Positions 1-64,000 of a DNA stretch of 64,000 nucleotides are shown piece after piece. Source of the stretch: Hydrurus foetidus (taxonomy: Eukaryota). How positions within the stretch are numbered: position 1 is the first letter of the stretch; each line of letters begins with the position of its first letter. The notes below the pieces were generated by a model that saw only the letters and a list, made by a program, of their open reading frames with translations, was not told where the DNA came from and searched no databases. The position numbers and the translations under genes are program-made. The DNA is taken from assembly GCA_900617105.1 (NCBI GenBank), contig UYFQ01000001.1, positions 1,178,001-1,242,000 of the forward strand. The letters are read 5' to 3'.

Positions 1-1169
1 GCGTGCTCGGTCAGCGTGGCGGTATCGATCTGGAAGAGTTCATCGCGCGGGTAGTCGTTCAAAATCGTTTCCAGCGACTTGGCGGCGTGGCTGTCGGGCA
101 CCACACCGGCACTGGTCATCACGTCTTCGGCGCGTTGGCGCACTTGGGGGATTTCACCCACCGAGGCGGCGTAAGCGGTGGAGGTGTACAGGCCTAAAAA
201 GCGGGTTTCGCCCACCACTTTGCCCGCACCGTCAAACCGCTTGACGGCGATGTAGTCCAGCCACGCGGGGCGGTGGACGGTGGCGCGGGTCATGGCTTTG
301 GTCACCAGCACCAATTCGCTCGATTCCAGCAGCGAGACGGCTTCGGGGGGCAGGCGGGTCTCCGTCGTTTGGGCGGTGCCGCGCAAGATGCCCAGGCCCG
401 AATCTGGCTGGGCTACCAAGCTCACAATGTCGTTGTCGCGCTTGAGGTCGTAATCGCGTGCGCCCAAAAAGGTGAAATGGCGGTCTTGCAACCAGCGCAA
501 AAAGGCCACGCCTTCTTCACGGTTGACGGCGGCGAGCGGTGAGGTTTCTGAGGCCGTAATCACCGATTGCACGCGCTCGAGCATGGCTCGCCAATCTTGC
601 ACGGCGCTGCGCACATCACCCAGCACCCGTGTGAGTTCGGTGGCCAGCACCTGCTGCTCAGCGGCGCTCACGATGCGGTCACATTCCACCAAAATCAGCG
701 ATTCCACCGGGTGGGTGTGTTCTGCCGCAGTGGCCGCTGCCACGGTGCTGACGCTGGCGATGTTGCCCTGCGCGTGGCGTGCCACGCTCATCAGCGGATG
801 CACCATCCAGTGCGCCGTGCGCCCACTGCGGTTGATCGCCATCGTCACCGAATCCACCAAAAACGGCATGTTGTCGTTGACGATTTGCACCACCGTGTGC
901 TCGCACACAAAGCCATCTTCAGCCAGCGTGGGGTTGAACACGCGCACCTTGGCGCTGTGGGCCGCACGCGGCGCATCCAGCAGCCGCCAGTGGGCGTTGG
1001 CCACCGCAAACAGCGTGGCCGGGCCGCGTGCAGCGATCTCGTCAGGGTCGGTGCTCTCGAAGTAAGCGGCGATGAACCCAGCCTGTGTCGCAGCAGCAGG
1101 GCCAGCGTGCTCAGCGCTATAAGTCAGAAGCTCAGTGAGAGGGGTGCTGGGGGTGGATGTTGTGGTCAT
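1..1169 (-). CDS. gdhB: NAD-specific glutamate dehydrogenase, large type (5' part; runs off the left edge)
   Basis: Manual minus-strand translation from ATG 1169 gives RVFNPTLAEDGFVCEHTVVQIVNDNMPFLVDSVTMAINR...HWMVHPLMSV, typical of the large NAD-GDH N-terminus. Absent from the ORF track, presumably because no stop lies in the window. Confidence 0.85.
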   Translation of the reverse strand, partial: MTTTSTPSTPLTELLTYSAEHAGPAAATQAGFIAAYFESTDPDEIAARGPATLFAVANAHWRLLDAPRAAHSAKVRVFNPTLAEDGFVCEHTVVQIVNDNMPFLVDSVTMAINRSGRTAHWMVHPLMSVARHAQGNIASVSTVAAATAAEHTHPVESLILVECDRIVSAAEQQVLATELTRVLGDVRSAVQDWRAMLERVQSVITASETSPLAAVNREEGVAFLRWLQDRHFTFLGARDYDLKRDNDIVSLVAQPDSGLGILRGTAQTTETRLPPEAVSLLESSELVLVTKAMTRATVHRPAWLDYIAVKRFDGAGKVVGETRFLGLYTSTAYAASVGEIPQVRQRAEDVMTSAGVVPDSHAAKSLETILNDYPRDELFQIDTATLTEH

Positions 1170-1295
1170 GCGTTGTCCTTGTTGTAGATAGCAGGTAACT
1201 CAAAGGTAACTGAAATTCTAGGGACGCAAACCGGGTTTGAGGGGGTTTCCTTGGTGTGCTCATGGCCTTATGCCGGAGTTGCATGGGGTGCAGGA

Positions 1296-1874
1296 TCAAT
1301 CATCCGACACCTCAGCAAACAGCTGCTCCGCCGTCACCTCCAGCGCCACACTCGCCAGCGTGACCGTTTCCCCACGTCCAAAGGGGTGCAGCACCCAGAG
1401 GCCGTCGGCGCCTAGGCGGTAGCAGTCCACGATGCGACTTTGTATGTCGATCATCACGTACTCTTGCAGGCTGGGCAGGCGGCGGTAGGCGGTGAATTTG
1501 ATGCCTCGGTCGTAGGATTCGGTGCTGGGGGAGAGCACTTCGATCAGCAGTTTGGGCTCGGACTTGACCAGGGGGTCTTTCAGGTCGCGGGCGCTACAGG
1601 TCACTACCACGTCGGGGTAAAAGTAGTTGTTGGCGGCTTCCACGTTTACCTTCATATCGGCCATGTAGGTGCGGCAGGGGGTGCCGGTGAGGTGTTGGCG
1701 CAGGGCCATGTAGAGGTTGCCGCTGACGGTGATGTGTCCATCAGCGGCACCGGCCATGGCGAAAACTTCGCCGTTCAGGTACTCGTGCTTTTCGGTTTGC
1801 TCGGCTTCCCACAGCAGGTAATCGACAGAGTTGAAGATGGATTCTTGAGCTGCCAGTCCCATAGCGGTTTCCAT
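1296..1874 (-). CDS. Uma2-family (DUF820) restriction-endonuclease-like protein
   Basis: KHEYLNGEVFAMAG, YPDVVVTC, EVLSPSTESYDRGIKF, LQEYVMID motifs. Confidence 0.9.
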   Translation of the reverse strand: METAMGLAAQESIFNSVDYLLWEAEQTEKHEYLNGEVFAMAGAADGHITVSGNLYMALRQHLTGTPCRTYMADMKVNVEAANNYFYPDVVVTCSARDLKDPLVKSEPKLLIEVLSPSTESYDRGIKFTAYRRLPSLQEYVMIDIQSRIVDCYRLGADGLWVLHPFGRGETVTLASVALEVTAEQLFAEVSDD

Positions 1875-1893
1875 GATGGTGTTGGAGTGCAGA

Positions 1894-3225
1894 TTATGCG
1901 GCGCTGGCTCGCACGGGGTAAATGCGCACCATCGCCACGAACACCGCGCTGCCCACCAGCAGCGTGGTGGCGGCGATTTCCAATGACAGCGTGAACCCTG
2001 CCCCCGCGCCGCTGCGCTGAATCAGCCACGACGCCAGCGGTGGCCCGGCGATTTGGCCCAGGCCGTAAATGGCGGTCAGCAGACCGATGACGCTGGGGGC
2101 CGTCCAGGGGCGCACGCGGCGTACCTCTTGCATGGCGAAAAACGTGATGGCAGTGAAGGGCAGACCCAGCAGCAGGCTGCTCAACGCAAAACCTGCCAAG
2201 GTGGGCCACACCACGCTGGTGACGACACCTACCGCTTGCACCGCATAGCATCCGGCCAGCAGCGCACGTCTGTCGCCTGATGCCGATATGCGGGTGGCAA
2301 GCAGTGCACCACCAATCACGCCCAGGCCAAAGAGGGGCCAAAACATGTCCAGCCACACCGAACCCGGCAAGGCGGAGCGGGCAATCACGGGCAGAAAAGT
2401 AGCGGTGATGATGTAGCCAAAACCCGCTAATCCGTAGGCGAAGGCCAACAGCGCAACCTCGGTGCGGCCTGCGCTGGCGGGTGAGGCGCTTGTGGGGGTT
2501 GCCGCGTTGGCTGAAGCAGCAGACGGTGGCTGTGCAATGTCATCAGCGTGGTGTTTGAAAATCGGCCACACCACAGCCGTCAGCAGCACAGCCAGCGTGC
2601 CAAAGATCAGCCAGCCGGTAGCAGCTGTCCATTGCACAGCCACCATGGCGGTGGCGATCAAGCCGCTGACGACGATGCCGCCACCCGGCCCGGTGTAGAT
2701 CATGCCGCCCATCGCTGGCACGTTAAGGCGTGCCAAGCGCCCCAAGCACCAACCTGAGGTGTAGACAAACACCACCGCGCTGGCAATGCCCGCCAAGAAT
2801 CGCAGCACCGGCCACGCTGCGGGCAGCGGCGTGGCCATGCCCAGCGTCAGCACGCAGGTGGCTACCAGACCCGTGCGTACGCAGGTGGCGGGCTGTACAG
2901 GGGGCAGGGTGCCGAGCAACCGCCACAGCATCGGCTGAAAGGTACACAGCAATGCCCCCACCAAATAGCCCACATAGTTGGTGCTGGCCAGCCAACTGGC
3001 CGCATGCAGGTCGATCACGCCGTCGTGCAGCATCATCGGCAGCAAGGGGGTGAAGGCAAAGCGGCCAATGCCCATAGCGACGGCCAACGCGGCGAGGCCA
3101 GCGAGGGCGACGGTCCAGCGGCTGGCTGGGGGTGCTATCCTGCCCTTAGCTGCGCTGTTGTGCGCCAAAGGAGTTGCTGTGTTTGTTGTTGTGCTTGCTG
3201 AGTGGGGTTTGGCGGATGAGGTCAT
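1894..3225 (-). CDS. YbfB/YjiJ-family MFS transporter
   Basis: AMGIGRFAFTPLLPMM motif and many TM segments; start set at ATG 3225 to avoid overlap with mnmH. Confidence 0.85.
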   Translation of the reverse strand: MTSSAKPHSASTTTNTATPLAHNSAAKGRIAPPASRWTVALAGLAALAVAMGIGRFAFTPLLPMMLHDGVIDLHAASWLASTNYVGYLVGALLCTFQPMLWRLLGTLPPVQPATCVRTGLVATCVLTLGMATPLPAAWPVLRFLAGIASAVVFVYTSGWCLGRLARLNVPAMGGMIYTGPGGGIVVSGLIATAMVAVQWTAATGWLIFGTLAVLLTAVVWPIFKHHADDIAQPPSAASANAATPTSASPASAGRTEVALLAFAYGLAGFGYIITATFLPVIARSALPGSVWLDMFWPLFGLGVIGGALLATRISASGDRRALLAGCYAVQAVGVVTSVVWPTLAGFALSSLLLGLPFTAITFFAMQEVRRVRPWTAPSVIGLLTAIYGLGQIAGPPLASWLIQRSGAGAGFTLSLEIAATTLLVGSAVFVAMVRIYPVRASAA

Positions 3226-3270
3226 GTTGATGGGAATTGTGCCTGTACGGGCTGCTGCTGAGGTGTCGCC

Positions 3271-4314
3271 ATGAGATCGCCCGTTTACGTGGCCAATCGC
3301 CATGAGTTTGACACAGTGATCGATGCCCGTTCACCCGCTGAATTCGCCATTGACCATATCCCCGGTGCCATCAATTGCCCGGTACTCGACGACGACCAGC
3401 GCCACACCGTGGGCACCATGTACAAGCAAATCAGCTCGTTTGATGCCCGTCGTATTGGCGGTGCGATGGCGGCTGAGAACATCGCCCGCCACCTGCGTGA
3501 AGCGTTTGCCGACAAACCCGCCAAGTGGAAACCTTTGGTGTACTGCTGGCGTGGCGGAATGCGCAGTGGCTCGATGACCACCGTGCTGCGCATGGTGGGC
3601 TGGGACGCTCAGCAGCTCTCAGGCGGCTACAAAGGCTGGCGTCGCCATGTGATTGACCAGTTGGAATTGCTCAGCCCGCAGTTGAACATGCGCGTGATTG
3701 CGGGTGCCACCGGCAGCGCTAAAACGCGTGTACTGCAAGCCCTGGCCGCGCTGGATCAGCAGGTGCTGGATTTGGAAGACTTGGCAAGCCACAAAGGCTC
3801 GCTCTTGGGCAATGTGCCTGGCTCGCCGCAGCCAGCGCAAACCGGGTTTGAAACTCAAATTGCGGCGGTGCTGGAGACTTTTGATCTGACGCGCCCGATT
3901 TATGTGGAAGCCGAAAGCCGCAAAATTGGCCGCCTGCAAGTCCCCGAGCCGCTGTTGATGCGCCTGCGTGCCAGCCCGTGCATCGAGATTGACGCAACAC
4001 CTGCTGCCCGCCAAGCCTACTTGTTGCGCGATTACGCCTACGTAGGCGACGACCGTGAGGCTTTGGCAAAGCAAATCGGGTTTTTAAAAGCGCTGCACAG
4101 CAACCAGGTGATGGCCCGCTGGGAAAGCTGGGCGCTGGCGGGGGATTTTGCAGCGCTGGTGCCTGAGCTGCTGACGCTGCACTATGACTGGCAGTACGCC
4201 CGTTCGCAGCGCAAAAACTTTGTGTCTTGGGCGCAGCGGCAGACCTTGCCCTGCAGTGATTTATCGCCCGAGGGGGTTGCTGCTTTGGCGCGGGCTGTGG
4301 TGGCCTTGCCTTAA
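3271..4314 (+). CDS. mnmH: tRNA 2-selenouridine(34) synthase
   Basis: Rhodanese domain (IDARSPAEF, YCWRGGMRS) plus P-loop-like GATGSAKT and EAESRKIG. Confidence 0.93.
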   Translation: MRSPVYVANRHEFDTVIDARSPAEFAIDHIPGAINCPVLDDDQRHTVGTMYKQISSFDARRIGGAMAAENIARHLREAFADKPAKWKPLVYCWRGGMRSGSMTTVLRMVGWDAQQLSGGYKGWRRHVIDQLELLSPQLNMRVIAGATGSAKTRVLQALAALDQQVLDLEDLASHKGSLLGNVPGSPQPAQTGFETQIAAVLETFDLTRPIYVEAESRKIGRLQVPEPLLMRLRASPCIEIDATPAARQAYLLRDYAYVGDDREALAKQIGFLKALHSNQVMARWESWALAGDFAALVPELLTLHYDWQYARSQRKNFVSWAQRQTLPCSDLSPEGVAALARAVVALP

Positions 4315-4352
4315 GGATGCCCTGAACAACCGATTAAAAAGGAGCGTTGTGC

Positions 4353-6677
4353 TCAATGCAAACGAACAGCTTTGACCTGTGCGAGATGTCGTCTGTAACG
4401 CTGTATACATGGTTTGTCTGACACTTGACTGCACATTGAAACGAGGGCCTTTATAGCGTCGTGATCATCTGGATGACTGTCCACTGCGCGCTTCAGTAGT
4501 TGGATCGCCTGCGTGTGCTGCCCCTGGCCGTTCAGCACAACGGCATAGACATAGGCAAACTGGAGATTGTTGGGTTCCAGTTTCAACGCGGCCTGCAAAG
4601 CATCCAGCGCCTCAGTGTTGCGTTGCTGGCGCAGCAAGGAAAGTCCCAGGGCATGGCGGGCAATGGCATCACGCGGATGGCGCTGTATGACCTTGAGGAT
4701 CAGTGCCTGGGCCTCTGCCTCCCTTCCCTGTGCACGGTAGACATCGGCAAGGTTCAGCGATGAAGCAGGCAGCGCTGGGTCCAGTTGAATGGCCTGCTCC
4801 AGTGCTGTCTGAGCCTGTGCCCAGTCACGCATATCCGCATAGAGCGTTCCCAGGTTGTTGTACGACTCTGGGCGGTCTGCATTGAACTGCTGCACGGCAA
4901 TGTATTCGGCAAGTGACTGCTCAAAATTGCGCTTGTCTTGGGAACTCCAGTCCTGGGAAGGTAGTCCCGCCAACCAGCGCGCGGCGGTGATGCGCACCCC
5001 TCTTACGGGGTCTGCCAACAAGGGAAGCAAGCGTGGCGCCCTGAACTCGGAAGGGTATCCAGCCAACGCCTCGGCCGCAGTCCGGCGTACCAAGGGGTCT
5101 TTGTCTGCCAGCAAAGCCGCTACCTCTTGCGCCGTCATGGAACCCAATGCTGGAGCTATGCGGGAAACCGCAGTTGCCCGCGCCATGGGGGATTGTTCCG
5201 GGTTGGTGATGATTCGGTACAGCAACGCCAGCGCATCTGCATCGCCCTTGTCGCTGGCTGCGAGTGCGTCCAGCAGTGGCGTGAACCGGGTGCCCAGTGC
5301 CGGATACCAACGCAGCGCCCATTGGGCCGCCCACTCGGCGCTTTTGTCCGTATGGCATTTGGTGCAGGCATTTGGATTGCCCGTTTTCAGCGATAGGTCG
5401 GGACGCGGCACCCGAATGCTGTGGTCATGCCGTGGGTCGATAGTCATATAAGTCGTGGTGGGCATGTGGCAGGCAGCACAACTGGCGCCCGAAGAATTCA
5501 GCGCATGGAAATGGTGGATGCTGGTGTTGTACTTGGCTGGTGCATGGCACCGAAAACAGACCTGGTTGCCCGGTGCTTTGAGCTTCTGGGTATGCGGGTC
5601 GTGGCAGTCGCTGCAAGTGACACCCTTTTGGTACATCTTGCTCTGCTGAAACGACGCGTAGTTGTAGACCTCTGCCTTCATCTGGCCATCGCCCCAAAAC
5701 AACCCTTTGTCCAGCAGCGAGGGCTCGTGGCTGTCCAGCAGCGGTTTGCCGTGCGTATAGTCATCGCTGATCTGGCTGCGATGTGAATGGCAACGCGCGC
5801 ACAGTTCCACCTCCTTGCGTTGCGCGGCTGGCACTGCACTGCTTACAGCATTGCCCGTGTCGGGCTGCACCGTCCAATGCACGCCCTTGCGCTCGTTCAG
5901 CCGCTGGGCCAGTCCGTGGCTGGTGTCGGCAAGGCGCAGCGGGCTGGACTGCCTCGCCCAATCTGCATGGCGGGAACCGGGGCCGTGGCAGCTTTCGCAG
6001 GCCACATTCATCTCAGCCCAGGTGCTGCGGTAGCTGCGCGTGGATACATTGAAGTTTTTCTTGAATTGCGTGGTGTGGCATTCCAAGCACATGAAGTTGG
6101 CATTATTTTGCCGCCCGGTCCAATGCAGGTCTTCGCCCGCGTGTACCTGTTGCCCGGCATGAAGTTGGAACCAGCGCTGGCCACCCTGTTCCTTGGCCCG
6201 TGCGTCCCAGGCAATGGTCAGCGCCTGCATGCCCTGGTTGGGCATGGGTACCAGGTACTGTTGCAACGGCGCGAGCCCCAGGATGTGTGTGACTTCAAAT
6301 TCCTGCATACGCCCGTCTTGCCCATCGGTACGCACAAAAAACCGCCCGTCACGCTGACTAAAGACAGAGGTAACGCCGTTCTCTGTTAACCGCTCACCTT
6401 TGAAAGGGGCCAGCACGGTCGCCGGTGTCGCGTGCTGCATGGCCAGTGCATGGTGGGAGCCCTGCCAGGCTTGGTATTGCGACTGATGGCAGGAGGCACA
6501 CACTTGAGCGCCCACATAGCGGGCCACAGGTGTTTGTGCGCCACCATGACTGCCAATTGGATAGATACCGGCAGGCACTGGGTACCCTGCATGCATACCC
6601 ACGAACAGCAGCACGCCCAATACGGCTGCGCCCACCCACCAGAAAAGCATGCGCAGCCATGATCGTGCTTCAAACAT
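4353..6677 (-). CDS. Multiheme c-type cytochrome with HEAT and TPR repeats
   Basis: Eight CxxCH motifs (CASCH, CLECH, CESCH, CARCH, CSDCH, CFRCH, CAACH, CTKCH), N-terminal hydrophobic segment, HEAT-like DPLVRRTAAEALA, TPR-like PESYNNLGTLY. Confidence 0.88.
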   Translation of the reverse strand: MFEARSWLRMLFWWVGAAVLGVLLFVGMHAGYPVPAGIYPIGSHGGAQTPVARYVGAQVCASCHQSQYQAWQGSHHALAMQHATPATVLAPFKGERLTENGVTSVFSQRDGRFFVRTDGQDGRMQEFEVTHILGLAPLQQYLVPMPNQGMQALTIAWDARAKEQGGQRWFQLHAGQQVHAGEDLHWTGRQNNANFMCLECHTTQFKKNFNVSTRSYRSTWAEMNVACESCHGPGSRHADWARQSSPLRLADTSHGLAQRLNERKGVHWTVQPDTGNAVSSAVPAAQRKEVELCARCHSHRSQISDDYTHGKPLLDSHEPSLLDKGLFWGDGQMKAEVYNYASFQQSKMYQKGVTCSDCHDPHTQKLKAPGNQVCFRCHAPAKYNTSIHHFHALNSSGASCAACHMPTTTYMTIDPRHDHSIRVPRPDLSLKTGNPNACTKCHTDKSAEWAAQWALRWYPALGTRFTPLLDALAASDKGDADALALLYRIITNPEQSPMARATAVSRIAPALGSMTAQEVAALLADKDPLVRRTAAEALAGYPSEFRAPRLLPLLADPVRGVRITAARWLAGLPSQDWSSQDKRNFEQSLAEYIAVQQFNADRPESYNNLGTLYADMRDWAQAQTALEQAIQLDPALPASSLNLADVYRAQGREAEAQALILKVIQRHPRDAIARHALGLSLLRQQRNTEALDALQAALKLEPNNLQFAYVYAVVLNGQGQHTQAIQLLKRAVDSHPDDHDAIKALVSMCSQVSDKPCIQRYRRHLAQVKAVRLH

Positions 6678-6739
6678 GCTGGCATCCTACGCGCAAGATG
6701 ATGCCATTTTGCAGGGGCTTCCACACGAGCGGCGCGGTG

Positions 6740-6771
6740 GGCACCTTAGCCGCGCTGGCGGCTAAGGTGCC
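6740..6771. terminator. Perfect 14-bp hairpin overlapping the sulfatase stop codon
   Basis: GGCACCTTAGCCGC-GCTG-GCGGCTAAGGTGCC; no clear U-tract, so it may be a stability or processing hairpin. Confidence 0.4.
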
Positions 6772-8575
6772 AGCGGCGCACGCCATAAAACACGCCACCC
6801 AGCACGACCATCAACAGCACGGCAGCCGCCGTCAGCACGCCCGCCATCTGGCGCACCAGCACAGGCCAGTTGTTCTTTAACAGTTGGCGCAAGGGGTCGT
6901 ACCCTGCTGCTGGCTTGACCACGCCGTTGTCACGCATATAGCTTTCGTATGCGGTCAGCATGGCTTGCAGGCGCTGTGGTTGGCTACTGGCCAGATCAGT
7001 CGATTCGGTGAGGTCTTCACGCACGTTATAGAGATGCCATTGCCCATTGCTGAATGGCGGAACATTCCGGGAGATTTTGTAACCATCCAGGTACAGGCTT
7101 TCAGCGCCCGTTCCCTCAAAACCCGCAGCGTATCCCGGCGCATGAATGGTACTGGTGCGGCCTTCCAGAAAGGGCATCATGCTCGCTCCCGTGGGCCGCA
7201 TCAGCGGCTTGCCGTGGTACTCCTCGCCTGGCATCGGTATGCCGGCAATGTCCAGCATGGTGGGTAAAAAGTCAGTTGCATAGGCAAACTGGTCTGTCAT
7301 GCCACCCGGCTTGATGCGCTGGGGGTAGCTCACGATGAAGGGCACCCGCATGCCGCCCTCAGCCGATGTACCCTTGAAGCTGGCAAACGGCGTGTTCGAC
7401 ACTTCAGCCCAGTCCTGCCCGTAGTGCACATAGCTGCCTTTCTGGCCTAGGTTGTCAATGCCCAGCGCAGAATTGGTGGCGTACCAAATGCGAAATGGCA
7501 GGTTCAATTTATTGAGTTCGATGGCATCGGCGCCGTTGTCGGACATCACGACAAACACGGTGTTGTCCAACTGGTCGATTTTTTTCAGGTAATCGCGCAG
7601 GCGGCCGATGTGCTGGTCTGCGTTGTCCAGCATGCCAGCAAAGACGGCCATTTTCTTGGCATACAACTGCTGGTCTTGCGCGCTCAGGCTTTTCCAACTG
7701 CGCTGTTGCAGGGCCTGGGGCAGTTTCAGGCCCGCTGGTACCAGTCCCATCTGGACCTGGCGCTGGTAGCGTTCGGAGCGAATGACTTCCCAGCCCGCTG
7801 TGTAGCGGTCCTTGTATTTCGCGATATCGACATCCGGTGCCTGCAGCGGAGAGTGCACAGCCTGCAGGGCGATGGTGGCGAAGAAGGGTTTCCCTTTGTC
7901 TTTGCCCTCACCGACGAACTGGATCATCTTGTCCACGTAATTGCGGTTGGAGAAGAAGTCAGTGGGCAACACTGCACGCTTTCCATCCTCCCACCAGATG
8001 GCTTCCATGTTGAACGGGGCATAGACCTTGGCCTCGTAGTTATCAGCCCCGGTTTGCTCCAGCGACAAGTAGCGGTCCCAGCCCTTGGCGGCGGGTGAAC
8101 GTTCCACGCCATCTCCCAGATTCCACTTGCCGGTGAAATAGGTTGCGTATCCGCCATCGTGCAGCAGCTGGCCCAGGCTATGGGCCTTGTCGCTCAGGTA
8201 GCCTTCGTAGCCTGGCTGACCTTTTTGGTTGTCGGCAATGACCACCTTGAGCGTGCCAGCCCCGGCGCGATGGTGGTCAACCCCGGAGTGCAGCATGGTC
8301 CGCGAGGACTCGCAGGTGGACGCTGTGTGAAAGTTGGTGAAGCGCACACCTTTATTGGCGATCTGGTCAATGTTGGGCGTTTGAATCTCGCTGCCGTAGG
8401 CACCTAAATCGCTGAAACCCGCATCGTCTATGAGTACGAATACGATATTCGGCCGTGCGCTTGCTAGACCCTGGGGTGCGGCCCAAACAGAGAACGCGAG
8501 TCCCAGCAGCACCATTCCAGCCATCCAATGTAAGGCCGGAATGGTGCGCTGCAGTGAATGCTTGGCGTGTGCCAT
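6746..8575 (-). CDS. Arylsulfatase-family protein, exported, with C-terminal membrane anchor
   Basis: RPNIVFVLIDDAGFSD, TPNID, GKWNLG, SDNG, EGGMRVP motifs; active-site motif reads CESSR rather than CxPxR. Confidence 0.88.
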   Translation of the reverse strand: MAHAKHSLQRTIPALHWMAGMVLLGLAFSVWAAPQGLASARPNIVFVLIDDAGFSDLGAYGSEIQTPNIDQIANKGVRFTNFHTASTCESSRTMLHSGVDHHRAGAGTLKVVIADNQKGQPGYEGYLSDKAHSLGQLLHDGGYATYFTGKWNLGDGVERSPAAKGWDRYLSLEQTGADNYEAKVYAPFNMEAIWWEDGKRAVLPTDFFSNRNYVDKMIQFVGEGKDKGKPFFATIALQAVHSPLQAPDVDIAKYKDRYTAGWEVIRSERYQRQVQMGLVPAGLKLPQALQQRSWKSLSAQDQQLYAKKMAVFAGMLDNADQHIGRLRDYLKKIDQLDNTVFVVMSDNGADAIELNKLNLPFRIWYATNSALGIDNLGQKGSYVHYGQDWAEVSNTPFASFKGTSAEGGMRVPFIVSYPQRIKPGGMTDQFAYATDFLPTMLDIAGIPMPGEEYHGKPLMRPTGASMMPFLEGRTSTIHAPGYAAGFEGTGAESLYLDGYKISRNVPPFSNGQWHLYNVREDLTESTDLASSQPQRLQAMLTAYESYMRDNGVVKPAAGYDPLRQLLKNNWPVLVRQMAGVLTAAAVLLMVVLGGVFYGVRRWHLSRQRG

Positions 8576-8685
8576 TTTTTTGTCTCAAGTAGTGGTATGC
8601 ACCGAAGTGTCTTCGCCTACATGTATTGCGTCAATCACAAATTTAGGTACCATTAATTGCGTTTTATGCAATTCAAAGGAATACC

Positions 8686-9594
8686 GTGGACATCAAGCGC
8701 CTGAACCATTTCATCGCACTGGCCGAGGAGGGCCGCTTCGCGCTGGCCGCCGCGCGGGTGCACCTCAGTCAGGCCGCCTTCAGTCGCAGCATCCAGACGC
8801 TGGAAGAGCGCATGGACTTGCAACTGTTTGACCGTGGCGCCAAAGGTGCGCGGCTGACGCCGGCCGGCGAGGTCGTGCTACAACGCGCCCGAGATCTTGT
8901 GCTCGACAGCCATTCGCTGCAACGTGACATTGCACTGGTCAAACACGGCGACCTGGGCGACATTTCCATCGGCGCGGCCCCGATCCCCGCTGCCGTGCTG
9001 ATACCGGACCTTTTGTGTCAACTGCGCCGACTCAGCCCCCAGTTGGTGAGCCGGGTCGTGTTGGGCAACCTGCCGCAACTGCTGCTGCTGCTCGATGCGC
9101 AAAAGCTGGACTTCTGCCTGGGTGACCCACGCCTTGTAGGGCGCAACCCGCGCTATGTCATGGCATCGATGGGCAAGCAGCAAGGCGGCCTCTACTGTCG
9201 CCGAGGTCACCCGCTTGCACGCAAGGGTTCAGCCGACAAGCAAGACCTGCTTCAATTTGGGGTGGCGTTGATTTCCATTTCACCGAGCTTGCGCGACGGC
9301 TTGTCCAGCGCCTATGGGTTTGCCACTGCCGCCGAGTTTCCTCTTGCGGTGGAATGCGATGACATTCACACCCTGAGGCATTTGGTGATTCACACCGATG
9401 TGCTGGGCATGCTGCCTCAGGCCATGGTCGAACGCAATCCAAAGTCTCTAGTGCGCCTGCAAGCTTCGGGAGACCACGCCAGCTATGCCGATGTGTATGC
9501 CATCTGGCTCAAGGGCCGCACGCTATCACCGGCTGCACAGCGGGCCATCGATTTGGCCCGAGATTTAAGCACCCACTTAGCTGTTATCTCTTAG
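8686..9594 (+). CDS. LysR-family transcriptional regulator, divergent from the sulfatase
   Basis: N-terminal HTH AAARVHLSQAAFSRSIQTLEE, LFDR, RLTPAG. Confidence 0.92.
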   Translation: MDIKRLNHFIALAEEGRFALAAARVHLSQAAFSRSIQTLEERMDLQLFDRGAKGARLTPAGEVVLQRARDLVLDSHSLQRDIALVKHGDLGDISIGAAPIPAAVLIPDLLCQLRRLSPQLVSRVVLGNLPQLLLLLDAQKLDFCLGDPRLVGRNPRYVMASMGKQQGGLYCRRGHPLARKGSADKQDLLQFGVALISISPSLRDGLSSAYGFATAAEFPLAVECDDIHTLRHLVIHTDVLGMLPQAMVERNPKSLVRLQASGDHASYADVYAIWLKGRTLSPAAQRAIDLARDLSTHLAVIS

Positions 9595-9667
9595 CATGCT
9601 GAACAACCGCTCTACAAAAAATCAGCAGCGGATTCACATGGGTTGCGTTTTTAAAAGCAAGCCAGTT

Positions 9668-10399
9668 TTACACCCCCAAATACCGCTCAATCAGCTCTGG
9701 CTGAGCGGTAAGCACCGCTGAAGTCCCCTCAAACACCACTTCACCCTTCACCAAAATCACATTCCGGTCGGTGATTTGGGTGACGTGCTTCCAGTTCTTG
9801 TCCACGATCACGCTGCTGATACCACTCTCGCGTATCAGGCTGCAAATGCGCCAAATTTCTTTGGCAATCAGCGGGGCGAGACCTTCTGTGGCTTCGTCGA
9901 GGATGAGCACGTCGGGGTTGGTCATCAGCGCACGGCCAATGGTCAGCATTTGCTGTTCGCCGCCGCTCAATTGCTGGCCGCCGTGGCCCAGGCGTTCGGT
10001 GAGGCGGGGGAAGGTTTCCAGCACGCGCTCGTACGTCCAGTCGCGTTGGCCGCGTGTGCCGGGGCGGGCGGCCATTTTGAGGTTTTCGACGACGCTCAAG
10101 TTGCCAAAAATACCCCGACCTTCGGGCACGTAGGCGATACCGCGTTGGGCGATCTCATACGGTGGACGGCTGGTCATCGTTTTGCCTGCGATGGCGATGC
10201 TGCCACTGCGGGGTTTGACCAGCCCCATCAGGGTTTTGAGCAGCGTGCTTTTGCCCATGCCGTTGCGGCCCATCAGGCCGATGGTTTCGCCTCGGCCCAC
10301 GGTGAAATCGACATCGCGCAGGATGTGGCTGGCGCTGTAGTAGGTGTTGAGGCCACGGGCTTCGATCAGCATGTCTATAGCGTTGTGGGTGATGTTCAT
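9668..10399 (-). CDS. ABC transporter ATP-binding protein (LivF-like)
   Basis: GRNGMGKST, LSGGEQQM, LILDE; ATG overlaps the upstream TGA. Confidence 0.92.
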   Translation of the reverse strand: MNITHNAIDMLIEARGLNTYYSASHILRDVDFTVGRGETIGLMGRNGMGKSTLLKTLMGLVKPRSGSIAIAGKTMTSRPPYEIAQRGIAYVPEGRGIFGNLSVVENLKMAARPGTRGQRDWTYERVLETFPRLTERLGHGGQQLSGGEQQMLTIGRALMTNPDVLILDEATEGLAPLIAKEIWRICSLIRESGISSVIVDKNWKHVTQITDRNVILVKGEVVFEGTSAVLTAQPELIERYLGV

Positions 10400-11220
10400 C
10401 AATGGGCTTCCTCACCAAGGTAGGCCGCTTGCACCTGGGCATTGGCCCGCACCTCGGGGGGTGTGCCGCTGGCGATGACTTGGCCGTTCACCATCACCGT
10501 CAGGCGGTCGGCCAGGGTGAAAACAGCGTCCATGTCGTGTTCCACCAGCAGCATGGCGTGCGTGGGTTTGAGTTTCAGCAGCAACTCGACCATGCGCTCG
10601 GCTTCGGCCACGCCCATGCCAGCGAGGGGTTCGTCCAGCAGCAACACCTGTGGCTCGGTAGCCAGCGTCATCGCGATCTCCAGCTGCCGCTGTTCGCCGT
10701 GGCTGATGGTGCCAGCGATGGCTGTACGACGGTTTTCCAAGCCTGCAAGGGCTATAGCGCTTTCTGCACGGGCGTGAGCAGCTATTGAAGTTGTAGCAGT
10801 AGATGCTGTACTGTGGAGCCAGCGCAGTGGGTTCCAAGGCTGTTGAATGTCACGGGATTGAGCGGCGAGGCGCACGTTTTCCCACACCGTGAAGGGCAAA
10901 AAGATGTTGGTCTTTTGGTAGCTGCGGCCCAGACCTTGGCGTGAGATTTTCTCGGGTGTCCAGCCCGTGATGTCTTGGCCCAAGAGCGTGACCTGGCCCG
11001 AGGTGAGCGGCAAATCAGCGGCGAGCAGGTTGGTCAGTGTCGATTTGCCTGCACCGTTGGGGCCAATCACTGCGTGGATGCGGCTTCGCCACAAGTCCAC
11101 CGATACTTCGTTGACGGCGGCCAGTCCGCCAAAGCGCTTGGTGATTTTGTGGGCAGACATCAGCACTTCGCCAAAGGAGTTCGCCGCGCCGTTGGTGCTC
11201 TCTGTTGACGCTTCACTCAT
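10399..11220 (-). CDS. ABC transporter ATP-binding protein (LivG-like)
   Basis: GPNGAGKST, ISHGEQRQ, LLLDEP, VEHDMD; ATGA overlap with the permease gene. Confidence 0.92.
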   Translation of the reverse strand: MSEASTESTNGAANSFGEVLMSAHKITKRFGGLAAVNEVSVDLWRSRIHAVIGPNGAGKSTLTNLLAADLPLTSGQVTLLGQDITGWTPEKISRQGLGRSYQKTNIFLPFTVWENVRLAAQSRDIQQPWNPLRWLHSTASTATTSIAAHARAESAIALAGLENRRTAIAGTISHGEQRQLEIAMTLATEPQVLLLDEPLAGMGVAEAERMVELLLKLKPTHAMLLVEHDMDAVFTLADRLTVMVNGQVIASGTPPEVRANAQVQAAYLGEEAH

Positions 11221-12230
11221 GCGTTGCCCCCCGTCTTTTTGGCGGTGAATTTTTCTAGCAAGCCCAACAGCCCGCGCGGCGCGAACACCACCAGCAATAC
11301 GATGAACAGGCCCATCCACAGCTGCCAGTGCTTGCCCATCGCAAAAGCGCCGATGTTGGGCAAATCCTTGAACACATGCAGCAAGTACTCGAACGCAAAC
11401 GCGCCCACCATCGCTCCGGCAAAGTTGCCCATGCCACCCAAAATCACCATCATGATGCCGTGCGCACTCATGTGAAAACCCATCAGCTCAGGGTTCATGT
11501 AGCCGCTTTGCGCGCCCCACAGGTAGCCCGCCAGCCCAGCCAGTGCACCGGCCAGCGTGAACGCACTCAATTTGTAACCAAAGCTGCCAAAGCCCACGGC
11601 ACGCATGCGGTGCTCGTTGACGCGGATGCCTGCCAGCGCACGGCCAAACGGGCTCCACAGCAAACGGCGCAAAAAGGCGTAGACACCCACCATGCACACC
11701 AGTGTGAAGTAGTAAAAGACGCGCTTGTTCTCTAAATCAAACAAGGTGAACCCGAACACCGTGGCTTCGGGTTTGAAGTTGATATACAACCCGTCTGAGC
11801 CGCCTAGCACCTTGTTGTCAAAGAACAAAAAGAACACCATCTGCGCGAACGCCATCGTCACCATGATGAAGTAAATGCCGTGCGTGCGCACCACAAAAAC
11901 CCCGATGACCAGCGCGGCGAGACCAGAGGCCGCCACCGCCACGGGCAGCGTCCACCACAGGCTGACCGGCTCGCCCGCAGGCGTGAGGAAGGCGAGCGCG
12001 TAGCCTGCCAGCCCAAAATACGCCGCGTGGCCCAAAGAGACCAAGCCCGTCACGCCTTGCAGCAGATCCAGACTCATCGCAAAGATGGCCAAAATCATCA
12101 TGCGAGCGAGCATGTCGGTGGTGTACGGGCTGCCGACGAAGGGGAAGGCGAGCAGGGCGATCAAGCCCATGCCCAGGGAAAATTGCACGCTGCGGGGCAG
12201 GGTTTCTAAATTGGCTTTTGTCGTGCTCAT
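11217..12230 (-). CDS. Branched-chain-amino-acid-type ABC permease (LivM-like)
   Basis: GLVSLGHAAYFG, YFIMVTMAF, SPFGRAL, MVILGGMG. Confidence 0.9.
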   Translation of the reverse strand: MSTTKANLETLPRSVQFSLGMGLIALLAFPFVGSPYTTDMLARMMILAIFAMSLDLLQGVTGLVSLGHAAYFGLAGYALAFLTPAGEPVSLWWTLPVAVAASGLAALVIGVFVVRTHGIYFIMVTMAFAQMVFFLFFDNKVLGGSDGLYINFKPEATVFGFTLFDLENKRVFYYFTLVCMVGVYAFLRRLLWSPFGRALAGIRVNEHRMRAVGFGSFGYKLSAFTLAGALAGLAGYLWGAQSGYMNPELMGFHMSAHGIMMVILGGMGNFAGAMVGAFAFEYLLHVFKDLPNIGAFAMGKHWQLWMGLFIVLLVVFAPRGLLGLLEKFTAKKTGGNA

Positions 12231-13090
12231 GCTTTAAACAACCCTTCCGGCTTCCACAGCAGCACGCCTGCCATCAACACGTAAACCAACATTCCGGACA
12301 CCGACGGCAGCAGCACCTTGCCAAAGGTGTCCACCAAGCCCACCAGCAGCGCGGCAATCAAGGCCCCGCGTACCGAGCCGATGCCGCCAATGACGACCAC
12401 CACAAAGCACATGATGAGCACCTGTGAGCCCATGTTCGGGTAGACGCTGGCCACAGGCGCAGCAATCATCCCCGCCACCGATGCCAAGCCCACGCCCAGT
12501 GCAAACACAATCGTCTGAATCAATTTGCTGTTGATGCCCAGTGCCTCGGCCATGTCTCGGTTGAACGCCCCGGCACGTATCTTCATGCCCAGCCGGGTTT
12601 TAGAAATCAGCAGGTACAGGCCCAACGCCAGCACCAAGCACACGCCCGACATGAACAGCCGGTAAGCCGGGTAAGACAGCGTGTCCGTGAGCGGAATCGA
12701 CCAGTCCAGCGCCGCCGGAATCGCCACACCGTGGACATCGTCGCCCCACAGCATGGAGCGCAGCTCTTCAAAAATGTAGATCAGGCCAAACGTCAGCAGC
12801 ACCTGATCGAGGTGGTCGCGTTGGTAAAAATGGCGGAACAGCAGCCATTCCAGCGCCCAACCGAACGCCACCGACAGCACCGCGCCGCCCAAAATAGCCA
12901 GCGTCAGGCTGCCAAAGGCGCTGGACAGCGCATACGCCAGATAAGCGCCCAGCATGTAAAAACTGCCGTGGGCCAGATTCACCACGCCCATGATGCCGAA
13001 AATCAGCGTCAGGCCCGCCGCCAGCATGAACAGCAGCAGGCCGTACTGGACGCTGTTGAGCAGCTGGATCAAAAAGTTAGCGACATCCAT
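12227..13090 (-). CDS. Branched-chain-amino-acid-type ABC permease (LivH-like)
   Basis: GLTLIFGIMGVVNLAHG, VVVIGGIGS, KPEGLF. Confidence 0.92.
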   Translation of the reverse strand: MDVANFLIQLLNSVQYGLLLFMLAAGLTLIFGIMGVVNLAHGSFYMLGAYLAYALSSAFGSLTLAILGGAVLSVAFGWALEWLLFRHFYQRDHLDQVLLTFGLIYIFEELRSMLWGDDVHGVAIPAALDWSIPLTDTLSYPAYRLFMSGVCLVLALGLYLLISKTRLGMKIRAGAFNRDMAEALGINSKLIQTIVFALGVGLASVAGMIAAPVASVYPNMGSQVLIMCFVVVVIGGIGSVRGALIAALLVGLVDTFGKVLLPSVSGMLVYVLMAGVLLWKPEGLFKA

Positions 13091-13138
13091 CGGTGTTATT
13101 CAGCTTTCATCTGCGTTCGCGGATTTTTCAGGTTGTTA

Positions 13139-13774
13139 TCAAGCGTGGCGGCGCAACGTCAGCAGCACACCGCCCATCGCGGTGAACAGGCTGCCTGTCA
13201 CTCGGTTGAACCAACGTGCCCGGCCCGCTTGGCGCAGCCACGGGGCGATGCGGGCTGCGAACAGGGTGCAGACGGTCAACACGCTCATCTCGAACGCCAT
13301 GAAGGTGATGGCCAGCAGCGCAAACTGCGGTGCCCAGGCTTGCGCGGGGTTCAAAAACTGGGGGAAGAACGCGGCAAAGAACAGCAGCGCTTTGGGGTTG
13401 CTCGCGCCTACCAGCAGACCCTGCACGTAGAGCTGCCAGGCGCTGCGCTGGCCGTCTGCCGGATTGCCAGGGGCCGCATCGAAGGTGGTGACGGGGCTAC
13501 GGAAGGTTTTGACACCCAAATAAATCAGGTAAGCCGCGCCTATGGTTTTGAACACAGTGAACGCGATCTCCGACGCTGAAAGCAGCGCCCCCAAACCCAA
13601 CGACGACAAAATCATCACCCCCAAGACAGCCGTCACGCTGCCACTGGCCGACGCCATCGCTTTGGCCGCACCGTGGTTGACGGCGTTCGTCATGCTCATC
13701 AGCATGGTGGGGCCGGGCGACAGCACCAAGAGTGCCACAGCGGCGAGGTAGAGCAGGTAGGTCGATAGCGTCAT
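13139..13774 (-). CDS. LysE/RhtB-family exporter
   Basis: SPGP, GAAYLIYLG, NPKALLFF motifs. Confidence 0.9.
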   Translation of the reverse strand: MTLSTYLLYLAAVALLVLSPGPTMLMSMTNAVNHGAAKAMASASGSVTAVLGVMILSSLGLGALLSASEIAFTVFKTIGAAYLIYLGVKTFRSPVTTFDAAPGNPADGQRSAWQLYVQGLLVGASNPKALLFFAAFFPQFLNPAQAWAPQFALLAITFMAFEMSVLTVCTLFAARIAPWLRQAGRARWFNRVTGSLFTAMGGVLLTLRRHA

Positions 13775-13840
13775 GGGTGGATCCTGTAGGGTAAGAAAAA
13801 GGCGTGTGGATGCAGCGCAGAGGCTGCACCCCGGAGAAGC

Positions 13841-15028
13841 TTAGACCAACTTGCAACCCACGCCCGAGTCTGCCAACGCCTTGGCGGCCACGCCAATCAC
13901 CTTGTTTTCTTTGTTTTCCACCACGCGCAGGTAAATGTCTTGCACCGGGTTGTGCGCTTTGCTCATCGTCCACTTGCCACGTGGGCTGTCGATGACGGCG
14001 GATTCCAGCGCTTTGTACAGCGCAGGCTTGGCGGCCATGTCGCCTTTGACCGCGTTCGCGCCCTGCACCAACAGCAAGCCGGTGTCGTAGCCTTGCACCG
14101 CGTACACATCGGGCTGGGCTTTGAAGGTGGTGGCGTAGGCCAAACGAAAAGCCTTGTTGCGTGGCGTGTCCAGCGAATCGCTGTAGTGCATGGTGGTGAC
14201 GATGCCGTCCGCTGCGGGGCCAGCGGCTTCCAGCACGCCTTCGGTCAAAAAGCCCGAACCGTAGAGCGGGATTTTGCCTTTGAGGCCCGCTGCAGCGTAG
14301 TCTTTGATGAACTTGGCAGCACCACCACCGGCGAAGAAGCAGGCCACGGCGTCAGGCTTCAGGGCAGCAATTTCAGTCAGCAGCGCCTGGAATTCCACGT
14401 TGGGGAAGGGCAGGCCGAGTTCTTTGATGATGGTGCCACCGGCTGCTGTGTAGCTTTCTTTGAAGCCCTCAAAGGCCTCATCACCGGCCGCGTATTTCCA
14501 GGTGATCCAGACGGCTTTTTTATGGCCTTTGGCAACCATGGCGGCACCCAGTGCCCGCGTGGGCTGTGAGTTGCTGAACGACGTGCGGAACACATTGGGT
14601 GCGCACAGCCCACGGGTGGCAGCGTGAACGCCTGCGTTGGGGATCAAGCTCAGCACGCCCGAATCGCGTGCCACCTTTTGTATGCCCATTTGCACGCCTG
14701 AATGCACGGTGCCGATCAGCACGTCTACCTTGTCACGCTGCACCAGCTTGTTGGCGTTTTCAATCCCTTTGGATGGATCGGACTCATCGTCCACCTTGAA
14801 CCACTCGATCTCACGCCCACCCAGTTTGCCGCCTTGCTGGTCGATGGCCAGACGCACGCCGTTTTCAATAGCCACGCCCAATTGTGCAAACGTGCCGGTG
14901 TAGGGCAGCATGAAGCCCACCCGCACTTTGCCCGACTGTGCCTGTGCCATGCCGGGCAGCAGCAAACTGGTTGAGGCTGCGCCAATGACGGCGGCAGAGC
15001 GAGAGAGAACGAGGCGGCGGGTGGTCAT
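13841..15028 (-). CDS. ABC substrate-binding protein, Leu/Ile/Val-binding fold, likely for aromatic acids
   Basis: Twin-Arg-like signal TTRRLVL, GFMLPYTG, DDESDP, GTVHSGV, DSPRG; context is an aromatic catabolic cluster. Confidence 0.88.
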   Translation of the reverse strand: MTTRRLVLSRSAAVIGAASTSLLLPGMAQAQSGKVRVGFMLPYTGTFAQLGVAIENGVRLAIDQQGGKLGGREIEWFKVDDESDPSKGIENANKLVQRDKVDVLIGTVHSGVQMGIQKVARDSGVLSLIPNAGVHAATRGLCAPNVFRTSFSNSQPTRALGAAMVAKGHKKAVWITWKYAAGDEAFEGFKESYTAAGGTIIKELGLPFPNVEFQALLTEIAALKPDAVACFFAGGGAAKFIKDYAAAGLKGKIPLYGSGFLTEGVLEAAGPAADGIVTTMHYSDSLDTPRNKAFRLAYATTFKAQPDVYAVQGYDTGLLLVQGANAVKGDMAAKPALYKALESAVIDSPRGKWTMSKAHNPVQDIYLRVVENKENKVIGVAAKALADSGVGCKLV

Positions 15029-15080
15029 AAGGTGTCTCCTGGAGTGAAGGGGTTGAACGTGGCGGGCAGGGTTGCGTGAT

Positions 15081-15100
15081 TTAGTTTAGGCCTAAACTAA
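15081..15100. promoter_or_regulatory. Perfect 20-bp palindrome, candidate repressor operator for the ABC operon
   Basis: TTAGTTTAGG|CCTAAACTAA about 50 bp upstream of the SBP start. Confidence 0.6.
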
Positions 15101-15173
15101 TTTAAGCACGCCTCAAGAGGATTCTTGCGTAGAACTTACCCCTAGTAAGGCCGCTTAAGCTTAAATCAAGAGC

Positions 15174-15689
15174 TTAAATCGGTTTGATAAGTGAGTTCGC
15201 TATCAGGTCATTGTCAAAAATACACAGCCGCTGGGTGAAACGCAAACCTTCGGGCGTGCCGACCATGCGGTCAAGGTAGCGCCCTGTACTCAAAATCTCA
15301 GGCAGCTTGTCGCGGTGGGTGCGCAGCACGAGGTAGGCTGTCTCGGCTTTAATCACGTTGCCCGCGTCGCCTTCGTTATTTTCTACAGAGGTAATGAGCG
15401 GCTGGCTGACGATGTGCCGCTGGTAATACGGTGCGTGGTAGATCGTCTGCACCGCGCCATAAACGCGGTCACGCAGCATGGCTTGGCTTTCGAAGCGCAG
15501 GATGCACAGCGGCAAGCCTGCATCAAAATTCTCACGCGACTGGATGGCGTAGACGCATTCTGAGGTGAATAAATCCGGCCATGTGGAGAAGTCATTGCTG
15601 TCAAGAATATGGCTATACCGCAAGTGAAGGTTCAATACTTCGCTATAGGTTTTGAAGTCCATCATGTTCAATGCTGTGTTCATGCTCAA
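15174..15689 (-). CDS. nagH: Rieske aromatic-ring-hydroxylating oxygenase small subunit (salicylate 5-hydroxylase-like)
   Basis: SRENFDAGLPL, MLRDRVYG, TIYHAPYYQRH, GRYLD; coupled to the large subunit. Confidence 0.75.
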   Translation of the reverse strand: MSMNTALNMMDFKTYSEVLNLHLRYSHILDSNDFSTWPDLFTSECVYAIQSRENFDAGLPLCILRFESQAMLRDRVYGAVQTIYHAPYYQRHIVSQPLITSVENNEGDAGNVIKAETAYLVLRTHRDKLPEILSTGRYLDRMVGTPEGLRFTQRLCIFDNDLIANSLIKPI

Positions 15690-16966
15690 ACCCCCATCAC
15701 CGAACGCCAGTAGCCGTACATGCCGCGAATCAGCGTCTCGGTGACCATGTGCGGGGTAGGCTGCACGCCGGTGCCGTCGAGTTCGCTGATGGTGCGGGCC
15801 TGCGGGTTGGCGCTGAAAGCATCCTGCACAAACGCAATTACCTCGCCATCGTCTGCGCTCACAAAACCTGCGGGGCCGAACAGATTGGCCTGACGCAGGC
15901 GGCGGGCTTCCATCTCGGGGGTGTCGTCCTCAAAACCAAAATGTGTCCAGACGAAATCAAACGCATCAGGGCCGCAAGGCTGAATCTGGCGCGTCGAGAG
16001 CGAATTCACCTGCTGCTGGATGATGAGGCTGGGGAACAGCGTCATCATCACCACGGTGGGGCCGTTCCACCAGGGCTCGGGATCTATATCAAGCAAGCGC
16101 GGATCGCCCAGCGCCATGTTGGCTTTGAACGAGGTGACACCTTGCGTCACCGCAGAGCTTGCTGCCACTTCTGCGCGGCGCGACACCATGCAGGCGTGCC
16201 GCCCTTTCGCGTCCATCACCATCTGGCTGCGCTGATCGGCCCGCCACAGGCCAAACGTCACAAACCAGGTGTGCAGCAGGCCAGGGTGGTAGGGGTCTTT
16301 GATGTTCTCTTGCATCAGCTTCCAGTTGGCGGGAATGCGCTGGCGGTTGATGCCCAGGAGTTTCAGCGGCTTGTGGAACACGCGATCGAAATACGGCAGC
16401 ACTTCAGGGCCGAGGTAGTCTTCAAAAGACTCTACATCCGCATCAAAGCTGGCAAACACCACGCCGCCCCGACGCGCGACTTTCAGTTTGTTCAAGCCGT
16501 GGTCACACAACGCAAAGTCTTCGGCCATGCCGCCTTCCTTGGTTTTGTTCCCCTCGGCATCTTCGCGCACCACGCCATTGCGAAAGGGCAAGCCCGCCAA
16601 ATCGCCATTCAGCTTGTACGTCCACTGGTGGTAGGGGCAGACAAAGCTGCGGGCATTGCCGGTGCGCTCTCGCACAAAGGCCACGCCACGGTGCGCACAG
16701 CGGTTTTCCACCACATTGATGCTGTCCGGCTGCCCTGCGCGCCCCCGTTCACGCACCATCACCACGCTGCGCTCGCCAATTTGCGTGCGCTTGTAGTCGC
16801 CTGCTTTGGGGATTTCGCACTCCAAGCCAACATAGCACCAGTGGCCTTTGTAGAAGAGTTTTTCCAGCTCTTGCTGGTACAGCGCTTCATCGGTGTAGAC
16901 CCAACCAGGGGCGCGGGAGGTGGGGGCGTCGCCCCAGGTGGGCGTGTTGGCGTGTGTGGTGGTCAT
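15686..16966 (-). CDS. nagG: Rieske oxygenase large subunit (salicylate 5-hydroxylase-like)
   Basis: Rieske motif CAHRG...CPYHQW and Fe-site ENIKDPYHPGLLH, GFVSADDGEV; the substrate is inferred. Confidence 0.78.
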   Translation of the reverse strand: MTTTHANTPTWGDAPTSRAPGWVYTDEALYQQELEKLFYKGHWCYVGLECEIPKAGDYKRTQIGERSVVMVRERGRAGQPDSINVVENRCAHRGVAFVRERTGNARSFVCPYHQWTYKLNGDLAGLPFRNGVVREDAEGNKTKEGGMAEDFALCDHGLNKLKVARRGGVVFASFDADVESFEDYLGPEVLPYFDRVFHKPLKLLGINRQRIPANWKLMQENIKDPYHPGLLHTWFVTFGLWRADQRSQMVMDAKGRHACMVSRRAEVAASSAVTQGVTSFKANMALGDPRLLDIDPEPWWNGPTVVMMTLFPSLIIQQQVNSLSTRQIQPCGPDAFDFVWTHFGFEDDTPEMEARRLRQANLFGPAGFVSADDGEVIAFVQDAFSANPQARTISELDGTGVQPTPHMVTETLIRGMYGYWRSVMGV

Positions 16967-17865
16967 TGGTCGTCCTCAAGGGCTTCGAGATCGGCTTTTG
17001 GGATCAAGGCCGCAAGGGTGGGCTGCCAAAGCAGCAAGTCAAGCTGCGCGACGGTGTCAGTCAAGGAGCCTGCGGTGACACGGTTTTTGCTCAGAAATGC
17101 CTGCCACTGGCGAACCTTTGCAGCGTCTTCACTGAACTGACGGGTCAGCGCCAGTGGGCGCTCTGTTGGCAGGGCCGTGTTTCTGCGGGCAAACGTGGCT
17201 GCAATTGCGCCTGCCAAGGTGGCTTTGTCCAAAGCCGTGCGGCGGGCGATGACCGCCAAGTCATAGAAATCCTTCATGCGGGTGTTGACTTGGCCCAGTA
17301 TCACCATCGCGTGGTACTTTTCAGCGATGACGGTGTAGACCGGATAGACCCGAAGCACAGGGGCTTGAAAATCTTTCAGCAGCGTTGGAAAAGCCACGGT
17401 CTGAGCCTCTGGCGTCACGGCATCGCCGAAGCCTACGTCGATTTGCAACGCACAACGCGCAGAACCGATACGGGCGACGAGGTGAATGCGCGTGCCGCCA
17501 TAGGTGTTGTCTTCGCGAATGGCATCGGCACGCACCGATTCAGGATCGAACACCGTGCCGTCGTTCAAATCCATACCAGCGATGGCGCGGAAAGTGGCGA
17601 TCAGGTTTTCTGCGTCATCGGGGCCAAAGCCCAGCAAATCAACATCCCTTGTCGGACGGTGCGGGTCGTCGTACCAAAGCGCAAACAGCAAGGCTCCTTT
17701 GAGCACAAACCTGTTGGCATAAGGCGACACGCTGAGGCGGCACAGCAGGCGTTCCAGTGCGAACCGGTTCAGCAGCAAGCTGTAGTCGTCGCCCCGTGTC
17801 TTTGCCAAAGTCAGTAGCCTAGCGAGGATGGATGCAGCGGCAGCTAAAGAAGTGAGGCTACTCAT
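16963..17865 (-). CDS. abiEii: AbiEii-family nucleotidyltransferase toxin (type IV TA)
   Basis: ERLLCRL, FVLKGA, RPTRDVD, AEKYHAM, NTRMKDFYD. Confidence 0.9.
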   Translation of the reverse strand: MSSLTSLAAAASILARLLTLAKTRGDDYSLLLNRFALERLLCRLSVSPYANRFVLKGALLFALWYDDPHRPTRDVDLLGFGPDDAENLIATFRAIAGMDLNDGTVFDPESVRADAIREDNTYGGTRIHLVARIGSARCALQIDVGFGDAVTPEAQTVAFPTLLKDFQAPVLRVYPVYTVIAEKYHAMVILGQVNTRMKDFYDLAVIARRTALDKATLAGAIAATFARRNTALPTERPLALTRQFSEDAAKVRQWQAFLSKNRVTAGSLTDTVAQLDLLLWQPTLAALIPKADLEALEDDQ

Positions 17866-18479
17866 GCGACCACGGCCTCAAGGTAAGGTTGCATGACCTT
17901 TTCCACCCGGTTGATTTTGGCGAAGTAGGCTATTTCTGGCATGGTGATCTTGCGGGTATGCCATGCGTCTTTGAGGGCTTCCAGCGCAACGTCAAGGCCA
18001 ATCTTGTTGCGGAACTTGAAGCAGTCGGTCACGGTCTTGGCAACGCTGTAGACACGGACAGGCGCACCACACACGACCACGGTCTGCATGCCCTCGCTGT
18101 ACGCTGTGCCACGCAGACGCAAGATGCGCAGCCTTGGGTAGCTCAGCGCCGGGGTCTGCGTGCCTTCGGGCAGCGCAACCCACACCTCGTGGGGCATCTG
18201 CGTGCCCACTTCATGGAATTGCAATGCGGACAGCAAGCACAAGACGGCCTTGGGTACACGCTGGCAAACTTCTATGGCCGCTTGGTGTTCGGTGATCTCG
18301 GGCATGTCCCCCCTGTCGCCATCGGGCAGGCTGTAGAGACCACGGGCAACCCGTTGCAGCTTGCCTGCTTGGTGCAGACGAAGCAAAAGCTGTGGTGACC
18401 AGCCATGCCCGCGCACATCCACAGCGCGAAGCACGCGCTGCTGTCGGGCAAGGTCTAGGATTTGATGGGATTGGGTCAT
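17862..18479 (-). CDS. abiEi: AbiEi-family antitoxin / transcriptional regulator
   Basis: LQRVARGLY, CLLSALQFH, KTVTDCFKFRNKIGLDVALEAL; ATGA overlap with the toxin gene. Confidence 0.9.
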   Translation of the reverse strand: MTQSHQILDLARQQRVLRAVDVRGHGWSPQLLLRLHQAGKLQRVARGLYSLPDGDRGDMPEITEHQAAIEVCQRVPKAVLCLLSALQFHEVGTQMPHEVWVALPEGTQTPALSYPRLRILRLRGTAYSEGMQTVVVCGAPVRVYSVAKTVTDCFKFRNKIGLDVALEALKDAWHTRKITMPEIAYFAKINRVEKVMQPYLEAVVA

Positions 18480-18496
18480 GGTTGCTAAGTTTATTA

Positions 18497-18526
18497 TTCA
18501 CACTATTTATTTGCAAGTAATGTGAA
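18497..18526. promoter_or_regulatory. Imperfect inverted repeat upstream of abiEi, candidate autoregulatory operator
   Basis: TTCACACTATTT-N6-AAGTAATGTGAA (10/12) in an AT-rich spacer. Confidence 0.45.
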
Positions 18527-18555
18527 ATTCAAACTTAAGCAAACTTGTTCTCAGC

Positions 18556-20205
18556 TCAAGCCCGCAACCTGAACCGCTGAATCTTCCCCGTCGCCGTCTT
18601 CGGCAACTCTGCCACGAACTCAATCCAGCGGGGGTATTTGTAGGGGGCCAGTTGGGCTTTGACGTGGGCTTGCAGGTCTTGTGCGGTTGCGCTTTCGCCC
18701 GTTTTGAGCACCACCCAGGCTTTGGGTTTGACCAGTTCGTCGCTGTCGCTGTGGCCCACCACGGCGACCTCTAGCACTGCCGGGTGCGTCATCAGGCAGG
18801 CTTCCACCTCGAACGGGCTGACGTAGATGCCGCCGACTTTGAGCATATCGTCGCTGCGCCCGCCGTAGGTGAAGTAGCCGTCAGCGTCCATCGTGTACTT
18901 GTCACCGCTTTTCGTCCACTCGCCCGCGAACGTGGTTTTGGTGCGTTCGCGTTGGTTCCAGTACATCAGGGCGGAGGTGGGGCCGCTGATGAGCAGCTCA
19001 CCTATCTCGCCCGCTGCGCATTCCGCACCGTCGTCACCGATGATTTTGAGGCGGTAGCCGGGGACGGCTTGGCCGGTGGTGCCGTAGCGCACCTGCCCAG
19101 GGCGGTTGGACAGGAAGATGTGCAGCATCTCGGTGGAGCCGATGCCGTCCAGAATCTCGCAGCCGTAGGCGGCTGTCCAGCGGCGGCCTATGTCTGCGGG
19201 CAGGGCTTCGCCAGCGCTGGTACACAGGCGAAGCTTGAGTTTGTCGCGGCTGGGGCGCAGCGGGTCGGCCAGCAGCCCGGCGTACAGCGTGGGCACGCCG
19301 TAAAAAATCGTGGGCTGGAAGTCTTGCAGGATGCGGAACACGTCGCTGGACGTGGGGCGGGCGGGCAGCAACACCGTGGTGGCCCCCACGCTCATCGGGA
19401 AGGTCAACGCGTTGCCCAAGCCATAGGCGAAAAACAGCTTGGCGGCTGAGTACACCACGTCCGATTCCCGAATGCCCAGCACGCCCTGGCCGTACAGCTC
19501 GGCGGTTTGTATCAGGTGGCTGTGCAGGTGAACCGTGCCTTTGGGTGTGCCGGTGGAGCCGCTGGAATAGAGCCAAAAGCAGGCATCGTCCGCGCAGGTT
19601 GATGCAACGAGGGGGGTAAGGATGGTGGCTGAATTTGCTATGCTATTTGTAGCTTCTGACGCTTTCAGAATATGCGGCAAGCTGGTTTTTGAGCCTGAGA
19701 AATACCCCCCCAAGAGTTCATCGGCATCTGCGCCATCCCCTCCATCCACGATCACATGCCGCAACGCAGGCAGCGTTTGCGCGGCTGTCTTCAGCAGTGG
19801 CCCCAGGGTGGCGAGCAGGGGGGAGGACAGCACCAGCGCTTGCGCTTTGGAGTCGCGCAGCATGAATTCAAAGTCTTTGGCGTTCAGCAGCGTGTTCACC
19901 GCCACCGGCACCACGCCCGCCAGGATGCAGCCCAAAAACACAACCGGCCAGCCCAGCGTGTCGTGCATCGCCAGCATCACGCGGCATTCGGCAGGCAGTC
20001 CCATTTGGCGGATGGCTGCGGCAAACTGGTGCGCTTGGCAGTTAAGCGCACCAAACGTCAGCGTGTCGCCGCTGGCCGCGTCGACATAAGCGATTTTTTC
20101 CGCACGCCCCGTGTTCCGTGCCAGCAGGTCGTGGGCGGCGTTGTAGGCTCGCGAGATGGTGATGTGGGGCGGGCTGTGGCTGTGGTCGGCGTGGCTTAAG
20201 TTCAT
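18556..20205 (-). CDS. Benzoate-CoA ligase family protein
   Basis: FWLYSSGSTGTPKG, AKLFFAYGLGN, DGIGSTEMLHIFLSN, PKTATGKIQRF; adjacent to box genes. Confidence 0.92.
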   Translation of the reverse strand: MNLSHADHSHSPPHITISRAYNAAHDLLARNTGRAEKIAYVDAASGDTLTFGALNCQAHQFAAAIRQMGLPAECRVMLAMHDTLGWPVVFLGCILAGVVPVAVNTLLNAKDFEFMLRDSKAQALVLSSPLLATLGPLLKTAAQTLPALRHVIVDGGDGADADELLGGYFSGSKTSLPHILKASEATNSIANSATILTPLVASTCADDACFWLYSSGSTGTPKGTVHLHSHLIQTAELYGQGVLGIRESDVVYSAAKLFFAYGLGNALTFPMSVGATTVLLPARPTSSDVFRILQDFQPTIFYGVPTLYAGLLADPLRPSRDKLKLRLCTSAGEALPADIGRRWTAAYGCEILDGIGSTEMLHIFLSNRPGQVRYGTTGQAVPGYRLKIIGDDGAECAAGEIGELLISGPTSALMYWNQRERTKTTFAGEWTKSGDKYTMDADGYFTYGGRSDDMLKVGGIYVSPFEVEACLMTHPAVLEVAVVGHSDSDELVKPKAWVVLKTGESATAQDLQAHVKAQLAPYKYPRWIEFVAELPKTATGKIQRFRLRA

Positions 20206-20303
20206 GGCATGGTACTCAGAGGAGGTATCGGTGCTATTATTTTTGTAGCTGTCTGTGCTGACTGAATAAGTGCTAACGGCCTGTTTTTCGTAAACCTAAA
20301 GGG

Positions 20304-20795
20304 CTAAGCGGTCGCCGATTCGGCGGCCAGCTGCGCCAATGCCTGTACCAGCCATTCCCGGCACCACGCCGCGCCCTCGGTCTCGGGCAGGGTGCCTGCG
20401 CTGGCATCGTGGCACCAGACTTCGCCGATGCGGCGTGCACCCAAGTCCAGCAGCCGCTCGTCAAACTTCTTGCCACCAAAGCAGAACGTCTGCATATAGG
20501 TACGGTCGCCCAACGCGATCACGCCGTAACGCACATGGCCCAAAAACTGAGGTTCACTGCCCAAAGACTCGTACAGCGCACGGGCGTTGTCGGGCACATC
20601 GCCTGAACCGTAGGTGGATGTGCATAGGAGATATAGTGCATCTTCAGCTTGATCTGCGCTTAAAACACCGATGCGCAGGTCGTCCATCATCAGGACTTCA
20701 ATGTCATCAATCAGATCAGCACAGTCCATTTTAATGGCCTGTGCCACGTAATCTGCTGTGCTGGTCATGGTGCCGACGAGGATTTTGAGTTTCAT
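20304..20795 (-). CDS. Flavodoxin (MioC-like short chain)
   Basis: ILVGTMTSTA, TSTYGSGDVPDN, ALGDRTY..TFC. Confidence 0.88.
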   Translation of the reverse strand: MKLKILVGTMTSTADYVAQAIKMDCADLIDDIEVLMMDDLRIGVLSADQAEDALYLLCTSTYGSGDVPDNARALYESLGSEPQFLGHVRYGVIALGDRTYMQTFCFGGKKFDERLLDLGARRIGEVWCHDASAGTLPETEGAAWCREWLVQALAQLAAESATA

Positions 20796-20822
20796 ACCGT
20801 GTTTTCCCGTGAGATCAAAATA

Positions 20823-20866
20823 TGCAATATATTGCTTGACACTTAATTTGTTGGCAGTATAGTTCA
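20823..20866 (+). promoter_or_regulatory. Sigma70-like promoter for boxR-boxC-boxB with overlapping candidate operator
   Basis: TTGACA (20836-41)-N16-TATAGT (20858-63); related motifs TGCAATATATTGC and GGCAGTATAGTTCA overlap the two hexamers. Confidence 0.55.
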
Positions 20867-20922
20867 ACCCCAAGGGCTGTCAACAGGGCAAACCACCAGA
20901 CCACTTCAGCGCCACAAACACC

Positions 20923-21825
20923 ATGTTAAAAATCGCACCCGAAATCGAAGCCGCAACCATGCCATCCACCATGCTCGCCGAGTTAGGCTCACGCTTGCGG
21001 GCGTGGCGCGCTCGCCGGGGCATGACGCGCAAGCAGCTGGCTGCGGATTCGGCGTTGAGTGAGCGGTTTTTGGCCGATGTGGAAACGGGGCGCGGCAACG
21101 TGTCAATCAATTCGCTCAACGCAGCGGCGCGGGCGCTGAACATCTCAGTGCTTGATTTGCTGCAAGAACCTGTTCACCCTCCTTTGCAGCGCGTTCATGG
21201 CCTGTTGGTGCGTCTGGATGATGAGCAACTGGATGTGGCCTTGTCGCTCTTGGGTGCGCATTTCGGTTTGGGCGATGCGCCTGAGCGGGCTGTGCGTATC
21301 GCGCTGATTGGCCTGCGCGGCGCGGGCAAATCCACGCTGGGCCAGCAGTTGGCCGCCCAACGCGGACTGCCGTTCATCGAGCTTGACCGTGAGATCGAGC
21401 GCGAGGCGATGACCTCGTTGAACGAAATTTTCTTGCTGCACGGCCAAGCCGGTTACCGGCGTTACGAGCGGCGGGCGCTGCTGCGGGTGGCGCAAACCTA
21501 CCCGCTGGGCGTGGTGATGACGACGGGCGGCAGCTTGGTCAGCGAGCGTGAAACCTTCGAGCTGCTGCTCAAGAGTTTTTACTGCGTCTGGGTCAAGGCC
21601 AGCCCCGAAGAACACATGACCCGCGTGATGGCCCAAGGCGATATGCGCCCCATGACGGAACACCCGGATAACGCCCAAGCGATGGACGATTTACGCCGCA
21701 TCCTGACCAGCCGCGAAGCCCTGTACGCCCGCGCCGATGCGGTGGTGGACACGGCGGCACGCACGGTCAAACAAAGTTCGCGCGACCTGGAACGCGCCGT
21801 TCCTCTCATCCAGAACCACAGATAA
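20923..21825 (+). CDS. boxR: XRE-HTH + shikimate-kinase-like regulator (BoxR/BzdR family)
   Basis: HTH RGMTRKQLA..SERFLADVETG and kinase-like IALIGLRGAGKSTLG; upstream of boxC. Confidence 0.88.
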   Translation: MLKIAPEIEAATMPSTMLAELGSRLRAWRARRGMTRKQLAADSALSERFLADVETGRGNVSINSLNAAARALNISVLDLLQEPVHPPLQRVHGLLVRLDDEQLDVALSLLGAHFGLGDAPERAVRIALIGLRGAGKSTLGQQLAAQRGLPFIELDREIEREAMTSLNEIFLLHGQAGYRRYERRALLRVAQTYPLGVVMTTGGSLVSERETFELLLKSFYCVWVKASPEEHMTRVMAQGDMRPMTEHPDNAQAMDDLRRILTSREALYARADAVVDTAARTVKQSSRDLERAVPLIQNHR

Positions 21826-21850
21826 CACCACATAACCCCCAGGAGACAAC

Positions 21851-23554
21851 ATGAACGCCATGACTGAACCGCTTTTATTCCAACAAGGTGCGCGGGAACT
21901 GGTGCGCTTTTCCACCCACCCGGCCAAGTACCAGCACTGGGCACTCAGCGTTGAAGGCGACGTGGCCCGCCTCAAGCTCGACATTCAGGAAGATGGCGGC
22001 ATCAAGCCCGGCTACAAACTCAAGCTCAACAGCTACGACCTGGGCGTGGACATTGAGCTGCATGACGCACTGAACCGCGTGCGCTTTGAGCACCCCGCCG
22101 TCAAAGTGGTGGTGTTCGAGAGCGGCAAAGAAAAAATCTGGTGCAGCGGTGCCAACATTTACATGCTGGGCCTCTCCACCCACGCCTGGAAGGTGAATTT
22201 CTGCAAGCTCACCAACGAAACCCGCAACGGCCTGGAAGACTCTTCCCGCCATGAAGGCCTGAAATCCCTCGCTGCCGTGACCGGAGCCTGTGCCGGTGGT
22301 GGCTACGAGCTGGCCTTGGCCTGCGACCGCATCGCTATGGTGGACGACCGCGCCAGCACCGTCAGCCTGCCTGAAGTGCCCTTGCTCGGCGTGCTGCCCG
22401 GCACCGGCGGCCTGACCCGCGTGACCGACAAGCGCAAAGTGCGCCGCGATTTGGCCGATATTTTCTGCACCACCGCAGAAGGCGTGCGTGCTGACCGCGC
22501 CAAAGACTGGAAGCTGATCGACAGCCATGCCAAGCCGCAGCAGTTCGGTGCGCTGATTGCTACTGAAATAGAAGCACTCCGCGCCCAATCTACGCGCGGT
22601 GGAGCTGATATGGGCGTTAATCATGGTATTGAACTCACCCCGTTAAACACCACCATCGACGCGCAGGGCTACCACTACAGCACCGTCGATGCCCAGGTCA
22701 ACCGCGACACCCGCATCGTCACCATCACTGTCACCGCGCCGCTGACACCCGTGGAATCCACGCCCGAGGCTATCGTCGCCGCCGGTGCGCAGTGGTGGCC
22801 GCTGCGCTTCGCCCGCGAACTCGACGATGTCATCCTCAATCTGCGGGCCAACGAACCGGAAGCAGGCACTTGGGTGTTCAAAACCCGTGGCAATCCGCTG
22901 CACGTCATGCAAGCCGACGATGTGCTGGACAGCCTCAAAACCCATTGGCTGGTGCGCGAAACGATAGGCACGCTGCGCCGTACCCTGGCCCGCATCGACG
23001 TGACCAGCCGTTCGCTGATTGCGCTGGTGGAGCAGGGTTCGTGCTTTGTGGGCACTCTGTATGAGCTGGCACTGGCCAGTGACCGTATTTACATGCTGGA
23101 CTTGCCCGATTCCCCAGATGCTGCACCCGCCTTGCAGTTGCACCATGCCAACTTTGGCCGCTACCCGGTCGTCAACGGCCTGACGCGCCTGCAAACCCGC
23201 TTTTGTGAAGATGCCGACACCATCGCCCAATTGGAAGGTTTGAAAGACAGCCCCCTGCGTGCTGACCAAGCCCTGGCACTGGGCCTCGTCACCCTCACGC
23301 CGGACGATATCGACTGGGACGACGAAATCCGCATCATGCTGGAAGAGCGCGCCTCGATGTCGCCCGATGCCATGACCGGCTTGGAAGCCTCGCTGCGCTT
23401 TCCCGGCAAAGAGACGATGGAAACACGGGTGTTTGCACGGCTCTCAGCGTGGCAAAACTGGATTTTCATCCGGCCTAACGCGGTGGGCGAGGAGGGTGCT
23501 TTGAAGCTCTTCGGCACCGGCAAGAAAGCCCGGTTCGACTGGAAACGTGTGTAG
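21851..23554 (+). CDS. boxC: 2,3-epoxybenzoyl-CoA dihydrolase
   Basis: LKLNSYDLGVDIEL, SGANIYMLG, KVNFCK, LPEVPLLGVLPGTGG, WQNWIFIRPNA. Confidence 0.95.
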   Translation: MNAMTEPLLFQQGARELVRFSTHPAKYQHWALSVEGDVARLKLDIQEDGGIKPGYKLKLNSYDLGVDIELHDALNRVRFEHPAVKVVVFESGKEKIWCSGANIYMLGLSTHAWKVNFCKLTNETRNGLEDSSRHEGLKSLAAVTGACAGGGYELALACDRIAMVDDRASTVSLPEVPLLGVLPGTGGLTRVTDKRKVRRDLADIFCTTAEGVRADRAKDWKLIDSHAKPQQFGALIATEIEALRAQSTRGGADMGVNHGIELTPLNTTIDAQGYHYSTVDAQVNRDTRIVTITVTAPLTPVESTPEAIVAAGAQWWPLRFARELDDVILNLRANEPEAGTWVFKTRGNPLHVMQADDVLDSLKTHWLVRETIGTLRRTLARIDVTSRSLIALVEQGSCFVGTLYELALASDRIYMLDLPDSPDAAPALQLHHANFGRYPVVNGLTRLQTRFCEDADTIAQLEGLKDSPLRADQALALGLVTLTPDDIDWDDEIRIMLEERASMSPDAMTGLEASLRFPGKETMETRVFARLSAWQNWIFIRPNAVGEEGALKLFGTGKKARFDWKRV

Positions 23555-23555
23555 A

Positions 23556-23635
23556 TCGCCCCCACGCTTGTCGCTTCGCGTACTGCGCTGCCCCCCGAGG
23601 GGGCTAATTTTTCTAGGGGCGGCCCGTCGAAAAAT
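23556..23635. repeat. REP-like intergenic element
   Basis: GCCCCCACGCTTGTCGCTTCGCGTACTGCGCTGCCCCCCGAGGGGGC...GGGGCGGCCCG with an internal CCCCC-GA-GGGGG hairpin; resembles a repeat I recall from Comamonadaceae; single copy in this window. Confidence 0.5.
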
Positions 23636-23667
23636 TGCGTATTTTGCAACCCTATTGAAAGCCCATC

Positions 23668-25092
23668 ATGACCACCATTGACCTGCAAGCCCTCATCCCC
23701 AACAACGTCCACCTTGGCGAAAACCGCCAGCTGCAACGTGCCCTTGAACACTGGCAACCCGCCTTCCTGAACTGGTGGGACGAAATGGGCCCCAGCGACT
23801 TCAAGGCCAACGAGGTTTACTTGCGCACCGCCGTCGGCGTGGACGCTTCAGGCTGGGCCAGCTACGGCTACACCCCCATGCCCGATTACCGCTGGGGCAT
23901 CTTTTTGGCTGACAAAGAAGAAGGCCGTAAGATCGGTTTTGGCGACCACAAAGGCGAGGACGTATGGCAAGACGTGCCCGGCGAATACCGCAGCACCTTC
24001 CGCCGCCTGATCGTGACGCAAGGGGACACCGAGCCTGCATCGGTGGAGCAGCAGCGTCTGCTGGGCCACACGGCACCCAGCCTGTACGACCTGCGCAACC
24101 TGTTCCAGGTCAACGTCGAAGAAGGCCGCCACCTCTGGGCGATGGTCTATTTGCTGCACGCCCACTTTGGCCGCGATGGCCGTGAAGAAGCTGAAGAACT
24201 CTTGATGCGCCACAGCGGAGACGCAGACAAGCCGCGCATCTTGGGCACCTTCAACGAGCCGATGGACAACTGGCTCAGCTTCTTCATGTTCACGTATTTC
24301 ACCGACCGTGACGGCAAATTCCAGCTCAAAAGCTTCGCTGAATCCGCCTTCGACCCCTTGGCCCGCACCACGCGCTTCATGCTGACCGAAGAGGCGCACC
24401 ACATGTTTGTGGGTGAAACCGGCATTGGTCGCGTCATCAAACGCACGATGGAGGTGATGAAAGAGCTGGACACCGAAGACATCGCCACCCTGCGCAAAGC
24501 CGGGGTGATCGACTTGCCCACCATCCAGAAATTCATGAACTACTGGTTCACCAGTTCGCTGGACTTGTTCGGCTCAGAAGCCTCAAGCAACGCCGCCAAC
24601 TACTTCGCCGGTGGCATCAAAGGCCGCCCCGACGAAGCCAAGTTTGCCGACCACGTGGAGCTGGACACTGAGATGCAAATCACCGTGCCCGACGGCATGG
24701 GCGGCATGAAAAGCCAGACCATTTCGTGCCGCAACGGCATGAACGAAGTCACCCGGCTGGAGTACGTGAAAGACTGCAACGTCGGCGTTACCCGCTGGAA
24801 CATGGGCATCAAGCGGGCGGGGGTCAACATCGAGCTGAAGCTCCCCTCCATCCGCTTTCGCCGACAAGTCGGTCTGTGGGCAGGTGTCACAACGACACCT
24901 GAAGGTCAGCCCATCAGTGCTGCGGAATTCGAAGCACGTAAAGCAGACTGGCTGCCCACAGTGGAAGATACAGCCTTTGTGAAGAGCCTGATGAACAAGG
25001 TCACAGACCCCGGCAAAATGGCCGCCTGGATAGCCCCGCCAGACCGGGGGATCAATGCGCAGGCGGTGGCTTATGAATATGTGCGGCTGTGA
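23668..25092 (+). CDS. boxB: Benzoyl-CoA 2,3-epoxidase, diiron subunit
   Basis: IPNNV, QGDTEPASVEQQ, VEEGRHLWAM, FTDRDG, EEAHH. Confidence 0.96.
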   Translation: MTTIDLQALIPNNVHLGENRQLQRALEHWQPAFLNWWDEMGPSDFKANEVYLRTAVGVDASGWASYGYTPMPDYRWGIFLADKEEGRKIGFGDHKGEDVWQDVPGEYRSTFRRLIVTQGDTEPASVEQQRLLGHTAPSLYDLRNLFQVNVEEGRHLWAMVYLLHAHFGRDGREEAEELLMRHSGDADKPRILGTFNEPMDNWLSFFMFTYFTDRDGKFQLKSFAESAFDPLARTTRFMLTEEAHHMFVGETGIGRVIKRTMEVMKELDTEDIATLRKAGVIDLPTIQKFMNYWFTSSLDLFGSEASSNAANYFAGGIKGRPDEAKFADHVELDTEMQITVPDGMGGMKSQTISCRNGMNEVTRLEYVKDCNVGVTRWNMGIKRAGVNIELKLPSIRFRRQVGLWAGVTTTPEGQPISAAEFEARKADWLPTVEDTAFVKSLMNKVTDPGKMAAWIAPPDRGINAQAVAYEYVRL

Positions 25093-25141
25093 GTAAGCTC
25101 ATCCCGCAAACACATTTGGCCAAGCACTGGGCAATGCGTTT

Positions 25142-26422
25142 GTGGACAACGCCAGGAGCGCCGGGACGCAGGAAGATTCGCTCGACCAGCTTCTGCGCCA
25201 GAACAATAACTTTGCGGGGGTTCAAGTAGGCGGAAATAGTTACGCACCTGGGCAAATGGGTTCGGGCAGCTTTGGCATGGATGACTATGCGTCTATTCCG
25301 AGGTTTGCGGGGACAAGTCCTGTCGGGGGTGCAGACGTTAACGGTGACAGCCCGAACTACTTGCGCGGTAACTTGAATGTTCTGGGCAATGTGAATGTGG
25401 GCGCTGATCCGTATGGGCTAGCCGCTCAGGACGATATGTCGCGCACGGTCACGATAGGGAAAAACCAAGGCGTTTTGGCTGCACTGGGTGCCGCAGGCTA
25501 CACATCGGCTGAGGCCAAGGCTTACTACGGCCAGATGATCGCCAGCGGGCAAATTGGGCGCAATGGCATTGTGCAGCCAGGCCAGGAGCTGAGCTTCACG
25601 GCGGACGACTTCAGTCAGTCCAAGCTGGGCGGCAGGGCTATTGCGGCTGAGAGTGCATACCGGGCTGAGCGCATGGCCGTGGCTGTGCAATCCGCAACCC
25701 GCTTGTCTGAGTGGGGCGACAGCACGACCGTGATTGCTGGGCTTGGGCTGCCTTCACAGGCAAGCCGATCAGCCGTTGACCAAATTCCTACGGGTGGATA
25801 TGCCTACGCGCCGCCAGCGAAAAATGCACCTGAAGGCTTCTTTGGTCAGGTAGCGGGTGCGATTGACAGATTCAATAACACGGGCCTTGGTCAGGCGCTC
25901 CAAGGTTTGCCGCCCGAAGGCTTTATCCTTGGTGCTGTCAAATCAGGGGTGAACTTCCTTGGCAAGGCGGAGCGGGTTGCGGCTGAGTTGGGAGCGGGTG
26001 AGCGAGCAACTGGCAGTGGAAAGACGGTCACTTTGTATCGAGTTGATGATGCTGGATTTGCCCCACGCATCGCTGCCGATGGTTCTGTCCCCGTGGTAAC
26101 TACGGGCTCTGGTAGTGAGCGTGCTTTGTTTGTCAACATTGGGCAACCATTGCGAGCACAAGAGTTTGCATTGATTAATAGAAACGGCAACGCCACCGTT
26201 ACCGCTGTTGATGTCGATGTCTCATTACTCGAAGAGCTGCGGGCGACGTCCGTCTATGACAAGAGTGCAGCTACTAAATTAAATCCAACAGCGCCTTTAA
26301 GAGTTGATATCAACAAGGCTCCAGATCAATTTGGTCTAAGAACTCCTCAGCAAATTCAGATGCTGAGAGATGCAATTAATCCATCAACAGTCAGGATTGT
26401 TGATCCCAGGACTTTGAGGTAA
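25142..26422 (+). pseudogene. Orphan C-terminal fragment of a large YD/LysM-type polymorphic toxin
   Basis: Frame is open back to a TAA at 25094-96 and reads ANTFGQALGNAFVD; no RBS before GTG 25142; LysM-like RTVTIGKNQG...IVQPGQELSF; AT-richer tip followed 5 bp later by a small ORF. Confidence 0.6.
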
Positions 26423-26427
26423 CAGAG

Positions 26428-26763
26428 ATGAATTCGACAAAAGTTTTTATTATTCCTGTGCATGTCACACGTTTGGAAAAATCCATCATGCCGACGGATC
26501 TCTCGGAAGCTTATGTAAGCTGCTACACGACTGGGACTACCTACGTCGATGCTGCGAAACGAGTGCTTGGCAGATTGTCAGATGATGGGTTGCATGCGCA
26601 AAAAATCCTTCAGCCTGTGTATGAAATGAATGCCGATGATTGGGCTGACCATGTCAAAGAAAAATGGATGCAATACGCCAGCTCTTTACCCAGTCAAATC
26701 GAATTTAAAGAAGCAATGCAGAACGATAAAGTGGTGTATGGGCCATTTGGATCAATGGCATAA
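26428..26763 (+). CDS. Putative immunity protein (copy 1)
   Basis: 111-aa low-GC ORF directly after the toxin tip; function inferred from position. Confidence 0.6.
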   Translation: MNSTKVFIIPVHVTRLEKSIMPTDLSEAYVSCYTTGTTYVDAAKRVLGRLSDDGLHAQKILQPVYEMNADDWADHVKEKWMQYASSLPSQIEFKEAMQNDKVVYGPFGSMA

Positions 26764-27360
26764 CGTCGCAGCGGTCGTGATATCTTGCAACCATCTTTCT
26801 TTGGGCAACAGTGCCATAGCACGCACCATATCGCCTTCACTGACAAGCGCATGAACCTCACCGGCCAGTGGCGTCACATCCGTGATTCGTTGCGTCCACT
26901 GATTCACATACAGCGGCACAGCCTCTTTGCTGAGACCAATTTGAATAGCGCGGTGAGGCAACGGGTTATGGTGCAAATCCCGCTCCGGGTCCCATTGGAC
27001 GCGCACCGGGCAAGTTTGCTTGAGCGCGGTGTACGCTTCGTCAGACATACCCGGCGGTGAATGACTTGGGCAGCTGTGCGCCAATGCCCATTCAAAGCCG
27101 TCGCGGCTGATGTCGATGGCAAGAATGCGGCTCTGACCTGTATCCTTGAACCCCCAACCTGCCCGGTACATCATCCACAAGAACGATGGCTTGATCCAGG
27201 TCATGCGCTCCAACTTGAAAGGCGGCGAAACAAAACGGCCATGACGCAGCGCTGAATCGGCAATTGAATCTGAATAGGCTTGATAAACCCGAATTGTGGT
27301 GTCGTCATAGACCGCACGGATTTGCCGAGGTGGCACAGCAGAGATTGCGGTATCGTGCAT
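26752..27360 (-). CDS. DUF4291-family protein (copy 1)
   Basis: IRAVYDDTTIRVYQAY, RMTWIKPSFLWMMYRAGW, VRVQWDPERD, RAIQIGL. Confidence 0.85.
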   Translation of the reverse strand: MHDTAISAVPPRQIRAVYDDTTIRVYQAYSDSIADSALRHGRFVSPPFKLERMTWIKPSFLWMMYRAGWGFKDTGQSRILAIDISRDGFEWALAHSCPSHSPPGMSDEAYTALKQTCPVRVQWDPERDLHHNPLPHRAIQIGLSKEAVPLYVNQWTQRITDVTPLAGEVHALVSEGDMVRAMALLPKERWLQDITTAATLCH

Positions 27361-27995
27361 CACTTCCTCCCCTTAGCCGCGCTGCCGCTGGCGCGTCCCG
27401 TGGCCTTGGGTTTCTTCTCCTCCTGTGGCACAAACCCAATAGGCCGCTTGGGTGGCTCAGGCGGCGTCATCAGGTCGCGCAAGGCATCGAACACCTGCTT
27501 GAGCTGGTTGCGCGTATTGCGGCTAAAGGTATCGTGCTGCAGCTCCAGGCTCTCGGTCTTCATCTCCAGCTCGGCCAGCCGCTTGGCCAAATCCTCATGC
27601 AGCGCGGCCGCCTGGCGCAGCCGCACAAAGGCCCGCACCACATAGACCGATACCTCCATGGCGTGGGCCGTGTTCAGCACCATCGCTGCCATGATCGCGC
27701 CGTGTTCGGTGAACACGTAGGGCAGGTACTTGCGATGCTGCCCACGCCCCGTCTTTAAGGTCGCAAATTGCGACCTTAAAGCATCGGCCTCTTCGAGCGA
27801 CATCTGAAACATGAAGTCCGCCGGAAAGCGCATTGCATTGCGCTTGACCTGCTCATTCAGGCGCTTGGTCTGCACACCATAGAGCGCAGCCAAGTCCGCA
27901 TCCAGCATTACCCGCTGGCCGCGCAACACTGCAATGCTCAGAGAAATGCTCTCCACCGCAGGCGCCACGGCCACGGCTGCTGGTGCCGCGCTCAT
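27360..27995 (-). CDS. ORF6N-domain DNA-binding protein (copy 1)
   Basis: RGQRVMLDADLAALYGV, QVKRN..RFPADFMFQ, PYVFTEHGAIMAA, KRPIGF. Confidence 0.9.
   Translation of the reverse strand: MSAAPAAVAVAPAVESISLSIAVLRGQRVMLDADLAALYGVQTKRLNEQVKRNAMRFPADFMFQMSLEEADALRSQFATLKTGRGQHRKYLPYVFTEHGAIMAAMVLNTAHAMEVSVYVVRAFVRLRQAAALHEDLAKRLAELEMKTESLELQHDTFSRNTRNQLKQVFDALRDLMTPPEPPKRPIGFVPQEEKKPKATGRASGSAAKGRK
27753..27781. repeat. 29-bp intragenic palindrome in the ORF6N gene (second copy 34987-35015)
   Basis: CTTTAAGGTCGCAA-A-TTGCGACCTTAAAG. Confidence 0.9.
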
Positions 27996-28396
27996 GCGGC
28001 GTGCGCGGCAACGGCGCGCTTAGTGGCACGCCGGGCTACCGTGGAGGGCTTGCCCATGGCTTTCTCCACCATCGACTTCTTCACAAAGCTGTCGATCACC
28101 AGAATCAGCGCCTGCTGCTCTTGATCGGGCAAGACATCCGCCTGCTGCCAAAGCGAATTCAGTGAATGGTTGCGAATGCGCGCCTCACCACTCATGGGTT
28201 TGCGACCCACCAATTCATCAAGAGACACCTGTAATACATCGGCAATCTTGACCAGCGTATCCAGGTGCGGCGCGATGGTTCCACGCTCCCAGCGGTTGTA
28301 AGCCCGGGGGTCAACCGCAATCAATTCGGCCAATCGAATCTGCGTCAACTGACGAGACTCCCTCAGCAAGCGCAAGCGCTCTGCAAACTCAGACAT
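27992..28396 (-). CDS. XRE-family HTH regulator (copy 1), divergent from the primase gene
   Basis: FAERLRLLRESRQLTQIRLAELI..YNRWERG..PHLDTLVKIADVLQVSLDELVG; start could lie further upstream. Confidence 0.88.
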   Translation of the reverse strand: MSEFAERLRLLRESRQLTQIRLAELIAVDPRAYNRWERGTIAPHLDTLVKIADVLQVSLDELVGRKPMSGEARIRNHSLNSLWQQADVLPDQEQQALILVIDSFVKKSMVEKAMGKPSTVARRATKRAVAAHAA

Positions 28397-28448
28397 ATCA
28401 AACCCTGCATGCCAATAAAAGATGCTGGCGATCTTATGGGTCATATTT

Positions 28449-28502
28449 TTGACACCTTCCAAAAAACTTATTTAATGACGATAATATAATCTACATTAAT
28501 GT
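28449..28502 (+). promoter_or_regulatory. Candidate primase promoter/operator in the divergent AT-rich spacer
   Basis: TTGACA (28449-54)-N16-TTTAAT, TATAAT at 28485-90, palindrome ACATTAATGT at 28493-502. Confidence 0.4.
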
Positions 28503-28530
28503 CTATTGACAGCTTTTTGAATGGAAGACG

Positions 28531-31500
28531 ATGGCACGCATCCCGCAAACCGAGCTTGAGCGGCTAAAACAAGAGGTCAGCGTGCAGCGCCTGGTGGAGG
28601 CCTCCGGGGTGGAACTGAGGCGCGGCGGCAAAGACTTCACCGGCAAATGCCCCTTCCACGCGGATGAGACCGCGTCCTTGGTCATCACCCCGCACAAAAA
28701 CCTGTGGCACTGCTTTGGCTGCCAGATTGGTGGTGGTCCCATCGACTGGGTGATGAAACAGCGCGGGGTCTCGTTCAGGCACGCGGTGGAGCTGCTCAAG
28801 GAGGAACTGGCGGGCAGTGGTGGCGGTGGTGTAGGTGGAGCTGTGGGAGCCCATTCCTCTTTAGCCGCCGATCCCCAGGACGCTGGTGCGCCGCTCAAAC
28901 GCACCACCACCCGTTCAACCGTGCGCACGCTGAGCGCGCCCGTCGCCTTCGACGCCGACGACCAGGCGCTGCTGCGCCAGACGGTGGCCTACTACCACCA
29001 GCGCCTCAAGACCTCGCCCGAAGCGCTGGCCTACCTCGCCAGCCGAGGCTTGGACCATCCCGGCCTGATCGACGCCTTCTGCTTGGGTGTGGCCGACCGC
29101 ACCCTGGGCCTGTCTTTGCCGCTTAAAAACCGCAAAGACGGTGCCGCCATCAGAGAGCGGCTGCAAGCCATTGGCCTGATCCGCGAGAGCGGGCACGAAC
29201 ACTTCAATGGCTCGCTGGTGGTGCCCGTGTTTGATACCGATAGCAACGTCACCGAGGTCTACGGCAGGAAGCTGCGCGACGACCTGCGCCCCGGCACCCC
29301 CAAGCACCTGTACCTGCCCGGGCCACATGCCGGGGTGTTCAACCTCGCGGGCGTGGTGGCCGCAGGGCAGCGGGAGTCGGGCCAGCGCGAAGTGATCCTG
29401 TGCGAGGCGCTGATCGACGCCATGACATTCTGGTGCGCGGGCTTCACCAACGTGACAAGCAGCTACGGCATAGAGGGCTTTACCGACGACATCCTGGCCA
29501 CGCTCAAGGCCAACCAGATCGAGCGCATCCTGATCGCCTACGACCGCGACGCCCCCGGCGAGAAGGCCGTGGCCAAGCTGGTGCCGGTGCTGATGGCTGA
29601 AGGCTTCGAGGTGCTGCAAGTGCTGTTCCCCTTGGGAATGGACGCCAATGCGTTTGCTTGCAAGATGCAACCCGCCGAGCAGAGTCTGGCCCTGGTGCTC
29701 AGGCAGGCGGTTTGGCTGGGCGGGGTGCCGCCTGTCGGGCCTGAGCCGCAAGCGGTGCCGACAAAACAGCCGCCACCGCTTGGGCCAGCACCTTCTTCTT
29801 TAGCCGCTGGACCAGCGCCAGCAGAGCAAATTACCGAACAAAACAGGTCATTCCCGCAATTCCCGCCTGCGCAGCCAGCTATGCAAACCATAGCGCCGTC
29901 TGCCACCATGCTCGCACAAGCCCCTGGCGCTCTTGGCGAACTTCCCGACGAGCTGCACCTGAGCACAGGCGAAGGACTGGGCGCACTCTCGTGGCGCATC
30001 CGTGGCTGGAAGAAGAACACCACCCCTGAGGCCATGCGCGTGAACGTGCAGGTGCGCCGGGGAGATGCGCCAGCGCACAGCGCCGTCGCCCAAGCGCTGT
30101 GCGCGGCCGGGTACTTCGTGGACACGCTCGATCTCTTTGCCGCCAAGAGCCGACACTCCTTCGTGCGCGCCGCGTCTGTTGAACTCGGCCTGTCCGAGGA
30201 CGCCGTCAAACGCGAACTCGGTGCGGTGCTGCTGCGCCTGGAGAGCCTGCAAGACGAACTGATGGCCCAGGCCAGGAAGCCCGCGGGGCCTGCTGTGCCG
30301 ATTCTCTCAGCCGACGAAGAACAAGCCGCCCTGGCCCTCTTGCGCTCGCCCGACCTGATGAGTCGCATCGTGTCAGACCTGCACGCCCTCGGTGTGGTCG
30401 GCGAAGACGTGAACCTATCTGCCGCGTACCTGGCAGCCGTCAGCCGCAAGCTCGACACCCCGCTGGCCATCCTGATCCAGTCCACCAGCGCCGCAGGCAA
30501 GTCTGCCCTCATGGATGCCGTTCTCAGCCTCATGCCCGAAGAAGAAACCTTGCGCTATTCGGCCATGACAGGCCAGTCCCTGTACTACCTGGGCGAGAAC
30601 AACCTGAGCCACAAAATCCTCGCCATCAGCGAAGAAGAAGGCGTGCGACAAGCCGCCTATGCCTTGAAGCTGCTGCAGTCTGAGGGCACCCTGACCATCG
30701 CCAGCACCGCCAAAGACGAACAGACAGGCAACCTTGTCACCAAGCAGTACAGCGTGCGCGGCCCGGTGATGCTCATGCTCACCACCACGGCCATCGACGT
30801 GGACGAGGAACTCTTGAACCGATGCTTGGTGCTCAGCGTGAACGAAAGCCGAGAACAAACGGCGGCGATCCACCAGCGCCAGCGGCACAAGCAAACGCTG
30901 CAAGGCCTGCTCCAAGGCGCAGAAAAGGCGGCCATCACAGCGCTGCACCACAACGCCCAGCGCCTCTTGAGTTCGGTCGCCGTGGTCAACCCCTACGCCG
31001 ACCAGTTGACCTTCCTCAGCGACAAGACCCGCACCCGGCGCGACCACATGAAATACCTCACTCTGATACGTGCCATAGCCTTGCTGCACCAGCACCAGCG
31101 GCCCGTCAAGACGGTGGCGCACCGTGGGCAAGAGCTGGCCTACATCGAAGTCACCAAGGCCGACATTGCACTGGCCAACAGCATCGCGCACCAGGTGCTG
31201 GGCAGGACGCTCGATGAATTGCCACCGCAAACCCGCAACCTCTTGGTGCTGCTGCGCAGCTGGTGCCAAACCCAGTGCAAGGCCCAGGGCCTGCACCAAA
31301 GTCTGCATCAGAAGGAATGGCGCTTCACCCGCAAGGCCTTGCGTGCGCACTGCCACTGGGGCGACACCCAGCTCAAGGTGCACTTAGGCCGACTGGTGGA
31401 GTTCGAGCACGTGCTGATGCACAGAAAAGGCCTGCAATGCGATTACGAGCTGGTCTATGACGCAGACCAGGGCAGCAGTGCGCACATGAACGGTCTGCTG

Positions 31501-31782
31501 GACGCCAGCACCTTGGAAGAAAATCATGCGCAGCCACATGCCTATGACGCAACCCGGTCGGTGTCAAACGCCATTCAGTCGGTGCCCGGTCGGCCCTGGG
31601 TCGGGGGTCAGTCGGTGACTGGTCGGGGTGGGGTAAACAGGCTGCCAACCCGCATGGATGCTCAGCATTCGGCCCATTCGCCCATCAACGGCTTCAAAAC
31701 GCAGAGTACAGGCACCTCTTCTGACGCCTATTCTTTAGCCGCTGATCCTGCCGTAGGCATATCTGCCAGCCAGGAGGCTTGA
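28531..31782 (+). CDS. CHC2 zinc finger + Toprim primase fused to a P-loop helicase-like ATPase (copy 1)
   Basis: CPFH...WHCFGC; ILCEALID...AYDRD; Walker-A-like STSAAGKS, Walker-B-like ILAISEEEG, ELLNRC. Confidence 0.9.
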   Translation: MARIPQTELERLKQEVSVQRLVEASGVELRRGGKDFTGKCPFHADETASLVITPHKNLWHCFGCQIGGGPIDWVMKQRGVSFRHAVELLKEELAGSGGGGVGGAVGAHSSLAADPQDAGAPLKRTTTRSTVRTLSAPVAFDADDQALLRQTVAYYHQRLKTSPEALAYLASRGLDHPGLIDAFCLGVADRTLGLSLPLKNRKDGAAIRERLQAIGLIRESGHEHFNGSLVVPVFDTDSNVTEVYGRKLRDDLRPGTPKHLYLPGPHAGVFNLAGVVAAGQRESGQREVILCEALIDAMTFWCAGFTNVTSSYGIEGFTDDILATLKANQIERILIAYDRDAPGEKAVAKLVPVLMAEGFEVLQVLFPLGMDANAFACKMQPAEQSLALVLRQAVWLGGVPPVGPEPQAVPTKQPPPLGPAPSSLAAGPAPAEQITEQNRSFPQFPPAQPAMQTIAPSATMLAQAPGALGELPDELHLSTGEGLGALSWRIRGWKKNTTPEAMRVNVQVRRGDAPAHSAVAQALCAAGYFVDTLDLFAAKSRHSFVRAASVELGLSEDAVKRELGAVLLRLESLQDELMAQARKPAGPAVPILSADEEQAALALLRSPDLMSRIVSDLHALGVVGEDVNLSAAYLAAVSRKLDTPLAILIQSTSAAGKSALMDAVLSLMPEEETLRYSAMTGQSLYYLGENNLSHKILAISEEEGVRQAAYALKLLQSEGTLTIASTAKDEQTGNLVTKQYSVRGPVMLMLTTTAIDVDEELLNRCLVLSVNESREQTAAIHQRQRHKQTLQGLLQGAEKAAITALHHNAQRLLSSVAVVNPYADQLTFLSDKTRTRRDHMKYLTLIRAIALLHQHQRPVKTVAHRGQELAYIEVTKADIALANSIAHQVLGRTLDELPPQTRNLLVLLRSWCQTQCKAQGLHQSLHQKEWRFTRKALRAHCHWGDTQLKVHLGRLVEFEHVLMHRKGLQCDYELVYDADQGSSAHMNGLLDASTLEENHAQPHAYDATRSVSNAIQSVPGRPWVGGQSVTGRGGVNRLPTRMDAQHSAHSPINGFKTQSTGTSSDAYSLAADPAVGISASQEA

Positions 31783-33656
31783 GCGTGCCCATGCCTGCCA
31801 CCAAGCCTGTGCCCACGCCCAAGAAATCGCGCACCCAGCGCCAGCGCCCAGCGGCGCGCAAGCTACAACGCGCCGGGCGCTTCAGTAGCCCAGGCTACGC
31901 TCGCTCGGTGGGCGCGCCAGGTGACCTGCGCGGCCTGTTTGCCGCCATGCGTCGCTTCTTGGACAACCGAGCCATGCTGGGCTCGACAGCGCAAGGCATT
32001 TACGGCTTTGAGCGCAACATCCGGGACTTCATCCTCTGGGCCGATGACAGAGGCGTGACCCACCCGCAGCAGGTGAGCCGCCAGGTCTTGGAGCGCTACC
32101 AGCGCTGGCTGTACCACTACCGCAAGAAGGACGGCGAGCCGCTGCACGTCAGAACCCAGCGCGGCAAGATCACGCCGCTTAAAACCTTCTTCCGCTGGCT
32201 GACCAAGACGGCCGAGATCCCGGCCAACCCGGCAGCCGATCTCGATCTGCCCCGAGACATTCGCACCATTCCCAGAAAAATCCTCAGCGCCGAGGAGGCC
32301 GAGGTCGTGCTGAGCCTGCCTGACACCGGCACGCTGACGGGCCTGCGAGACCGGGCCATGATGGAAGTGCTGTACGCCAGCGGCATACGCCGCATGGAGA
32401 TCGCCCAACTGGCCACTGACGACATTGACCAGGCCACCTGTGCGCTGCTGGTGCGCCAGGGCAAGGGCCAGAAAGACCGGCTCGTGCCGCTAGGCGCGCG
32501 CGCTTTGCACTGGGTCAACCGCTACCTCGAAGAGGCCAGGCCTCAATTGGCTTGGGACGCCAATGACAAGACCTTGTTCCTGGGCATGAGTGGACGGCCT
32601 CTGAGCGCCAATGGGCTGTCCACCTGTGTGGCCGAGTACATCAAACGCGCCGACATCGGCAAGAGCGGCGGCTGCCACCTGTGGCGGCACACCATGGCAA
32701 CGCTCATGTTGGAGGGCGGCGCGGACATCCGATTCATTCAGGCCATGCTGGGACATTCGGATATCAGCAGCACGCAGATTTACACGCAGGTGGCGATAAG
32801 GCAGCTCACCCAGGTGCATGCGCTGACGCATCCGGGGGTGAGTTTGCGCAAGGCAGAGGAGGAGAGGGCGACAGCGCCAAGCCAGAGTGCATACCGGGCT
32901 GAGCGCATGGCCGTGGCTGTGCAATCCGCAACCCGCTTGTCTGAGTGGGGCGACAGCACGACCGTGATTGCTGGGCTTGGGCTGCCTTCACAGGCAAGCC
33001 GATCAGCCGTTGACCAAATTCCTACGGGTGGATATGCCTACGCGCCGCCAGCGAAAAATGCACCTGAAGGCTTCTTTGGTCAGGTAGCGGGTGCGATTGA
33101 CAGATTCAATAACACGGGCCTTGGTCAGGCGCTCCAAGGTTTGCCGCCCGAAGGCTTTATCCTTGGTGCTGTCAAATCAGGGGTGAACTTCCTTGGCAAG
33201 GCGGAGCGGGTTGCGGCTGAGTTGGGAGCGGGTGAGCGAGCAACTGGCAGTGGAAAGACGGTCACTTTGTATCGAGTTGATGATGCTGGATTTGCCCCAC
33301 GCATCGCTGCCGATGGTTCTGTCCCCGTGGTAACTACGGGCTCTGGTAGTGAGCGTGCTTTGTTTGTCAACATTGGGCAACCATTGCGAGCACAAGAGTT
33401 TGCATTGATTAATAGAAACGGCAACGCCACCGTTACCGCTGTTGATGTCGATGTCTCATTACTCGAAGAGCTGCGGGCGACGTCCGTCTATGACAAGAGT
33501 GCAGCTACTAAATTAAATCCAACAGCGCCTTTAAGAGTTGATATCAACAAGGCTCCAGATCAATTTGGTCTAAGAACTCCTCAGCAAATTCAGATGCTGA
33601 GAGATGCAATTAATCCATCAACAGTCAGGATTGTTGATCCCAGGACTTTGAGGTAA
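31779..33656 (+). CDS. Chimeric ORF: tyrosine recombinase residues 1-369 fused in frame to the last 256 aa of the toxin fragment
   Basis: Junction ...ATAPSQ|SAYRAERM... at 32885/32886; catalytic motifs GIRR, GKG, HLWRH, LGH, TQIY all retained. Confidence 0.88.
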   Translation: MSVPMPATKPVPTPKKSRTQRQRPAARKLQRAGRFSSPGYARSVGAPGDLRGLFAAMRRFLDNRAMLGSTAQGIYGFERNIRDFILWADDRGVTHPQQVSRQVLERYQRWLYHYRKKDGEPLHVRTQRGKITPLKTFFRWLTKTAEIPANPAADLDLPRDIRTIPRKILSAEEAEVVLSLPDTGTLTGLRDRAMMEVLYASGIRRMEIAQLATDDIDQATCALLVRQGKGQKDRLVPLGARALHWVNRYLEEARPQLAWDANDKTLFLGMSGRPLSANGLSTCVAEYIKRADIGKSGGCHLWRHTMATLMLEGGADIRFIQAMLGHSDISSTQIYTQVAIRQLTQVHALTHPGVSLRKAEEERATAPSQSAYRAERMAVAVQSATRLSEWGDSTTVIAGLGLPSQASRSAVDQIPTGGYAYAPPAKNAPEGFFGQVAGAIDRFNNTGLGQALQGLPPEGFILGAVKSGVNFLGKAERVAAELGAGERATGSGKTVTLYRVDDAGFAPRIAADGSVPVVTTGSGSERALFVNIGQPLRAQEFALINRNGNATVTAVDVDVSLLEELRATSVYDKSAATKLNPTAPLRVDINKAPDQFGLRTPQQIQMLRDAINPSTVRIVDPRTLR

Positions 33657-33661
33657 CAGAG

Positions 33662-33997
33662 ATGAATTCGACAAAAGTTTTTATTATTCCTGTGCATGTC
33701 ACACGTTTGGAAAAATCCATCATGCCGACGGATCTCTCGGAAGCTTATGTAAGCTGCTACACGACTGGGACTACCTACGTCGATGCTGCGAAACGAGTGC
33801 TTGGCAGATTGTCAGATGATGGGTTGCATGCGCAAAAAATCCTTCAGCCTGTGTATGAAATGAATGCCGATGATTGGGCTGACCATGTCAAAGAAAAATG
33901 GATGCAATACGCCAGCTCTTTACCCAGTCAAATCGAATTTAAAGAAGCAATGCAGAACGATAAAGTGGTGTATGGGCCATTTGGATCAATGGCATAA
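33662..33997 (+). CDS. Putative immunity protein (copy 2)
   Basis: Identical translation to 26428-26763. Confidence 0.6.
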   Translation: MNSTKVFIIPVHVTRLEKSIMPTDLSEAYVSCYTTGTTYVDAAKRVLGRLSDDGLHAQKILQPVYEMNADDWADHVKEKWMQYASSLPSQIEFKEAMQNDKVVYGPFGSMA

Positions 33998-34594
33998 CGT
34001 CGCAGCGGTCGTGATATCTTGCAACCATCTTTCTTTGGGCAACAGTGCCATAGCACGCACCATATCGCCTTCACTGACAAGCGCATGAACCTCACCGGCC
34101 AGTGGCGTCACATCCGTGATTCGTTGCGTCCACTGATTCACATACAGCGGCACAGCCTCTTTGCTGAGACCAATTTGAATAGCGCGGTGAGGCAACGGGT
34201 TATGGTGCAAATCCCGCTCCGGGTCCCATTGGACGCGCACCGGGCAAGTTTGCTTGAGCGCGGTGTACGCTTCGTCAGACATACCCGGCGGTGAATGACT
34301 TGGGCAGCTGTGCGCCAATGCCCATTCAAAGCCGTCGCGGCTGATGTCGATGGCAAGAATGCGGCTCTGACCTGTATCCTTGAACCCCCAACCTGCCCGG
34401 TACATCATCCACAAGAACGATGGCTTGATCCAGGTCATGCGCTCCAACTTGAAAGGCGGCGAAACAAAACGGCCATGACGCAGCGCTGAATCGGCAATTG
34501 AATCTGAATAGGCTTGATAAACCCGAATTGTGGTGTCGTCATAGACCGCACGGATTTGCCGAGGTGGCACAGCAGAGATTGCGGTATCGTGCAT
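33986..34594 (-). CDS. DUF4291-family protein (copy 2)
   Basis: Identical to copy 1. Confidence 0.85.
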   Translation of the reverse strand: MHDTAISAVPPRQIRAVYDDTTIRVYQAYSDSIADSALRHGRFVSPPFKLERMTWIKPSFLWMMYRAGWGFKDTGQSRILAIDISRDGFEWALAHSCPSHSPPGMSDEAYTALKQTCPVRVQWDPERDLHHNPLPHRAIQIGLSKEAVPLYVNQWTQRITDVTPLAGEVHALVSEGDMVRAMALLPKERWLQDITTAATLCH

Positions 34595-35229
34595 CACTTC
34601 CTCCCCTTAGCCGCGCTGCCGCTGGCGCGTCCCGTGGCCTTGGGTTTCTTCTCCTCCTGTGGCACAAACCCAATAGGCCGCTTGGGTGGCTCAGGCGGCG
34701 TCATCAGGTCGCGCAAGGCATCGAACACCTGCTTGAGCTGGTTGCGCGTATTGCGGCTAAAGGTATCGTGCTGCAGCTCCAGGCTCTCGGTCTTCATCTC
34801 CAGCTCGGCCAGCCGCTTGGCCAAATCCTCATGCAGCGCGGCCGCCTGGCGCAGCCGCACAAAGGCCCGCACCACATAGACCGATACCTCCATGGCGTGG
34901 GCCGTGTTCAGCACCATCGCTGCCATGATCGCGCCGTGTTCGGTGAACACGTAGGGCAGGTACTTGCGATGCTGCCCACGCCCCGTCTTTAAGGTCGCAA
35001 ATTGCGACCTTAAAGCATCGGCCTCTTCGAGCGACATCTGAAACATGAAGTCCGCCGGAAAGCGCATTGCATTGCGCTTGACCTGCTCATTCAGGCGCTT
35101 GGTCTGCACACCATAGAGCGCAGCCAAGTCCGCATCCAGCATTACCCGCTGGCCGCGCAACACTGCAATGCTCAGAGAAATGCTCTCCACCGCAGGCGCC
35201 ACGGCCACGGCTGCTGGTGCCGCGCTCAT
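34594..35229 (-). CDS. ORF6N-domain protein (copy 2)
   Basis: Identical to copy 1. Confidence 0.9.
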   Translation of the reverse strand: MSAAPAAVAVAPAVESISLSIAVLRGQRVMLDADLAALYGVQTKRLNEQVKRNAMRFPADFMFQMSLEEADALRSQFATLKTGRGQHRKYLPYVFTEHGAIMAAMVLNTAHAMEVSVYVVRAFVRLRQAAALHEDLAKRLAELEMKTESLELQHDTFSRNTRNQLKQVFDALRDLMTPPEPPKRPIGFVPQEEKKPKATGRASGSAAKGRK

Positions 35230-35630
35230 GCGGCGTGCGCGGCAACGGCGCGCTTAGTGGCACGCCGGGCTACCGTGGAGGGCTTGCCCATGGCTTTCTC
35301 CACCATCGACTTCTTCACAAAGCTGTCGATCACCAGAATCAGCGCCTGCTGCTCTTGATCGGGCAAGACATCCGCCTGCTGCCAAAGCGAATTCAGTGAA
35401 TGGTTGCGAATGCGCGCCTCACCACTCATGGGTTTGCGACCCACCAATTCATCAAGAGACACCTGTAATACATCGGCAATCTTGACCAGCGTATCCAGGT
35501 GCGGCGCGATGGTTCCACGCTCCCAGCGGTTGTAAGCCCGGGGGTCAACCGCAATCAATTCGGCCAATCGAATCTGCGTCAACTGACGAGACTCCCTCAG
35601 CAAGCGCAAGCGCTCTGCAAACTCAGACAT
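35226..35630 (-). CDS. XRE-family HTH regulator (copy 2)
   Basis: Identical to copy 1. Confidence 0.88.
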   Translation of the reverse strand: MSEFAERLRLLRESRQLTQIRLAELIAVDPRAYNRWERGTIAPHLDTLVKIADVLQVSLDELVGRKPMSGEARIRNHSLNSLWQQADVLPDQEQQALILVIDSFVKKSMVEKAMGKPSTVARRATKRAVAAHAA

Positions 35631-35764
35631 ATCAAACCCTGCATGCCAATAAAAGATGCTGGCGATCTTATGGGTCATATTTTTGACACCTTCCAAAAAA
35701 CTTATTTAATGACGATAATATAATCTACATTAATGTCTATTGACAGCTTTTTGAATGGAAGACG

Positions 35765-38700
35765 ATGGCACGCATCCCGCAAACCGAGCTTGAGCGGCTA
35801 AAACAAGAGGTCAGCGTGCAGCGCCTGGTGGAGGCCTCCGGGGTGGAACTGAGGCGCGGCGGCAAAGACTTCACCGGCAAATGCCCCTTCCACGCGGATG
35901 AGACCGCGTCCTTGGTCATCACCCCGCACAAAAACCTGTGGCACTGCTTTGGCTGCCAGATTGGTGGTGGTCCCATCGACTGGGTGATGAAACAGCGCGG
36001 GGTCTCGTTCAGGCACGCGGTGGAGCTGCTCAAGGAGGAACTGGCGGGCAGTGGTGGCGGTGGTGTAGGTGGAGCTGTGGGAGCCCATTCCTCTTTAGCC
36101 GCCGATCCCCAGGACGCTGGTGCGCCGCTCAAACGCACCACCACCCGTTCAACCGTGCGCACGCTGAGCGCGCCCGTCGCCTTCGACGCCGACGACCAGG
36201 CGCTGCTGCGCCAGACGGTGGCCTACTACCACCAGCGCCTCAAGACCTCGCCCGAAGCGCTGGCCTACCTCGCCAGCCGAGGCTTGGACCATCCCGGCCT
36301 GATCGACGCCTTCTGCTTGGGTGTGGCCGACCGCACCCTGGGCCTGTCTTTGCCGCTTAAAAACCGCAAAGACGGTGCCGCCATCAGAGAGCGGCTGCAA
36401 GCCATTGGCCTGATCCGCGAGAGCGGGCACGAACACTTCAATGGCTCGCTGGTGGTGCCCGTGTTTGATACCGATAGCAACGTCACCGAGGTCTACGGCA
36501 GGAAGCTGCGCGACGACCTGCGCCCCGGCACCCCCAAGCACCTGTACCTGCCCGGGCCACATGCCGGGGTGTTCAACCTCGCGGGCGTGGTGGCCGCAGG
36601 GCAGCGGGAGTCGGGCCAGCGCGAAGTGATCCTGTGCGAGGCGCTGATCGACGCCATGACATTCTGGTGCGCGGGCTTCACCAACGTGACAAGCAGCTAC
36701 GGCATAGAGGGCTTTACCGACGACATCCTGGCCACGCTCAAGGCCAACCAGATCGAGCGCATCCTGATCGCCTACGACCGCGACGCCCCCGGCGAGAAGG
36801 CCGTGGCCAAGCTGGTGCCGGTGCTGATGGCTGAAGGCTTCGAGGTGCTGCAAGTGCTGTTCCCCTTGGGAATGGACGCCAATGCGTTTGCTTGCAAGAT
36901 GCAACCCGCCGAGCAGAGTCTGGCCCTGGTGCTCAGGCAGGCGGTTTGGCTGGGCGGGGTGCCGCCTGTCGGGCCTGAGCCGCAAGCGGTGCCGACAAAA
37001 CAGCCGCCACCGCTTGGGCCAGCACCTTCTTCTTTAGCCGCTGGACCAGCGCCAGCAGAGCAAATTACCGAACAAAACAGGTCATTCCCGCAATTCCCGC
37101 CTGCGCAGCCAGCTATGCAAACCATAGCGCCGTCTGCCACCATGCTCGCACAAGCCCCTGGCGCTCTTGGCGAACTTCCCGACGAGCTGCACCTGAGCAC
37201 AGGCGAAGGACTGGGCGCACTCTCGTGGCGCATCCGTGGCTGGAAGAAGAACACCACCCCTGAGGCCATGCGCGTGAACGTGCAGGTGCGCCGGGGAGAT
37301 GCGCCAGCGCACAGCGCCGTCGCCCAAGCGCTGTGCGCGGCCGGGTACTTCGTGGACACGCTCGATCTCTTTGCCGCCAAGAGCCGACACTCCTTCGTGC
37401 GCGCCGCGTCTGTTGAACTCGGCCTGTCCGAGGACGCCGTCAAACGCGAACTCGGTGCGGTGCTGCTGCGCCTGGAGAGCCTGCAAGACGAACTGATGGC
37501 CCAGGCCAGGAAGCCCGCGGGGCCTGCTGTGCCGATTCTCTCAGCCGACGAAGAACAAGCCGCCCTGGCCCTCTTGCGCTCGCCCGACCTGATGAGTCGC
37601 ATCGTGTCAGACCTGCACGCCCTCGGTGTGGTCGGCGAAGACGTGAACCTATCTGCCGCGTACCTGGCAGCCGTCAGCCGCAAGCTCGACACCCCGCTGG
37701 CCATCCTGATCCAGTCCACCAGCGCCGCAGGCAAGTCTGCCCTCATGGATGCCGTTCTCAGCCTCATGCCCGAAGAAGAAACCTTGCGCTATTCGGCCAT
37801 GACAGGCCAGTCCCTGTACTACCTGGGCGAGAACAACCTGAGCCACAAAATCCTCGCCATCAGCGAAGAAGAAGGCGTGCGACAAGCCGCCTATGCCTTG
37901 AAGCTGCTGCAGTCTGAGGGCACCCTGACCATCGCCAGCACCGCCAAAGACGAACAGACAGGCAACCTTGTCACCAAGCAGTACAGCGTGCGCGGCCCGG
38001 TGATGCTCATGCTCACCACCACGGCCATCGACGTGGACGAGGAACTCTTGAACCGATGCTTGGTGCTCAGCGTGAACGAAAGCCGAGAACAAACGGCGGC
38101 GATCCACCAGCGCCAGCGGCACAAGCAAACGCTGCAAGGCCTGCTCCAAGGCGCAGAAAAGGCGGCCATCACAGCGCTGCACCACAACGCCCAGCGCCTC
38201 TTGAGTTCGGTCGCCGTGGTCAACCCCTACGCCGACCAGTTGACCTTCCTCAGCGACAAGACCCGCACCCGGCGCGACCACATGAAATACCTCACTCTGA
38301 TACGTGCCATAGCCTTGCTGCACCAGCACCAGCGGCCCGTCAAGACGGTGGCGCACCGTGGGCAAGAGCTGGCCTACATCGAAGTCACCAAGGCCGACAT
38401 TGCACTGGCCAACAGCATCGCGCACCAGGTGCTGGGCAGGACGCTCGATGAATTGCCACCGCAAACCCGCAACCTCTTGGTGCTGCTGCGCAGCTGGTGC
38501 CAAACCCAGTGCAAGGCCCAGGGCCTGCACCAAAGTCTGCATCAGAAGGAATGGCGCTTCACCCGCAAGGCCTTGCGTGCGCACTGCCACTGGGGCGACA
38601 CCCAGCTCAAGGTGCACTTAGGCCGACTGGTGGAGTTCGAGCACGTGCTGATGCACAGAAAAGGCCTGCAATGCGATTACGAGCTGGTCTATGACGCAGA

Positions 38701-39016
38701 CCAGGGCAGCAGTGCGCACATGAACGGTCTGCTGGACGCCAGCACCTTGGAAGAAAATCATGCGCAGCCACATGCCTATGACGCAACCCGGTCGGTGTCA
38801 AACGCCATTCAGTCGGTGCCCGGTCGGCCCTGGGTCGGGGGTCAGTCGGTGACTGGTCGGGGTGGGGTAAACAGGCTGCCAACCCGCATGGATGCTCAGC
38901 ATTCGGCCCATTCGCCCATCAACGGCTTCAAAACGCAGAGTACAGGCACCTCTTCTGACGCCTATTCTTTAGCCGCTGATCCTGCCGTAGGCATATCTGC
39001 CAGCCAGGAGGCTTGA
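35765..39016 (+). CDS. CHC2/Toprim primase-helicase (copy 2)
   Basis: Identical to copy 1. Confidence 0.9.
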   Translation: MARIPQTELERLKQEVSVQRLVEASGVELRRGGKDFTGKCPFHADETASLVITPHKNLWHCFGCQIGGGPIDWVMKQRGVSFRHAVELLKEELAGSGGGGVGGAVGAHSSLAADPQDAGAPLKRTTTRSTVRTLSAPVAFDADDQALLRQTVAYYHQRLKTSPEALAYLASRGLDHPGLIDAFCLGVADRTLGLSLPLKNRKDGAAIRERLQAIGLIRESGHEHFNGSLVVPVFDTDSNVTEVYGRKLRDDLRPGTPKHLYLPGPHAGVFNLAGVVAAGQRESGQREVILCEALIDAMTFWCAGFTNVTSSYGIEGFTDDILATLKANQIERILIAYDRDAPGEKAVAKLVPVLMAEGFEVLQVLFPLGMDANAFACKMQPAEQSLALVLRQAVWLGGVPPVGPEPQAVPTKQPPPLGPAPSSLAAGPAPAEQITEQNRSFPQFPPAQPAMQTIAPSATMLAQAPGALGELPDELHLSTGEGLGALSWRIRGWKKNTTPEAMRVNVQVRRGDAPAHSAVAQALCAAGYFVDTLDLFAAKSRHSFVRAASVELGLSEDAVKRELGAVLLRLESLQDELMAQARKPAGPAVPILSADEEQAALALLRSPDLMSRIVSDLHALGVVGEDVNLSAAYLAAVSRKLDTPLAILIQSTSAAGKSALMDAVLSLMPEEETLRYSAMTGQSLYYLGENNLSHKILAISEEEGVRQAAYALKLLQSEGTLTIASTAKDEQTGNLVTKQYSVRGPVMLMLTTTAIDVDEELLNRCLVLSVNESREQTAAIHQRQRHKQTLQGLLQGAEKAAITALHHNAQRLLSSVAVVNPYADQLTFLSDKTRTRRDHMKYLTLIRAIALLHQHQRPVKTVAHRGQELAYIEVTKADIALANSIAHQVLGRTLDELPPQTRNLLVLLRSWCQTQCKAQGLHQSLHQKEWRFTRKALRAHCHWGDTQLKVHLGRLVEFEHVLMHRKGLQCDYELVYDADQGSSAHMNGLLDASTLEENHAQPHAYDATRSVSNAIQSVPGRPWVGGQSVTGRGGVNRLPTRMDAQHSAHSPINGFKTQSTGTSSDAYSLAADPAVGISASQEA

Positions 39017-40224
39017 GCGTGCCCATGCCTGCCACCAAGCCTGTGCCCACGCCCAAGAAATCGCGCACCCAGCGCCAGCGCCCAGCGGCGCGCAAGCTAC
39101 AACGCGCCGGGCGCTTCAGTAGCCCAGGCTACGCTCGCTCGGTGGGCGCGCCAGGTGACCTGCGCGGCCTGTTTGCCGCCATGCGTCGCTTCTTGGACAA
39201 CCGAGCCATGCTGGGCTCGACAGCGCAAGGCATTTACGGCTTTGAGCGCAACATCCGGGACTTCATCCTCTGGGCCGATGACAGAGGCGTGACCCACCCG
39301 CAGCAGGTGAGCCGCCAGGTCTTGGAGCGCTACCAGCGCTGGCTGTACCACTACCGCAAGAAGGACGGCGAGCCGCTGCACGTCAGAACCCAGCGCGGCA
39401 AGATCACGCCGCTTAAAACCTTCTTCCGCTGGCTGACCAAGACGGCCGAGATCCCGGCCAACCCGGCAGCCGATCTCGATCTGCCCCGAGACATTCGCAC
39501 CATTCCCAGAAAAATCCTCAGCGCCGAGGAGGCCGAGGTCGTGCTGAGCCTGCCTGACACCGGCACGCTGACGGGCCTGCGAGACCGGGCCATGATGGAA
39601 GTGCTGTACGCCAGCGGCATACGCCGCATGGAGATCGCCCAACTGGCCACTGACGACATTGACCAGGCCACCTGTGCGCTGCTGGTGCGCCAGGGCAAGG
39701 GCCAGAAAGACCGGCTCGTGCCGCTAGGCGCGCGCGCTTTGCACTGGGTCAACCGCTACCTCGAAGAGGCCAGGCCTCAATTGGCTTGGGACGCCAATGA
39801 CAAGACCTTGTTCCTGGGCATGAGTGGACGGCCTCTGAGCGCCAATGGGCTGTCCACCTGTGTGGCCGAGTACATCAAACGCGCCGACATCGGCAAGAGC
39901 GGCGGCTGCCACCTGTGGCGGCACACCATGGCAACGCTCATGTTGGAGGGCGGCGCGGACATCCGATTCATTCAGGCCATGCTGGGACATTCGGATATCA
40001 GCAGCACGCAGATTTACACGCAGGTGGCGATAAGGCAGCTCACCCAGGTGCATGCGCTGACGCATCCGGGGGTGAGTTTGCGCAAGGCAGAGGAGGAGAG
40101 GGCGACAGCGCCAAGCCAGGCTGAGGGCATGCCAGGGCCTGAGCCCAAACAAATGGACGCTGTCAACGCGTTTCTAACGACTTTGGCGCGTGAGGCTGAG
40201 AACGACGGGGATGCACAGGGCTGA
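39013..40224 (+). CDS. XerC/D-like tyrosine recombinase, intact 403 aa
   Basis: RDRAMMEVLYASGIRRME, GKGQKDR, CHLWRHTMATLMLEGGADIRFIQAMLGH..ISSTQIYT. Confidence 0.93.
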   Translation: MSVPMPATKPVPTPKKSRTQRQRPAARKLQRAGRFSSPGYARSVGAPGDLRGLFAAMRRFLDNRAMLGSTAQGIYGFERNIRDFILWADDRGVTHPQQVSRQVLERYQRWLYHYRKKDGEPLHVRTQRGKITPLKTFFRWLTKTAEIPANPAADLDLPRDIRTIPRKILSAEEAEVVLSLPDTGTLTGLRDRAMMEVLYASGIRRMEIAQLATDDIDQATCALLVRQGKGQKDRLVPLGARALHWVNRYLEEARPQLAWDANDKTLFLGMSGRPLSANGLSTCVAEYIKRADIGKSGGCHLWRHTMATLMLEGGADIRFIQAMLGHSDISSTQIYTQVAIRQLTQVHALTHPGVSLRKAEEERATAPSQAEGMPGPEPKQMDAVNAFLTTLAREAENDGDAQG

Positions 40225-41019
40225 GGACGTGCAAGAGGCGGCGGGACGGCTGCGGCCCGAGGGGTCAATGCCAGGCGCTGGCGCGCAGGGCTGAGATGCA
40301 GGCCAGTCCGGGCATCGAGCCCGGCCTGGCCTGGCAGCGGCTGCGGGGTGAATGGCTTGCGCCATTCAACATAACGGGCTGTTGGGCAAAGTGTGCCCAG
40401 TCGCTGCGCTAAAGCTGCGCTTGGTGTGCCCACCGCTGCGGGCGCGGCCCTTGCGCCCTGGCGGGTTTACCCAACCCCCGTTATGTCTTGCGCCCACTTC
40501 GCCGCTGCGTGTTTGGCCTATGGCTCGGCAAGCCGTAGCCAAAAGCCAAACACCGGACAGCCATGGTCAGTGCGGCCACGGCACGCCGTCGCCGCAGGCA
40601 TTCTGGTCAGGCGCTTCGCGCAGTCCTTTGTGTTAGCCCCCGCCCACCCTGTGGGGCCGTTCGCTGCGCTCACAGGCCCACGCCGGGAATGGCCCGTCCG
40701 CCCCCCAAGGGGGCTCCCTCCATCCCGGCGTGGGGTCGGTGGCCTTGGCGTGTGCTGGTGGTGTGCGGGCTTCTTAGGTCACGGCTCGCTGCGCATCGCC
40801 GCGAAACCCCCATCCCTCAAAGGTGGCGAGGGTGCAGCAGCGGTGCCAGGCAGTCAAGGCCGCTGCGCGCCGCCTGGTGGCGGTGGCCTGCGGCCAGCCT
40901 TGACAGCCTGTCCCCGCCGCCGCCCGTGTCGCTCATGCGGGGTGGGGGTTCCCTGCACGCACAGCGTGCCAGGCCTCACACCTGTGTTCAACCACCGTCA
41001 GTTATTCAAGGAGATCTTT

Positions 41020-41295
41020 ATGCAACGCAAAACCAAACCAGCAACCAAGCCTGCAACCAAGGCCGTCACAAAACGCCTCACGCTGAGCCTGCCGCCTGAG
41101 TTCATGGCGCTGTGCCAGCGCGACGGCGTGCCGCCCGAGCTGGTGCTGCGCGGCTTCATTGCAGACCTGTGCGAGATCATGAGCTGGGCCGCCGATCCGC
41201 GCACGGACGGCTATTGCAGCAACGGCAGTGACGAGCGCCGCATGGCTGGCGACTATTACGAGCGCGTGGGCTACCCGTGGTGGAACAAGCCCTGA
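41020..41295 (+). CDS. Small hypothetical protein (91 aa)
   Basis: AAGGAG RBS before ATG 41020; ...VLRGFIADLC...SNGSDERR...YYERVGY; followed by a hairpin. Confidence 0.7.
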   Translation: MQRKTKPATKPATKAVTKRLTLSLPPEFMALCQRDGVPPELVLRGFIADLCEIMSWAADPRTDGYCSNGSDERRMAGDYYERVGYPWWNKP

Positions 41296-41305
41296 GTACA
41301 GCCAA

Positions 41306-41325
41306 GCACGGGCTGACGCCCGTGC
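41306..41325 (+). terminator. GC hairpin after the small ORF
   Basis: GCACGGGC-TGAC-GCCCGTGC; no U-tract. Confidence 0.4.
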
Positions 41326-41343
41326 AGATCGCTGCTGAAGCGG

Positions 41344-42003
41344 CTATGAACACCCGCAGCTAAAGAAGAACTGCCGCCATCCACCATCCTTCTTTAGCCG
41401 CCTGTCTGTGGTGCCTGTCGGCGCAAAACTGCACATCGCGCGCGCGTGCCAAAATCTGTCCATGCTCACCACCACCCATACCCGCAAACCCGCGCCAATG
41501 CTGGCGCGCCGGGGTATGCGACTACGAATTTGTGTCAGGCCAAATGCGTTCCGAAAAGCCTTGCCCTTCGCCGTGCGGTACACCGCAAAATCCGTCCGGT
41601 CGATGGTGATGATGTCTGTCACGCCCGTCTTGTTGGCCAGCCAGACCAGCGAAGCGTCTGCCAAGTCCATGGGGCGATCGGCGTATTTGCGCATCAGGGC
41701 GGACAAGCCGGGCAAGTCATCTGCGGCCAGTGAGGCGATGGTCATCAGTCCGTGGCGGTTGCCTGCGTCAAGCCAGTCGAGCAAATCACCTTGCAAAGTA
41801 GCGCTGAAATCCAAAAAGTACATCACTTCAGAAACCACTTCCCATGTGGTGTGGCAGCGCAAGTGGGCGCCCTGGATTTTGAAGAAGGCGTTGGCCCGCT
41901 CGTGGTGTTTGTCGCGTGGATTGAAAAGGGCGGCTAAAGGGCCGCTGTCGAGTAGTTTCGAGCCTGTGGCCAGCGTGGATGTGGTTATTCGTTTGGCAGT
42001 CAT
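41344..42003 (-). CDS. vapC: PIN-domain (VapC-like) toxin with an atypical ~65-aa C-terminal extension
   Basis: LLDSGPL, DKHH, VVSEVMYFL, KYADRPMDLADASL, ITIDRTDF. Confidence 0.82.
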   Translation of the reverse strand: MTAKRITTSTLATGSKLLDSGPLAALFNPRDKHHERANAFFKIQGAHLRCHTTWEVVSEVMYFLDFSATLQGDLLDWLDAGNRHGLMTIASLAADDLPGLSALMRKYADRPMDLADASLVWLANKTGVTDIITIDRTDFAVYRTAKGKAFRNAFGLTQIRSRIPRRASIGAGLRVWVVVSMDRFWHARAMCSFAPTGTTDRRLKKDGGWRQFFFSCGCS

Positions 42004-42005
42004 GC

Positions 42006-42272
42006 TCAGCGGTGTTTAGCTTGCAAGCGCTCGCGCACGATCTGTTTGATATGGGCGGACTGGCGCGTTGAGTCGCCCAGTATCTCTGTCGTTTGAGCCA
42101 TTTTCAGGTCGTACAAACTGACTGAAGTGGTCGGTGTGTCGTTTGCACTGACCATTTCGCGCAAAGCACGTTTCACCAAGTCTGATTTGCTCAAACCCGT
42201 TTGGGCGCGTAAACGGGTGACGATATCCACGTCGTCTTCGGTTAAGCGGAGGGTTAAAAATTGAGCGTTCAT
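42006..42272 (-). CDS. Ribbon-helix-helix antitoxin (CopG/VapB-like)
   Basis: LTLRLTEDD...TGLSKSDLVKRALRE; ends 2 bp before the PIN gene start. Confidence 0.78.
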   Translation of the reverse strand: MNAQFLTLRLTEDDVDIVTRLRAQTGLSKSDLVKRALREMVSANDTPTTSVSLYDLKMAQTTEILGDSTRQSAHIKQIVRERLQAKHR

Positions 42273-42359
42273 GGTTGGTGCTGCGGTGTGATGGGTCTGC
42301 GTTGTACTACAAGAGAATAGATTGTGTCACGTCTATCAATCTTAGCAACGCACAAGCTT

Positions 42360-42381
42360 TGGGGTGAAAAAACTCACCCCA
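42360..42381 (-). terminator. Hairpin downstream of the dapA-like gene
   Basis: TGGGGTGA-AAAAAC-TCACCCCA. Confidence 0.35.
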
Positions 42382-42424
42382 GCTTTCACCCCACCGTGTG
42401 TACCGCCGCAGTCGCATGAGGGCT

Positions 42425-43354
42425 TCAGGTTGCAGGCAAAAGCACTGTCAGTTTGCACACCAGCCCCTCACTCGCCGCCGTCATTGGCGCACGCAACTCT
42501 GCCGTCATCCAGCCCTGCTGCGCCAGCATGGCTTTGATGGGAGCAGGGTTGGGTTCTTCGAAGGCGGCTTGAATCAAGGGCAGCAGTGGTTGCCACAGTC
42601 GGCGAGCTTGTATCAGATCGCCTTGAGCGATGCTTTGTATGACGGCCACAAAAGCTGCTGTTTGAACATGTGCGCTGGCGGCAATGGCCCCGGCACCGCC
42701 CAAGGCCATCGTGCTGAAAATTTGCGCATCCTCGCCTGCCAGCACTTGCAGCTGGCCATCGGCGATCAAGGCTTGCGTCTTGGCGGCATCGCCTGCGCAG
42801 TCTTTGATGGCGGCGATGCGGGGGTGCTGGGCCAGTGTGCGCAGTGTCTGCAAGGCCAGCACCGAGCCTGTGCGATAGGGAATGTCGTAAATCAAGACGG
42901 GCACGGTGGACGCATCAGCGATGGCGTTGAACCACTGCAACAGCCCTGTCTGCGATGGGCGGATGTAGCTGGGCGCGGGCACCAGCAGCCCAGCAATTGG
43001 GTTGGGCGTGGATCGGGTGCTGAGTTGACGCACCCAAGCCAGGGTGTGCGGCAAATGCTCGCCCGATAAGCCCATCACCACGGGCAAGCCGTCGGCGGCG
43101 GCATGGATGGCATCCAGCACCGCCAGTTGCTCGGCGGTGTCCAGCGCAGCGGCTTCGCCGGTCGAGCCGCAGGCGACAAAGCCCGCAATGCCGGTGCCAC
43201 GCAGATGCTGAACAAGCCGCGTTAACGCTGGGAAATCAACGGCACCGTCACGAAACGGCGTGACCAGGGGAATCCACAGTCCCGCAAAGCTGGGCGAAGC
43301 TGTCGAAGAAGGGGGCGAAGAAAGTGAAGGCATCGAAGAAGAAGCGCTTGGCAT
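42425..43354 (-). CDS. dapA: 4-hydroxy-tetrahydrodipicolinate synthase family protein
   Basis: LVTPF, GSTGE, YDIPYRTG, AIKDC, EPNPAPIKA. Confidence 0.88.
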   Translation of the reverse strand: MPSASSSMPSLSSPPSSTASPSFAGLWIPLVTPFRDGAVDFPALTRLVQHLRGTGIAGFVACGSTGEAAALDTAEQLAVLDAIHAAADGLPVVMGLSGEHLPHTLAWVRQLSTRSTPNPIAGLLVPAPSYIRPSQTGLLQWFNAIADASTVPVLIYDIPYRTGSVLALQTLRTLAQHPRIAAIKDCAGDAAKTQALIADGQLQVLAGEDAQIFSTMALGGAGAIAASAHVQTAAFVAVIQSIAQGDLIQARRLWQPLLPLIQAAFEEPNPAPIKAMLAQQGWMTAELRAPMTAASEGLVCKLTVLLPAT

Positions 43355-43431
43355 ACATCATTCCAAAAAGAAGGAAACATGACCGATGGAAGGCCATCAT
43401 CAGATGCAGCGGGGAAGGGTGAAGAGGGGCT

Positions 43432-43593
43432 AACTCCGTCGGTTCCGTCGCTCATCTGAGGACGGAACCACAGCTCCGGTCAGATGAGCTGAAGTTTTTT
43501 AGATTTGCTGCCGCTGAATGCCGCACGCCCTACTGCGCGCCCATTTGCACGGTGGGGCACAGACTGACGGGTGGCAAACGAGGTAGAAATCAT
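43432..43593 (-). promoter_or_regulatory. Putative leader peptide (43480-43593, 37 aa, ends KSKKLQLI*) and attenuator hairpins for dapA
   Basis: Manual translation; overlapping alternative stems at 43441-43492. Confidence 0.65.
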
Positions 43594-43619
43594 GGCTGGC
43601 AGTGTAGCATCGCAGCCCT

Positions 43620-44129
43620 ATGAATACCCCCCGCGTCAGTATCCAAACCCAAGACTTTGATGCCACCAGCGAGCTTGCCGCGCTGCGGTTGAACGATGCC
43701 CGTGTCGGCGCGGTGTGCAGCTTCATCGGCACGGTGCGTGAGCGTCGGGCGCACACGGACAGTGCGCCGCCTGTGCTCAGCATGGAGCTAGAGCACTACC
43801 CCGGCATGACGGAAAAAGCCATCGAGGCGATGGTTGAAGAGGCGATGGCCCGCTTCAACATCTTCGCCGCCCGCGTTATCCACCGCGTGGGGCTGTTGCA
43901 GCCGATGGACCAAATTGTGTTCGTCGCCGTTACCTCGTCTCACCGGGGTGAAAGCTACCAAGCGTGTGAGTTTTTGATGGACTACCTGAAAACCCAAGCG
44001 CCGTTTTGGAAGAAAGAGCAAACCCCTGAAGGGGCGCAGTGGGTGGATGCACGGGAGAGTGATGATGCGGCGCTAGCGCGGTGGGGGATTGTGTCTGCTC
44101 TTACGCCCAATGTGGCAGCCAAGGCTTAA
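43620..44129 (+). CDS. moaE: Molybdopterin synthase catalytic subunit
   Basis: GAVCSFIGTVR, LEHYPGMTE, HRVG, MDYLKTQAPFWKKE. Confidence 0.95.
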   Translation: MNTPRVSIQTQDFDATSELAALRLNDARVGAVCSFIGTVRERRAHTDSAPPVLSMELEHYPGMTEKAIEAMVEEAMARFNIFAARVIHRVGLLQPMDQIVFVAVTSSHRGESYQACEFLMDYLKTQAPFWKKEQTPEGAQWVDARESDDAALARWGIVSALTPNVAAKA

Positions 44130-44140
44130 CACAGCCTCCT

Positions 44141-45757
44141 TTAAGCACTCACCCCCAGCCGGGTCGCCAGCCTGACCAGATTCGCCCGGTGCAGGCCCAA
44201 GCTGCGGGCCGCTGCCGCCCAATTGTGGTGATGCAGGGCCAAGCTGGCTTCAATGCGTGTGCGCTGGTGTGCTTCGACAGAGGTGCGCAGATCGTCGGTA
44301 TCCAGGGGCAGAGGGCGTACCGTGCTCGTTTCTGAGGTTGTGGCAGCGATGGCTTGCACGGCGGGCTGTGCGGGCAATGTAGGCAAATCGCAATGTGTGG
44401 CGGTGATGGTGACACCCAGCCGCCCAGCGCTGCGGGTGGTGCTGGGTGCATTGCTGTTGATTGTTTTGCGCTTTGCTTGCGCCATCGCTTTCAATGCACT
44501 GCGGCTGATGAGGTGCTCTAACTCACGCACATTGCCGGGCCAGTCATAGCGCAGCAGTGCGGTTTGTGCTGTGGCATCGAGCCGCAGGCTGCCTAGCCCC
44601 AAGCGGGCACGGTTTTGCTCTAAAAAGTTGCCCGCCAGCATCAGCACGTCTTGCTCACGTTCGCGCAAGGGGGGCAGTGGCAGAGGGTAGACGCTGAGGC
44701 GGTGGTAAAAATCCGCACGGTAGCGGCCCGCTCGAACCTCTTGGGCCAGGTCGCGGTTGGTGGCGGCAATCAGGCGCACATCCACGGCGTGTGCTTTGTC
44801 GGAACCCAAGCGTTGCAGTTGCCCGTTTTGCAGCACGCGGAGCAGCTTGGCCTGCACCGTGAGCGATAACTCGCCCACTTCGTCCAAAAACAAGGTGCCG
44901 CCGTCGGCCAGTTCAAACTTGCCACGGCGATCCGCTACGGCCCCTGAAAAGGCACCACGCACATGCCCAAACAGCTCGCTTTCGACCAGCGTTTCGGGTA
45001 AGGCGGCGCAATTCACGCTGATGAAAGGGCGCTGTGCGCGTGGCGATGCAGCGTGCAAAGCCTGGGCAGCCAATTCTTTGCCGACACCCGTCTCCCCTGT
45101 GACCAAGACGGTCAGATCACTGTTGCCAACGAGGGCAATGTCTTCCATTAAGAGCTGGTAGGCGGCGCTTTGCCCGATCAATGTGGCGGGGCTTTTCTCG
45201 CTCACCCATTGGCGGTAGCTGTCGGCGCGGTGGCGTTCGTCTTCCACCCGCAAAGCTAAGCGTGCAATGCGCTGTACCACGCTGGCGGTGGCTGCGGCGA
45301 GGCTCGCAAAAGCTTGTATGTCGTCCAGTGCCACGGCAGAGAATTTTTCTGGGTGCAGTGAGTCCAGTGTCAGCACCCCCCAGAGGGTTTCACCCACCCG
45401 CACGGGGCAACCCATGCAGTCATGGACATCCAACAAGCCCGGCGCTTGGGGTATCCCCTGCACCAGCCCGTCATACGGATCAGGCAGATCGCTGTGGGTA
45501 GGGAACCGCATGGGGCCCTGCGCTTGCAACAGGTGCGCAAAGCGCGGATGTTCCGTTACCTTGAAGCGTCTGCCCAGCGTGTCCGGGCTTAAACCGTTGA
45601 CAGCCAAGGGCACCAGCCATTCGCCTTCGAGTTTGAGCAGGGCGGTGGCATCGCATGGGAGCAAGGTGCGCACGGCTTCGAGCAAGCGGCGGTAGCGTTC
45701 AGCATCGGGCAAATCACGTGACAAGTCATCAATCAGCGGAACTAAGGTGGCAAGCAT
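44141..45757 (-). CDS. norR: NO-sensing sigma54-dependent activator (GAF-AAA+-HTH)
   Basis: GLSPDTLGRRF, LPDPYDGL, VHDCMGC, GETGVGKE, GAFSGA, WPGNVRELEH. Confidence 0.92.
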   Translation of the reverse strand: MLATLVPLIDDLSRDLPDAERYRRLLEAVRTLLPCDATALLKLEGEWLVPLAVNGLSPDTLGRRFKVTEHPRFAHLLQAQGPMRFPTHSDLPDPYDGLVQGIPQAPGLLDVHDCMGCPVRVGETLWGVLTLDSLHPEKFSAVALDDIQAFASLAAATASVVQRIARLALRVEDERHRADSYRQWVSEKSPATLIGQSAAYQLLMEDIALVGNSDLTVLVTGETGVGKELAAQALHAASPRAQRPFISVNCAALPETLVESELFGHVRGAFSGAVADRRGKFELADGGTLFLDEVGELSLTVQAKLLRVLQNGQLQRLGSDKAHAVDVRLIAATNRDLAQEVRAGRYRADFYHRLSVYPLPLPPLREREQDVLMLAGNFLEQNRARLGLGSLRLDATAQTALLRYDWPGNVRELEHLISRSALKAMAQAKRKTINSNAPSTTRSAGRLGVTITATHCDLPTLPAQPAVQAIAATTSETSTVRPLPLDTDDLRTSVEAHQRTRIEASLALHHHNWAAAARSLGLHRANLVRLATRLGVSA

Positions 45758-45876
45758 CAAATTGACTCATTTTAAAAAAATTATTTCATTTTGACATTTT
45801 TTAAAATGTATCAAAATGATTTTTTATTTTGTAAGTTGTTGATTTTTATGAATTCATCGGCAGGCATGAGATTTGA
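45756..45876 (+). promoter_or_regulatory. Three degenerate NorR boxes and a sigma54-like promoter for hmp
   Basis: ATCAAATTGAC 45756-66, TTCATTTTGAC 45785-95, ATCAAAATGAT 45810-20 (cf. GTCA-N3-TGAC); AGGCATGAGATTTGA gives GG-N10-GA at 45863-76. Confidence 0.55.
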
Positions 45877-45949
45877 TAACAATTCAAGGGACAAAGCAGG
45901 GTTTTTGGCTTTGCAACGTGCAAGCCGCCCCGCCAAGCCAGGAGTTTTT

Positions 45950-47149
45950 ATGCTGTCCCCAGAACAACGTGCCATCGTCAAATCCACCGTGCCTTTGCTA
46001 GAGGCTGGCGGCGAGGCGCTGACCACGCATTTCTACGCAATCTTGCTCGCGGAGCACCCCGAAGTGCGCCCTTTTTTCAATGCCGCCCATCAAGCCAATG
46101 GTGAGCAGCCCCGTGCGCTGGCCAATGCCGTGCTGATGTATGCCCGCCATATCGATACCCTGGATCAGCTGGGAGGATTGGTCACGCAAATCATTCAAAA
46201 GCACGTGGCTTTGAACATCGAGCCTGCACATTACCCCATCATCGGGGCTTGTTTGCTGCGGGCCATTCGCGAAGTTTTAGGTGCTGACACCGCCACCCCC
46301 GAGGTACTTGCAGCTTGGGGTGAGGCTTACCAGCAGCTGGCCGATATTTTGATGGGGGCCGAAGAAACTTGCTATGCCCAGGCTGCAGCCGCGCTCGGTG
46401 GTTGGCGCGGCAAACGCCGCTTTCGTGTGGCCGCTAAGGTGGTTGAAAGCGCTGAAATCACGTCGTTTTATCTGATGCCGCAAGACGGCGCTGCGTTGAT
46501 GAGCTTTGCACCGGGCCAGTACATTGGGTTGGTGCTGGAAGTGCCAGGGCAAGCGCACAAGCAAGAGATCAGGCGCAACTATTCGTTGTCTGCTGCAGCG
46601 AATGGGCAGCATTACCGCATCAGCGTGAAGCGTGAGGTAGGGGGCTTAGCGTCCAATTTCTTGCACGACCATGTGCAGGTCGATGACGTGCTGGATGTAC
46701 TGCCACCCGCTGGTGCTTTCGTTTTAACGCAGAGCGAAAAACCCGTGGTGCTGATAAGTGGTGGTGTGGGCATTACCCCAACGCTGGCGATGCTGGAAGT
46801 GGCTTTGCAAGGCACGCGGCCTGTGCATTTCATCCATTTCACACGCAACAGCGCCGTTCATTCTTTTCGCGAAACCCTGCTCACCTACGCCCAAAAGCAC
46901 AGCCAACTGCAGTATTTTTATGTGTATGACCAAGCTGCGACACCCTCAGAGCAAGCCCAGCCGCATGCCACGGGGTTGCTCACGTCTGACCAGTTGGCGC
47001 AGTTTTTGCCGGCATCGCGAGACGTGGATGCCTACTTTTTAGGCCCGAAGCCGTTCATGCGGAAAATAAAGCAGCAGTTGCAAGAGCTGGGCGTGCCTAC
47101 CGCCCAAACGAGCTATGAGTTTTTTGGCCCCGCCAGCGCATTGGATTAA
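45950..47149 (+). CDS. hmp: Flavohemoprotein (NO dioxygenase)
   Basis: GGAG RBS; globin QPRALA..KHVAL..HYPIIG; RNYSLS, SGGVGITP, YEFFGP. Confidence 0.95.
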   Translation: MLSPEQRAIVKSTVPLLEAGGEALTTHFYAILLAEHPEVRPFFNAAHQANGEQPRALANAVLMYARHIDTLDQLGGLVTQIIQKHVALNIEPAHYPIIGACLLRAIREVLGADTATPEVLAAWGEAYQQLADILMGAEETCYAQAAAALGGWRGKRRFRVAAKVVESAEITSFYLMPQDGAALMSFAPGQYIGLVLEVPGQAHKQEIRRNYSLSAAANGQHYRISVKREVGGLASNFLHDHVQVDDVLDVLPPAGAFVLTQSEKPVVLISGGVGITPTLAMLEVALQGTRPVHFIHFTRNSAVHSFRETLLTYAQKHSQLQYFYVYDQAATPSEQAQPHATGLLTSDQLAQFLPASRDVDAYFLGPKPFMRKIKQQLQELGVPTAQTSYEFFGPASALD

Positions 47150-47167
47150 GCGCTATTGGGTTGAAAC

Positions 47168-47333
47168 TACTGCGGCTTGAACCCACTCGCCTTGATGATC
47201 TGCGAAAAGCTTGACAGGCGTACCGCTTTGCGCATGAACGGGGCTGGTCATCAGTGTGAGAGCACCGGCAACAGCAGCTACAGCACGAACCAGTGCGTGG
47301 CGACGAGAAACAGTCATAGCAAACTCCAGGTTT
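47168..47333 (-). pseudogene. Internally deleted copy of the bug/tctC gene at 48538-49524
   Basis: 47168-47203 matches 48539-48574 and 47205-47333 matches 49412-49540 with a few substitutions. Confidence 0.9.
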
Positions 47334-47344
47334 ACGGCTTGCAG

Positions 47345-48316
47345 TCAATGTCCTTCTTTCAATATCACGTGCCGCCAAGTGTTGTCGGCCAGCAGCAGGC
47401 AGGCCGCGTCGGGTTCATCAAGCATCAGGGTGATGCGCCGCACCCGTGCGGGCAGAGGCATCACATCGGCCAACTCTTTGAACTTACCGTTTGCCGCGCT
47501 GCCTTCCCAGCGCAGCGCATGCAGGGCCCTCAAGCTCATGTCGGGTACGAGGATGGTGGGTCGCTGACCGGGCCGCTGTAGGATCACGGCCAATTGCTGC
47601 TCGGGCGAACCCATCAGGTGGTTGGACGTGTCCATCGCCTTGGCGTAGGGCACGAGCTGCGGCGGGCGGTAGTGATACAGCGTGAGCAGACCGCCAATGT
47701 GCGGGGTGATGACGGCGGCGACATCCAGCTTGCCGTCTGCATCAAAATCGGCCACGCCCACCGGGTTAAGCCAGCGAAAGGTAGAGCCTGCTGGCGGGCT
47801 ACGGGCCAGCTCTTTTATGCTTTTGCCTTGTTGTGAGTCTTGTAGCCCGAGTACCACCACGCTGGCTCCGCGCAAGGCATCTGACTCGACGACAATGACC
47901 TCGTCGCGGCCGTCTTGGTCGATATCGACCAGACGCAGGCTCAGGTCTTCAAATACCCGGTGGATGGGCAGGTTGTAAACGACTTCTTGCAGCGGGCCTG
48001 AAGGCGCGGCGGTCAGCACATGCACGCTGCCTGCGTGGGTGCGTGAGCCCAACGCCGCATGCGGGTAGCGCTCAGTGGGCGAGCCCAGCCAGGCCCAGGC
48101 GATGTCGCGCTGTCCTTGGCTTGCTTTGCTGCCCAAAAGTCGCAGGGCGGCTGCGGGTGGTGCGGCCTCAGCGGTAAGCACGGCTTTACCGCAATGCGCC
48201 GGGGCGGGTTCTAGCATCAGCCCCATCGCCGCGGCCAAGCCGGGCAGAGCAACTGCAAAAAATACTAAACCCAGTTTGGTGATGTTAAAAAAAGTCGTTG
48301 GTCGCAAAAAGTTCAT
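47345..48316 (-). CDS. Exported FG-GAP/VCBS-like repeat protein
   Basis: Signal peptide; DIDQDGRDEV and DFDADGKLDVA repeats; PTERYPHAALG, RWLNPVG, TPHIGG. Confidence 0.72.
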   Translation of the reverse strand: MNFLRPTTFFNITKLGLVFFAVALPGLAAAMGLMLEPAPAHCGKAVLTAEAAPPAAALRLLGSKASQGQRDIAWAWLGSPTERYPHAALGSRTHAGSVHVLTAAPSGPLQEVVYNLPIHRVFEDLSLRLVDIDQDGRDEVIVVESDALRGASVVVLGLQDSQQGKSIKELARSPPAGSTFRWLNPVGVADFDADGKLDVAAVITPHIGGLLTLYHYRPPQLVPYAKAMDTSNHLMGSPEQQLAVILQRPGQRPTILVPDMSLRALHALRWEGSAANGKFKELADVMPLPARVRRITLMLDEPDAACLLLADNTWRHVILKEGH

Positions 48317-48537
48317 CACTTTAAGTCGCGCAGGCGGGGCACTTCTTACAGCTCATTCGACGGATAAGCCATTCAACCGCACGAGACGCAGTAGAGACCT
48401 CAGCAACAGGGCTGGCTGAGCCTGTTCAAACAACCCACAGCAACGCTGGGCAATGAAGCCATGCGTACGCGGGCCAATGACTTGTCCGAGCGTAGCGCGC
48501 AACGCTGCGTTACCGCAGTGTTACGCTTAAAACAACC

Positions 48538-49524
48538 TTACTGCGGCTTGAACCCACTCGCCTTGATGATCTGCTCCCACGTCTGTGTGTAGGTGCGCAC
48601 CCGGCCTGCGAACTGGCCTTGGGGTTCGTATTTCACGCTCAGGCCCATGCCGGTTAAACGCTCATGCACATCGGGCATCGCCAGCACTTTGGCCAGTGCG
48701 TTGGCAAAATTATCGAGGACGGGTTGGGGTGTGCCGACGGGGGCAAAAATGCCGTAGTAGGGCAAGTCTTCCAGGCCGCTTAGGCCCAGCTCTGCAAAGG
48801 TGGGCACCTCGGGCAGCACGGCTTGGCGTTTGTCACCGATGACGGCGACGACGCGGATCTTCCCGGCTTTTTGGTTTTCAATGAAATCAGGCACCGAGGC
48901 CACACCTGCGGTAATTTGGTTGCCCAGCATGTCGGCGAGCATGGGCGCACTGCCCCGGTAGGGCGCGGCTTGCAGGTCAAGCTTGTATTTGTCGCCCAGC
49001 ATTTTGACCAAAAACTCGGGGATAGAGCCGGGGGCGGGCACGCCAATCGTGTCTTTGCCTGCCTTGTGGCTGCCAACCCAGGTGGTGTACTCTTTGAGCG
49101 ATTTGGCCGGGGTGTTGCCCGAGACGGCCAGGGCGTTGGCGAAGGTGGCAAAACCAGCCACGGGCACAAAGTCGCGCCCAGAGTCAAAACCGGGATTTTT
49201 GACCACAGCGGGCAAGATGGAGATGGTGTGATCGTGCGTCAAGAAAAACGTGTGGCCGTCCGCTGGCGCGGCTTTCAGTGCTTGGGCTGCGATTTGCCCA
49301 CCGGCCCCAGCTTTGTTTTCCACCACCACCGACGTGCCCAGCAGGTCTTTGAGCTTTTCAGCCAACGTGCGGGCAATCGCATCGGTGCCGCCACCGGCAG
49401 GGAAGCCCACCAAAAGCTTGACAGGCGTACCGCTTTGCGCATGAACGGGGCTGGTCATCAGTGTAAAAGCACCGGCAACAGCGGCTACAGCACGAAGCAG
49501 TGTGTGGCGACGAGAAACAGTCAT
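48538..49524 (-). CDS. Bug/TctC tripartite tricarboxylate transporter substrate-binding protein
   Basis: VGFPAGGGTDAIAR, VVVENKAGAGG, PYRGSAP, PEVPT. Confidence 0.93.
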   Translation of the reverse strand: MTVSRRHTLLRAVAAVAGAFTLMTSPVHAQSGTPVKLLVGFPAGGGTDAIARTLAEKLKDLLGTSVVVENKAGAGGQIAAQALKAAPADGHTFFLTHDHTISILPAVVKNPGFDSGRDFVPVAGFATFANALAVSGNTPAKSLKEYTTWVGSHKAGKDTIGVPAPGSIPEFLVKMLGDKYKLDLQAAPYRGSAPMLADMLGNQITAGVASVPDFIENQKAGKIRVVAVIGDKRQAVLPEVPTFAELGLSGLEDLPYYGIFAPVGTPQPVLDNFANALAKVLAMPDVHERLTGMGLSVKYEPQGQFAGRVRTYTQTWEQIIKASGFKPQ

Positions 49525-49589
49525 AGCAAACTCCAGGTTTTCAAGATTTCAAAATGGCAAAGGTGAACAGGGCAGTATCCATGCAGGTG

Positions 49590-50195
49590 TCAGTGCAAGT
49601 ATTTGGGGCGATGCTGCCCGGTGAAATCGTCATGCTCAGCGCCTGAACTCAGCGAGTCCTGCAGTGCCGCAGGTGCGTTGTCATGCTCCCACTGGGTGGT
49701 GTCCAGCGCTTTTTCTAGCAAGTGCATGAAGCCGGTCAGCAGCTGTGGCTCTAGCGACACCTGAAAGCCCCGCACCTGCTCTTTGCGGGCCAAAAGCGAC
49801 TCTTCAAACGCGATGTCCAGCCGATTTTTGTCCTTGGCGGTCATGTGCACTGCGGTGACGAGCAGCGGCTCGGTGCCCAGTGGCCAGGTTTTAACCTCGC
49901 TTTTGAAGGGCGTTTTGAAATCGGTGCTTTGCAGTTTTTGGAGTTTCTGGAACTCTTCAGTCCAAGCTGCTGGGGCTTGTGGGGGTGTTTGAGCGGGTGC
50001 GGCTGGGGTGCCATCGTCCGTGCGTGCAGGCATGGCTTGCATCTCGCGCAAGGTCGCTTTCAACGCAGGTACCCATCCCACACACAGACGGCGTGTCAGC
50101 CACAGGCGTATTTCTTGGGCATCGCGGCTGTTGATGCGCACCAAAATACGGTCATGTTCGTGCAGATAGTTGACCGAGACTTGGTGGATGTTCAT
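49590..50195 (-). CDS. Hypothetical protein
   Basis: 201-aa ORF filling the gap (MNIHQVSVNY..DRILVRINS..LWLTRRL). Confidence 0.7.
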   Translation of the reverse strand: MNIHQVSVNYLHEHDRILVRINSRDAQEIRLWLTRRLCVGWVPALKATLREMQAMPARTDDGTPAAPAQTPPQAPAAWTEEFQKLQKLQSTDFKTPFKSEVKTWPLGTEPLLVTAVHMTAKDKNRLDIAFEESLLARKEQVRGFQVSLEPQLLTGFMHLLEKALDTTQWEHDNAPAALQDSLSSGAEHDDFTGQHRPKYLH

Positions 50196-50316
50196 CGTTT
50201 GATTTTAGTCAACAACCCAATGCTGATTCGGGTCTATCTTGCAGCAGACTGTCAGCGACTTCCCTTGAAATAGACGGCCACCAGCCCCAGCTTTGACCCA
50301 AGGAAATACAACCACC

Positions 50317-52935
50317 ATGCGTACCGATAAATTCACCACCAAATTCCAAGAAGCCTTGTCTGACGCGCAATCGCTGGCGTTGGGAGGCGACCACGCCTAC
50401 ATCGCTCCCGTGCACTTGCTTGTCGCCCTGCTCAAGCAAGACGATGGCCCTAAAGCGTTGCTAGCCCGTGCGGGCGTCAACATCAGCGGCCTGCTCAGCG
50501 CTGCCGAGACCGCCGTCAAACGCTTGCCCGAGGTGCAAGGTCAAGAGCAGGTCAGCGTTGGCCCTGATTTGGTGTCGCTGTTGCAGGCCACTGAAAAGGA
50601 ATCCATCAAGCGCGGCGATCAGTTCATCGCCAGCGAGTTGTTTTTGCTCGCCTTGACCGACAGCAAAGGCGATGCCGGGCGCATCGCCCGCGAAAACGGC
50701 CTGACCCGCAAATCACTGGAGTCTGCCATTGAAGCCGTGCGCGGTGGCCAAAACGTCAACAGCGCAGATGCTGAAGGCCAGCGCGAAGCCCTGAAAAAAT
50801 ACTGTCTTGACCTGACCGAGCGCGCCCGCATGGGCAAACTCGACCCGGTGATTGGCCGCGACGACGAGATCCGCCGCGCTATCCAGGTTTTGCAGCGCCG
50901 CACCAAAAACAACCCGGTGCTGATTGGTGAGCCCGGCGTTGGCAAAACCGCCATCGTCGAAGGCTTGGCCCAGCGCATCGTGGCGGGCGAGGTGCCCGAT
51001 TCGCTTAAGGGCAAGCGCGTGTTGTCGTTGGACATGGCTTCGCTCTTAGCCGGTGCCAAATTCCGGGGTGAGTTTGAAGAGCGCTTGAAAACCGTGCTGG
51101 CTGAACTCGCCAAAGACGAAGGCCAGACCATCGTTTTCATCGACGAACTCCATACGATGGTGGGTGCTGGCAAAGGCGAGGGCGCGATGGACGCGGGCAA
51201 CATGCTCAAACCCGCCCTGGCCCGTGGCGAGCTTCACTGCGTGGGCGCGACCACGTTGGATGAATACCGCAAGTACATCGAAAAAGACGCAGCCCTGGAG
51301 CGTCGTTTTCAAAAAATCCTGGTGGGCGAACCCACTGTCGAGGCCACCATCGCCATCCTGCGCGGTCTGAAAGAGCGCTATGAAATCCACCACGGCGTGG
51401 AAATCACCGACCCTGCCATCGTCGCTGCCGCGAACTTGAGCCAGCGCTACATCACCGACCGCTTCTTGCCCGACAAAGCCATTGATTTGATCGACGAGGC
51501 CGCGTCCAAAATCAAAATCGAGATCGACTCCAAGCCCGAGGTGATGGACAAGCTTGACCGCCGCTTGATCCAGCTCCAGATCGAGCGCGAAGCTGTGCGC
51601 AAGGAAAAAGACGAAGCCTCGCTCAAACGCTTTGATTTGATTGAAGAAGAAATCGTCAGTCTGCAAAAAGAAATCGCCGATCTGGACGAAATCTGGAAGG
51701 CCGAAAAAGCCCAGGCCCACGGTTCGGCTGCGGTCAAGGAAGAAGTCGAAAAGCTCAAAGGGCAGATCGAAGAATTCACCCGCAAGGGCGATTTCAACAA
51801 GGTGGCTGAGCTGCAATACGGGCGCCTGCCCGAGTTGGAAAAGCGCCTCACAGAAGCCCAAGCCCACGAAGCGGGCCGCGCACAGGGGGCGAAAGACGGC
51901 AAACCCGCCGCGCCTCGCCTGCTGCGTACGCAAGTCGGCGTGGAGGAAATCGCGGAAGTGGTGTCCCGCGCCACCGGCATCCCGGTCAGCAAAATGCTGC
52001 AAGGTGAACGCGACAAGCTGTTACAGATGGAAGCCAAATTGCATGACCGCGTGGTGGGCCAGGACGAGGCTATTACCGCTGTTGCCAACGCCATCCGCCG
52101 CTCGCGCTCAGGGCTGTCTGACCCCGGACGCCCCACCGGCTCGTTCCTGTTCCTTGGCCCTACCGGTGTGGGCAAGACCGAGTTGTGCAAGGCGCTCGCG
52201 GGCTTTTTGTTTGACAGTGAAGACCATTTGATCCGCATCGACATGAGCGAGTTCATGGAAAAGCATAGCGTCGCACGCATGATTGGCGCGCCTCCTGGCT
52301 ATGTGGGCTATGAAGAAGGTGGCTATTTGACCGAAGCCGTGCGCCGCAAGCCCTACAGCGTGATCTTGCTCGACGAGATTGAAAAAGCCCACCCCGATGT
52401 GTTCAACATCTTGCTGCAAGTGCTCGACGATGGCCGCTTGACGGACGGCCAAGGCCGCACCGTGGACTTTAAAAACACCGTGATCGTGATGACCAGCAAC
52501 GTCGGCTCGCCCATCATCCAGGCGATGGTGGGCAAACCTGCGGAAGACATGAAAGACGCGGTATGGGATGAGCTGAAAAGCACCTTCCGCCCCGAGTTTT
52601 TGAACCGGATTGACGAGACCGTGGTGTTCCACGCGCTGGACGCGAAAAACATCGAGTCCATCGCCAAAATACAGCTGCTCATTTTGCAAGCACGCTTAAG
52701 TGCGATGGATTTGACGCTTGAAGTCTCCGCCACCGCCATCGCTGAGCTGGCCAAAGTCGGGTTTGACCCGGTATTTGGTGCGCGGCCTCTGAAACGGGCG
52801 ATTCAACAGCGGCTTGAGAACCCCCTATCTAAGCTGATGCTGGAAGGCAAATTCCCGCCTAAATCGGTGATTTCGGTGAACGTAGACCCAGTGCGTGACC
52901 CTGGGGTGTTCACGTTTGCGGGGGGCGTTGCTTAA
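50317..52935 (+). CDS. clpB: ATP-dependent chaperone ClpB
   Basis: Two AAA+ modules ([16 protein letters not shown]), middle coiled-coil domain, GARPLKR. Confidence 0.97.
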
Positions 52936-52968
52936 CACTTCAGCTTGATTGTCTCGACAATAGCGCTT

Positions 52969-53328
52969 ATGGACTTCTTGTTTTCTCTGGTTTCAAACCT
53001 TATCCGCCTCGCCCTGCGTCTGCTGTTGCTGGCCGTGGGCTTGGTTTTTTTCGCCGGGCTGGTAGCGCTGCTGCTGACCTTCGCAGCCACCTGGGGCATG
53101 CGTGCCCTGTGGGCCAAGTTGACCGGGAAGCCCGTCACCCCCTGGGTGATGCGCGTTGACCCGCGTACAGGCTGGAGCCGCTTTGCGCAGCGGGGACGGG
53201 CGGGGCCAGCAGGGGAAACGGTGGATATGCCCGATGTGGCAGGTGCTGCGCCCCTTGCGCCACGGCGTTTTCCTGCTCACCATACCGATGTGGTGGATGT
53301 GGATGTGAAAGAGCGTTCATCGCCATGA
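52969..53328 (+). CDS. Small membrane protein, hypothetical
   Basis: Hydrophobic N-terminal half, ends DVVDVDVKE. Confidence 0.65.
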   Translation: MDFLFSLVSNLIRLALRLLLLAVGLVFFAGLVALLLTFAATWGMRALWAKLTGKPVTPWVMRVDPRTGWSRFAQRGRAGPAGETVDMPDVAGAAPLAPRRFPAHHTDVVDVDVKERSSP

Positions 53329-53390
53329 CTGTGCGAACGGCGGATTGAATCGGTGGAGAATCCTCAACTTTGAGAAAAGTAAAGGCAAGC

Positions 53391-54491
53391 ATGGACAGCG
53401 TTGATTGTGTCGTCATAGGTGCCGGTGTCGTCGGTTTGGCCGTCGCCCGAGCGCTGGCTTTGCAAGGCCGTGAGGTGATGGTTTTAGAAGCGGCGGATGC
53501 GATCGGCACCGGCACCAGTTCGCGAAACAGCGAGGTGGTTCACGCTGGTATCTACTACGCTGCCGGTTCGCTCAAAGCCCAGCTGTGCGTGCAAGGCAAA
53601 GCGTTGCTGTACGCCTATTGTGCTGAGCGGGGCATTGGGCACCAGCGCTGCGGCAAGCTGTTGGTGGCGACGAGTGACGCGCAGGTCACGCAGTTGCAGG
53701 CCATCGTGCAAAAAGCCGCTGCCAATGGCGTGGACGATTTGGTGCTGCTGAGTGCCGCACAGGCCCAGGCGCTGGAGCCGAAATTGGTGTGCAAGGCCGC
53801 GTTGCTGTCGCCCAGCACGGGCATTGTGGACAGCCACGGCTTGATGCTGTCGCTGCTGGGGGACATGGAAAATGCGGGTGGACTTTTAGCACTGAATACG
53901 CCAGTTGTGCATGCTGAGTATGCAGGAGGTGCTATTGTTTTAGAAACGAAAGATGGCACGCAGCTCAGTGCCAAAACGGTGGTGAACGCCGCCGGTCTGA
54001 CGGCCCCCGCGCTGGCGAGTCGCGTCAAAGGGCTGGCCGCGCAGCATGTGCCCACCGCCTATTACGCCAAGGGCAACTACTTCACCTTGGCAGGCAAATC
54101 GCCGTTTTCGCATCTGATTTACCCCGTGCCCGAAGCCGCTGGCCTGGGCGTGCATCTGACGCTTGATCTGGGTGGACAAGCCAAGTTTGGGCCAGATGTG
54201 GAATGGGTGGATTCGCCGGACGATCTGGTCGTCAACCCGCAACGGGGCGACGCTTTTTACGCCGAGGTGCGCAAATACTGGCCGGGCTTGAAAGACGGTG
54301 CACTGCAAGCGGGCTATGCGGGGATTCGCCCCAAAATTCAGGCACCGCACGAAGCCGCGAAGGACTTTGTGGTGCAAGGCCCGTCGGTGCATGGCGTGCC
54401 GGGCTTGGTCAATCTGTTTGGCATCGAGTCGCCCGGTTTGACCAGCAGTTTGGCGCTGGGGGCGTACACGGCGGCTATGCTGGCACGTTGA
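53391..54491 (+). CDS. FAD-dependent oxidoreductase, L-2-hydroxyglutarate dehydrogenase-like
   Basis: [38 protein letters not shown]. Confidence 0.88.
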
Positions 54492-54574
54492 CCGTTCTGT
54501 GGATGTGAAATTGATGTTAAATGCTATTAATATGATAGCATTTGTAGCACATCCACATTGCTGTAAAGGCTGAT

Positions 54575-55426
54575 TCAGGTTTGAAAATGGCTGGGCGGCT
54601 GCCCCATCGCCGCTTTGAACATCGCAGAGAACGCGCTGTCGCTGCTGTAGCCGCTGGCCGCCGCCACCGTGGAGACCGCCTTCCCGCTGGCCAGCATAGG
54701 CAAGGCGTGCGCGAGGATGGCTTGCTGCCGCCACTGCTGGTAGCTCATTCCCAATTCGTCACGGAACAAGCGGGCCACGGTTCGCTCACTCGCGCCGATG
54801 TCCGTGGCCCATTCGGCCAGCGTGGCGCGCGCGGCTGGGGCGTGCATCACCGCTTCGCACAGGGCACGCAGGCGCTTGTCGCCAGTTTGTGGGTGGGGCA
54901 GGGGCACGCCCAGGGCTTGGGTGTGGGCTTGGGTGATTTCATCCATCACCAGTTGGCTTAATCGCTGCTCGCGGGTATCCGTGTTGGGCTGTTCCAAGGC
55001 TTGAACCAGTTCACGCAGCAAGGGCGACACCACCATCATGCGGCACCCCGCCCAGCCGCTGGGGGTGATGCTGGCGTCCATGTACAGGGTGCGCAACTCG
55101 GCCAATTCCAGCACATGGATGGCGTGCTGCGCACCGGGCGCGATCCACACGGCGCGGGACGGCGGCACGATGTAGGTGATTTCTTCGGGGATTTTGGCGG
55201 GCATTTGGACGCGGGTCTGGTCGCTGCTTTGGGCTTGTGCCCGTACTACCACTTGCACCATGCCTGTGGTGCAGTAGGCCAATTGCGCCCAAGCGTGGCG
55301 GTGCGGCTCGACGTGGGTGTCGGCGGGCAAGCTGCGGGCGCGCAGTCTGACGGGGCGCTCTGTGCTGGGGGTGAACGCTTGCAAGTTGCCCAAGGGCATG
55401 AAGGTGATGCGGGATGGGGGTGGCAT
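54575..55426 (-). CDS. AraC-family regulator with cupin N-terminal domain
   Basis: PHRHAWAQL, VPPSRAVWI, SERTVARLF, GYSSDSAFSAMFK. Confidence 0.9.
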   Translation of the reverse strand: MPPPSRITFMPLGNLQAFTPSTERPVRLRARSLPADTHVEPHRHAWAQLAYCTTGMVQVVVRAQAQSSDQTRVQMPAKIPEEITYIVPPSRAVWIAPGAQHAIHVLELAELRTLYMDASITPSGWAGCRMMVVSPLLRELVQALEQPNTDTREQRLSQLVMDEITQAHTQALGVPLPHPQTGDKRLRALCEAVMHAPAARATLAEWATDIGASERTVARLFRDELGMSYQQWRQQAILAHALPMLASGKAVSTVAAASGYSSDSAFSAMFKAAMGQPPSHFQT

Positions 55427-55549
55427 AGCGGTTAACGCGGTCAAGCGGCAGTAGAGCGCAATTGGGGGAAAAGCTTGATTGTCTTATATTCACTAAATCC
55501 TGTCTATTTGTCGTGTTTCAGCCGATCACGGTCACTTTACGATAAGGCC

Positions 55550-56803
55550 ATGAGCACAACCACCCTGAATTCCGCCACGGCTGCCAACGCCGTGCCCCTG
55601 AAACAAGACGCTAGCGTCATCGCACTGGTCGGCATGGCGCATGCCATCAGCCATTTCAGCCAGTTGCTGCTGGCCCCGCTTTTCCCTTGGCTCAAAGAGG
55701 CTTTCAACGCCAGCTATGCGGAGCTGGGTTTTTTGATGTCGATCTTTTTCGTAGTGTCGTGCGCGGTGCAGACGGCATCGGGCTTTGTGGTGGATAAATT
55801 CGGCCCGCGTCCGGTCTTGTTTGCCGGGCTGGCCATGCTGGGTACGGCAGCGCTGGGGTTCTCAGCCAGCACCAGCTACGGCATGTTGGCGTGTTTTTCG
55901 GTGCTGGCAGGCATGGGTAACGGCGTGTTTCACCCCGTAGACTACACGCTGCTCAACCGCAAAATCAGCGCACCGCGCCTGGGTCACGCCTACAGCGTGC
56001 ATGGAATCACCGGTAATTTAGGATGGGCGCTGGCCCCCGCCATGCTGGTGCCCCTGGCCCATGCCTACTCGTGGCGCGTGGCGCTGGCCTGCGCTGGGGC
56101 CTTGGCGTTCACGGTGCTGGCGGTGTTGGTCATCAACCGTGACAAGCTGATACTGCCCAAGCTGGTGGTCAGCGCCAAATCGGCTGGCCCCGGTGCCACA
56201 CCGGATGCTGGCAACTTCGATTTCCTGAAGATCCCTGCCATCTGGATGTGCTTTGCCTTCTTCTTGTTCTATGCCATGGCGCTCAGCGTGATCCAAGCCT
56301 TTGCGCCCGAAGCGGCCCGTCAACTGCACGGCATGCCGCTCGCCCTGGTCGCGAGTTGCCTCACCATCTACATGGTGGCCGCAGCCTGCGCGATGGTGCT
56401 GGGCGGCTTTTTGGCAGCAGACCCTACGCGCTGCGAAAAAGTGGTGGGCGTCGGTGTCGGCATTGCCGCCTGCGTCGCCCTGGTGCTGGCCTTCGCCCCA
56501 GTGCCAGGCTTGATGGTGCCCGTGCTGTTCGGTGTGATGGGCTTCGCCACCGGCATCGCCGGGCCTTCCCGCGACATGCTGGTCAAGCGCTCAACCCCCG
56601 AAAATTCATCGGGCCGCGTCTACGGCGTGGTGTATTCCGGCCTGGACATCGGCCAAGCCATCGCCCCGCTGTTCTTTGGCACGTTGATGGACCACCAGAA
56701 TTACCAAGCCGTGCTGCTGGGGCTGGCGGTGGTGCAGGGCGTGCTGATTGTGAGCGCCTTCAACGTGCGCAAAGTGCGGCGGACGGCGTTGGTGGCGGCG
56801 TAG
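55550..56803 (+). CDS. MFS transporter (Fsr-like)
   Basis: HAISHFSQLLLAPLFP, GFVVDKFG, GNGVFHP; many TM segments. Confidence 0.87.
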   Translation: MSTTTLNSATAANAVPLKQDASVIALVGMAHAISHFSQLLLAPLFPWLKEAFNASYAELGFLMSIFFVVSCAVQTASGFVVDKFGPRPVLFAGLAMLGTAALGFSASTSYGMLACFSVLAGMGNGVFHPVDYTLLNRKISAPRLGHAYSVHGITGNLGWALAPAMLVPLAHAYSWRVALACAGALAFTVLAVLVINRDKLILPKLVVSAKSAGPGATPDAGNFDFLKIPAIWMCFAFFLFYAMALSVIQAFAPEAARQLHGMPLALVASCLTIYMVAAACAMVLGGFLAADPTRCEKVVGVGVGIAACVALVLAFAPVPGLMVPVLFGVMGFATGIAGPSRDMLVKRSTPENSSGRVYGVVYSGLDIGQAIAPLFFGTLMDHQNYQAVLLGLAVVQGVLIVSAFNVRKVRRTALVAA

Positions 56804-56872
56804 GCCATACAAGATCAGCGCACAGGGCTGGCCTTGTCATCCAAGCAAAGCCCAGTGAGGTACTCCGCTTCC

Positions 56873-58178
<1,306 letters not shown>

Positions 58179-58179
<1 letters not shown>

Positions 58180-59015
58180 TGAATGCCACCCCGCCCAATG
58201 CCAACACCGACACGAAAACCAGCAGCAGCGCCAGCACCACAAGCAACCACACCATTGCACCGGCCGACTTCATTGCTGGCATGGCCAAAGGCATGGCCGT
58301 GCTGGAAAGCTTTGACACCCAGCGCCAGCGCCTGAACGCCACCCAGGCCGCCCAACGTGCAGGCCTGACCCGCGCCGCCGCCCGCCGCCATTTGCTCACC
58401 CTCGCTCACCTGGGCTACCTGGAAACCGATGGCAGCAGCTTTTGGCTGGCGTCCAAGGTGCTGCGCTTTTCAGGTAACTACCTCGCCTCAGCCCAACTTC
58501 CGAGGGTGATCCTGCCCAAACTGAACCAGCTGGCCTCCCTCACGCAAGACGCGTATTCCGCTGTGGTGCTGGACGAAGACGAGGTGGTCATCATCGCCCG
58601 CAGCGATGCCTTGCACGGCTCCACCCGAGGACTCGCCTACGGGCTGCACCTGGGGGCCAGATTGCCCGCGCACGCCACCTCCACCGGGCGGGTGTTGCTG
58701 GCAGCCAAACCCAAAAAAGAATTTACCCAATGGCTCAAAGGCCGCACCCTGGCCCGCCTGACCGCTCGCACCGTGACAGAGCCCAAAGCCCTGGCCGCCA
58801 TCGTCATGCAAACCCGCAGCGACGACTATTGCCTCGCCTTTGATGAACACGAGTTGGGCATCGCCGCCCTGGCCGTACCGCTGCGCAATATGCAGGGGAA
58901 AACGGTGGCTGCGCTGAACGTGGTCGCGCCGATAGCGGTGAACCCAGAGGCGCTGCTTCGGGAAAGGTTGCCTGTATTGGTACAAGCTGCACTGGAGCTG
59001 CGGGCAGTGCTGTAG
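58179..59015 (+). CDS. pobR: IclR-family regulator (PobR/PcaR)
   Basis: AKGMAVLESF, TRAAARRHLLTL, GARLPAHATSTGRVLLA; divergent from pobA. Confidence 0.85.
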
Positions 59016-59054
59016 GAGGGGAGGGGGGAAATCGCCGACAAGGCAGTGAGCTCG

Positions 59055-59684
59055 CTAGAGCCGGGGCGGATGTCCCCGCAGCCCCGCCATCACCATGTCC
59101 ACCATTGCCGGTGCTGCCATGTCTAGCGCGTAGCGCCTAGGGTCGAGCAGCCATTCGTGCATGGTGCCGATCATGAAGTTGTGCAGTGCTTGCACGCTGA
59201 CAAACACATCGGTGTCGGAGGGCAGTTGGCCTTGTGCGACCGCTTTGCACAAGATCACCTCAAACCCAGCCAAGCACTCATCGCGGTTGGCCAGCTCTTG
59301 CTGCAGCACATCGGCCACATCACCCGTGCTCTCACATTTGTGGAACAAGATGCCCATCGCTCGCTGCTGGCGGGGGGAATGCGCCAGCATCGTGAGTGCA
59401 TGGATGCACAGGTGGCGCATCGCGCCCATCGGGTCACCGTCGCTGCACCGTACCAGCTCGTCGAGCATGGCTTCCATCGGCAACATGGCGCGCTCGAACA
59501 CAGCGTGTAGCAGGGCGGCTTTGTCTTTGAAGTGCCAGTAGATGGCCCCACGGGTCAGCCCGGCAGCAGTTGCAATGTCGCTGAGCGTAGTGCGGGCGAC
59601 GCCCTTGTCGAAGAACACCTGCTCTGCTGCGTCCAGCAAGGCGGTGTAGGTTTGCTCGGTATCTTCTTTTGATTTTCTGACCAT
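59055..59684 (-). CDS. TetR/AcrR-family repressor
   Basis: GVARTTLSDIATAAGLTRGAIYWHFKDK; divergent from efflux genes. Confidence 0.92.
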   Translation of the reverse strand: MVRKSKEDTEQTYTALLDAAEQVFFDKGVARTTLSDIATAAGLTRGAIYWHFKDKAALLHAVFERAMLPMEAMLDELVRCSDGDPMGAMRHLCIHALTMLAHSPRQQRAMGILFHKCESTGDVADVLQQELANRDECLAGFEVILCKAVAQGQLPSDTDVFVSVQALHNFMIGTMHEWLLDPRRYALDMAAPAMVDMVMAGLRGHPPRL

Positions 59685-59731
59685 GGCGCAGAGGAGGGAA
59701 TCTTTACTAAGGGTTTAAACGAATTTAAATT

Positions 59732-59753
59732 AAACATTCATGTATGTATGTAA
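59732..59753. promoter_or_regulatory. AcrR-type operator candidate
   Basis: AAACATTCATGTATGTATGTAA resembles the TACATACA...TGTATGTA operators of AcrR-like repressors. Confidence 0.55.
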
Positions 59754-59789
59754 GAATACACCATTCTTTCTAACTTACAAAGGTGTTTC

Positions 59790-61142
59790 ATGCCTGTGAC
59801 CGCCGTTTCCCTTCCTTCTTCCGGTTCCTTTTATGCTTTTGGCTCTTTCCGTGCAGCAGTGCGCGGTTTCGCGCTGGCAGCCTTGCCTTTGGCCTTGGTG
59901 GCCTGCGGCAAAAGCGGCGCAGCGGGTGGGCCTGGTGGCCCTGGCGGCGCAATGCCTCCCCCAGAGGTGGCAGTGATTACCGTGCAATCCGAAACCCAGC
60001 CGATTGAGCTGGAATACACCGGCCAAACGGCGGGCTCGCGTGAAACCGAGGTGCGCTCGCGTGTCGCCGGTATTTTGCTCAAGCGCTTGTACGAAGAGGG
60101 GGCTACTGTCAAAGCCGGTACCCCGTTGTTCCAAATTGACCCGGCCAATTTCCAAACCCAGGCAGCCTCCGCCGATGCCACCGTGGCTGTGGCCCAGGCC
60201 AAAGTCAACCAAGCCCGGCGCGACCAAGCCCGTTTGGCCCCGCTGATTGCCGAAAAAGCCATCAGCCAAAAAGAATACGACGACAGCAAGTCGGCACTGG
60301 AATCGGGCGAAGCTTCGCTCAAGCAAGCGCAGGCGCAAGCCAATGAGGCGCGGTTGAATCTGGGCTATACAAAAGTGATAGCACCCATCGCTGGTGTGAC
60401 GGGCGTTATAGCCAAATCAGACGGCAGCTTGGTGACAGCCGCCGACAGCCTGCTGACCACCATCGTGCAGACCCACCCGATGTACGTGAACTTCAGCATC
60501 TCTGAGAGCGATTTCCTGCGTTTGAACAAGCAGCTCAATGCGGGCCAGTTGAACGTGCCCGGCAAGCGTGCCACCAATGGCAGCTTGGGCTTCACCGTGA
60601 GCGTGAAACAAGCGGATGGCAGCATCTTCCCGCGCACAGGCAAGCTCAATTTCGCCAGTGAAAAGGTGAATACGCAGACCGGCAGCATCGACGCACGGGC
60701 TGAAATCCCCAACCCGGATGGTGCGTTGCGCCCCGGTCAGTTTGTGCGTGTGCTGCTCAGCGGTGCCAGCCGTCCCAACACCCTGGCCGTGCCCCAGCGG
60801 GCAGTGATCGACAGCCCGTTTGGCAAGATGGTGTTCACGGTGTCGCCAGACAACAAGCTGGTGCCCAACCCGGTTGAGCTGGGTGACTGGAGCCAAGGCA
60901 AATGGGCCGTGACCAAAGGCCTGAAAGACGGTGACGTGGTGCTGGTAGATGGCTTCATCAAAGCCCATGACCCTGGCATGACGGTCAAGCCCGTGCCCTA
61001 TGTGGCCCAAGCCCCCGGTGGCGGCGAGATGGGAGCCAAGTCTGCTGCTGCCGGTGCTGCAACAGCCGCGCCCGCCACTGGTGATAGCAAAGAAAAAGCC
61101 CCTGTTGCGCAGGCTGAATCAGCGTCTCCTGCTGCGAAATAA
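59790..61142 (+). CDS. RND efflux periplasmic adaptor (AcrA/MexA-like lipoprotein)
   Basis: Lipobox LVAC, EVRSRVAG, LFQIDP, APIAG, LRPGQF, VPQRAV. Confidence 0.92.
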   Translation: MPVTAVSLPSSGSFYAFGSFRAAVRGFALAALPLALVACGKSGAAGGPGGPGGAMPPPEVAVITVQSETQPIELEYTGQTAGSRETEVRSRVAGILLKRLYEEGATVKAGTPLFQIDPANFQTQAASADATVAVAQAKVNQARRDQARLAPLIAEKAISQKEYDDSKSALESGEASLKQAQAQANEARLNLGYTKVIAPIAGVTGVIAKSDGSLVTAADSLLTTIVQTHPMYVNFSISESDFLRLNKQLNAGQLNVPGKRATNGSLGFTVSVKQADGSIFPRTGKLNFASEKVNTQTGSIDARAEIPNPDGALRPGQFVRVLLSGASRPNTLAVPQRAVIDSPFGKMVFTVSPDNKLVPNPVELGDWSQGKWAVTKGLKDGDVVLVDGFIKAHDPGMTVKPVPYVAQAPGGGEMGAKSAAAGAATAAPATGDSKEKAPVAQAESASPAAK

Positions 61143-61157
61143 GGAGCAAACCTCACT

Positions 61158-64000
61158 ATGTTCTCTAAATTTTTCATCGACCGTCCGATTTTCGCGACGG
61201 TGTTGTCTTTGTTCCTGGTGCTGGCTGGATTGGCCGCCATGCGCGTGCTGCCTATCTCGCGCTACCCCGACATTTCGCCGCCTGTGGTGAATGTGCGGGC
61301 CATCTACCCTGGTGCTTCAGCCGAGGTGCTTGAATCCGCTGTCGCCGCACCCATTGAGCAGTCCATCAACGGCGTTGAAAAAATGCTGTACATGGATTCC
61401 ACCTCGTCAGGTGACGGCGCTGTCACCATCAACATCACGTTTGATGTGGGCACCAATCTCGACATTGCGGCGGTGAACGTGAACAACCGCGTGAACCAAG
61501 TCTTGAACAAGCTGCCCCAAGAAGTGCAGCGCCAGGGCGTGACGGTGTCCAAAAGCTCCGCCAACTTCATGGTGGTGGCCGCCACCTATTCGCCTGATGA
61601 CCGCTACGACTCGCTGTTCATCTCGAACTACGTGTCGCAGAACATGCTGGACGCCATCAAGCGTGTGCCCGGCACCACCAACGTGCAAATTTTCGGTGCT
61701 AAAGACTACGCCATGCGCCTGTGGCTGCGCCCTGACCGCATGGCCCAGTTGGGCATCACGGTGGGCGATATCAGCAGCGCCGTGACGGAGCAAAACGCCC
61801 AGTACGCAGCCGGCAAAATTGGCGCTCCTCCCAATAATTCAGAAGAGTTAACTCTGACAGTGACGGCCAAAGGCCGCCTGTTGAAGCCTGAAGAGTTTGG
61901 CAATATCGTCATCCGCAGCGGCGACAAAGGTGCGGTGGTGCGGCTGAAAGACGTGGCCCGCGTCGAGCTGGGTTCTAAAGACTACAACTTCTATGGCCGC
62001 GTCAACGGCCACCCCGCTGTGCCCGTGGGTGTGTTCTTGCAGACCGGTGCCAACGCGCTGGAAACCCGCAAAGCCGTGGAAAAGACGCTTCAGGAGCTCA
62101 AAGCCAAGTTCCCCGAAGGGCTGACCTATTCCACCCCTTACGACACCACGCCCTTTGTATCCGAATCCATTCATGAGGTGGTGGTCACGCTGGTGGAAGC
62201 CATGATTTTGGTGTTCCTGGTGGTGTATTTGTTCTTGCAAAGCTGGCGGGCCACCATCATCCCCACGTTGGCTGTGCCGGTGTCCCTGATTGGCACGATG
62301 GCGGGCCTGCATTTGCTGGGTTACAGCATCAACACGCTGACGCTGTTTGGCATGGTGCTGGCCATCGGTATCGTCGTTGACGATGCGATCGTGGTGTTGG
62401 AAAACGTCGAGCGTCTGATGCACGAGGAAGGCTTAAGCCCACGGGACGCGGCCATCAAAGCCATGCAAGAAGTGACCGGCCCGGTGATTGCCATCGTGTT
62501 GGTGCTGTGCGCGGCCTTCATCCCCGTCGCCTTCTTGGGGGGCTTGGCCGGCGAGCTGTACCGGCAGTTTTCGGTCACGATCTCTATCGCCGTGGTGCTG
62601 TCAGGCTTGGTGGCGCTCACCTTGACCCCGGCGTTGTGCGCTGTGTTGCTCAAGCCCGGCGCTGAGCGCAAAAATGCCTTCTTCACCGCCTTCAACAACG
62701 GTTTTGAGCGCCTCACGCACCGCTACACCCGAGGTGTGGGCTTCTTTTTGAAGCGTGGTTTCATCGGTTTGCTGCTTTTTGCGGGCATGGGCGTGTTGAC
62801 CGGCGTGTTGTTCAAAACCGTACCTGGTGCGTTGGTGCCGGACGAAGACCAAGGTTACTTTTTAGGGGCGGTGATCTTGCCCGAAGGTGCGGCTCTTGAC
62901 CGCACCGACCAAGTGGTGAAGAAAGTAGAAGCCGCCATGTCGACCAACAAAAACATCGACACCGTGTTCAGCTTGGTGGGTTTAAATTTTTTGGGTGGCG
63001 GTGGGCTGAAATCATCGGCTGCAACGATGTTTTTCCCGCTCAAACCCTGGGCAGAACGTGATCAATCGGCGAAACAACTGGTGGGTGAGTTCTACGGCAA
63101 AACTGGGGGCATTAAAGAGGGCCTGCCTCTGGCTTTTAGCCCCCCGGCCATCCAAGGTCTGGGTCAAACCGGTGGCTTTGAGTTTTACCTGCAAAACAAG
63201 GGTGACGGCGGCGTGCGCCGCTTGGCGCAAATCCTGCCAAAGTTGCTGGAAGAGGCCAACAAACAACCTGAGTTGCAAGGTGTTAAAACCCTGTGGCAAG
63301 CCAATTCGCCTCAGCTCTACGTCAACGTGGACACCGAAAAAGCCCGCGCTATGGGCATCAACGTAGCGGATATTTACAACACCTTGGCCGCCACCCTGGG
63401 CAGCTACTACGTGAATGATTTCAACAAAAGTGGCCGCATTTACCAGGTGCTGATGCAGGCAGAGGGGCAATTTCGCTCCAAGCCTGAAGATATTGGTGCG
63501 CTGTATGTGCGCTCTAAAACCGGCCAGATGATCCAAATCCGCTCTGTGTCTGAGGTCAAGTTTGTCGCCGGGCCGGATTCGGTGCAGCACTTTAACGCGC
63601 TGCCCTCCATCCAAATTTTGGGTGACCCCAAGCCCGGCTACAGCTCAGGCCAAGCCATTGCCGCGATGGAGCGGGCGGCCCAAGCCGTGCTGCCTACCGA
63701 CATGGGCTACGACTGGGGTGGCTCTGCGTTTCAACAAAAGCGCAGCAGCGGATCCAGTGGTGTTGCGCTCGGCGCTGGTTTTGTGATGATCTTTTTGATC
63801 TTGGCCGCGCAGTATGAAAAGTGGTCGTTGCCCTTGTCGGTGCTGCTGGCCTTGCCGTTTGGCATCTTCGGTGCGCTGACCGCCGTGTATCTGCGCAACT
63901 TCGCCAACGACGTGTACTTCCAGATTGGCTTGGTCACCCTGTTGGGCTTGTCCGCTAAAAACGCCATTTTGATTGTGGAGTTCGCCACGATGAAGGTTCA
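61158..64000 (+). CDS. RND efflux inner-membrane transporter (AcrB/MexB family), runs off the right edge
   Basis: AGGAG RBS; MFSKFFIDRPIFA, GIVVDDAIVVLENVER, GLSAKNAILIVEFA. Confidence 0.95.
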   Translation, partial: MFSKFFIDRPIFATVLSLFLVLAGLAAMRVLPISRYPDISPPVVNVRAIYPGASAEVLESAVAAPIEQSINGVEKMLYMDSTSSGDGAVTINITFDVGTNLDIAAVNVNNRVNQVLNKLPQEVQRQGVTVSKSSANFMVVAATYSPDDRYDSLFISNYVSQNMLDAIKRVPGTTNVQIFGAKDYAMRLWLRPDRMAQLGITVGDISSAVTEQNAQYAAGKIGAPPNNSEELTLTVTAKGRLLKPEEFGNIVIRSGDKGAVVRLKDVARVELGSKDYNFYGRVNGHPAVPVGVFLQTGANALETRKAVEKTLQELKAKFPEGLTYSTPYDTTPFVSESIHEVVVTLVEAMILVFLVVYLFLQSWRATIIPTLAVPVSLIGTMAGLHLLGYSINTLTLFGMVLAIGIVVDDAIVVLENVERLMHEEGLSPRDAAIKAMQEVTGPVIAIVLVLCAAFIPVAFLGGLAGELYRQFSVTISIAVVLSGLVALTLTPALCAVLLKPGAERKNAFFTAFNNGFERLTHRYTRGVGFFLKRGFIGLLLFAGMGVLTGVLFKTVPGALVPDEDQGYFLGAVILPEGAALDRTDQVVKKVEAAMSTNKNIDTVFSLVGLNFLGGGGLKSSAATMFFPLKPWAERDQSAKQLVGEFYGKTGGIKEGLPLAFSPPAIQGLGQTGGFEFYLQNKGDGGVRRLAQILPKLLEEANKQPELQGVKTLWQANSPQLYVNVDTEKARAMGINVADIYNTLAATLGSYYVNDFNKSGRIYQVLMQAEGQFRSKPEDIGALYVRSKTGQMIQIRSVSEVKFVAGPDSVQHFNALPSIQILGDPKPGYSSGQAIAAMERAAQAVLPTDMGYDWGGSAFQQKRSSGSSGVALGAGFVMIFLILAAQYEKWSLPLSVLLALPFGIFGALTAVYLRNFANDVYFQIGLVTLLGLSAKNAILIVEFATMKV

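Follow-up and report, generated by a model that had tools for sequence, protein, structure and literature searches.

An element at a vapC gene that probably replaces the tips of polymorphic toxin genes

The 64,000-nucleotide stretch analysed here, hereafter the window (Hydrurus foetidus, assembly GCA_900617105.1, contig UYFQ01000001.1, positions 1,178,001 to 1,242,000), carries what is probably an integrative element, present in about two copies per chromosome, the right end of one linked to the left end of the other. Because its ends coincide exactly with conserved toxin-gene codons, the element is likely to substitute its own tip for that of a host toxin gene. In the reading that we favour with good confidence, its tyrosine recombinase inserts it at such codons, and its own tip and likely immunity gene take the place of the tip of the host gene. 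The sequence-level basis of this reading includes the precision of the ends and the tip reading frame, which starts exactly at the left end.

An element at 25093..41530 had been proposed in the initial annotation. The element was recovered, but its ends had to be corrected to 25115 and 41550; the termination at conserved toxin-gene codons and the off-target insertion in vapC had been missed. The features, in window coordinates, are the following.

25115..25116, plus strand: left end, 2-bp TT core common to the right end and the target
25115..26422, plus strand: headless toxin tip, its frame opening at the element end; first start codon GTG at 25142
26428..26763, plus strand: candidate immunity gene, 111 aa, from position and low GC
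26752..27363, minus strand: DUF4291 protein, accessory cargo (PF14124, E 6e-69)
27360..27995, minus strand: ORF6N DNA-binding protein, accessory (PF10543, E 2e-32)
27992..28462, minus strand: XRE repressor, RstR-like (PF01381), divergent from the primase gene
28531..31782, plus strand: fusion of a CHC2-Toprim primase with an MCM-like AAA+ helicase (Pfam), copy 1
31779..33656, plus strand: first recombinase copy, which in the assembly runs in frame into the toxin tip at 32884
32884..40119, plus strand: second copy of 25650-32885, 100% identical
35765..39016, plus strand: primase-helicase, copy 2
39013..40224, plus strand: tyrosine recombinase, family PRK01287 (NCBI name XerC), intact
40362..40492, no strand assigned: conserved long fold-back hairpin, its outer arm resembling the XerD arm of pdif sites
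41020..41295, plus strand: short conserved ORF of 91 aa without a family match
41438..41550, plus strand: conserved right end, a TACGR...GYGTCR motif followed by the crossover at TT 41549-41550
41549..42003, minus strand: host vapC (PIN) gene, which the element interrupts four codons ahead of the stop
42006-42272: RHH antitoxin, partner of vapC

The element and its vapC target share an exact core of only 2 bp (TT). After removal of the element in silico, the empty site read KAFRNVFAG followed by a stop, which is a normal vapC end, and all six vapC homologues inspected (65-71% identity) have NVF and then a stop one to eight residues later. These precise ends, short core and restorable empty site are properties of integrative elements, as are a tyrosine recombinase, predicted to be catalytically intact, next to one end, and an end-to-end junction (circle or tandem), detected in both well-covered sequencing runs. 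Instead of its usual AFGNALG target, the element would have used a similar-looking site within the final codons of vapC. This site ranked only 174 of 95,084 under the target matrix, which counts against the preferred reading. Because the element entered vapC and not a toxin gene, no delivery protein precedes its tip.

The recombinase matched NF002331 (419 bits, cut-off 371) and PF00589, and its R-K-H-R-H-Y residues are invariant in relatives. It is not a housekeeping XerC or XerD, as its scores were below the cut-offs of both families (217 versus 335 bits for TIGR02224, 220 versus 330 for TIGR02225). NF002331 was found in 16 of 401 family genomes and in none of 14 controls. As had been described from the sequence, the primase ORF overlaps that of the recombinase (by 4 bp). 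The P-loop domain of the primase protein has an MCM-like fold: the top Foldseek matches were MCM subunits (E 1e-9), while a PDB sequence search with the helicase profile gave no match. Its catalytic and Walker residues are kept in relatives. The XRE protein scored 79.6 bits against NF041951, for a cut-off of 80. The three convergent genes (XRE, ORF6N, DUF4291) were all confirmed by their Pfam matches; the ORF6N gene was present in 15 of 72 related loci and the DUF4291 gene in one. A promoter scan gave no more matches than chance.

The headless toxin ORF noted earlier next to a boxB stop, with its small low-GC partner gene, was likewise confirmed. The first residues of its frame, FGQALGNAF, are a variant form of the AFGNALG motif known from LysM-YD toxins, and an in-frame stop lies six codons upstream. 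A structure model of the C-terminal 137 aa (pLDDT 84.9) is predicted to adopt an ADP-ribosyltransferase fold, the best match being the RhsP2 toxin domain 7rt7 (Z 10.3, rmsd 2.9, 111 aligned). The same C-terminal domain also ends hemagglutinin-, RHS- and LysM-annotated proteins, so that this tip, like those of polymorphic toxins, combines one domain found on unrelated delivery proteins, a toxin fold and a small downstream gene. The latter has a GC content of 0.435, against about 0.59-0.60 in the flanks, four homologues and no Pfam match; position and low GC make it the likely immunity gene.

The initial annotation had tied the primase and recombinase pair to toxin tips and tandem arrays, and both associations were found among relatives, which occur in Betaproteobacteria, Xanthomonadales, Pseudomonas and E. 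coli (in the last, 60 of 5,426 complete genomes matched in a search of near sensitivity). In 51 of 52 loci the recombinase gene comes after that of the primase. The right end adjoins a conserved toxin-gene motif in 53 of the 60 matches with sequence, versus 35 of 5,000 random positions, a count for which the motif expression and HMM seeds were picked after seeing the sequences and whose matches include near-duplicates and one false positive (L005). Shuffled controls gave no match to the right-end HMMs. With fixed HMMs on a fresh sample, a toxin core followed 11 of 12 right ends, the primase was upstream in 15 of 16 regions and tandems were present in two of four long contigs; the right end was missing in four of the 16 regions (short contigs). 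The right-end HMM had no match in four enterobacterial loci. TIGR03696 matched 24 of 27 Rhs-type peptides at E<=0.01, and RHS_repeat was found in seven of eight upstream ORFs.

In these relatives, full-length Rhs, LysM-YD, CdiA and TpsA genes read in frame into the element tip, the frames at the left junction being open for 212-4,589 codons in ten in-gene cases, and a different, displaced tip lies behind the right end. The distance from the junction to the right-end motif is fixed. Mapped on the recombinase tree, the target motif required 11 changes (minimum 10, shuffled mean 31.3, reached in 0 of 200 shuffles), a clustering also expected from simple inheritance of the junction. From these sequence patterns, the tyrosine recombinase is the likely maker of the toxin-gene junctions. 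The element would pass through a circle, in which the right end is joined to the start of the tip, and the recombinase would need only a few shared bases in its target. The inserted tip would be spliced onto the host toxin gene and the old one pushed aside. Tandem arrays could then be built either by repeated insertion at the regenerated site or by helicase-primase replication, which XRE would hold down.

The amplified state that had been suspected is supported by contig depth: the element contig was at 1.93x and 1.95x the flank depth in two runs, about two copies, although short-read contigs read alike for a tandem and for one integrated copy plus circles. Run X1 (share 0.06) was left out for its scattered cover, and X4 was too thin for a depth estimate. 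Tandem copies occur in 7 of 20 related loci. The extra copy might also come from the primase-helicase firing in situ, as an amplification product or free circle and not a second site-specific insertion. We regard this as somewhat unlikely. It is favoured by the intact primase and MCM-like helicase, by neighbouring units that are 99.8-100% identical in several genomes and by an 11,289-bp circular 'plasmid' record made of the element and a partial second unit. However, that record may be a collapsed tandem, the depth is close to the integer 2 with a right-end-to-left-end junction near 1x, and a contig of the empty site was absent from both well-covered runs. Moreover, arrays with diverged units and different tips (L012, L025, E. 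coli EC77) point to repeated insertion. At loci G199, G226 and L045, the last tip differs from the first two, which are identical to each other.

Whether the host benefits is the sole difference between site-specific insertion for tip exchange and a purely selfish island with the same insertion mechanism, for which toxin genes are a safe landing site, the tip repairs the gene and toxin-immunity acts as an addiction module with no competitive gain. The latter is an unlikely account. GMT islands inserted in genes frequently bring along a homologue of the gene that they interrupt, according to the portion of 10.1101/2023.03.28.534373 consulted; relatives of the element carry RelE, SymE or PIN modules, and the vapC copy occupies a position that precludes delivery of its tip. 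Against it, carried and displaced tips are unrelated beyond the core, and the old tip and its partner remain behind the element.

As assembled, the window contains an exact 7,234-bp duplication (25650-32885 repeated at 32884-40119). The extra copy proposed in the initial annotation stood, but not its repeat unit, which probably reflects misassembly of a tandem of whole elements. Because the runs hold one 9,202-bp contig, beginning at 25115 (in two runs), and a 58-bp contig that links 41550 to 25115 (in both well-covered runs), the true unit is taken as 9,200 bp (~9.2 kb); this is not independent support, since the runs may be the window's own source. The repeat junction at 32884, probably a misassembly that lacks 1,966 bp, was crossed by no contig in the three runs compared, in all of which native toxin sequence precedes 32884, and the recombinase-toxin fusion there is probably an artefact. 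A real duplication, arising by 2-bp microhomology or as an internal deletion in one clone and creating the fusion gene, is improbable. The fusion is in frame, seven bases beside the join are alike on both sides, run contigs drop rare variants, and locus L016 has a similar partial duplication; but the 9,202-bp contig runs without a break through the two would-be branch points, and the whole-element junction has a depth of about 1x.

Cores at the toxin genes are of variable length. Exact cores of 19-127 bp were found in 9 of 18 cases, in a table where the script mis-registered G226, L184 and L087 and where a decayed right end stands as the left site of L065; such cores are usable by homologous recombination, which counts against the preferred reading. 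Others are short, with 8 bp in G199 and G396, 10 bp in L184 (read by eye), 11 bp in L060 and 15 bp, at the VVENN codons, in E. coli ZYB39. Displacement of tips by way of homologous recombination at the conserved toxin core, as in the 2009 episome model, with primase and recombinase riding along or resolving multimers at the Xer-like hairpin, is very improbable: the longer cores, the pdif-like hairpin arms and a Salmonella orphan-tip fusion by recombination reported in the consulted part of PMC3967940 speak for it, but the vapC core is 2 bp with no toxin homology, identity is just 52-57% over the 60 bases beyond the core in G199, G396 and ZYB39, and the junction lies at a constant distance from the right-end motif.

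The structured non-coding stretch described earlier corresponds to the hairpin, whose DNA fold has a z of about -3; among 37 sequences, two-sided changes occurred in 8 of 17 predicted pairs and one-sided changes in none. The pdif sequence used for comparison was from PMC7315799. The Rfam scan found no family there, its sole matches overall being two sub-threshold chance ones, and the hairpin was unmatched in the viral contigs, phages and plasmids searched. This Xer-like hairpin is a second, internal site, about 1.1 kb from the element end, and was counted against the preferred reading. The 91-aa ORF also lies 3' of the recombinase in several relatives, and its ESM Atlas matches are unnamed clusters; it is a candidate accessory or directionality factor. 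Terminal inverted repeats were dropped as a description of the ends because the palindrome is not retained in Rhs-targeting clades.

How Rhs and CdiA genes acquire other tips, with old ones kept downstream, has been a question since 2009. Tip swap by mobile DNA is predicted in the 2009 and 2016 papers, PMC2935791 and PMC4927057, whose consulted parts propose episomal tip circles or integration and name no vehicle. The element family is a candidate vehicle with defined ends, enzyme and targets. The value of the window lies in its off-target insertion, where the crossover spans 2 bp and toxin homology is absent. A further asset of the family is its recombinases, which seem to be directed in frame at coding motifs. 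We suggest, tentatively and short of calling it probable, that previously undescribed self-replicating elements are the vehicle of polymorphic-toxin exchange, with recombinase clades specialised for Rhs, LysM-YD, CdiA and TpsA motifs, allowing one-step rearming, array stacking and integron-like movement of gene-free tip-immunity-right-end cassettes. No description of the element was found in the literature searched, most subscription journals being outside its reach. It is not the subject of PMC3414803, PMC11606950, PMC11278526 or PMC10011098, in the portions consulted, and PMC3150448 makes no mention of the features searched for. The main text of PMC3482391, as far as consulted, notes only XerC/D genes beside polyimmunity loci, and its Additional File 1 may list these loci.

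Several known classes do not fit the element. As stated in the initial annotation, no capsid, conjugation or relaxase family was present among the ten ORFs scanned in or beside it (Pfam, NCBIfam), so it is probably not an ICE or IME. The same scans found no capsid, terminase or packaging-interference genes of prophages or phage satellites, though packaging by a helper may still occur. The element encodes no cell-to-cell transfer function, which counts against the preferred reading. The primase had no match in 50,697 phage records and two loci in IMG/VR. An integron was rejected (TIGR02249 113.5 versus 265 bits, no attC family in the Rfam scan), as was a CTXphi-like IMEX, since the ends lie in vapC or toxin codons and not in dif, and the hairpin is internal.

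CTXphi/RS1-type elements exploit the host Xer recombinases through a fold-back attP and carry the repressor RstR. The element resembles them in its RstR-like repressor divergent from the replication gene, its tandem arrays and its fold-back hairpin with dif-like arms, but differs in ending at toxin codons, in having its own recombinase and primase-helicase, in its lack of phage genes and in the internal position of the hairpin. The link between CTX and dif is treated in the consulted part of PMC7315799. Gamma-Mobile-Trio islands (10.1101/2023.03.28.534373, in part) also have tyrosine recombinases, circular forms, antibacterial cargo and sites that track the recombinase tree; they differ in having a core of three genes, GmtXYZ, and in carrying complete effectors, and the element is not one of them (GmtY 17.9 bits versus a cut-off of 340, a single recombinase gene). 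Kawano, Aravind and Storz (2007, PMC1891008) described a fusion of DnaG primase and MCM-like AAA+ helicase that is accompanied by a cI-type regulator and has RHS and haemagglutinin genes nearby. Their SymE-cHTH-Prim-Hel neighbourhoods are very likely the same loci as the element family, treated in the consulted part as SymE context, without recombinase, ends, target or tip exchange; profile scans of the ORFs of the window's copy gave no SymE match. Ruhe et al. (2016, PMC4927057) proposed displacement of the old pair by new modules that become integrated in cdiA, and noted integrase genes in orphan regions. The portion consulted defines no element, ends or enzyme for the orphan cdiA-CT/cdiI arrays, whereas the ends of the present element were mapped to the VVENN codons and to several Rhs and LysM-YD motifs. 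A parallel in mode of entry is the model of Jackson et al. (2009, PMC2935791), in which, according to the part consulted, an episomal circle with a core fragment and a tip enters rhs by one crossover and the old tip is shunted downstream. One-crossover entry and the shunted tip are alike in both; the element differs by its own recombinase, its replication gene, its fixed ends and cores that go down to 2-15 bp.

As assembled, the mobile unit (the element) occupies 25115-41550 of the window, directly after boxB. The initial annotation had read the region as a candidate self-replicating, amplifying toxin-cassette element, and its gene list was confirmed:

25115..26422, plus strand: headless ORF, a toxin C-terminal piece (tip)
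26428..26763, plus strand: 111-aa partner, the likely immunity gene
after the partner, minus strand: DUF4291, ORF6N and XRE genes
CHC2-Toprim protein (primase), 1,083 aa, overlapping the tyrosine recombinase
40362-40492: fold-back hairpin
41438..41550: right end, a conserved terminus behind the recombinase

The recombinase scored 419 bits against the NCBIfam model PRK01287 (cut-off 371) and did not reach the cut-offs of the NCBIfam models for housekeeping XerC and XerD. An MCM helicase-like fold was predicted for the C-terminal part of the primase (model pLDDT 77.5; Foldseek E 1e-9), and its zinc, Toprim, Walker and arginine-finger residues are kept in relatives, as are the catalytic residues of the recombinase. 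Proteins annotated as hemagglutinin, RHS or LysM end in the same domain as the headless ORF (its final 137 aa). For the model of this domain, the top match was the toxin domain of RhsP2, an antibacterial RNA ADP-ribosyltransferase (Z 10.3, rmsd 2.9, 111 residues aligned; next match, Z 6.5). The tip would have an RhsP2-like fold, the sharing of a fold not being proof of function.

The hairpin was found in 28 of 48 units with a strict pattern. Changes were two-sided in 8 of 17 pairs and one-sided in none, the outer pairs being fixed by the selection pattern. Compared with the XerD arm of a pdif site from the literature, the outer arm of the hairpin has one mismatch in 11 bases. The hairpin may serve in multimer resolution or as an origin. 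In four related loci (L017, 6606/7944; L123, 6821/7614; L023 and L056, behind the recombinase), either inverted hairpin pairs flank about 1 kb of cargo or, in two of the loci, two adjacent simple dif-like sites replace the hairpins, as in pdif modules.

The window contains an exact repeat (25650-32885 = 32884-40119, period 7,234), by which the tail of the recombinase becomes joined to the toxin. Part of the stretch was present in four sequencing runs, of which two were well covered and three, from one study that is possibly the window's own source, span position 32884. In both well-covered runs, a single 9,202-bp contig begins at 25115, passes 32885 and continues as 40120-41550; its depth is 93 and 97, that of the flank contigs 44-53. 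A 58-bp contig (depth 59.5 and 54.6) links 41550 to 25115. Relative to flank depth, the element stands at 1.93 and 1.95, and the junction at 1.23 and 1.09. Upstream of 32884, all three spanning runs have native toxin sequence, and none has a contig across the recombinase-toxin fusion, contigs being known to omit rare variants. Given this contig, the depths, the junction and the lack of a contig over the fusion, two complete 9,200-bp units most likely stand head to tail in the organism, and 1,966 bp are most likely missing from the window. One integrated copy together with about one circle would give the same contig picture as these two head-to-tail units.

The left and right junctions of the element have only TT in common, and flanks joined at this TT restore a normal vapC end, KAFRNVFAG followed by a stop. 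NVF with a stop 1-8 residues further on was found in all six closest vapC homologues (65-71% identity), taken from the matches present in 17 of 401 genomes. The element has therefore inserted cleanly into the final vapC codons, where toxin homology is absent. Under a matrix built from canonical targets, the empty vapC site ranks 174 of 95,084, a moderate likeness. The reading frame of the tip opens precisely at the left end (FGQALGNAF), and a stop lies six codons before it. We conclude that the element in the window is real, most likely mis-assembled, and an off-target insertion.

Several other features lie in its neighbourhood. Upstream, the box cluster (20304-25092) comprises a regulator, a boxC-like gene and boxB, preceded upstream by a flavodoxin gene at 20304-20873; no boxA adjoining boxB was found among the ORFs scanned. 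A short intergenic repeat (23558-23638 and 43778-43825) has a contig depth of around 1,000 and is therefore REP-like, with a high copy number in this genome. From tctC (48538-49524), the 5' start and the 3' end recur, joined into one fragment, at a distance of 1.4-2.2 kb and around an FG-GAP gene; the segments involved are:

47168-47333: tctC-related repeat segment
48539-48574: tctC-related repeat segment
49412-49540: tctC-related repeat segment

An AbiEi/AbiEii type IV toxin-antitoxin pair (16963-18479) lies within an aromatic-degradation cluster.

Relatives were collected as 72 genome loci via the primase and 79 metagenome loci via the recombinase, the closest 35 of which were used. The primase is followed by the recombinase in 51 of the 52 loci with enough sequence. 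The predicted association of this pair with tandem copies was borne out by a second copy in 7 of 20 loci whose sequence extends for 9 kb or more on one side, two of the seven being the same array and one partial. The predicted association with toxin sequence also held. The conserved right end lies 0.2-2.6 kb downstream of the recombinase and, once 7 of 67 matches at contig ends were set aside, a conserved toxin motif followed it within a few codons in 53 of 60 cases, as compared with 35 of 5,000 random positions. Because this test was partly circular and included near-duplicates, the result was checked in two ways. In the first, 43 of 51 peptides were scanned with NCBIfam, near-duplicates and two plasmid-record peptides being omitted: the Rhs core model TIGR03696 matched 24 of 27 Rhs-type peptides at E<=0.01 (21 above its cut-off), and none of the 16 AFGNALG/GIGV-type peptides matched a toxin model. 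In the second, a fresh draw had the recombinase family NF002331 in 16 of 401 genomes and 0 of 14 controls. Among 16 regions from 15 of these genomes, the primase was upstream in 15, and fixed HMMs placed 13 right ends (E<0.01). One of the 13 was at a contig end; behind 11 of the other 12, a toxin core was recognised by eye. Tandems occurred on 2 of 4 long contigs, and shuffled controls gave no right-end HMM match.

At E<=1e-30, the helicase profile matched 2,952 cluster representatives, some of which may be other than such elements; at E<=1e-50, a phylum-wide draw of 401 genomes had matches in only 3. The primase had no match among 50,697 phage records, and two in IMG/VR. In a plasmid collection, recombinase matches (E<=1e-60) occurred in 11 Leptospira and 12 Ralstonia records, of which a single Ralstonia record was looked at. 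Mapped on a tree of 54 recombinases, the target motif takes 11 changes (minimum 10, shuffled mean 31.3, 0 of 200). Host family, available for 21 rows, likewise takes 11 (minimum 8, shuffled 13.2). Clustering of target labels would also be expected from junction inheritance alone. The window recombinase falls within a supported 21-row group in which 18 rows use AFGNALG, in agreement with its own tip. The family is widespread, and its putative role in swapping polymorphic-toxin tips is well supported.

Where upstream sequence exists, long toxin genes continue in frame into the element tip; RHS repeats were found in 7 of 8 upstream ORFs scanned, with LysM as well in two. In the clearest case (G199), a 4,926-aa gene joins the tip at FGNALG, and two 8,016-bp units are followed by an unrelated tip behind the final right end. 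G226 and L045 have the same layout in Rhs genes. Downstream of cdiA in E. coli ZYB39 lies a 7,797-bp repeat whose end falls on 15 common bases, the VVENN codons, and in E. coli EC77 four diverged units downstream of vgrG-rhs each terminate at DPIG codons. The insertion pattern also appears in tpsA2 on a Pseudomonas plasmid, and three units follow a hemagglutinin gene on an Enterobacter plasmid. One circular record of 11,289 bp is made up of the element plus part of a second unit; it could represent either a circle or a tandem that has been collapsed. Exact cores, the bases common to both junctions, measured 2 (window), 8, 8, 11, 15, 19, 20, 21, 22, 26, 28, 32, 60 and 127 bp in a survey of 18 cases, four of which were not usable as computed. 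Short exact cores are insufficient for homologous recombination, and long ones sufficient.

Other arrangements were also seen. In L031 (8422-8516) and L185 (16174, 17312), additional right ends leading into Rhs tips are spaced by about 1.1 kb, with no primase or recombinase in between; these are possible non-autonomous tip-immunity cassettes. Three more distant relatives (L151, itself tandem, L159 and L163) have two recombinase genes behind the primase. One region (G597:C78, 3136-12102) holds three helicase copies in 9 kb in mixed orientation; another (G001:C1, 1149000-1186000; L073-L076) holds a three-unit array with a period of about 12.7 kb, a different tip-start motif and transposase-like genes at its borders.

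Ends, gene order, in-frame fusion in relatives, displaced tips and arrays form the part of the model that is established, as far as sequence allows. For the remainder, the recombinase would join the right end to the tip start, giving a circle that would be inserted at the corresponding codons of a host toxin gene. Integrases of the Tn916 and CTnDOT type tolerate mismatched crossover regions. The host gene would acquire the new tip, with the new immunity gene next to it, and the old pair would be retained behind the element. Since the insertion site would be regenerated, further insertions, or replication by the primase-helicase, could produce arrays.

Parts of this picture appear in earlier work: primase-MCM-helicase genes, accompanied by cI-type regulators, in the vicinity of RHS and haemagglutinin genes (Kawano 2007), XerC/D genes adjoining polyimmunity loci (Zhang 2012), predicted episomal tip circles, with no integrase known with Rhs according to the authors (Jackson 2009), proposed integration into cdiA with displacement (Ruhe 2016), and recombination shown to fuse orphan tips (Koskiniemi 2014). 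No paper defining the element was found in a search of the main texts of mostly open-access papers, and a prior description is possible. GMT islands are the nearest tested analogue. In membership tests, the window element fell outside ICE/IME, GMT, integrons and IMEX. Its working mode matches that of a tyrosine-recombinase integrative element, and there is a fair chance that it is a class of its own.
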